In this document: positions 1 through 64,000 of the stretch, in pieces
How positions within the stretch are numbered: position 1 is the first letter of the stretch
How the letters are laid out: each line of letters starts with the position of its first letter
Assembly: GCA_044892505.1 (NCBI GenBank)
Contig: CM097882.1
Location: 19,902,001 to 19,966,000 of the forward strand
Direction: 5' to 3'
Length of the DNA stretch: 64,000 nt
Source: Schmidtea nova
Lineage: Eukaryota
Position numbers and translations under genes: made by a program
Notes under the pieces: model-generated
Seen by the model: the letters and a program-made list of their open reading frames with translations, nothing else
Database searches by the model: none
Told to the model about the DNA's origin: nothing

Positions 1-136
1 GTATGGATGAAGAATGGAAAAAAAAATTTGTAAATCAAGTTTTTTAAAAAAGAAATTTGACTTTTTTATGTGTCAAGTTTCATTTTGATTGGTTTCAAGT
101 ATTAATATTACTATTGTTATTATTAAAACTATATAG

Positions 137-508
137 GTTATTCCTGAACATCCATTGTATTCAAGAAATCCTGACTCAGTCATTGGCAAATTTGGACTTG
201 GATCCAATGAATGGGTTTTCTTAAGTCCGAAGTGCTACAGTCTTTTGGGTGAATCTGAAAGTAATAAAGCGAAGGGAGTATATTTAGAAGGAACTGAGAT
301 AAAACATCTTTCTTATCTTGATTGCTACAATAATAATCAAATCTTTTCTGTTCCTCAAACTCGAATTGGGAAGCAAAATCATCAATTGTATACTTTTAAG
401 AATACTAAAATTGCTTTAAGTAACAACGATGATAAGCGTCAGTGGGTGGGTAAAAATGAAAGTTTTGCATTCGGGCATTATTTAGGAGTCAATACATTGA
501 ACGACTGA
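137..508 (+). pseudogene. C-terminal fragment of a Polinton/Maverick-type protein-primed DNA polymerase B
   Basis: HPLYS...VIGKF, KCYS, KAKGV, Y.DC, K.ALSNNDDKR and FGHY are the typical pPolB C-terminal motifs. The N-terminal part is missing (in-frame TAG at 134-136). Confidence 0.8.
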
Positions 509-619
509 GATGACTAGTTCTTAATGTCGATATTTCCAGAATGAAAATTGTTATTGAAATAAATTTTGTTATTTGAAAATGTCTTTTTTTTTATTTTGTG
601 TCAAGTTTTATTTGTGTAT

Positions 620-623
<4 letters not shown>

Positions 624-670
<47 letters not shown>
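624..670. repeat. (ATT)n microsatellite
   Basis: Directly visible. Confidence 0.95.
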
Positions 671-672
<2 letters not shown>

Positions 673-726
673 ACCTATGTAAAGATTAGAAAAATCATAT
701 ATATGTTAAAATTTTGTTTATTAAAA

Positions 727-1190
727 GTGTGGAATGTAGCTTAGTTGGAAAGGCTATGGATTTCTAATTGTGAGACCCCAGTTTTAACTCTCAAGGTTGA
801 ATAATTTTTTCTTTGACGTTTTTATGAAAATTTTGTTAAGGAATCGGATTCAGCGTATTGAATTTGATGTAAATAGAAATTTTGGTTCAAATCTGACAAG
901 TATTAGTCGAGAAAATCATTTAAAATTTTTTTATATGTGAGAGGCCCAGGTTCAACTCCCACTTTGGACTAATTTTTTTTTCTATTTTTTGTAACAAATT
1001 CGGATTCAGCATATTGAATTTGATATAAATAGAAATTTTGGTTCAAATCTGACAAGTATTAGTCGAGAAAAATCATTTAAAATTTCTTTATATGTGAGAG
1101 GCCCAGGTTCAACTCTCACTTTGGACTAATTTTTTTTCCTATTTTTTGTAACAAATTCGGATTCAGCATATTGAATTTGATATGTATACA
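727..1190 (+). repeat. Degenerate tRNA-like head followed by a 156-157 bp tandem repeat (about 2.2 copies) carrying a B-box
   Basis: A-box-like TAGCTTAGTTGG near 737; cggattcagc recurs at 845, 1001 and 1158; GGTTCAACTC(C/T) in each full unit. Confidence 0.6.
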
Positions 1191-1559
1191 AGTTTTCATA
1201 AAAATCGGACCATAATTGACTAATATAGAAATAAAGATAAATTAATTAAAAAATAAATTTGATTAATTTAAATAAAATTATCAAATACTACTGATAAAGT
1301 AGTTAGTAAACAGATTGTATAAACTTGTATATTTTTATATAAAGACCATTCCGGATTATTTTTTTACCATTAAGATAGTTGATTACATATTTTCTAAATA
1401 ATGGCATGAATTAAGAATAAAAATATATGTTATATCTTAAAACTTTTATGGACTTCATGAAAGCATTACGAATCTGAATCCTGATGAGAAATCTTGCATT
1501 TATATAACTTGAAAACTATATAATTATAATACTAATATAGATTTTCGAAAGTTTAATGG

Positions 1560-2005
1560 ATCGCAGTTGAGCGCAGCGGAGCGCAGTGGGCGGTTGGCGG
1601 ATGGCGGATGGTGGTTGGCGGTTTGTGGTTGGTGGTTGGTGGTTGGCGGTTGGCGGTTGGTTGTTGGCGGTTGGTTGTTGGCGGTTGGCGGTTGGCGGGT
1701 AGTGATTACCTGATGGTGTGTCGGTCACTAAGTGTGCCGGTTACTACCCATAAGTGTGCTGGTCAATAAGCATGGCGGGCACGCGCGGATGATGCAATGG
1801 TCAATAAGCGTGCCGGACACGTGCGGATGATGCAAAAAATTCTAAAAGTAGTAGTTGCCATTGGAAACACGTGCCATAAGTGTGTCTTTGCACAAGTACG
1901 CTGGTCACGTACGAGTGATGTAATGGTCAAGTGTCCGGTGTTATGTAACTTAAAAAAATTTAAGGGGGGGGGGTACTGTATCTGACGGGGACACATCCTA
2001 CTACT
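1560..2005 (+). mobile_element. Probable right terminal inverted repeat of a Polinton/Maverick
   Basis: GC-rich island with (GGCGGTT/GGTT)n repeats, recurring TAAGTGTGC motifs and a G run, ending ...CATCCTACTACT (reverse complement AGTAGTAG), 1.5 kb downstream of the pPolB fragment. Confidence 0.55.
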
Positions 2006-2287
2006 ATATATATATATATAAACTGTAAAACTCTATAAATGAAATTGCTTTTTTCTAATTGTTCTAAATAAAACAGTGAGAAATTTTCTATCAATTATCA
2101 CAGATTTGATAACGATGAACAAAATTGTCACTAATTATTTATATTCAAATTTAATCATAAATTAAATAGATGATTGATTTGTTATTGTTATAAACTATTT
2201 TTTTTATTAATTATTGTTATTAATTTTCGCAAAATTGACATTGAATTTGAAAATTTAAAAAAACTTGCTTTTAGCACCCATATTATA

Positions 2288-2417
2288 NNNNNNNNNNNNN
2301 NNNNNNNNNNNNNNNNNNNNNNNNNNNNNNNNNNNNNNNNNNNNNNNNNNNNNNNNNNNNNNNNNNNNNNNNNNNNNNNNNNNNNNNNNNNNNNNNNNNN
2401 NNNNNNNNNNNNNNNNN
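2288..2417. other. N-run (130 bp)
   Basis: Directly visible. Confidence 1.
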
Positions 2418-2563
2418 TATTTATAAAAAAATTAGTCATAAAAGTGTCTAAGCAAAACAATTAAATTAGTTTTGATAATTATACTTATTTTAATAAAACA
2501 AAATTTTTAGTTTATTTTATTGATAATGTTTTTAATTCAATAATTTTCTTATTAATTTTTGTA

Positions 2564-2709
2564 AGACTTGATCAAAAAATTATTTTGGTTGTTAAGTAAA
2601 TGATATTTTGGCACAGCTTTTATCAAATGTGAAGGAAATACACACTTGATAAAGGCTGTGCCGAAATATTGTGTGCCTAACAACCAAAAAAAGTTTTGAT
2701 CTATAGTCT
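2564..2709. mobile_element. Foldback MITE, nearly fully self-complementary
   Basis: AGACTTGATCAAAA...GGCACAGCTTTTATCAA pairs with TTGATAAAGGCTGTGCC...TTTTGATCTATAGTCT; TA on both sides. Confidence 0.8.
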
Positions 2710-3704
2710 TACAAATAGTGTTATGAAAATTTTTTGAATTTAAAGAGATCAAAGTTGAAACCAAAAGATAATTAAGATAGATATATTTTATTTATTAATT
2801 ATATATTTAATTTACACATAAATAAAAAATCCTTTAGCTCTTTAATTTTTTTTAAATCGTTCTTGATAAAATTCTAGTTACATCTAGACATTTAAATTTA
2901 ACCATCAAATATATATTTCATTTACAATTTTCGTTCAATATTAGTCTTTCATAGAAATAAAAAATTTTCAATTTAAAAACCAATTTTCAGCGCTTCCTTT
3001 TCCAAGTGACACTTTAAATAGCAGTTGAAAACGGCAGTGCCGAAACTCTATGTTGAATTGAAAACATTTTGATCTATTGTCATAAAGAATGAAAAAAACG
3101 AAATTTTAATTTAATTTTTATTGACATTGGTTTGATTTTCAAATGTCGGTGATTTATTATTATAAGATTATTATTTATAAATAAGAGCTCATCAACTAAA
3201 ATTTTCTTTGAATATTTTTTATTTTCATCCTTCAGACTTGATTCTTAGTATGCAACTGATCATAATTATTGACTAAAATTATTGATAATTGCACAAATGA
3301 TTTAAAATTCTACAATGTCTCGAAATCAAATCAAAAATTGGCTTGAATCTTAAATGAATTTGATATTTAATATTTGTTGAGAATTTGTGTTAATTTTCGG
3401 TCAGAAAGATCTCACCCGACCCATATAACGTTTTTCTATTTGTATTTCGGTATTCGTGAGATTTATCTTTACTTGTATGAGAGTGAAATTATTGAAAAGT
3501 TGATCAGCCATGAGAATATTTTTTTTAATAATAATAAATAAGCCTTTCTAAGTTTAAGATAAGTTCAGATTTTTCAACTTAAATTATTCTAATTAAAAAT
3601 ACAAAGATATTTTATTTATACTCAATTCTAGGTAAAGAATCAAAATAGTAGCCACAGTGGTTAACCCCTTCATCAAGACTGATAGTAAAAATGTGCATTG
3701 TATA

Positions 3705-4435
3705 CAGGGATTCGGAGCGGTGGTTAAAAACGCTCCGCTCCAGGCACCGCTCCATTAGTAAGCGCTCCTGCTCCGCTCCGCTCCTTTAAACAGAACAAAA
3801 CGCTCCGTTCCTGCTCCGATCCGCTCCATTAAAAAAAATCACTCTGGTTTATTAAATAAAAAAAATTTAAATTTCTGTTTTTTTTTTAGTATTTATTTAA
3901 CAAAAAAACAAATGAAATTTTATATTAAAATTAAAAAACATAAATATAGTTCTACTATATTTAAAAAAACAACAACTTTAACTTAAAATAAAAAAACATA
4001 ATATAGTTCTACTATAATAATAATAATAATATAATAAAGCCTTAAAGATTTTTTTAATCATTCTATAAAATTATTATTCAGCTTGATCAGCAAAATATCT
4101 TGAAGTCTTTCTTCACTCAGGCGACAACGAAGGTGCGAAAACACATATTTTAACACAGAAAAATTCCTCTCTACACTTGCCTGTGTAGCAGGCACTGCCA
4201 AAACAACTTTTCCCGGCAAGCAAAATTTTGAATTGATACCTAAATAACAAAACTTACACTAATTTTCCGAAACTGACACTACATTCGTTTTCGAAAAGAA
4301 ATTTAAAAAAAATATGGAGCGGAACCGCTCCGCTCCTTCTAATTTTTTTACTCACTGCTCCGCTCTTTACTCCAAGCAAATTATCCGCTCCGGAGCCGCA
4401 CAGTGCTCCGGGCTCCGCTCCGCTCCAAATCCCTG
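3705..4435 (-). mobile_element. Non-autonomous hAT transposon with 8-bp TSD
   Basis: TIRs CAGGGATT(C/T)GGAGCGG; ATTGTATA on both flanks; (GCTCC)n subterminal repeats; frameshifted hAT dimerisation remnant on the minus strand (VLAVPATQASVERNF/SVLKYVFSHLRCRLSEERLQDILLIKLN). Confidence 0.93.
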
Positions 4436-6322
4436 ATTGTATATATTGCACCAGATACGCAGTGTCATACTACCTCGTGAATAATAATATTTGATAATAT
4501 TTTTTTTTGTTTTCTTTTTTAATAATATCGAATCTTTCTAAAAGAATGCAATAATTATAAATTTTTAGATATAGAAATTGTTTTTGTTACTTTTATTACT
4601 AATTTTTGTGATTTTTTTTAATAAAATTTTTTAGATTTGAATAAAAATGTATCCATTTATTTTCGCACACAATCCGTAAACTCTAGAACCGATTCAGATA
4701 TACAGTTCGTGAAAAATTAATATTTCAGTACAGAAGACTCTAAAAAATAAGCAAAGTACGAAAAACTCCAATGCAGGAGAGACTACCTGTCATTATCTAG
4801 TGAATGGATTGGCTAATATTACTGTTCATTTTAGGAAATACAATAGTAAAATAATAGACATCCCTGATTTTATGATTAATGCAAAGAATTTGAATGAATA
4901 TTGAGTACGAATAACTTGTGCGAAATTGTTGATAAGATCTTTAAGTCCAAAAATCAAAGTTCAAATTTCTCAGATTGGTAGCCAGAAAATTGATATTCAG
5001 TCGAAATAAATAGCTTTATGTTGGATATACTTATATGGAATTTTTAAATTTTTAAATCTTTGCCATTTTTCTTTGGTTATTTATTTAAAAATTAAATTGT
5101 ATTAATTATAATAATAAAGTGTTACCAGCTGTTAAAATAGATAATAAGAAACACGTTCACGTAAATGTCTCCCAGACTAAACGCTTTTTTTTACAGATTA
5201 TTAAATTTAAATAAAATATATCACCGATGATGCATTATGCAGTTTAGGCTTGAAGAAAGCCTGATACTTTTAAGATAAATATCAGTTATTGAAAAGTCCT
5301 ACTCTTAACCCTTTGGACGCGTAAGTCGACCGCAGTCGCCCTAAATCAATTTTATTTTTCGTTTAACATGCCCAAAGCTCATTATATTTAAATGTCTTTA
5401 ATAAAAATGCATCAAAGTGGTTTAAGATTTATTTTTATTAGAGGATTTTTATACTAGAAATTTCTTATATTTATAATTGAGAGATCACTATTACAAAGAA
5501 TTTTTATAAGTAAGACCGTTATCGTTTGCTGTTGATTATAATTAAGCTCCCTTGATTTCAAAATAGGCCCTAGTTATCAACATAAATTCAAGTAATTTAT
5601 AATGTTTTTTATTTCAAAAGACATAACGGAATATGATTAATAGATTGGTAATTAATATTCCTTTGAAATAAAACTGTTAACCCACTTACTGCGGAGGGCC
5701 TAGTCTATTAGTCATGTTTTCTACACAGCGATAAACACCTTAGCAAAAGTGATGTTTACGAATCCTCTTTTATCGAACATACCAAGCAAAATTGTCTAGC
5801 AATAAGAAGATTAAAATAATATAATTCTGCAAAAACTTAATATGTAGTTCATGTTTAATCTTAGAATTGGCCAGATAATTCAACTTGCTATCTGCAATAA
5901 AAATCGTAATATTTTTTTTACGTTTTAACCTATTTAGTTCGATACAGGTCAATTATGTCAATTGAACTATGGAATCACTAATTTTTACCGATTATAAAAT
6001 AAAAATCAATATCTCTACTCTAAAATTTTTCATCTAGTATGATGCGTTATTGAAACTGTAGACTTTGGATAGCGATTTTTCTCTCTCTCCAATTCTCTAT
6101 TCCCATGAATATAGAAGCAATGACTTAAATACAATAAAATTGTCCGCTCGAATTTTTTGTTTTAAATTTATTCTTAAAAGATAGTTTTCAGTGATTTCTT
6201 ATTTTTATTATCATTATAATATTATTAATACTATTATTATTATTATTATCATTATTATTATTATTTTATTATTATTATTATTATCATCATCATCACTTTG
6301 CAATTCATTTATTATCATTTAG

Positions 6323-6412
6323 ATCAATAAAAGAGTTTACGACATATTCAATGACCTTCGTGATGGGATCCTTTTATTGAATTTATTAGAAGTATTGAGC
6401 GATCAAAAATTG
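6323..6412 (+). CDS. Spectraplakin exon, CH1 ([30 protein letters not shown])
   Basis: tttag/gttcg boundaries, 90 bp, phase 0-0; DLRDG..L..LLEVLS is the spectrin-family CH1 signature. Confidence 0.92.
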
Positions 6413-9400
6413 GTTCGTTAATAATTTTTGTATTGGATAATATTCAAATTAAATATCAAATCGACTAATAAAACCAAAATTGCATTCAAAATGTATATAT
6501 TATCAAAAATGGATGAAGTGCAGGAAAATACAATTAACTAGAAGGCGACACATAGTCAATGATTAAGCATTATTCTATAAGTATCTAGAAAATAGGCACA
6601 TGCATACACACTCTCAGATTGATCAGAAGAAATTCCCGAGAAATTGGTATGTGCTCGTGTGCATATTCCAATTGGCATACGACATGCGTTCCTGATGATT
6701 AATACATTTCCATTGAAAATATTCTCCAATGTCTAATAATATCAATATGGAATTTCCAATCAAATTCTACGAATCGATTATATTACTTGCATATTATCTG
6801 TTGATGAGAATTCGACATCCGATTGTTATCAGCATCATCACTATTATTAATATTATTATTATTACTTGCAATGATATCGTTTATAATTAGAATCTCATCT
6901 TAAAATTATAATTAAAAATCGATCATTCACATGTTAAAATCGATGGCGATTTCTAGTGCTCAGCTGAGAAAATCATTACTAACAAAATTCTTAGAGAAGA
7001 AAATTAGAACTTATTATCAAAATATATATTTTAATTCAAGTTTGACTGCAAAGAAAGATTTCATTTGGCTTCATTTCTTCTTAAACTATCAACATATTTT
7101 TTATTTAACGTGAATTTTTTTATTGTATTAATATAATTCTTGTCATCAAATAAGATTATTTTAATCCTAATGCATTTTTATTTTAACTTTTCTGACACCT
7201 CTTGCAACAAATTCTATAAAAGTCAAAAGATTCCGAAATTCACCGAATTTCACTGAATAAATTGGAAAATACAATTCTGATTTTACAGTCGAACGAAAAT
7301 ATAATTTCAATTTATCAATCCTTTCGTTTTTATTATTGATCAAATTTTTTAAGATATATTTTTTGCAAATTAAATAAATATCGTCCATAATTGTACAAGA
7401 AAAACATCGTCAATAAAATGTTTTATTTATATTTAAACATTTATACTACTGAAAATTAGACAGTACTTAATGAATAATGTAATTTCTTATACTTTCAGCT
7501 CACTCAAAACGCACTTTCGAGATTTCATTGTTTAGAAAATATCAACACTGTTCTCGATTTTTTGCGTTCTCAAAATGTAAGTTTTTTCATTTTTTTTCTT
7601 TGATAATCTAGCAGTAATATAAATTTTTTTATAAAATATAATTTATGACAGGCTTTTGTGAAAGAAATTATAATTTTACCTCAATAAAATATTTAATTAT
7701 CAATTTTACTAATGACGCTTGCGTTGGTAGACTAATACTCCCTTAAAATTATCCCTGGTATCAGTAACTTGAATTAAGGATTATATTTTTTCGACATGGA
7801 AAATTTAATTAAATAATCCAAGACGTCAAATACCTTCACCTGTCCATGAATGTATGCCTTGTTCCTAGACTCCAAAAATTCTTTGACAGTCATCTAAGTA
7901 TATTTTTCTACATGTTAACAATATCAGTTTTTATATGAATTTTTAATTAATCTTTATTTTCTACTTACCTCGTTCTTTTAGTTATATTAATTTATTCTTT
8001 AAATCCAATTAATATAGTGTAGTGAATTTTATCCAAGAGGCCATAAACTCTAGAGGGTCCTAATTATGTGTTAAAAACAACCAATCAAACAAGATTCTTA
8101 TTTTTCAGAAAAGAATTCAAAGATTATATGCGAATAGCATTAACTGAAACCAAAAATATATAAATTAATTGAAGATATTTAGCTGCAGAGATCACACTAA
8201 ATTTGAATATTACTTTATGTTTTTGGAATATTATGAACTTATGTTTTGTTTATATAATTAATAAATGAATTTTTTTTTAAATTTGTGATAAAAAATCAAT
8301 TTTTTATAAAAAAAAATAAATCATGAAGGACTGGGGTTGTAAAATATTTATAGCCATTAGGTGCGCCCTGACTACAAAAAGGTTAAGAATAATCCATATT
8401 GTGTATTACCCATGAACTTTATCTAGTCACATATAGATCAGCACTGTTGGCTATCTATGGTATTTGTAACTCTTAACTGATTATTTAACTCCAATTATTT
8501 TACAAATGTTTTTACAGTGTCTGAGTTCAAAGTGTTATTGATAAAACGTAGTAAATCCGTACTAGAATTATAAAATAAATACATTGAATTTACGATAGTT
8601 TTAGTTCATTGTTAACAAGCGCAGTCGAAATAATATTTTTAGTAAATTTTGCATTATTAGATTATTTTTTTATTTAATAGTTATTTAGTTTAATTTAATT
8701 TTGTTAATTTTATATTTTAACTATTAGTTAATTTTATTCTGTAAAAAAATTATGAACAATATATTAATCTTTAGACAAATTTTATAATAAATATTTAACA
8801 ATAAATAAGTATAAAATTAACTTAATTAAATTAAACTAAAACGCTATAAAATTAAAAGTAAAAGCTAATTAATTTCAAGGTCATGCTAATAAATGAAAAA
8901 CACTAATTGAGTCATTTATTTTGAAATTGGGTTAAGTAAATTATTCGGGTTCAACATATATAGCCACCAGGTTAGACAAGCATATACATTATGGTTGCCA
9001 GGCGTCCCGATTTTCAAGTCAATGTCCCAGTGTTCCGAAAGAGGTTTTCGGGATGCTCATTCTTCCCGGTTTGAATTTATTTTTAAATCAATGAAATTTG
9101 AAAACGTTGTGCTTTTATTTTACAATTTTAATTTCTTCATCGATGTTTTTTGCAGGAATATATTTTTTGCTTGGTTTTTACAAATAAAACGTAATAAATT
9201 TTGAATCAACGTCTGACTGGACATAACCGTAAAATTAGAAATGTTATGTGTTACTTTGTTGATTGAGATTTATGACACCTGGCAACACTAATTTACAGCG
9301 AAAAATATGACTATGTTTTAAAAAATAAAGCGTTTTTGAAGGATGGAAGATTTAACAGAAAATATAATTAGATTCAATTTTTATATAAATAGTTCTAAGT

Positions 9401-10770
9401 GTTTTTTGAATTTATTATATAGGGTAAACTCGGCTTTCTCCGTGACACGGCTAAATTCGTGATATCAAAGTAAAAATGCACCATTGAGGTTTACATACGG
9501 TTTTATGTAAATGTTTATCCATCACACTATTAGATTAAACTATTCCGCAGCCTAAGGGACTGGCTGGTTCCATTTATATATAATAGATATTAATTTATGT
9601 AGAATCTTTACAACTTTGCTTGTTAATATAACTTTTTTGTTAATATAATGTATTTTTTTTAAAGTATTGAATTCAAATGCTAGTATGCTACGAAAATATT
9701 GACATTTAATTTATTAAAAATATGTTTGTAATAACATAATAAAAATTTTTTAAAAATTTAAACTCAACAAATGGCTCCCAGGAAGATTAGCCATAGCATC
9801 ACGAAGTTACACAAAAAGAACATGGTTGGTTTAAACGTTTATAAGTTTGAACTCACAAACAGATTTCAAAATTTGAAATGATAAATTAGTAGACGAATCA
9901 TATACCGGGGCATACATAGTTGTCAGATATCTATGGTTTCTTTTAAAATATTAAGAGAATTCCTTAATATCACGAACTTAGCCGAGTTTACCCTATTATT
10001 TAATTTATAATTTTCTATGTTCCTATATTATTTATTTTGTTTTTTTATTAATCTCAATGAATTGTCAAACATTTTTTAAAATAAATTTTGAAACTTTTTA
10101 TACTATATTAAAATATTTGTTGTTGTCCCTGTTGGTCATGGTAAAAATCTGGCAACCCTAATATAAATCCATCCTGGTAGTCAAGGAGGATAATTAAAAA
10201 TAAAATAAATAAATAATCAAAAATTATCGTTTTCCCTGTCCATTCAATTGAACTACTGACTCGAAAGCAACAGCGAATATGATTGTATGAGCTTATAAAA
10301 ATAATAAATTTTATTTTATTCTAATTTCATCGATTAATTGCCATTCGTAGAAAGCATACGCCATGAATATGAACAAGTTTGTGTGTAATTTGTATGCATA
10401 ATGAATCAGCTCGTGTCATAACAATTATTTGTTAATCATATATTCAGATAAAACTGGTAAACATTCATGCTGAAGACTTGGTCGATGGCAATCCAAAATT
10501 AACTCTCGGACTTGTTTGGATAATAATACTTTTCTTTCAGGTAAATGTTAATGTTTACATAAAAATTGATAATAATTTTTTTTCGAATTAAACAAGTGCA
10601 ATTATTAAATTTTTATTTTAATGTTTATCAATATGTTAGCTGTTTTGATATTTTTGTCTTACATTTCATGATTTTCAATTCATAAACAAAACAATTTCTA
10701 AATTTTCTTTCTCTCTATTTAGCTTTTCATAAGGCATTTGATCAATATATTTTATTTAATAAAACAAAAT

Positions 10771-10831
<61 letters not shown>

Positions 10832-13800
10832 TGAACAAAATCTATTTATTTTCAATTATTTATTATCTATTTTTTATATGGAAATTTAAATTATATTTTA
10901 TTTCATAAAAATGACTTAGTAATTTGCTTACCAGTAGTTACTATAGAAAATCGACATGCCTTTCAATATTTAATATTTTTGTAATTTTAATTTTATTCTA
11001 ATTGCTTTTTCTTATTTAAATTCGCTATATTATTCATTTTTAAATAAAAATTTTAATAATTTAATTTAATATTTTACTTCATACAAATGATCTAGCTATT
11101 TCCATACCTGCAGTTACTATAGAAATCGCTATTCCTTTCAACGTTTAAATTTTGTATTTTACAAATTTTATTTTATTTTAATTGCTTTTTTATCTATTTT
11201 ATTTCATTTTTTTAAACTACAAATTTAAATAATATTTTATTTCATAAAAATAACCTAGTTATTTGCTTAACATTAGTTGCTATAGATAATTACTATCATT
11301 TAAATATCTTTTGTAATTTTCATATTTCTTTATCTATTTTTGTAATTTTATTTTGTCTCATTTGTTGAAATTTTCATTCACTGACTAAGTGACAGTATTT
11401 GACCTAGTTATTTGCTTACTAATTGTTGTTGAAGAAATTAAACTTGAAAAAAATGTAAAAAGAATAATATTTAACACTTTCAACTGTTGAATATTTTTGT
11501 GTGACATACCTGTAACTCCAGCATACATTTTTGAAATTTCAAGCAAAAATGGTAGACTTCAGACAAAATAAATAAAAAAAATAAAAATAAAAAAGGTATC
11601 ATGCAAATATGCATTCAAAACACTGGATATAATAGTAAATTAATTTATTTAAACAAAAATAACAGCAATACATGTATACATAGTGGCGATATATAATCGC
11701 CAACGGAGTGCAAAAGGTTAAGGACGAGTGTTCAACCTTTTGGATTTTTTGGGTTGTGCGTATAGTTTAAATATATTTTCACTTCTTAATCGTAGTATAA
11801 AATATATAGTTAATAGATATAGTTATTGAAAATTTTTATACAAAAAGACATTATATTTTGATAATGAGAACAAAACATTATTAGCAGGGGAACATATTAG
11901 GAATTTTGTGAAAAGAAAGCGAGGAAGAGTTAATAGTAATTATATTCTCCTGATCACTTATTGTTAGGTCACTATTATTCGACCGAAGCACTTGCATTCT
12001 TCTGTAACTAGGGGCCACCTTGACTTGGTGGCCTTAGCAACTGGTCTATACCCAAGGCTTTGTTTCTGTGGCAGACAGTGCAAGTATCTATTTGTTTATA
12101 GCATATTGAAATTATCAATGGCGTATATTCCTAATAATATCGATATATTTCCTATTTTTACTTTCTGATTTAGGGTTAAATGTCTTTTGCTATAATCCTT
12201 TCCGGTATGACTTGAGTTGTGAGCAATTGGGTCAGTCTAATAAATTTTCATTGTTGAAAACGTCAATAGATCATCATAAAGATTCCAGTATTAATTGTAC
12301 TTTCATGCAGTTTTTTATTAAGACTTAAAATTAATAAATCCTTTTAATTTTAAAATTATTGTGGTTTCTAGATTTGATATTTGTTTTCAATGATTGGTAT
12401 GAAAAGGAAATCTTGTTCATTTGACTCTTAAAGAATTAGAAGAACGTTTCATTTGCTGCATTTTAACAACTAATTAATCCGTTCCGTTGAATGCTTGACA
12501 TTGCGATTAAAGTGTCAAGATTTATTTGTGAAGTTTGAGATTAAAAGCTATTATGACGTCTATTAACGTCACAGTTCAATAACTTATAGAAAGCGGTATT
12601 TTGGTGCGATCATATACTGAATTTTAAAGTTTTGCAGTGTTGCACCAAGGGATGCAGTAATTTATCTAGATTTATCAATAATCTCACATCTTGGTATATT
12701 TCCGATATAATTACATGCAACACGAGCCGTAGAATTCTGTTTGCTGGAAAACTTAATCACGTCTTGAATGTTTTTAGATAATTTTCCATGGTAGACAAAT
12801 TTCAAAATTAAGCAGTCATTCCCTGTCCGTGTTCTACAACTTCAAAAGGCTTAAAAAATTATTCACTTCAAAAACTGAGGTGTGTTTTGTTAGTCCGGTT
12901 CAGGGTCCGCTTAAAGTAGGTTACCGCCTGAGCCAACCTCTGCCTTAGCGCTCCTTCGCCTTTCCATGAGAATGAAGAGATATGTTAAATCATTGTATAG
13001 AAAGGAGGTAGTGAGTTGCTTCCTTTATATAAATCCTTGACTGTAAAGTGACGGTTAAGTGGGGAATAGGTGAAAAAATCATTTTTATTATACTAACTTG
13101 CCGCAATTTTGCACAGAAAATGATATTTAAAATTAACAAATGTCGATTTATAACATAAAACATGATGAAAATGCTTTAATAAGTTTTATATTATAAATTA
13201 TTATTAAAAAATAATCCCTCCTGTTCCCCAAGAGGGTTTGTCGCAAGCCAATCAAAAGTTAGTTTACAAAATGGGGTACCCATATGTTTATCTTTCAAAT
13301 AATATAATAAGAAACGATCAGCTGAGTAGTCTTCATCGGACCAGCCAATGAGAGGCTTCTAGACAAACCCCACTAGGCTTTTCAAATTTGTAAACAAACA
13401 TTTGAACCTTTAAACATACGAAAAATGCAAAGATTTTTCCTATCTATCCAGCACACTTTTTAACCTTCCTACACTATGGTTGAAGTGCGTATAGGACCTT
13501 ATCGCCAGGCAAAAATACTTTGAACATTTGGAAAGACTATTTAATTAGATAACAACTGAAGTTGAATATACAATATGAATCGTTATAAATTTATAGTTTA
13601 TTACTATAATACGGACCTTAGACCTATATGTATATACTTTACGATGCACATTATACATATACAGCCAATAATAAAAAATAAACTAATAGTTGAATAATTT
13701 GTAATCACTTTATTTTCAACATAAACATTGAAACCAAACAAATTGTTGCAGACTTATAGACGTTGTAGTATAAACTTTATCGAATTTTCCGTTACATATA

Positions 13801-38628: not shown

Positions 38629-41600
38629 CTAAACAATTATATTTGGAGAGAGTGTTTTCGTGTTTTGAGCAATTCATTAAAATTATTCATTCAACATACT
38701 TTACAGTCTTATAGTAAAATAAATATAGTAATTAAATATAATTAATAATTAAATAAATATATAAATATTCTTCTCATAGAGATTGTGGTTAATAATGGGC
38801 TGGAGTTCAATAAGTAAACGGTTTACCATAAATGACATATGGGCCGCGAAAGAGTAGTTAAAGGACCGCATCCAACATGCAAGACTCCAGTTTGACACCT
38901 AATGTAAAAAATAACAAACGTAGTTATTTAACAGTAGTCTTCGTGTTTTATACGATACCGCATGAATTATGTATGACAGAAATTCGTATCTCCCGTCGGC
39001 AATATACTGATATCAGATGAACCTTTTCTGAGTTCATTAACACCATAACACAAATGGTCCATTTATATTGGTAGAGAGCGTCACCGTATTGCAACTGACA
39101 TGTTTCTCAGAACACAGAAGTTTTGTTGTTAGAAAGGTAGGAAACTGGTAAGTCTATTGGTAAGGTTACTCCGAGAAGTTACAATAAACAAACCAGAGTA
39201 TGCTAATTCCAAAGAAAAGGCTACTTTCTTCTTGAGTAATTATCATCCGGTACCCCAAATAAATTACATTATTAAACATGTAATGTTCCAATATAATATT
39301 ATAATTCGACCCCCTTACAGAAATATGAAGATATATTCAAAAACTATCAAAATGAAATCCAAAATCAAATTGGTGGCAGCAATCAAGATTATTTCGGATA
39401 CACGAAACGGAGCCGTATTCAAAACGCCCACGATTGGGTGTCGAGTGAAATCAAGAAGCTCAACAATGATTTTAACAATTTATCTGATTTATTATTTGAA
39501 AAGTTATCAGAATGCCAAAAGGTATATTTTCTTAAACGACTGATGAAACAAAAAACTGATTTTTTATTATCTCTAATATAGAATCTCTCTGATCAAACCC
39601 GACCGAAATCCTCAAAGAAACCGGAAAGAATTCACACGTTCAAAACGGAAAATGTCGAAATCAATAGATTCCGAGAATTGACAGAGATCGAAGAATCTCC
39701 CGAGATCCTTTTTGATAAATCGACCAGACAATCCTTCCAAGAGGATTCAATCGAAATAATTTCGAATCTAAATCGCTGCCAACTATCAAATCTCTGGTAT
39801 TTCTCTAATTTACTATCGGAAACCATTTCTCCGATCTCTGTTGGAGATTGTTTCCGTTGTCGAATAATCAAATTGAATTCGAACTCACCAAACGCCTCCG
39901 ATGAAGTCCAGTCATCGACATTGGAAGAGTCCTTAAAAGACGGCATCATAATGAGGAAAACCTATAACATTCTTACCGAGTTAAGGATTTTCAACAAACG
40001 TGAAAATCTCTCCATTATTGATATGCTGAAATTGAACATTTTCAACATTTTCAATGGCACTTTCAATGTCGATTGTTTCTTTGAACCGTTGACCATTTCA
40101 AAAGCTGTAAACTCACAGATTATTGACAGAAAGGTCGGCGGTTATTTGAACTGTTTAATGATCTCGTCTATTGAATTATTGCATTCTCCTCCGACAGTGA
40201 TTTCAGCGATTTATTCGCCGAAAGAATTGAAAATTCAGCCCCCTCTACTAAGTCTTTCAGATTCAGTGGATTTGAATTTATTCAATCCAGTTTCCGATAA
40301 GCATATCAAATTTCTTGATCCAATCACAAATACCGAGTTGAAGTACACCGACGCCATTCGACACCAATATATCAATGATGACATTTCAGAGATTTTGTTT
40401 GTTGATCCCAGCGGAAACAATTTTCACTTGACGACGAAAGAGGCAATTAATAACAAACTTTTCGATCCGGACTCAGGAAACATATTCGATCCCAATCGCA
40501 ACTCATATATTCCATTGCATTATGCCCGCCAGGAAGGTCTTTTATCGAAACCAAGTTCAATTTTGCAGATTGTGTTAGAAAAAGATGAGTTCCCGTTTCT
40601 AGTAGACATCTACAATCAGAAATCATCAATCAGTGAAGCCTTAGTCAGGGGCATTATCGATGGAAACAGTGAGTTCAGCATCAAACCAAATTTCTCACAG
40701 AAAATCTCTCTATTTGAAGCCGTACAAAAAGGTGTAGTTACGGAGAGCGGAAAACTCATAACTAACAAAAACAAGACTAACTTGTCATTTCTTGACGCAT
40801 TCAATAAGGGTCACATTAAATTGACTGAAAGACTCATTTGCGGCCCGAATCAAGACATTATCCATCCGAATCTCACTCAAAAATTAACTCTTCTCGATGC
40901 GATTCAATTGGGAATTATCGACATCAAAAGGGAAAAATTTATCAACCCAATCACAAATGAACAGTTCACATTAAAAGAGGCATATGAAAATAAATACATC
41001 GCGAAAAGTCTACTAAAAGATTTAACAGTGTTTTGTGGAATAACCAATGAAAAGAACGAAAAACTGACAATCCTTCAAGCAGCCAATCAAAACCTAATCG
41101 ATATCAAATCCGGTCAGATTTTCGACCAATCAAACAACCAACTCATATCGATCAATGAAGCGTATTATGACAAAATTATCACAGAAAATCAATACAATCG
41201 AATTGTTTTTCTAACATGCCCATTGATTAAATTTTCCATATCTATCGATGAAATTGCAATCAATATCGATGAAACCGAGTGTAAACTTTTTGAAAATCGA
41301 AAACTCTACAAAACAATCACAACTGTCTATGATTCGAAACTAAATGAATATATTTCATTGGATGAAGCTCGAAAACGAAATTTTATCAACGACGATATGG
41401 GAATGTATTTCCATGAAAAAGACAGAATCTACTACTCATTTACCGATGCTATCGATGCTAATTTTATTCAAACAAACAATGAAAAAAACAAAGAAAAAGT
41501 TATTGAAATTAAAACAATTAAGTCCGAGAAAATCAAATCGTATTCGATTAGTTCGGTGTTTAATCCAATAACAAAGGATTGGGTGTCGGCTCGACAGGCA

Positions 41601-44600
41601 GTCGAGGATGGAATCATCGATCATTTGAGTGGCAATTATAAAATCATCAATGAATTCGGATTTGTGATCGATATTCCGATCAATGAAGCGATTTCGTCTG
41701 GCTACATAGAAGCGATCGATGAAGAAGTGAAATCTTTGAAAAATGAGTTGAAAATTGTCGGATTTAAAGATCCGATTTCCAGGGAAACCATCTCACCAAT
41801 GGAGGCCATTGAAAAAGGATTGGTTGATAGGAAATTTGAAAATTTCTTTAACACAAAATCCAATCAAATCCTAACCATGAATGAAGCCGAAAACCTTGGG
41901 TTTGTTTTAACGGAAAAGGTTGAAATAAAATTACAAACGATCAATGATTTGATCACAGTTGGGCTACTGGATTTTGATTCGGGCATTGTTTCATTTCCAG
42001 AGAGCGGAATTTCAATGGCATTAAATGAAGCTATTAATAGCAACAGAATAGACATTGATAGGTCGATGTTAAAGCACCCAGACAACGGAAGACATGTTTG
42101 TTTAAGAGAAGCCATTGAGAAAGGTTTGTTCGACCCTATTCGATGTGAAATCAAAGACAATAACGGACACATCATTACTTTAAACGATGCCATCAATGAA
42201 GATCTATTCCCGGAATTTGTACCGACTGATAAAAACAAAATAACCTTCGAAGAAGCCTTAGAACAAGGGTATATCGATTTGAAAACGAATACTTTCTGTG
42301 ATCCAAGAACTGATAAAGTTTATGAGGTTGAAGAAGCACTAGCGAAGAACATATTAGACCATCCTCAATCTAATGTCACAGTGTACATGACTGATATTCA
42401 GAATGTTGTTCAAAATAAAACACTAGAAATACCAAATGAGGATAAATTTGTCGATACTAAAACCACGAAAACGTCAGAGGCAATTAAAAGAAATTATTTC
42501 GGAGATGACAAAGATTTGAAATTATTCCCAATTGTAAAAAATGCCTCGATTTGCCAAGATCTTCCTTTTTCAAAGGCAACCGATAAAGAGTTAACGACTT
42601 TAGACAAAAGGTCCAGCAATGCCATCGAAAGTATAAATAGTCTTGGTTTGATATCTCCAAAATTGTCTACGGACGAATCACTGACTTCGAACATCACATC
42701 ATTAACGGGATCCAATACTGACACTAATAATACTCAATTATTCATTATAAATCCCAATACTGGAAGAAAGTTGAACTTGGAAGAAGCTATCAAAGAAAAT
42801 ATTTATGATCCAGTGGAAAACATGATTCGAAGTGCTACTAATAATAACAGTTACAGTTGGGAGGAAAGTGTAAAACTGGGTCTGATTGTGAGTGAAAATG
42901 ACAATGAACAAACAGATGAAAAAATTCTCCAAAGAAATTGTATCGTTTACAACTACTATTACGTTCACAAAGGTGTCGGTGTAACTGCAAAATTGACAAA
43001 TCAAATGCTTACAGAAAACGAAATTGATCCGATCAATCAACTGATAAAAGATCCGAAAACCGGGAAATCAACCACTTTGATCAATGGGCTGGAAAACGGT
43101 TCGGTGTTTGCGGCGATTATCACTCTAACCAATCGATCACTATACTTTGAGAATCTAAACAAGCGGCATGATAATTATCAAATAATCAGCGTTTTTGATC
43201 CACGAATCAATCGCTTGATACCATATCGCGAGGCAATCGACAAGCAGATCATCAACATCCTCGACTCGACGTACATCAATAACAAAACGAACGAAATATC
43301 CACTCTATCCGATGCGTTGCAACATGGATTATTGCACGCGATAATGAAAACTCGACAATATGTGCCGTTGTCATGTCCGTTTACGAATGTGCACATTAGA
43401 ACGATTGAGGAGGAGATGAATTTTTCAATCCCACAAAATCTACCGGAAAACGTGCTGAGGGATTATTCTCAAAAGACAAACATCGAAGAACACATCGACC
43501 CAATAATCTCGTCGAGTCCAGTGGATCACGAACCCTTGATTCAAGTTCAAACCGAACACAATGTAAATCAAACAGAAATTGATCAGGTAATTAAAATTCA
43601 GATTTATATTTCTATTCAAAAGTGTATCCTTGTAAGGGTTATATGTTGATAATAATGGTGAGATATTTTCGAAACGATTTTATGCTATAAAGTGTATAGT
43701 GAACATTTTTATATGGATACACTTTTCACATAAAATATTACCAAAATAAAATAAAGCTACAGAAATAAAAATAACATTATCATTATTGGATAAATTTGTA
43801 TCAGTCAACATCAGCAGCATTTTGCTATAAAATTTTGCATATCTTCACATATTATAAGCACTATTATGATTATAGGGAAATACTATTGAAAAGTGTTCTC
43901 CCGTAAAATTAAAAAGTAATATTATTGCGCTCTTATTTTACATTATCTAAATGTTTTGTCCTTACGTAGGCAGCCATTAATGCAATAAACTCGTCAACTA
44001 TGCGATTTGAAAGACAAGAAACATTTCCTGTTTCCCATGTGTAATTTTAGGAAATCACCAAACTCAGCTAAATATTCCATAAGGTTAATGAAATTTCGTT
44101 TCCTTGGAGAATCATGTTCTCGGAACGTCAATCCGCAGAATCCTAAGAGTTTGACAGGAACAATCACTCGAGTTAATACTTTTCTTCAATACCTAGTTTG
44201 CGTTTCATAGTGTTTAAATAATTGCCAATCAATTCTTCCAATTATATTACTCCTGTGTGCATGCACACATCAACACGTTTTATGCTCTTTGGAGTTTTCC
44301 TGTCAGCATAATATTTTGATTATATTTTTCCAATCCGAACAGGACATTAGATTTGGGTTAAAAAAATTTACAAGTGAAACAATATAGAAAATTATTTGTT
44401 AGTGTATATATTAACCATTCTCTTTTTTCTTTACTTCATTTGTTCAATGGAAATAAAAATGAAAATCGTCTAGTGTTATCGAGACACCGCTTTCAAGGCC
44501 TTAAGGAATTTTTAATTTCTCCAATATTTTTCTGGTTTATGTCGAATACAAGATTTAATCAAATTCTTTGGGATTATAAGTAAGTTTTCATGTAAGTTTT

Positions 44601-47600
44601 CGGTCTGTCCAGTTTCAATCAAAAATACCACAGAAGGTTTTCCTTCAGCAGTGGATTTGGCAATTTCATGCCTTTCTTCACAATTATTCCATTCTAATGT
44701 TGTCATACTAACAATGTTTCGTTCACTTTCATTATTGAGTTAACTTATTCCTGTAAAAAAATTAGGAGCGGATTTTTTATTTTCTGATACGATTGCAGCA
44801 GCTTTAACTTGGCTGGCTATACAGTTTTTCCGTTTCCGGGGAACAAATTCTTGCATTCACTTCATATTTCAGTTGTTAGGCTACGCAAAGAATATATTAT
44901 TTATAGTAAGAATTAAAGTTTATAAAATAATTTAAAAAAATATTGATTTCCTAAAAAAATACTGGCGACAACAGCAAAACTCAACACAACAACAAAATAA
45001 ACAATAACAAAAAACAAATGAAATCAATAAAGTATGTCGTGTAACATGTCAAATAACTCAATTATCACTCTCTGAAGAAATCCAAGAACAGGATTAATCC
45101 GAAAAGAAAACATTACCGGTTTTGAAATTTTAAGGATTAAATTATTTATGTTTCCCCGAAAAATTAGTGCCCTCGAAATTTGCTTAATTTGTCTGTGGCA
45201 TAATACACCACTGATCCTACCAGATACTTCAATAATAACCCATTATCAAATATGCATCAATGATTTTAAAGATGAAAATAAAAATAAAATAATTATATAT
45301 AAACAATAAATCAAACTGTAGCTTTATTTTGAAAAAGTAAGAAAATTAAACATTATTAGTTCATTATTAATTTTATTTTTATTTTTAAAGAGAAAGTTAC
45401 CTAATGTCACAAATGATGTAGACGAATTGTTAAATATAATTAACAATAAATATAAATCATTAAATAAACGAGAAAAGATTGAAAATAAAAAAGAATTATC
45501 ATCATTTTCATATTCATATATACCAATACAAGAAACATCTGAAGAAATATTATTAGTAAATGAAGGTCCGATAATAACAATCGAAAAAAGTCAAAGAATA
45601 GAAAGGAAAATAAATTTAATAACAGCAATGAAAAATAAATTAATAAATACAAAAAATATGACAATTAAAATATCACAAACCGGAACAATAAAATGTTTAT
45701 ATGAAGCTATTAAAGAAAATCTTATTGACGAAGAAAAAACATTATTTCAAGAAATAAAAACTGGACATGTAGTAACTCTACAAGAATTATTAGAAAAAAA
45801 TATTCCACTAAAAGATATAATAAAATTAACAAAAGAGTATTTAGAAAAAGATAAATCTTGTAAAATAAATGAAAACAAGGATCAAAGTAAAAGCAAAAAA
45901 AGAAAAGTTGATCATCTAACAAAAATTGAAAATAATAAAGAAGTAAACGCAATATACGATTCAGCAAAAAGACAAAATGTGTCTCTTTCTGAAATGCTAA
46001 CAAGCGAAAAAGAAAGAATTGATAAAGAAAAGCATAGAGAATTAGAAAAGATCAGTATGGAATATTCAACTGACGCGCAACACTTGACTTTGGATGAAGC
46101 AATTGAAAGAGGTCTTGTAGACACAATGCGAGGAACGATACGAGATCCTATTTCTGGAAAAGAAATTTCATTACAAGAAGCAATTGCAAAAGGAATAATC
46201 GACGCGGAAAATAGCGCAATATATGATGCAGAGAAAGGACAAACTGTGTCTCTTTCTGAAATGCTAAGGAGCGGAAAAGATATGAAAGCTTTGCTAATAA
46301 GCGAAAAAGAAAGAATTGATAAAGAAAAGCATGGAGAATTAGAAAAGATCAGTATGGAATATTCAACTGACGCGCAACACTTGACTTTGGATGAAGCAAT
46401 TGAAAGAGGTCTTGTAGACACAATGCGAGGAACGATACGAGATCCTATTTCTGGAAAAGAAATTTCATTACAAGAAGCAATTGCAAAAGGAATAATCGAC
46501 GCGGAAAATAGCGCAATATATGATGCAGAGAAAGGACAAACTGTGTCTCTTTCTGAAATGCTAAGTAGCGGAAAAGATATGAAAGCTTTGCTAACAAGCG
46601 AAAAAGAAAGAATTGATAAAGAAAAGCATGTGGAATTAGAAAAGTTAAGTATGGAATATTCAACTGATGCGCAACACTTCACTTTGGATGAAGCAATTGA
46701 AAGAGGTCTTGTAGACACAATGCGAGGAACGATACGAGATCCTTTTTCTGGAAAAGAAATTTCATTACAAGAAGCAATTGCAAAAGGAATAATCGACGCG
46801 GAAAATAGCGCAATATATGATGCAGAGAAAGGGCAAACTGTGTCTCTTTCTGAAATGCTAAGGAGCGGAAAAGATATGAAAGCTTTGCTAACAAGCGAAA
46901 AAGAAAGAATTGATAAAGAAAAGCATGGAGAATTAGAAAAGATCAGTATGGAATATTCAACTGATGCGCAACACTTGACTTTGGATGAAGCAATTGAAAG
47001 AGGTCTTGTAGACACAATGCGAGGAACGATACGAGATCCTATTTCTGGAAAAGAAATTTCATTACAAGAAGCAATTGCAAAAGGAATAATCGACGCGGAA
47101 AATAGCGCAATATATGATGCAGAGAAAGGACAAACTGTGTCTCTTTCTGAAATGCTAAGTAGCGGAAAAGATATGAAAGCTTTGCTAACAAGCGAAAAAG
47201 AAAGAATTGATAAAGAAAAGCATGGAGAATTAGAAAAGATCAGTATGGAATATTCAACTGACGCGCAACACTTGACTTTGGATGAAGCAATTGAAAGAGG
47301 TCTTGTAGACACAATGCGAGGAACGATACGAGATCCTATTTCTGGAAAAGAAATTTCATTACAAGAAGCAATTGCAAAAGGAATAATCGACGCGGAAAAT
47401 AGCGCAATATATGATGCAGAGAAAGGACAAACTGTGTCTCTTTCTGAAATGCTAAGTAGCGGAAAAGATATGAAAGCTTTGCTAACAAGCGAAAAAGAAA
47501 GAATTGATAAAGAAAAGCATGGAGAATTAGAAAAGATCAGTATGGAATATTCAACTGACGCGCAACACTTGACTTTGGATGAAGCCATTGAAAGAGGTCT

Positions 47601-50600
47601 TGTAGACACAATGCGAGGAACGATACGAGATCCTATTTCTGGAAAAGAAATTTCATTACAAGAAGCAATTGCAAAAGGAATAATCGACGCGGAAAATAGC
47701 GCAATATATGATGCAGAGAAAGGACAAACTGTGTCTCTTTTTGAAATGCTAAGGAGCGGAAAAGATATGAAAGCTTTGCTAACAAGCGAAAAAGAAATAA
47801 TTGTGAAAGAAAAGCATGGAGAATTAGAAAAGATCAGTATGGAATATTCAACTGACGCGCAACACTTGACTTTGGATGAAGCAATTGAAAGAGGTCTTGT
47901 AGACACGATGCGAGGAACGATACGAGATCCTATTTCTGGAAAAGAAATTTCATTACAAGAAGCAATTGCAAAAGGAATAATCGACGCGGAAAATAGCGCA
48001 ATATATGATGCAGAGAAAGGACAAACTGTGTCTCTTTCTGAAATGCTAAGGAGCGGAAAAGATATGAAAGCTTTGCTAACAAGCGAAAAAGAAAGAATTG
48101 ATAAAGAAAAGCATGGAGAATTAGAAAAGATCAGTATGGAATATTCAACTGACGCGCAACACTTGACTTTGGATGAAGCAATTGAAAGAGGTCTTGTAGA
48201 CACAATGCGAGGAACGATACGAGATCCTATTTCTGGAAAAGAAATTTCATTACAAGAAGCAATTGCAAAAGGAATAATTGACGCGGAAAATAGCGCAATA
48301 TATGATGCAGAGAAAGGACAAACTGTGTCTCTTTCTGAAATGCTAAGGAGCGGAAAAGATATGAAAGCTTTGCTAACAAGCGAAAAAGAAAGAATTGATA
48401 AAGAAAAGCATGGAGAATTAGAAAAGATCAGTATGGAATATTCAACTGACGCGCAACACTTGACTTTGGATGAAGCAATTGAAAGAGGTCTTGTAGACAC
48501 AATGCGAGGAACGATACGAGATCCTATTTCTGGAAAAGAAATTTCATTACAAGAAGCAATTGCAAAAGGAATAATCGACGCGGAAAATAGCGCAATATAT
48601 GATGCAGAGAAAGGACAAACTGTGTTTCTTTCTGAAATGCTAAGGAGCGGAAAAGATATGAAAGCTTTGCTAACAAGCGAAAAAGAAATAATTGTGAAAG
48701 AAAAGCATGGAGAATTAGAAAAGATCAGTATGGAATATTCAACTGATGCGCAACACTTGACTTTGGATGAAGCAATTGAAAGAGGTCTTGTAGACACAAT
48801 GCGAGGAACGATACGAGATCCTATTTCTGGAAAAGAAATTTCATTACAAGAAGCAATTGCAAAAGGAATAATCGACGCGGAAAATAGCGCAATATATGAT
48901 GCAGAGAAAGGACAAACTGTGTCTCTTTCTGAAATGCTAAGTAGCGGAAAAGATATGAAAGCTTTGCTAACAAGCGAAAAAGAAAGAATTGATAAAGAAA
49001 AGCATGGAGAATTAGAAAAGATCAGTATGGAATATTCAACTGACGCGCAACACTTGACTTTGGATGAAGCAATTGAAAGAGGTCTTGTAGACACAATGCG
49101 AGGAACGATACGAGATCCTATTTCTGGAAAAGAAATTTCATTACAAGAAGCAATTGCAAAAGGAATAATCGACGTGGAAAATAGCGCAATATATGATGCA
49201 GAGAAAGGACAAACTGTGTCTCTTTCTGAAATGCTAAGTAGCCGAAAAGATATGAAAGCTTTGCTAACAAGCGAAAAAGAAAGAATTGATAAAGAAAAGC
49301 ATGGAGAATTAGAGAAGATCAGTATGGAATATTCAACTGACGCGCAACACTTGACTTTGGATGAAGCAATTGAAAGAGGTCTTGTAGACACAATGCGAGG
49401 AACGATACGAGATCCTATTTCTGGAAAAGAAATTTCATTACAAGAAGCAATTGCAAAAAGGATAATCGACGCGGAAAATAGCGCAATATATGATGCAGAG
49501 AAAGGACAAACTGTGTCTCTTTCTGAAATGCTAAGGAGCGGAAAAGATATGAAAGCTTTGCTAACAAGCGAAAAAGAAAGAATTGATAAAGAAAAGCATG
49601 GAGAATTAGAAAAGATCAGTATGGAATATTCAACTGACGCGCAACACTTGACTTTGGATGAAGCAATTGAAAGAGGTCTTGTAGACACAATGCGAGGAAC
49701 GATACGAGATCCTATTTCTGGAAAAGAAATTTCATTACAAGAAGCAATTGCAAAAGGAATAATCGACGCGGAAAATAGCGCAATATATGATGCAGAGAAA
49801 GGACAAACTGTGTCTCTTTCTGAAATGCTAAGGAGCGGAAAAGATATGAAAGCTTTGCTAACAAGCGAAAAAGAAAGAATTGATAAAGAAAAGCATGGAG
49901 AATTAGAAAAGATCAGTATGGAATATTCAACTGACGCGCAACACTTGACTTTGGATGAAGCAATTGAAAGAGGTCTTGTAGACACAATGCGAGGAACGAT
50001 ACGAGATCCTATTTCTGGAAAAGAAATTTCATTACAAGAAGCAATTGCAAAAGGAATAATCGAAGCGGAAAATAGCGCAATATATGATGCAGAGAAAGGA
50101 CAAACTGTGTTTCTTTCTGAAATGCTAAGGAGCGGAAAAGATATGAAAGCTTTGCTAACAAGCGAAAAAGAAATAATTGTGAAAGAAAAGCATGGAGAAT
50201 TAGAAAAGATCAGTATGGAATATTCAACTGATGCGCAACACTTGACTTTGGATGAAGCAATTGAAAGAGGTCTTGTAGACACAATGCGAGGAACGATACG
50301 AGATCCTATTTCTGGAAAAGAAATTTCATTACAAGAAGCAATTGCAAAAGGAATAATCGACGCGGAAAATAGCGCAATATATGATGCAGAGAAAGGACAA
50401 ACTGTGTCTCTTTCTGAAATGCTAAGTAGCGGAAAAGATATGAAAGCTTTGCTAACAAGCGAAAAAGAAAGAATTGATAAAGAAAAGCATGGAGAATTAG
50501 AAAAGATCAGTATGGAATATTCAACTGGCGCGCAACACTTGACTTTGGATGAAGCCATTGAAAGAGGTCTTGTAGACACAATGCGAGGAACGATACGAGA

Positions 50601-53600
50601 TCCTATTTCTAAAAAAGAAATTTCATTACAAGAAGCAATTGCAAAAGGAATAATCGACGTGGAAAATAGCGCAATATATGATGCAGAGAAAGGACAAACT
50701 GTGTCTCTTTCTGAAATGCTAAGTAGCGGAAAAGATATGAAAGCTTTGCTAACAAGCGAAAAAGAAAGAATTGATAAAGAAAAGCATGGAGAATTAGAAA
50801 AGATCAGTATGGAATATTCAACTGACGCGCAACACTTGACTTTGGATGAAGCAATTGAAAGAGGTCTTGTAGACACAATGCGAGGAACGATACGAGATCC
50901 TATTTCTGGAAAAGAAATTTCATTACAAGAAGCAATTGCAAAAGGAATAATCGACGCGGAAAATAGCGCAATATATGATGCAGAGAAAGGACAAACTGTG
51001 TCTCTTTCTGAAATGCTAAGGAGCGGAAAAGATATGAAAGCTTTGCTAACAAGCGAAAAAGAAATAATTGTGAAAGAAAAGCATGGAGAATTAGAAAAGA
51101 TCAGTATGGAATATTCAACTGATGCGCAACACTTGACTTTGGATGAAGCAATTGAAAGAGGTCTTGTAGACACAATGCGAGGAACGATACGAGATCCTAT
51201 TTCTGGAAAAGAAATTTCATTACAAGAAGCAATTGCAAAAGGAATAATCGACGCGGAAAATAGCGCAATATATGATGCAGAGAAAGGACAAACTGTGTCT
51301 CTTTCTGAAATGCTAAGTAGCGGAAAAGATATGAAAGCTTTGCTAACAAGCGAAAAAGAAAGAATTGATAAAGAAAAGCATGGAGAATTAGAAAAGATCA
51401 GTATGGAATATTCAACTGACGCGCAACACTTGACTTTGGATGAAGCAATTGAAAGAGGTCTTGTAGACACAATGCGAGGAACGATACGAGATCCTATTTC
51501 TGGAAAAGAAATTTCATTACAAGAAGCAATTGCAAAAGGAATAATCGACGCGGAAAATAGCGCAATATATGATGCAGAGAAAGGACAAACTGTGTCTCTT
51601 TCTGAAATGCTAAGGAGCGGAAAAGATATGAAAGCTTTGCTAACAAGCGAAAAAGAAAGAATTGATAAAGAAAAGCATGGAGAATTAGAAAAGATCAGTA
51701 TGGAATATTCAACTGACGCGCAACACTTGACTTTGGATGAAGCAATTGAAAGAGGTCTTGTAGACACAATGCGAGGAACGATACGAGATCCTATTTCTGG
51801 AAAAGAAATTTCATTACAAGAAGCAATTGCAAAAGGAATAATCGACGCGGAAAATAGCGCAATATATGATGCAGAGAAAGGACAAACTGTGTCTCTTTCT
51901 GAAATGCTAAGGAGCGGAAAAGATATGAAAGCTTTGCTAACAAGCGAAAAAGAAAGAATTGATAAAGAAAAGCATGGAGAACTAGAAAAGATCAGTATGG
52001 AATATTCAACTGACGCGCAACACTTGACTTTGGATGAAGCAATTGAAAGAGGTCTTGTAGACACAATGCGAGGAACGATACGAGATCCTATTTCTGGAAA
52101 AGAAATTTCATTACAAGAAGCAATTGCAAAAGGAATAATCGACGCGGAAAATAGCGCAATATATGATGCAGAGAAAGGACAAACTGTGTTTCTTTCTGAA
52201 ATGCTAAGGAGCGGAAAAGATATGAAAGCTTTGCTAACAAGCGAAAAAGAAATAATTGTGAAAGAAAAGCATGGAGAATTAGAAAAGATCAGTATGGAAT
52301 ATTCAACTGATGCGCAACACTTGACTTTGGATGAAGCAATTGAAAGAGGTCTTGTAGACACAATGCGAGGAACGATACGAGATCCTATTTCTGGAAAAGA
52401 AATTTCATTACAAGAAGCAATTGCAAAAGGAATAATCGACGCGGAAAATAGCGCAATATATGATGCAGAGAAAGGACAAACTGTGTCTCTTTCTGAAATG
52501 CTAAGTAGCGGAAAAGATATGAAAGCTTTGCTAACAAGCGAAAAAGAAAGAATTGATAAAGAAAAGCATGGAGAATTAGAAAAGATCAGTATGGAATATT
52601 CAACTGACGCGCAACACTTGACTTTGGATGAAGCAATTGAAAGAGGTCTTGTAGACACAATGCGAGGAACGATACGAGATCCTATTTCTGGAAAAGAAAT
52701 TTCATTACAAGAAGCAATTGCAAAAGGAATAATCGACGCGGAAAATAGCGCAATATATGATGCAGAGAAAGGACAAACTGTGTCTCTTTCTGAAATGCTA
52801 AGGAGCGGAAAAGATATGAAAGCTTTGCTAACAAGCGAAAAAGAAATAATTGTGAAAGAAAAGCATGGAGAATTAGAAAAGATCAGTATGGAATATTCAA
52901 CTGACGCGCAACACTTGACTTTGGATGAAGCAATTGAAAGAGGTCTTGTAGACACAATGCGAGGAACGATACGAGATCCTATTTCTGGAAAAGAAATTTC
53001 ATTACAAGAAGCAATTGCAAAAGGAATAATCGACGTGGAAAATAGCGCAATATATGATGCAGAGAAAGGACAAACTGTGTCTCTTTCTGAAATGCTAAGT
53101 AGCGGAAAAGATATGAAAGCTTTGCTAACAAGCGAAAAAGAAAGAATTGATAAAGAAAAGCATGGAGAATTAGAAAAGATCAGTATGGAATATTCAACTG
53201 ATGCGCAACACTTCACTTTGGATGAAGCAATTGAAAGAGGTCTTGTAGACACAATGCGAGGAACGATACGAGATCCTATTTCTGGAAAAGAAATTTCATT
53301 ACAAGAAGCAATTGCAAAAGGAATAATCGACGCGGAAAATAGCGCAATATATGATGCAGAGAAAGGACAAACTGTGTCTCTTTCTGAAATGCTAAGTAGC
53401 GGAAAAGATATGAAAGCTTTGCTAACAAGCGAAAAAGAAAGAATTGATAAAGAAAAGCATGGAGAATTAGAAAAGATCAGTATGGAATATTCAACTGACG
53501 CGCAACACTTGACTTTGGATGAAGCAATTGAAAGAGGTCTTGTAGACACAATGCGAGGAACGATACGAGATCCTATTTCTGGAAAAGAAATTTCATTACA

Positions 53601-56600
53601 AGAAGCAATTGCAAAAGGAATAATCGACGCGGAAAATAGCGCAATATATGATGCAGAGAAAGGACAAACTGTGTCTCTTTCTGAAATGCTAAGTAGCGGA
53701 AAAGATATGAAAGCTTTGCTAACAAGCGAAAAAGAAAGAATTGATAAAGAAAAGCATGGAGAATTAGAAAAGATCAGTATGGAATATTCAACTGATGCGC
53801 AACACTTCACTTTGGATGAAGCAATTGAAAGAGGTCTTGTAGACACAATGCGAGGAACGATACGAGATCCTATTTCTGGAAAAGAAATTTCATTACAAGA
53901 AGCAATTGCAAAAGGAATAATCGACGCGGAAAATAGCGCAATATATGATGCAGAGAAAGGACAAACTGTGTCTCTTTCTGAAATGCTAAGTAGCGGAAAA
54001 GATATGAAAGCTTTGCTAACAAGCGAAAAAGAAAGAATTGATAAAGAAAAGCATGGAGAATTAGAAAAGATCAGTATGGAATATTCAACTGACGCGCAAC
54101 ACTTGACTTTGGATGAAGCAATTGAAAGAGGTCTTGTAGACACAATGCGAGGAACGATACGAGATCCTATTTCTGGAAAAGAAATTTCATTACAAGAAGC
54201 AATTGCAAAAGGAATAATCGACGCGGAAAATAGCGCAATATATGATGCAGAGAAAGGACAAACTGTGTCTCTTTCTGAAATGCTAAGTAGCGGAAAAGAT
54301 ATGAAAGCTTTGCTAACAAGCGAAAAAGAAAGAATTGATAAAGAGAATCATGGAGAATTAGAAAAGATCAGTATGGAATATTCAACTGACGCGCAACACT
54401 TGACTTTGGATGAAGCAATTGAAAGAGGTCTTGTAGACACAATGCGAGGAACGATACGAGATCCTATTTCTGGAAAAGAAATTTCATTACAAGAAGCAAT
54501 TGCAAAAGGAATAATCGACGCGGAAAATAGCGCAATATATGATGCAGAGGAAGGACAAACTGTGTCTCTTTCTGAAATGCTAAGTAGCGGAAAAGATATG
54601 AAAGCTTTGCTAACAAGCGAAAAAGAAAGAATTGATAAAGAAAAGCATGGAGAATTAGAAAAGATCAGTATGGAATATTCAACTGACGCGCAACACTTGA
54701 CTTTGGATGAAGCCATTGAAAGAGGTCTTGTAGACACAATGCGAGGAACGATACGAGATCCTATTTCTGGAAAAGAAATTTCATTACAAGAAGCAATTGC
54801 AAAAGGAATAATCGACGCGGAAAATAGCGCAATATATGATGCAGAGAAAGGACAAACTGTGTCTCTTTCTGAAATGCTAAGTAGCCGAAAAGATATGAAA
54901 GCTTTGCTAACAAGCGAAAAAGAAAGAATTGATAAAGAAAAGCATGGAGAATTAGAAAAGATCAGTATGGAATATTCAACTGATGCGCAACACTTGACTT
55001 TGGATGAAGCAATTGAAAGAGGTCTTGTAGACACAATGCGAGGAACGATACGAGATCCTATTTCTGGAAAAGAAATTTCATTACAAGAAGCAATTGCAAA
55101 AGGAATAATCGACGCGGAAAATAGCGCAATATATGATGCAGAGAAAGGACAAACTGTGTCTCTTTCTGAAATGCTAAGGAGCGGAAAAGATATGAAAGCT
55201 TTGCTAACAAGCGAAAAAGAAAGAATTGATAAAGAAAAGCATGGAGAATTAGAAAAGATCAGTATGGAATATTCAACTGACGCGCAACACTTGACTTTGG
55301 ATGAAGCAATTGAAAGAGGTCTTGTAGACACAATGCGAGGAACGATACGAGATCCTATTTCTGGAAAAGAAATTTCATTACAAGAAGCAATTGCAAAAGG
55401 AATAATCGACGCGGAAAATAGCGCAATATATGATGCAGAGAAAGGACAAACTGTGTCTCTTTCTGAAATGCTAAGTAGCGGAAAAGATATGAAAGCTTTG
55501 CTAACAAGCGAAAAAGAAAGAATTGATAAAGAAAAGCATGGAGAATTAGAAAAGATCAGTATGGAATATTCAACTGACGCGCAACACTTGACTTTGGATG
55601 AAGCAATTGAAAGAGGTCTTGTAGACACAATGCGAGGAACGATACGAGATCCTATTTCTGGAAAAGAAATTTCATTACAAGAAGCAATTGCAAAAGGAAT
55701 AATCGACGCGGAAAATAGCGCAATATATGATGCAGAGAAAGGACAAACTGTGTCTCTTTCTGAAATGCTAAGGAGCGGAAAAGATATGAAAGCTTTGCTA
55801 ACAAGCGAAAAAGAAATAATTGTGAAAGAAAAGCATGGAGAATTAGAAAAGATCAGTATGGAATATTCAACTGACGCGCAACACTTGACTTTGGATGAAG
55901 CAATTGAAAGAGGTCTTGTAGACACAATGCGAGGAACGATACGAGATCCTATTTCTGGAAAAGAAATTTCATTACAAGAAGCAATTGCAAAAGGAATAAT
56001 CGACGCGGAAAATAGCGCAATATATGATGCAGAGAAAGGACAAACTGTGTCTCTTTCTGAAATGCTAAGGAGCGGAAAAGATATGAAAGCTTTGCTAACA
56101 AGCGAAAAAGAAAGAATTGATAAAGAAAAGCATGGAGAATTAGAAAAGATCAGTATGGAATATTCAACTGATGCGCAACACTTGACTTTGGATGAAGCAA
56201 TTGAAAGAGGTCTTGTAGACACAATGCGAGGAACGATACGAGATCCTATTTCTGGAAAAGAAATTTCATTACAAGAAGCAATTGCAAAAGGAATAATCGA
56301 CGCGGAAAATAGCGCAATATATGATGCAGAGAAAGGACAAACTGTGTCTCTTTCTGAAATGCTAAGGAGCGGAAAAGATATGAAAGCTTTGCTAACAAGC
56401 GAAAAAGAAAGAATTGATAAAGAAAAGCATGGAGAATTAGAAAAGATCAGTATGGAATATTCAACTGACGCGCAACACTTGACTTTGGATGAAGCAATTG
56501 AAAGAGGTCTTGTAGACACAATGCGAGGAACGATACGAGATCCTATTTCTGGAAAAGAAATTTCATTACAAGAAGCAATTGCAAAAGGAATAAACGACGC

Positions 56601-59600
56601 GGAAAATAGCGCAATATATGATGCAGAGAAAGGACAAACTGTGTCTCTTTCTGAAATGCTAAGTAGCGGAAAAGATATGAAAGCTTTGCTAACAAGCGAA
56701 AAAGAAAGAATTGATAAAGAAAAGCATGGAGAATTAGAAAAGATCAGTATGGAATATTCAACTGACGCGCAACACTTCACTTTGGATGAAGCAATTGAAA
56801 GAGGTCTTGTAGACACAATGCGAGGAACGATACGAGATCCTATTTCTGGAAAAGAAATTTCATTACAAGAAGCAATTGCAAAAGGAATAATCGACGCGGA
56901 AAATAGCGCAATATATGATGCAGAGAAAGGACAAACTGTGTCTCTTTCTGAAATGCTAAGGAGCGGAAAAGATATGAAAGCTTTGCTAACAAGCGAAAAA
57001 GAAAGAATTGATAAAGAAAAGCATGGAGAATTAGAAAAGATCAGTATGGAATATTCAACTGACGCGCAACACTTGACTTTGGATGAAGCAATTGAAAGAG
57101 GTCTTGTAGACACAATGCGAGGAACGATACGAGATCCTATTTCTGGAAAAGAAATTTCATTACAAGAAGCAATTGCAAAAGGAATAATCGACGCGGAAAA
57201 TAGCGCAATATATGATGCAGAGAAAGGACAAACTGTGTCTCTTTCTGAAATGCTAAGTAGCGGAAAAGATATGAAAGCTTTGCTAACAAGCGAAAAAGAA
57301 AGAATTGATAAAGAAAAGCATGGAGAATTAGAAAAGATCAGTATGGAATATTCAACTGGCGCGCAACACTTGACTTTGGATGAAGCCATTGAAAGAGGTC
57401 TTGTAGACACAATGCGAGGAACGATACGAGATCCTATTTCTGGAAAAGAAATTTCATTACAAGAAGCAATTGCAAACGGAATAATCGACGCGGAAAATAG
57501 CGCAATATATGATGCAGAGAAAGGACAAACTGTGTCTCTTTCTGAAATGCTATGTAGCGGAAAAGATATGAAAGCTTTGCTAACAAGCGAAAAAGAAAGA
57601 ATTGATAAAGAAAAGCATGGAGAATTAGAAAAGATCAGTATGGAATATTCAACTGACGCGCAACACTTGACTTTGGATGAAGCAATTGAAAGAGGTCTTG
57701 TAGACACAATGCGAGGAACGATACGAGATCCTATTTCTGGAAAAGAAATTTCATTACAAGAAGCAATTGCAAAAGGAATAATCGACGCGGAAAATAGCGC
57801 AATATATGATGCAGAGAAAGGACAAACTGTGTCTCTTTCTGAAATGCTAAGGAGCGGAAAAGATATGAAAGCTTTGCTAACAAGCGAAAAAGAAATAATT
57901 GTGAAAGAAAAGCATGGAGAATTAGAAAAGATCAGTATGGAATATTCAACTGACGCGCAACACTTGACTTTGGATGAAGCAATTGAAAGAGGTCTTGTAG
58001 ACACAATGCGAGGAACGATACGAGATCCTATTTCTGGAAAAGAAATTTCATTACAAGAAGCAATTGCAAAAGGAATAATCGACGCGGAAAATAGCGCAAT
58101 ATATGATGCAGAGAAAGGACAAACTGTGTCTCTTTCTGAAATGCTAAGTAGCGGAAAAGATATGAAAGCTTTGCTAACAAACGAAAAAGAAAGAATTGAT
58201 AAAGAAAAGCATGGAGAATTAGAAAAGATCAGTATGGAATATTCAACTGATGCGCAACACTTGACTTTGGATGAAGCAATTGAACGAGGTCTTGTAGACA
58301 CAATGCGAGGAACGATACGAGATCCTATTTCTGGAAAAGAAATTTCATTACAAGAAGCAATTGCAAAAGGAATAATCGACGCGGAAAATAGCGCAATATA
58401 TGATGCAGAGAAAGGACAAACTGTGTCTCTTTCTGAAATGCTAAGTAGCGGAAAAGATATGAAAGCTTTGCTAACAAGCGAAAAAGAAAGAATTGATAAA
58501 GAAAAGCATGGAGAATTAGAAAAGATCAGTATGGAATATTCAACTGATGCGCAACACTTGACTTTGGATGAAGCAATTGAAAGAGGTCTTGTAGACACAA
58601 TGCGAGGAACGATACGAGATCCTATTTCTGGAAAAGAAATTTCATTACAAGAAGCAATTGCAAAAGGAATAATCGACGCGGAAAATAGCGCAATATATGA
58701 TGCAGAGAAAGGACAAACTGTGTCTCTTTCTGAAATGCTAAGTAGCCGAAAAGATATGAAAGCTTTGCTAACAAGCGAAAAAGAAAGAATTGATAAAGAA
58801 AAGCATGGAGAATTAGAAAAGATCAGTATGGAATATTCAACTGATGCGCAACACTTGACTTTGGATGAAGCAATTGAAAGAGGTCTTGTAGACACAATGC
58901 GAGGAACGATACGAGATCCTATTTCTGGAAAAGAAATTTCATTACAAGAAGCAATTGCAAAAGGAATAATCGACGCGGAAAATAGCGCAATATATGATGC
59001 AGAGAAAGGACAAACTGTGTCTCTTTCTGAAATGCTAAGTAGCGGAAAAGATATGAAAGCTTTGCTAACAAGCGAAAAAGAAAGAATTGATAAAGAAAAG
59101 CATGGAGAATTAGAAAAGATCAGTATGGAATATTCAACTGACGCGCAACACTTGACTTTGGATGAAGCAATTGAAAGAGGTCTTGTAGACACAATGCGAG
59201 GAACGATACGAGATCCTATTTCTGGAAAAGAAATTTCATTACAAGAAGCAATTGCAAAAGGAATAATCGACGCGGAAAATAGCGCAATATATGATGCAGA
59301 GAAAGGACAAACTGTGTCTCTTTCTGAAATGCTAAGTAGCGGAAAAGATATGAAAGCTTTGCTAACAAGCGAAAAAGAAAGAATTGATAAAGAAAAGCAT
59401 GGAGAATTAGAAAAGATCAGTATGGAATATTCAACTGACGCGCAACACTTGACTTTGGATGAAGCCATTGAAAGAGGTCTTGTAGACACAATGCGAGGAA
59501 CGATACGAGATCCTATTTCTGGAAAAGAAATTTCATTACAAGAAGCAATTGCAAACGGAATAATCGACGCGGAAAATAGCGCAATATATGATGCAGAGAA

Positions 59601-62600
59601 AGGACAAACTGTGTCTCTTTCTGAAATGCTATGTAGCGGAAAAGATATGAAAGCTTTGCTAACAAGCGAAAAAGAAAGAATTGATAAAGAAAAGCATGGA
59701 GAATTAGAAAAGATCAGTATGGAATATTCAACTGACGCGCAACACTTGACTTTGGATGAAGCAATTGAAAGAGGTCTTGTAGACACAATGCGAGGAACGA
59801 TACGAGATCCTATTTCTGGAAAAGAAATTTCATTACAAGAAGCAATTGCAAAAGGAATAATCGACGCGGAAAATAGCGCAATATATGATGCAGAGAAAGG
59901 ACAAACTGTGTCTCTTTCTGAAATGCTAAGGAGCGGAAAAGATATGAAAGCTTTGCTAACAAGCGAAAAAGAAATAATTGTGAAAGAAAAGCATGGAGAA
60001 TTAGAAAAGATCAGTATGGAATATTCAACTGACGCGCAACACTTGACTTTGGATGAAGCAATTGAAAGAGGTCTTGTAGACACAATGCGAGGAACGATAC
60101 GAGATCCTATTTCTGGAAAAGAAATTTCATTACAAGAAGCAATTGCAAAAGGAATAATCGACGCGGAAAATAGCGCAATATATGATGCAGAGAAAGGACA
60201 AACTGTGTCTCTTTCTGAAATGCTAAGTAGCGGAAAAGATATGAAAGCTTTGCTAACAAGCGAAAAAGAAAGAATTGATAAAGAAAAGCATGGAGAATTA
60301 GAAAAGATCAGTATGGAATATTCAACTGATGCGCAACACTTGACTTTGGATGAAGCAATTGAAAGAGGTCTTGTAGACACAATGCGAGGAACGATACGAG
60401 ATCCTATTTCTGGAAAAGAAATTTCATTACAAGAAGCAATTGCAAAAGGAATAATCGACGCGGAAAATAGCGCAATATATGATGCAGAGAAAGGACAAAC
60501 TGTGTCTCTTTCTGAAATGCTAAGTAGCGGAAAAGATATGAAAGCTTTGCTAACAAGCGAAAAAGAAAGAATTGATAAAGAAAAGCATGGAGAATTAGAA
60601 AAGATCAGTAGGGAATATTCACCTGACGCGCAACACTTGACTTTGGATGAAGCAATTGAAAGAGGTCTTGTAGACACAATGCGAGGAACGATACGAGATC
60701 CTATTTCTGGAAAAGAAATTTCATTACAAGAAGCAATTGCAAAAGGAATAATCGACGCGGAAAATAGCGCAATATATGATGCAGAGAAAGGACAAACTGT
60801 GTCTCTTTCTGAAATGCTAAGTAGCGGAAAAGATATGAAAGCTTTGCTAACAAGCGAAAAAGAAAGAATTGATAAAGAAAAGCATGGAGAATTAGAAAAG
60901 ATCAGTATGGAATATTCAACTGACGCGCAACACTTGACTTTGGATGAAGCCATTGAAAGAGGTCTTGTAGACACAATGCGAGGAACGATACGAGATCCTA
61001 TTTCTGGAAAAGAAATTTCATTACAAGAAGCAATTGCAAAAGGAATAATCGACGCGGAAAATAGCGCAATATATGATGCAGAGAAAGGACAAACTGTGTC
61101 TCTTTCTGAAATGCTATGTAGCGGAAAAGATATGAAAGCTTTGCTAACAAGCGAAAAAGAAAGAATTGATAAAGAAAAGCATGGAGAATTAGAAAAGATC
61201 AGTATGGAATATTCAACTGACGCGCAACACTTGACTTTGGATGAAGCAATTGAAAGAGGTCTTGTAGACACAATGCGAGGAACGATACGAGATCCTATTT
61301 CTGGAAAAGAAATTTCATTACAAGAAGCAATTGCAAAAGGAATAATCGACGCGGAAAATAGCGCAATATATGATGCAGAGAAAGGACAAACTGTGTCTCT
61401 TTCTGAAATGCTAAGTAGCGGAAAAGATATGAAAGCTTTGCTAACAAGCGAAAAAGAAAGAATTGATAAAGAAAAGCATGGAGAATTAGAAAAGATCAGT
61501 ATGGAATATTCAACTGACGCGCAACACTTGACTTTGGATGAAGCAATTGAAAGAGGTCTTGTAGACACAATGCGAGGAACGATACGAGATCCTATTTCTG
61601 GAAAAGAAATTTCATTACAAGAAGCAATTGCAAAAGGAATAATCGACGCGGAAAATAGCGCAATATATGATGCAGAGAAAGGACAAACTGTGTCTCTTTC
61701 TGAAATGCTAAGTAGCGGAAAAGATATGAAAGCTTTGCTAACAAGCGAAAAAGAAAGAATTGATAAAGAAAAGCATGGAGAATTAGAAAAGATCAGTATG
61801 GAATATTCAACTGATGCGCAACACTTGACTTTGGATGAAGCCATTGAAAGAGGTCTTGTAGACACAATGCGAGGAACGATACGAGATCCTATTTCTGGAA
61901 AAGAAATTTCATTACAAGAAGCAATTGCAAAAGGAATAATCGACGCGGAAAATAGCGCAATATATGATGCAGAGAAAGGACAAACTGTGTCTCTTTCTGA
62001 AATGCTAAGTAGCGGAAAAGATATGAAAGCTTTGCTAACAAGCGAAAAAGAAAGAATTGATAAAGAAAAGCATCGAGAATTAGAAAAGATCAGTATGGAA
62101 TATTCAACTGACGCGCAACACTTGACTTTGGATGAAGCAATTGAAAAAGGTCTTGTAGACACAATGCGAGGAACGATACGAGATCCTATTTCTGGAAAAG
62201 AAATTTCATTACAAGAAGCAATTGCAAAAGGAATAATCGACGCGGAAAATAGCGCAATATATGATGCAGAGAAAGGACAAACTGTGTCTCTTTCTGAAAT
62301 GCTAAGGAGCGGAAAAGATATAAAAGCTTTGCTAACAAGCGAAAAAGAAAGAATTGATAAAGAAAAGCATGGAGAATTAGAAAAGATCAGTATGGAATAT
62401 TCAACTGACGCGCAACACTTGACTTTGGATGAAGCAATTGAAAAAGGTCTTGTAGACACAATGCGAGGAACGATACGAGATCCTATTTCTGGAAAAGAAA
62501 TTTCATTACAAGAAGCAATTGCAAAAGGAATAATCGACGCGGAAAATAGCGCAATATATGATGCAGAGAAAGGACAAACTGTGTCTCTTTCTGAAATGCT

Positions 62601-64000
62601 AAGTAGCGGAAAAGATATGAAAGCTTTGCTAACAAGCGAAAAAGAAAGAATTGATAAAGAAAAGCATGGAGAATTAGAAAAGATCAGTATGGAATATTCA
62701 ACTGGCGCGCAACACTTGACTTTGGATGAAGCCATTGAAAGAGGTCTTGTAGACACAATGCGAGGAACGATACGAGATCCTATTTCTGGAAAAGAAATTT
62801 CATTACAAGAAGCAATTGCAAAAGGAATAATCGACGCGGAAAATAGCGCAATATATGATGCAGAGAAAGGACAAACTGTGTCTCTTTCTGAAATGCTAAG
62901 TAGCGGAAAAGATATGAAAGCTTTGCTAACAAGCGAAAAAGAAAGAATTGATAAAGAAAAGCATGGAGAATTAGAAAAGATCAGTATGGAATATTCAACT
63001 GACGCGCAACACTTGACTTTGGATGAAGCAATTGAAAGAGGTCTTGTAGACACAATGCGAGGAACGATACGAGATCCTATTTCTGGAAAAGAAATTTCAT
63101 TACAAGAAGCAATTGCAAAAGGAATAATCGACGCGGAAAATAGCGCAATATATGATGCAGAGAAAGGACAAACTGTGTCTCTTTCTGAAATGCTAAGTAG
63201 CGGAAAAGATATGAAAGCTTTGCTAACAAGCGAAAAAGAAAGAATTGATAAAGAAAAGCATGGAGAATTAGAAAAGATCAGTATGGAATATTCAACTGAT
63301 GCGCAACACTTGACTTTGGATGAAGCAATTGAAAGAGGTCTTGTAGACACAATGCGAGGAACGATACGAGATCCTATTTCTGGAAAAGAAATTTCATTAC
63401 AAGAAGCAATTGCAAAAGGAATAATCGACGCGGAAAATAGCGCAATATATGATGCAGAGAAAGGACAAACTGTGTCTCTTTCTGAAATGCTAAGTAGCGG
63501 AAAAGATATGAAAGCTTTGCTAACAAGCGAAAAAGAAATAATTGTGAAAGAAAAGCATGGAGAATTAGAAAAGATCAGTATGGAATATTCAACTGACGCG
63601 CAACACTTGACTTTGGATGAAGCAATTGAAAAAGGTCTTGTAGACACAATGCGAGGAACGATACGAGATCCTATTTCTGGAAAAGAAATTTCATTACAAG
63701 AAGCAATTGCAAAAGGAATAATCGACGCGGAAAATAGCGCAATATATGATGCAGAGAAAGGACAAACTGTGTCTCTTTCTGAAATGCTAAGTAGCGGAAA
63801 AGATATGAAAGCTTTGCTAACAAGCGAAAAAGAAAGAATTGATAAAGAAAAGCATGGAGAATTAGAAAAGATCAGTATGGAATATTCAACTGACGCGCAA
63901 CACTTGACTTTGGATGAAGCCATTGAAAGAGGTCTTGTAGGCACAATGCGAGGAACGATACGAGATCCTATTTCTGGAAAAGAAATTTCATTACAAGAAG
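6323..64000 (+). CDS. shot: Spectraplakin/plakin gene (Shot/MACF1/dystonin/VAB-10 family), multi-exon, 5' end of CH1 and 3' end not in view
   Basis: Domain order from hand-spliced GT-AG exons with compatible phases: CH1, CH2, plakin spectrin repeats, SH3, spectrin repeats, plectin-repeat exons. About 26.2 kb of CDS visible. The symbol denotes the family; exact orthology is untested. Confidence 0.9.
7499..7576 (+). CDS. Spectraplakin exon, CH1 ([26 protein letters not shown])
   Basis: ttcag/gtaagt boundaries, 78 bp, phase 0-0; RFH.LEN...LDFL motif. Confidence 0.92.
8990..9290. mobile_element. hAT (Blackjack-like) MITE
   Basis: TATGGTTGCCAGG...CCTGGCAACACTA; flanks ATATACAT/ATTTACAG (6/8). 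An orphan related end CTGGCAACCCTA lies near 10150-10160. Confidence 0.65.
9422..9993. mobile_element. Non-autonomous TIR element, about 570 bp, superfamily unassigned
   Basis: GGGTAAACTCGGCT...AGCCGAGTTTACCC perfect 14-bp TIR, TA on both sides. Confidence 0.8.
10448..10540 (+). CDS. Spectraplakin exon, end of CH1 ([31 protein letters not shown])
   Basis: ttcag/gtaaat boundaries, 93 bp; canonical KLVNI..ED.VDGN.KLTLGL.W.IIL motif. Confidence 0.95.
10778..10828. repeat. (TA)n microsatellite
   Basis: Directly visible; others at about 14036-14068 and 38584-38623. Confidence 0.95.
10900..11430. repeat. Degenerate tandem repeat of about 165-175 bp, 3-4 copies
   Basis: A CATAAAAATGAC(C/T)TAG.TATTTGCTTAC...AGTT(A/G)CTATAGA-like core recurs near 10905, 11080, 11243 and partially at 11401. 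Confidence 0.7.
11960..12870 (-). pseudogene. Heavily decayed coding remnant, possibly a hAT-like transposase
   Basis: Interrupted minus-strand translations ([12 protein letters not shown]; ILALSATET..) resemble transposase C-terminal segments; many stops and frameshifts. Confidence 0.3.
14159..14975 (-). pseudogene. hAT (ZMYM1-like) transposase pseudogene
   Basis: Three consecutive minus-strand ORF pieces; the last is [41 protein letters not shown] (hAT dimerisation domain). Confidence 0.92.
19862..20081. mobile_element. piggyBac-like MITE, 220 bp
   Basis: TTAA|CCCTTTGAACCCT...AGGGTTCAAAGGT|TTAA. Confidence 0.85.
20903..21122. mobile_element. piggyBac-like MITE, 220 bp
   Basis: TTAA|CCCATGCCGTACCAAGCC...GGCTTGGTACGGCATGGG|TTAA, perfect 18-bp TIR. 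Confidence 0.92.
21572..21738 (+). CDS. Spectraplakin exon, CH2 start ([56 protein letters not shown])
   Basis: ttcag/gtcagt boundaries, phase 0-2; LL.W...NF.TSW.DG.AF.ALIH motif. Confidence 0.93.
21925..22040 (+). CDS. Spectraplakin exon, CH2 ([38 protein letters not shown])
   Basis: tatag/gtaaaa boundaries, phase 2-1; PDLID...NLE.AF..A.KELG motif. Confidence 0.95.
22102..22382 (+). CDS. Spectraplakin exon, CH2 end and start of plakin domain ([20 protein letters not shown]...)
   Basis: 61-bp intron upstream, phase 1-0; DEKS.MTYV.SL motif; overlaps ORF 22014..22406. Confidence 0.92.
22444..22653 (+). CDS. Spectraplakin exon, plakin spectrin repeat
   Basis: tttag/gtattt boundaries, 210 bp open, phase 0-0, helical sequence with a spectrin-type W (STLWSKFE). 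Confidence 0.85.
23277..23686 (-). pseudogene. rpl18a: Processed pseudogene of 60S ribosomal protein L18a (eL20)
   Basis: [52 protein letters not shown] aligns by eye with the L18a N-terminus; YYSRSGIH corresponds to YDSRSGTH. Intronless, with frameshifts and a stop. Confidence 0.88.
24558..24718 (+). CDS. Spectraplakin exon, plakin domain (...[16 protein letters not shown])
   Basis: ttcag/gtgaga boundaries, phase 0-2; resembles the plakin VQ.LK.G.HP..Q.YR motif. Confidence 0.85.
24771..24981 (+). CDS. Spectraplakin exon, plakin domain; donor site hidden in N-run
   Basis: 52-bp intron upstream, phase-2 start, open to the N-run at 24982 (..[19 protein letters not shown]). Confidence 0.8.
24982..26239. 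other. Three N-runs (150, 484 and 533 bp) separated by two near-identical 45-46 bp foldback-family fragments
   Basis: cgaaatagtgttattgtttataaaaaaa(a)ttttgatctatagtcat at 25132 and 25662. Confidence 0.95.
26340..26420. repeat. (TAA)n microsatellite
   Basis: Directly visible. Confidence 0.95.
26534..26616 (+). CDS. Spectraplakin exon, plakin domain
   Basis: tttag/gtaaaa boundaries; reads [28 protein letters not shown]. The 5' boundary is less certain because the upstream donor is in Ns. Confidence 0.7.
26663..26740 (+). CDS. Spectraplakin exon, plakin domain
   Basis: 46-bp intron upstream, 78 bp, phase 0-0 ([26 protein letters not shown]). Confidence 0.8.
26794..26958 (+). CDS. Spectraplakin exon, plakin domain
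   Basis: 53-bp intron upstream, 165 bp; [27 protein letters not shown] matches the plakin L..F...A..E..W...KEE....DW pattern. Confidence 0.85.
27271..28530 (+). mobile_element. Penelope-like retroelement, 5'-truncated, frameshifted RT plus GIY-YIG endonuclease
   Basis: [35 protein letters not shown] motifs; then [30 protein letters not shown]. Confidence 0.93.
28621..28865. other. Foldback MITE half followed by an N-run (28694-28865, 172 bp)
   Basis: cacacttgataaaggctgtgc...ttttgatctatagt matches the right arm of the 2564-2709 element. Confidence 0.85.
29410..29514 (+). CDS. Spectraplakin exon, plakin domain
   Basis: gtag/gttaat boundaries, 105 bp; [35 protein letters not shown] corresponds to ELE.KE..I.......L...NHPA...IE. 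Confidence 0.88.
29574..29795 (+). CDS. Spectraplakin exon, plakin domain
   Basis: tttag/gtaaaa boundaries, 222 bp; [25 protein letters not shown] matches the plakin .Q.QWSW.LQL..C.E.H...Y.QFF motif. Confidence 0.92.
29857..30873 (-). mobile_element. Non-autonomous hAT transposon, about 1 kb, 8-bp TSD
   Basis: TIRs CATAGGCGCCAGCAG / CTGCGGGCGCTCATG; flanks CATATAAC/CATACAAC (7/8); internal [36 protein letters not shown]. Confidence 0.92.
30944..31064. mobile_element. Foldback MITE, diverged copy
   Basis: AGACCAGATCAAA...GGCACCGCCTTTT / AAAAGGCAGTGC...TCTAGTCCT. Confidence 0.7.
31930..32406 (+). CDS. Spectraplakin exon containing the plakin SH3 domain
   Basis: ORF 31933..32433; VKAIC...LINNS....WKV....E...PAICFLI is the plakin SH3 motif; phase 0-0. 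Confidence 0.93.
32463..32804 (+). CDS. Spectraplakin exon, spectrin repeats
   Basis: 56-bp intron upstream, ends aaa/gtaagt, 342 bp; overlaps ORF 32487..32834. Confidence 0.88.
33114..33425. mobile_element. hAT-like MITE
   Basis: CAGTGGCGTAAC...GTTACGCCTCTG TIR with GGGCGCC subterminal motifs; TSD not resolved. Confidence 0.75.
33470..33529. mobile_element. Minimal foldback MITE (termini only)
   Basis: AGGACTAGATCAAAAA...TTTTCGATCTATTGTCT. Confidence 0.6.
33760..34165. mobile_element. Degenerate hAT-like MITE
   Basis: GCCTGGATTTACCCTTAGGCTG..AGCCTAG.GCCTC left end and AGCCTTGGGCCCCC right subterminal motif; ends eroded. Confidence 0.45.
34962..35264 (+). CDS. Spectraplakin exon, spectrin repeat
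   Basis: ttcag/gtaaaa boundaries, 303 bp; ORF 34998..35276 (DLWEQLW). Confidence 0.88.
35314..35510 (+). CDS. Spectraplakin exon, spectrin repeat
   Basis: tgcag/gttagt boundaries, phase 0-2; ORF 35308..35544. Confidence 0.85.
35564..35816 (+). CDS. Spectraplakin exon, spectrin repeat
   Basis: tttag/gtgatt boundaries, phase 2-0; LKTIQSWI...[13 protein letters not shown]. Confidence 0.87.
35892..37060. mobile_element. TTAA-flanked non-autonomous element (piggyBac/Kolobok-like) with an internal duplication of about 200 bp
   Basis: TTAA|CCCC...GGGG|TTAA; direct repeat at about 36310-36530 and 36865-37060. Confidence 0.55.
36200..36269 (-). repeat. tRNA-derived SINE head or tRNA pseudogene (Thr-CGT-like)
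   Basis: Reverse complement GGCCTTCTTGGTTTTGGAGTAACGTGCGTGCTTCGTAATTAAAGAGTCCAGGATTTGAATCTCGGTGAAG has decayed A and B boxes and a TTCGTAA loop. Confidence 0.5.
38960..39543 (+). mobile_element. Decayed Penelope-like element remnant
   Basis: SYLPSAIY..., RIA...SE and FFLSNYHP-like segments recall the PLE RT thumb region; multiple stops. Confidence 0.4.
39582..43586 (+). CDS. Spectraplakin large exon, diverged plectin (plakin) repeats, 1335 aa
   Basis: atatag/gtaatt boundaries, 4005 bp, phase 0-0; ORF 39678..43649; many [IL]SL.EA...G[LI]ID / DP..G motifs ([49 protein letters not shown]). Confidence 0.93.
43960..45213 (-). pseudogene. Decayed hAT (ZMYM/DUF4371-type) transposase N-terminal half with one terminus
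   Basis: Minus strand [39 protein letters not shown] corresponds to GLAFRGHD..GNF..L; TAATACACCACTG terminus (CAGTGGTGTATTA) at 45201-45213. Confidence 0.7.
45391..64000 (+). CDS. Giant spectraplakin exon: about 190 aa unique leader, then more than 60 tandem 99-aa plectin-repeat units; runs off the window
   Basis: Polypyrimidine tract and ttttaaag acceptor at 45390 (phase 0, matches the donor at 43586). Unit reads [82 protein letters not shown](S/R)[17 protein letters not shown] saw no in-frame stop. Absent from the ORF track because no stop closes it. Confidence 0.88.
45950..64000 (+). repeat. 297-bp coding tandem array, more than 60 copies
   Basis: The motif cgagatccta at 46141 recurs at 63961, 17,820 bp = exactly 60 x 297 later. 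Units differ by only a few substitutions. Confidence 0.97.

What the first reader, a model, noticed from the sequence alone, without database searches (positions are those of the whole stretch)
45391..64000. Giant exon of more than 18.6 kb encoding over 60 near-identical 99-aa plectin-repeat modules
The sequence shows one uninterrupted + frame, an exact 297-bp period held for 60 periods and only a few substitutions per unit. Each unit has two canonical plectin repeats ([19 protein letters not shown]; [13 protein letters not shown]), a truncated third (VSLSEML) and a charged linker, giving more than 6,000 aa from one exon and still open at the window edge. Plectin repeats are known to build globular plakin-repeat domains (about 4.5 repeats each) that bind intermediate filaments or junctions, and they are normally highly diverged. 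The closest precedent I know is epiplakin's near-identical domains. I infer a recent, lineage-specific runaway expansion producing a titin-scale, beads-on-a-string spectraplakin. With 2.5 repeats per unit it may fold as a continuous array or as two-unit domains rather than classic PRDs, and could act as an extensible spacer or multivalent filament anchor with length polymorphism.
Basis: partly seen in the sequence, partly recalled or inferred. Interest (0 to 1): 0.9.

Follow-up and report, generated by a model that had tools for sequence, protein, structure and literature searches.

The report
59.5-kb spectraplakin exon, 198 plakin units
A cytoskeletal linker gene (spectraplakin) of an AT-rich animal genome has one 59.5-kb coding exon made of 198 almost identical 99-residue plakin-repeat units. 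The exon is transcribed and spliced, and would add about 2.2 MDa to the protein, far beyond any plakin-repeat region described so far.

Summary
The + frame is open from 45322 to extended coordinate 104956. The exon runs 45391-104934 (59,544 nt, 19,848 codons, phase 0 at both ends). It holds 198 in-register 297-bp units with no indel and 98.9% mean identity to their consensus.

The array is real. It has 111 distinct unit variants and sits at a single genomic locus. Word depth in DNA runs is about 200-235 times that of the flanks.

It is coding and expressed. A cDNA-derived contig joins 43586 to the exon start and runs into the array, with no depth in the intron. There is no stop in 19,848 codons where about 6-7 stop-creating variants are expected.

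The gene is a spectraplakin: CH, SH3/plakin domain, plakin repeats, spectrin rod, EF-hand and GAS2. The exon lies where Drosophila shot has its 10.5-kb plakin-repeat exon.

A protein fragment from another genome has the same 99-aa unit with 12 fixed differences. The near-identity therefore reflects concerted evolution, not only a recent burst.

AlphaFold2 models each unit as a small acidic plakin-motif module plus a long charged helix, like beads on a string. It is not a classic plakin repeat domain.

Other first-stage readers of this scan flagged the same array in overlapping windows.

Verdict: a new variant of a known kind.

The parts
21566..21859 (+). Exon region encoding a calponin-homology (CH) domain of the same gene
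   Evidence: Pfam CH PF00307, E 2e-9. tblastn of the full-length spectraplakin homologues P0092 and P0089 hits here.
31921..32430 (+). Exon region encoding the SH3 of the plakin domain
   Evidence: Pfam SH3_10 PF17902, E 6.4e-12. P0089 residues 1400-1553 align here.
34950..35273 (+). Exon region with a spectrin repeat of the plakin domain
   Evidence: Weak Pfam Spectrin hit, E 0.005, below the gathering score. P0092 residues 1087-1185 align here.
39582..43586 (+). First plakin-repeat exon: 4,005 nt, 1,335 codons, phase 0/0, with about 25 diverged short plakin motifs
   Evidence: Open frame. Acceptor ...atatag|AAT at 39581|39582. Donor CAG|GTAATT at 43586|43587. Pfam Plectin E 3.7e-44. It is 21-26% identical to the array unit. 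The cDNA contig of run X7 covers it.
43587..45390 (+). Intron of 1,804 nt between the two plakin-repeat exons
   Evidence: GT..AG ends. It is covered by the DNA-run contigs X1, X2 and X5. It has zero depth in X7, whose record 25 lies on 40400-43586 and then on 45398-46024.
45391..45996 (+). Head of the giant exon: 202 codons, unique sequence ending in a strongly diverged copy of the unit
   Evidence: Translation and blastp to the unit give 27% identity over 160-190 residues. Covered by X7 record 25.
45997..64000 (+). Units 1-60.6 of the 198-unit 297-bp coding array. The array continues beyond the window to extended coordinate 104802 (G000:C1:20006802). The exon ends at 104934 (C1:20006934) with the donor GAG|GTAAGT.
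   Evidence: TRF. Unit table. All 198 units are in register and >=94.9% identical to the consensus. The exon product has 19,848 residues and 0 stops. Donor. The next exon has its acceptor at extended 106975, phase 0.

Best explanation
This is a real, transcribed, internal coding exon of the genome's spectraplakin gene, the orthologue class of MACF1, dystonin, Shot and VAB-10. The exon is 59,544 nt long (19,848 codons, phase 0 at both ends) and lies between the plakin domain and the spectrin-repeat rod. That is the position of the 10.5-kb plakin-repeat exon of Drosophila shot.

Its core is 198 tandem 297-bp units. Unequal crossing-over and gene conversion keep them nearly identical (concerted evolution). 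Selection acts mainly on keeping the frame open, because a stop or frameshift would cut off the downstream rod, EF-hand and GAS2 microtubule-binding end.

The following steps are inferred, not shown. Each 99-residue unit would fold on its own into a small acidic module plus a charged alpha-helical linker of about 26-30 residues. The module is two beta-hairpin-plus-helix plakin motifs and a truncated third. The exon would then insert a 2.2-MDa string of 198 beads between the actin-binding head and the microtubule-binding tail. It would act chiefly as a very long, possibly extensible spacer or scaffold, with weak multivalent binding as a secondary possibility. Array length would be easily changed by recombination. 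Because both plakin-repeat exons are phase 0/0, they can be skipped without breaking the frame, so short and giant isoforms probably coexist.
For: Anatomy:
- The frame is open from 45322 to extended coordinate 104956.
- There are 198 in-register units with no indel and 98.9% mean identity.
- Exon borders are the acceptor at 45391, the donor GAG|GTAAGT at 104934 and the next acceptor at 106975, all phase 0. No AATAAA or ATTAAA lies within 1 kb downstream.

Not an assembly artefact:
- 111 distinct units exist, and a duplicated 24-unit block differs at 3 sites.
- A unit 36-mer occurs 191 times in the 1.25-Gb genome, the same number as within the array.
- Summed word depth over a unit versus the single-copy flank is about 9,500 vs 40 in X1 and about 3,050 vs 14-16 in X5.

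Expression:
- X7 record 25 (4,629 nt) joins 43586 to the exon start and runs to 46024.
- X7 has zero depth across the intron.
- X7 contigs cross the unit-to-unit junction.
- X7 array depth is 2,950-5,080 against 27.7 on the unique exon.
- X7 loose ends read like a Nanopore cDNA strand-switch primer (my own recognition).

Coding constraint:
- 4.6-5.6% of random substitutions of the consensus make a stop. With 126 distinct variants, 5.8-7.1 are expected and none is seen (P about 0.001-0.003).
- The antisense frame that is open in the consensus carries 5 stops.

Family:
- Pfam finds Plectin, CH, SH3_10, Spectrin, EF-hand and GAS2 on the exons.
- The locus is collinear with 6,100-7,400-residue homologues.

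Concerted evolution:
- P0011 (UniParc UPI0005FF9CDE) has the same 99-aa unit. Its consensus is 87/99 identical to ours, and its own units match its consensus at 93-99/99.
- Its diagnostic peptides are absent from this genome, while the equivalent control pattern for our unit gives 180 hits.

Fold:
- In the AF2 3-unit model (pLDDT 85, pTM 0.42) the modules are above 90 and a long helix spans each unit boundary.

Precedent:
- The shot plakin-repeat exon is 10,497 nt with 33 repeats, and was judged unlikely to form 4.5-repeat globules (PMC2173965).
Against: - No read spans the array. Depth comes from summed contig word depths, which the tool warns are not copy numbers, and run X2 gives a lower ratio (about 65-135).
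- The DNA runs may come from the sample used for the assembly.
- Only the 5' junction is shown in RNA. The 3' junction (104934 to 106975) and full-length inclusion are inferred.
- The kind of X7 is not on record. I infer cDNA from the missing intron and the primer-like loose ends.
- There is no protein evidence.
- Within the array pN/pS is about 0.8-0.9, so individual units are under little amino-acid constraint.
- The spacer mechanism rests on a structure prediction whose inter-unit geometry is uncertain (pTM 0.42).
- The organism is not identified.
Confidence: 0.75

Rival explanations
1. The copy number is an assembly product. A much shorter or much longer real array was expanded or collapsed by the assembler, so the 59.5-kb exon length is wrong although the repeat is real.
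For: Near-identical 297-bp repeats are hard to assemble. One 24-unit block recurs at lag 25 with only 3 differences. Run X2 gives a lower depth ratio of about 65-135. No spanning read was seen.
Against: There are 111 distinct units with an ordered variant pattern. The depth ratio is about 235 in X1 and about 190-220 in X5, against 198 assembled units. A unit 36-mer occurs 191 times genome-wide, equal to its count within the array, so no second locus inflates the depth. There is no N gap in the array.
Confidence: 0.1
2. The array is transcribed, but the giant protein is not the main product. The exon would usually be skipped (phase 0/0), or used as a terminal exon giving a VAB-10A/BPAG1e-like isoform that ends 7 codons after the unused donor. 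Alternatively, translation of the full array is rare.
For: Both plakin-repeat exons are phase 0/0 cassettes. The frame ends at 104956, just past the donor. C. elegans and mouse make isoforms that end in plakin repeats (PMC2173965). Only the 5' junction was seen in RNA.
Against: Per-unit RNA depth (2,950-5,080 over 198 units, so 15-26) is close to that of the upstream unique exon (27.7). The donor GAG|GTAAGT is strong and an in-phase acceptor follows. No poly(A) signal lies within 1 kb. The absence of stops and indels over 59 kb shows selection for read-through of the whole array.
Confidence: 0.15
3. The units work as classical plakin repeats. The array would be a highly multivalent anchor for cytoplasmic intermediate filaments or junctional partners, and copy number would set avidity rather than length.
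For: Pfam Plectin gives a strong match. The best structural and sequence matches are the filament-binding domains of desmoplakin, envoplakin and periplakin. Epiplakin is a precedent for many homogenised plakin repeat domains that bind keratin (PMC8782857).
Against: Motif spacing is 27 residues, not 38, and each unit has 2.5 motifs. TM-scores to solved plakin repeat domains are at most 0.25. The unit is acidic (net -7; module -6, pI 4.5), whereas filament binding by these domains uses a basic groove (established knowledge: Choi 2002, Fogl 2016). Shot's repeats act at junctions in an animal without cytoplasmic intermediate filaments (PMC2173965).
Confidence: 0.25
4. It is a non-coding satellite that is open by chance of composition, sitting inside an intron of the spectraplakin gene.
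For: The sense strand is purine-rich (A 42%, G 23%). Even the antisense strand has ORFs of 2,743 and 3,198 codons.
Against: Splicing into the array is seen. The units match Pfam Plectin. There are 0 sense stops against 5 antisense stops, with about 6-7 expected. No indel occurs in 198 units. The same unit is kept with mostly conservative changes in another genome. The splice phases fit on both sides.
Confidence: 0.02

Closest known systems
Drosophila Short stop (shot) plakin-repeat exon and its gigantic isoforms (Roeper & Brown 2003, PMC2173965)
   Same: Both are single large optional exons encoding plakin repeats, inserted between the plakin domain and the spectrin rod of a spectraplakin. In both, the repeats are short or diverged in the second helix and are not grouped into 4.5-repeat domains. 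Both yield a very long isoform.
   Different: The shot exon is 10,497 nt with 33 diverged repeats, giving isoforms up to 8,846 residues. Here the exon is 59,544 nt. It holds 198 units that are 98.9% identical, each with a helical charged linker, in addition to a separate 4-kb exon of diverged repeats.
Epiplakin (EPPK1)
   Same: Both are plakin-repeat proteins encoded on one very large exon. In both, the repeat domains are homogenised within a species and vary in number between and probably within species (PMC8782857).
   Different: Epiplakin consists only of canonical plakin repeat domains and linkers, with no other domains, and has 13-16 domains. Here the unit is 99 residues with 2.5 short motifs and is repeated 198 times. 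It is embedded in a CH, plakin, spectrin, EF-hand and GAS2 gene.
Large invertebrate plakin-repeat proteins in the sequence libraries (for example P0012, 4,924 residues, a single 14.8-kb ORF; P0014, 6,207 residues; P0153, 5,241 residues)
   Same: They share the short plakin-motif arrays, at 26-31% identity over about 260 residues with few gaps. That implies a shared super-repeat of about 100 residues. P0153 also has a homogenised repeat, with period 486 residues and 85% self-identity.
   Different: Except for P0011 (same unit) and P0153, their repeats are diverged (self-identity below 0.35). None approaches 198 near-identical copies. In them the third and fourth motifs are complete, where our unit has the charged helix.
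Giant repetitive single exons: spidroins, and the titin and mucin class
   Same: They also carry tandem coding repeats kept uniform by concerted evolution, on exons far above the usual size.
   Different: The longest exons listed by Ayoub et al. are human 17 kb, C. elegans 15 kb and D. melanogaster 27.7 kb (PMC3563967). This exon is about twice the largest of those. It is an internal, spliced exon of an intracellular cytoskeletal linker, not a secreted fibre or mucin.

Membership tests
Spectraplakin (MACF1 / dystonin / Shot / VAB-10) | N-terminal calponin-homology actin-binding domain | tested here: met
   Pfam CH E 2e-9 at 21566-21859. Only one CH domain was located. The other may lie in small exons or upstream of the window.
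Spectraplakin (MACF1 / dystonin / Shot / VAB-10) | Plakin domain: spectrin repeats with an embedded SH3 | tested here: met
   SH3_10 E 6.4e-12 at 31921-32430. A weak Spectrin hit lies at 34950-35273. Homologues align there.
Spectraplakin (MACF1 / dystonin / Shot / VAB-10) | Long spectrin-repeat rod followed by EF-hands and a GAS2 domain, on the same strand and in the same order | tested here: met
   Spectrin hits at extended 110-146 kb and EF-hand plus GAS2 at extended 153341-153676. The locus is collinear with P0047, P0092, P0089 and P0063. That one transcript joins all of them is inferred.
Plakin (plectin) repeat, Pfam PF00681 | Sequence match above the curated threshold | tested here: met
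   140.5 bits against a cut-off of 20.5, E 1.4e-41, matching profile positions 9-34 of 39. Desmoplakin and envoplakin are the only solved-structure sequence hits.
Canonical plakin repeat domain (globule of 4.5 repeats of 38 residues) | 38-residue repeats (beta-hairpin plus two helices) packed as 4.5 repeats into one globular domain | tested here: not met
   Motif spacing is 27 residues, with 2.5 motifs per unit, and the second helix is missing. In the AF2 models each unit is a separate small module. Solved plakin repeat domains rank first in Foldseek but with TM of at most 0.25. VIA-align gives nothing at Z of 3 or more. These are model-based results.
Canonical plakin repeat domain (globule of 4.5 repeats of 38 residues) | Basic groove that binds intermediate-filament rods | tested here: inconclusive
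   The unit has net charge -7 and pI 4.8, and the module -6 and pI 4.5. This argues against a basic groove. No surface analysis or binding test was done.
Epiplakin-type protein | Protein made of plakin repeat domains only, with the whole coding sequence on one exon | tested here: not met
   The exon is internal, spliced on its 5' side. It is flanked by CH, SH3, spectrin and GAS2 exons.
ER/K single alpha-helix linker | Isolated stable helix rich in alternating E and K/R with i,i+4 salt bridges | tested here: inconclusive
   AF2 predicts a 26-30-residue helix across each unit boundary, with pLDDT 56-82. The 31-residue linker has 4 i,i+4 opposite-charge pairs and also an H-G in its middle. There is no experimental test.

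The most novel reading that the evidence does not exclude
The exon is translated in full within the complete spectraplakin. That would give a protein of roughly 25,000 residues or more (about 3 MDa; my estimate, since the exon alone is 19,848 residues and homologues without it are 6,100-7,400). The coding exon would be about twice the largest listed for model animals. Its 198 module-plus-helix units would form a micrometre-scale, recombination-tunable ruler or spring between actin and microtubules. That would be a new mechanical use of the plakin repeat, with array length varying between individuals and species.
Probability: 0.4. Interest if true: 0.85.

Novelty: new variant of a known kind. 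Interest (0 to 1): 0.72.

Why it matters
Spectraplakins are conserved integrators of actin, microtubules and junctions. The role of their plakin-repeat region outside vertebrates is still unclear. This locus offers a natural extreme: the region is enlarged about sixfold over Drosophila shot and is built from one small, regular and predictably folding unit. That makes several questions directly testable:

- Is the short invertebrate plakin motif a binding site or a structural bead?
- How long can a spliced coding exon and its mRNA be?
- How does concerted evolution keep 59 kb in frame?

It also serves as a caution and a benchmark for gene annotation, because such exons are broken or missed by short-read assemblies and gene callers. 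The only database trace of this unit is a 1,124-residue fragment.

Tried and rejected
- A DNA search of the unit in the own genome was not scored because there were too many candidates.
It was replaced by 36-mers taken from the computed consensus.
- The look-up of sequencing runs found no run on record as RNA. The RNA nature of X7 is inferred.
- The search for homologous proteins with 4 units gave only distant fragments of 22-36% identity, because of its length window.
- The look-up of encoding contigs found no DNA for P0011, so no dN/dS between the two taxa could be computed.
- VIA-align re-scoring of the 3-unit model gave no meaningful match.
- Paper searches found no report of this unit or of a comparable spectraplakin array.
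- The organism could not be named, because run and organism names are coded. I suspect a flatworm from genome size and composition but did not test this, and I do not rely on it.
- Rejected: a chance ORF or non-coding satellite, and a paralogous origin of P0011 within this genome.
- N stretches in the window (2288-2417, 24982-26239 in pieces, 28694-28865) were left untouched.
Full report
**1. Observation**

Tandem Repeats Finder reports one array at 45995-64000 with period 297, 60.6 copies, 98% matches and no indels. The + frame that starts at 45322 has no stop to the window edge, which is 6,226 codons. The other two sense frames have hundreds of stops. Written in 99-residue rows, each of the 60 full units in the window differs from the consensus by 0-4 residues. 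Pfam Plectin (PF00681) matches at E 1.4e-41. The only solved-structure sequence hits are desmoplakin and envoplakin.

**2. True extent**

The window is G000:C1:19902001-19966000 of a 1.25-Gb genome. I fetched 140 kb downstream. Coordinates above 64000 below are "extended" window coordinates, where C1 position = 19,902,000 + x.

- The frame stays open to 104956.
- The array is 198 units, 45997-104802, all exactly 297 bp and in register. Mean identity to the consensus is 98.9% and the minimum is 94.9%, at the last unit.
- The acceptor is ttttaaag|AGA at 45390|45391.
- The donor is GAG|GTAAGT at 104934|104935.
- The exon is 59,544 nt, or 19,848 codons, phase 0 at both ends. It has no stop, and the product is 2.20 MDa with pI 4.8.
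- No AATAAA or ATTAAA lies within 1 kb downstream.
- The next exon starts at a strong acceptor at 106975 in phase 0.
- The upstream exon 39582-43586 (1,335 codons, phase 0/0) carries about 25 diverged plakin motifs. These are 21-26% identical to the unit.
- The 202-codon head of the giant exon ends in a strongly diverged copy of the unit. This is expected for array edges that escape homogenisation.

**3. Is the array real?**

- There are 111 distinct unit sequences.
- Multi-unit blocks recur at lags 4, 7, 11, 14, 18, 25 and 36. The largest is 24 units (7.1 kb) and differs at 3 sites. This is the pattern left by unequal crossing-over, not by an assembler copying a block exactly.
- A unit 36-mer occurs 191 times in the whole genome, all on the forward strand. 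That equals its count inside the array, and every one of the 100 listed places lies in it. A second locus is therefore very unlikely to contribute to the read depth.
- In three runs whose contigs cover the intron, and which are therefore DNA, I compared summed word depth on one unit with the single-copy flank. The values are about 9,450-9,580 vs 40 (X1), about 3,020-3,100 vs 14-16 (X5) and 890-1,850 vs 13-14 (X2).
- The first two ratios (about 235 and about 200) fit 198 copies. The tool warns that such sums are not copy numbers, so this is rough support. No spanning read was seen.

**4. Is it expressed and coding?**

Evidence from run X7:
- Depth is zero across 43749-45324.
- Its 4,629-nt record 25 lies on 40400-43586 and then on 45398-46024. 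The seven bases in between fall in a low-complexity stretch that the tool skips.
- X7 contigs also cross the unit-to-unit junction (46290 to 45995).
- Summed depth on the unit is 2,950-5,080 against 27.7 on the unique exon. That is 15-26 per unit, so most transcripts that carry the upstream exon seem to carry most of the array.
- X7 loose ends read as the reverse complement of a Nanopore cDNA strand-switch primer. That is my own recognition, and the run's kind is not on record.

Coding constraint:
- 126 distinct single-base variants occur among the units: 29 synonymous and 97 non-synonymous, over 62 and 235 sites. This gives pN/pS of about 0.9 overall, 0.90 in the module and 0.81 in the linker. 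Amino-acid changes in a single unit are therefore nearly neutral.
- 4.6-5.6% of random substitutions of the consensus create a stop. That predicts 5.8-7.1 stop variants, yet none is seen (P = 0.003-0.0009).
- The antisense frame that is open in the consensus has acquired 5 stops.
- No unit has an indel.

Selection therefore protects the reading frame through the whole array. This makes sense if the downstream rod and GAS2 end must be translated.

**5. The gene**

- Pfam finds CH (21566-21859), SH3_10 (31921-32430), Spectrin repeats (34950-35273 and several between 110 and 146 kb), and EF-hand plus GAS2 (153341-153676).
- Four full-length homologues of 6,100-7,400 residues (P0047, P0092, P0089, P0063) align collinearly. 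The order is CH, plakin domain, plakin repeats, rod, EF/GAS2.
- This is a spectraplakin. The giant exon sits where Drosophila shot has its plakin-repeat exon of 10,497 nt and 33 repeats, with isoforms up to 8,846 residues. Those repeats were judged unlikely to form the 4.5-repeat globule (PMC2173965).

**6. Evolution**

- The exhaustive representative search gave 558 hits. All but one have 25-39% identity, and they are large invertebrate-type plakin-repeat proteins.
- The exception is P0011 (1,124 residues, UniParc UPI0005FF9CDE), which consists of 11 copies of the same 99-residue unit.
- Its consensus is 87/99 identical to ours. The 12 differences are mostly conservative (I/M, R/K, M/L, K/R, T/S). 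Half of them lie in the 31-residue linker.
- Its own units are 93-99/99 identical to their consensus and show a 5-unit higher-order period.
- Back-translated patterns for two P0011-specific peptides give 0 hits in this genome. The equivalent control pattern for our unit gives 180. P0011 therefore comes from another genome.
- The units are thus more alike within a genome than between genomes. This is concerted evolution of an array older than the split, rather than only a recent burst.
- In the alignment with distant homologues, motifs a, b and c align to our unit. Where the homologues continue with complete motifs, our unit has the charged helix.
- One other library protein, P0153, has a homogenised 486-residue period at 85% self-identity.
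- Earlier notes of this scan mention other giant plakin genes in this genome (not tested here).

**7. Structure and likely mechanism**

- AlphaFold2 on three units with a 71-sequence alignment gives pLDDT 85.4 and pTM 0.42.
- In each unit, residues of about 30-95 form a confident module (pLDDT above 90). It consists of a short helix and two beta-hairpins, each followed by a helix.
- A helix of 26-30 residues spans each unit boundary, at pLDDT 56-82.
- A single-unit model agrees, with pLDDT 76.9 and pTM 0.60.
- Foldseek ranks desmoplakin, envoplakin and periplakin repeat domains first for both models. Its best results are E 1e-4 (3-unit model, 5dzz) and probability 0.72 (single-unit model, 1lm5_B), with 35% identity over 51 columns. 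TM-scores are at most 0.25. VIA-align adds nothing.
- The local plakin motif is therefore conserved, but the canonical plakin repeat domain is not formed.
- The unit is acidic, with net charge -7 and the module at -6. This does not fit the basic groove by which vertebrate plakin repeat domains bind intermediate filaments (established knowledge).
- My best reading, which is inferred, is a beads-on-a-string spacer or scaffold of 198 modules joined by charged helices, placed between the actin-binding head and the microtubule-binding tail. Multivalent weak binding is the main functional rival.
- At a rough 6-7 nm per unit (my estimate from helix length plus module size), the array could span about a micrometre if extended.

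**8. Comparison and novelty**

- The kind is known: an optional giant plakin-repeat exon in a spectraplakin (shot), and homogenised plakin domains on a single exon (epiplakin; PMC8782857).
- The scale and regularity are new.
- The exon is about six times the shot exon. It is about twice the longest exons listed for model animals: human 17 kb, C. elegans 15 kb and D. melanogaster 27.7 kb (PMC3563967).
- It holds 198 nearly identical units of a shortened, linker-bearing module.
- No paper in the library holds the unit's peptides or describes such an array.
- I class it as a new variant of a known kind. Other first-stage readers of this scan flagged the same array in overlapping windows.

**9. 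Limits**

- There are no spanning reads and no protein data.
- The 3' junction was not seen in RNA.
- No inter-species dN/dS could be computed.
- The functional reading rests on structure predictions.

Noticed in passing
window 45912-54143 and 54348-63944, minus strand: Antisense ORFs of 2,743 and 3,198 codons run through the array. One antisense frame is open in the unit consensus and is broken only 5 times in 58.8 kb. This is most simply a by-product of the purine-rich sense strand (A 42%, G 23%). It served here as an internal neutral control.
   Followed up: partly
window 27560-28551, + strand (in an intron of the spectraplakin gene): ORFs here include a GIY-YIG nuclease domain (Pfam E 2.3e-6) next to an unassigned 241-codon ORF. 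It is possibly a Penelope-like retroelement insertion.
   Followed up: partly
L011:4177-9054 and L012:1787-6130 (extended 168-180 kb, downstream of the gene): A cluster of large ORFs includes an A32-like / AAA packaging-type ATPase (E 6e-7) and a 1,448-codon ORF with a weak endonuclease VII hit. It may be a large DNA mobile element of the Maverick/Polinton type. It was observed only and not analysed further.
   Followed up: no
L013:230-1387 (extended 184230-185387): An ORF with a strong DDE_1 transposase domain (E 2.1e-41), likely a pogo/Tigger-type transposon.
   Followed up: no
extended 81934-89061 versus 89359-96486 (L002-L004): A 24-unit (7.1-kb) block of the array is duplicated in tandem at a lag of 25 units, with only 3 differences. 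Parts of it recur a third time at lags 11 and 36. This is the youngest large duplication in the array, and also the place where an assembly error would be most likely.
   Followed up: partly
P0153 (5,241 residues, library protein): Another plakin-repeat protein has a homogenised tandem period of 486 residues at 85% self-identity. Its source could not be looked up because it is too long for the tool. Earlier scan notes report further giant plakin genes elsewhere in this genome.
   Followed up: no
many intergenic and intronic places, for example extended 126963-127352, 151811-153089 and 180730-181332: Long AAT/ATT-type microsatellites read as poly-Asn or poly-Ile ORFs. They are typical of this very AT-rich genome, where 2-kb windows outside the exons have 22-32% GC.
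   Followed up: no
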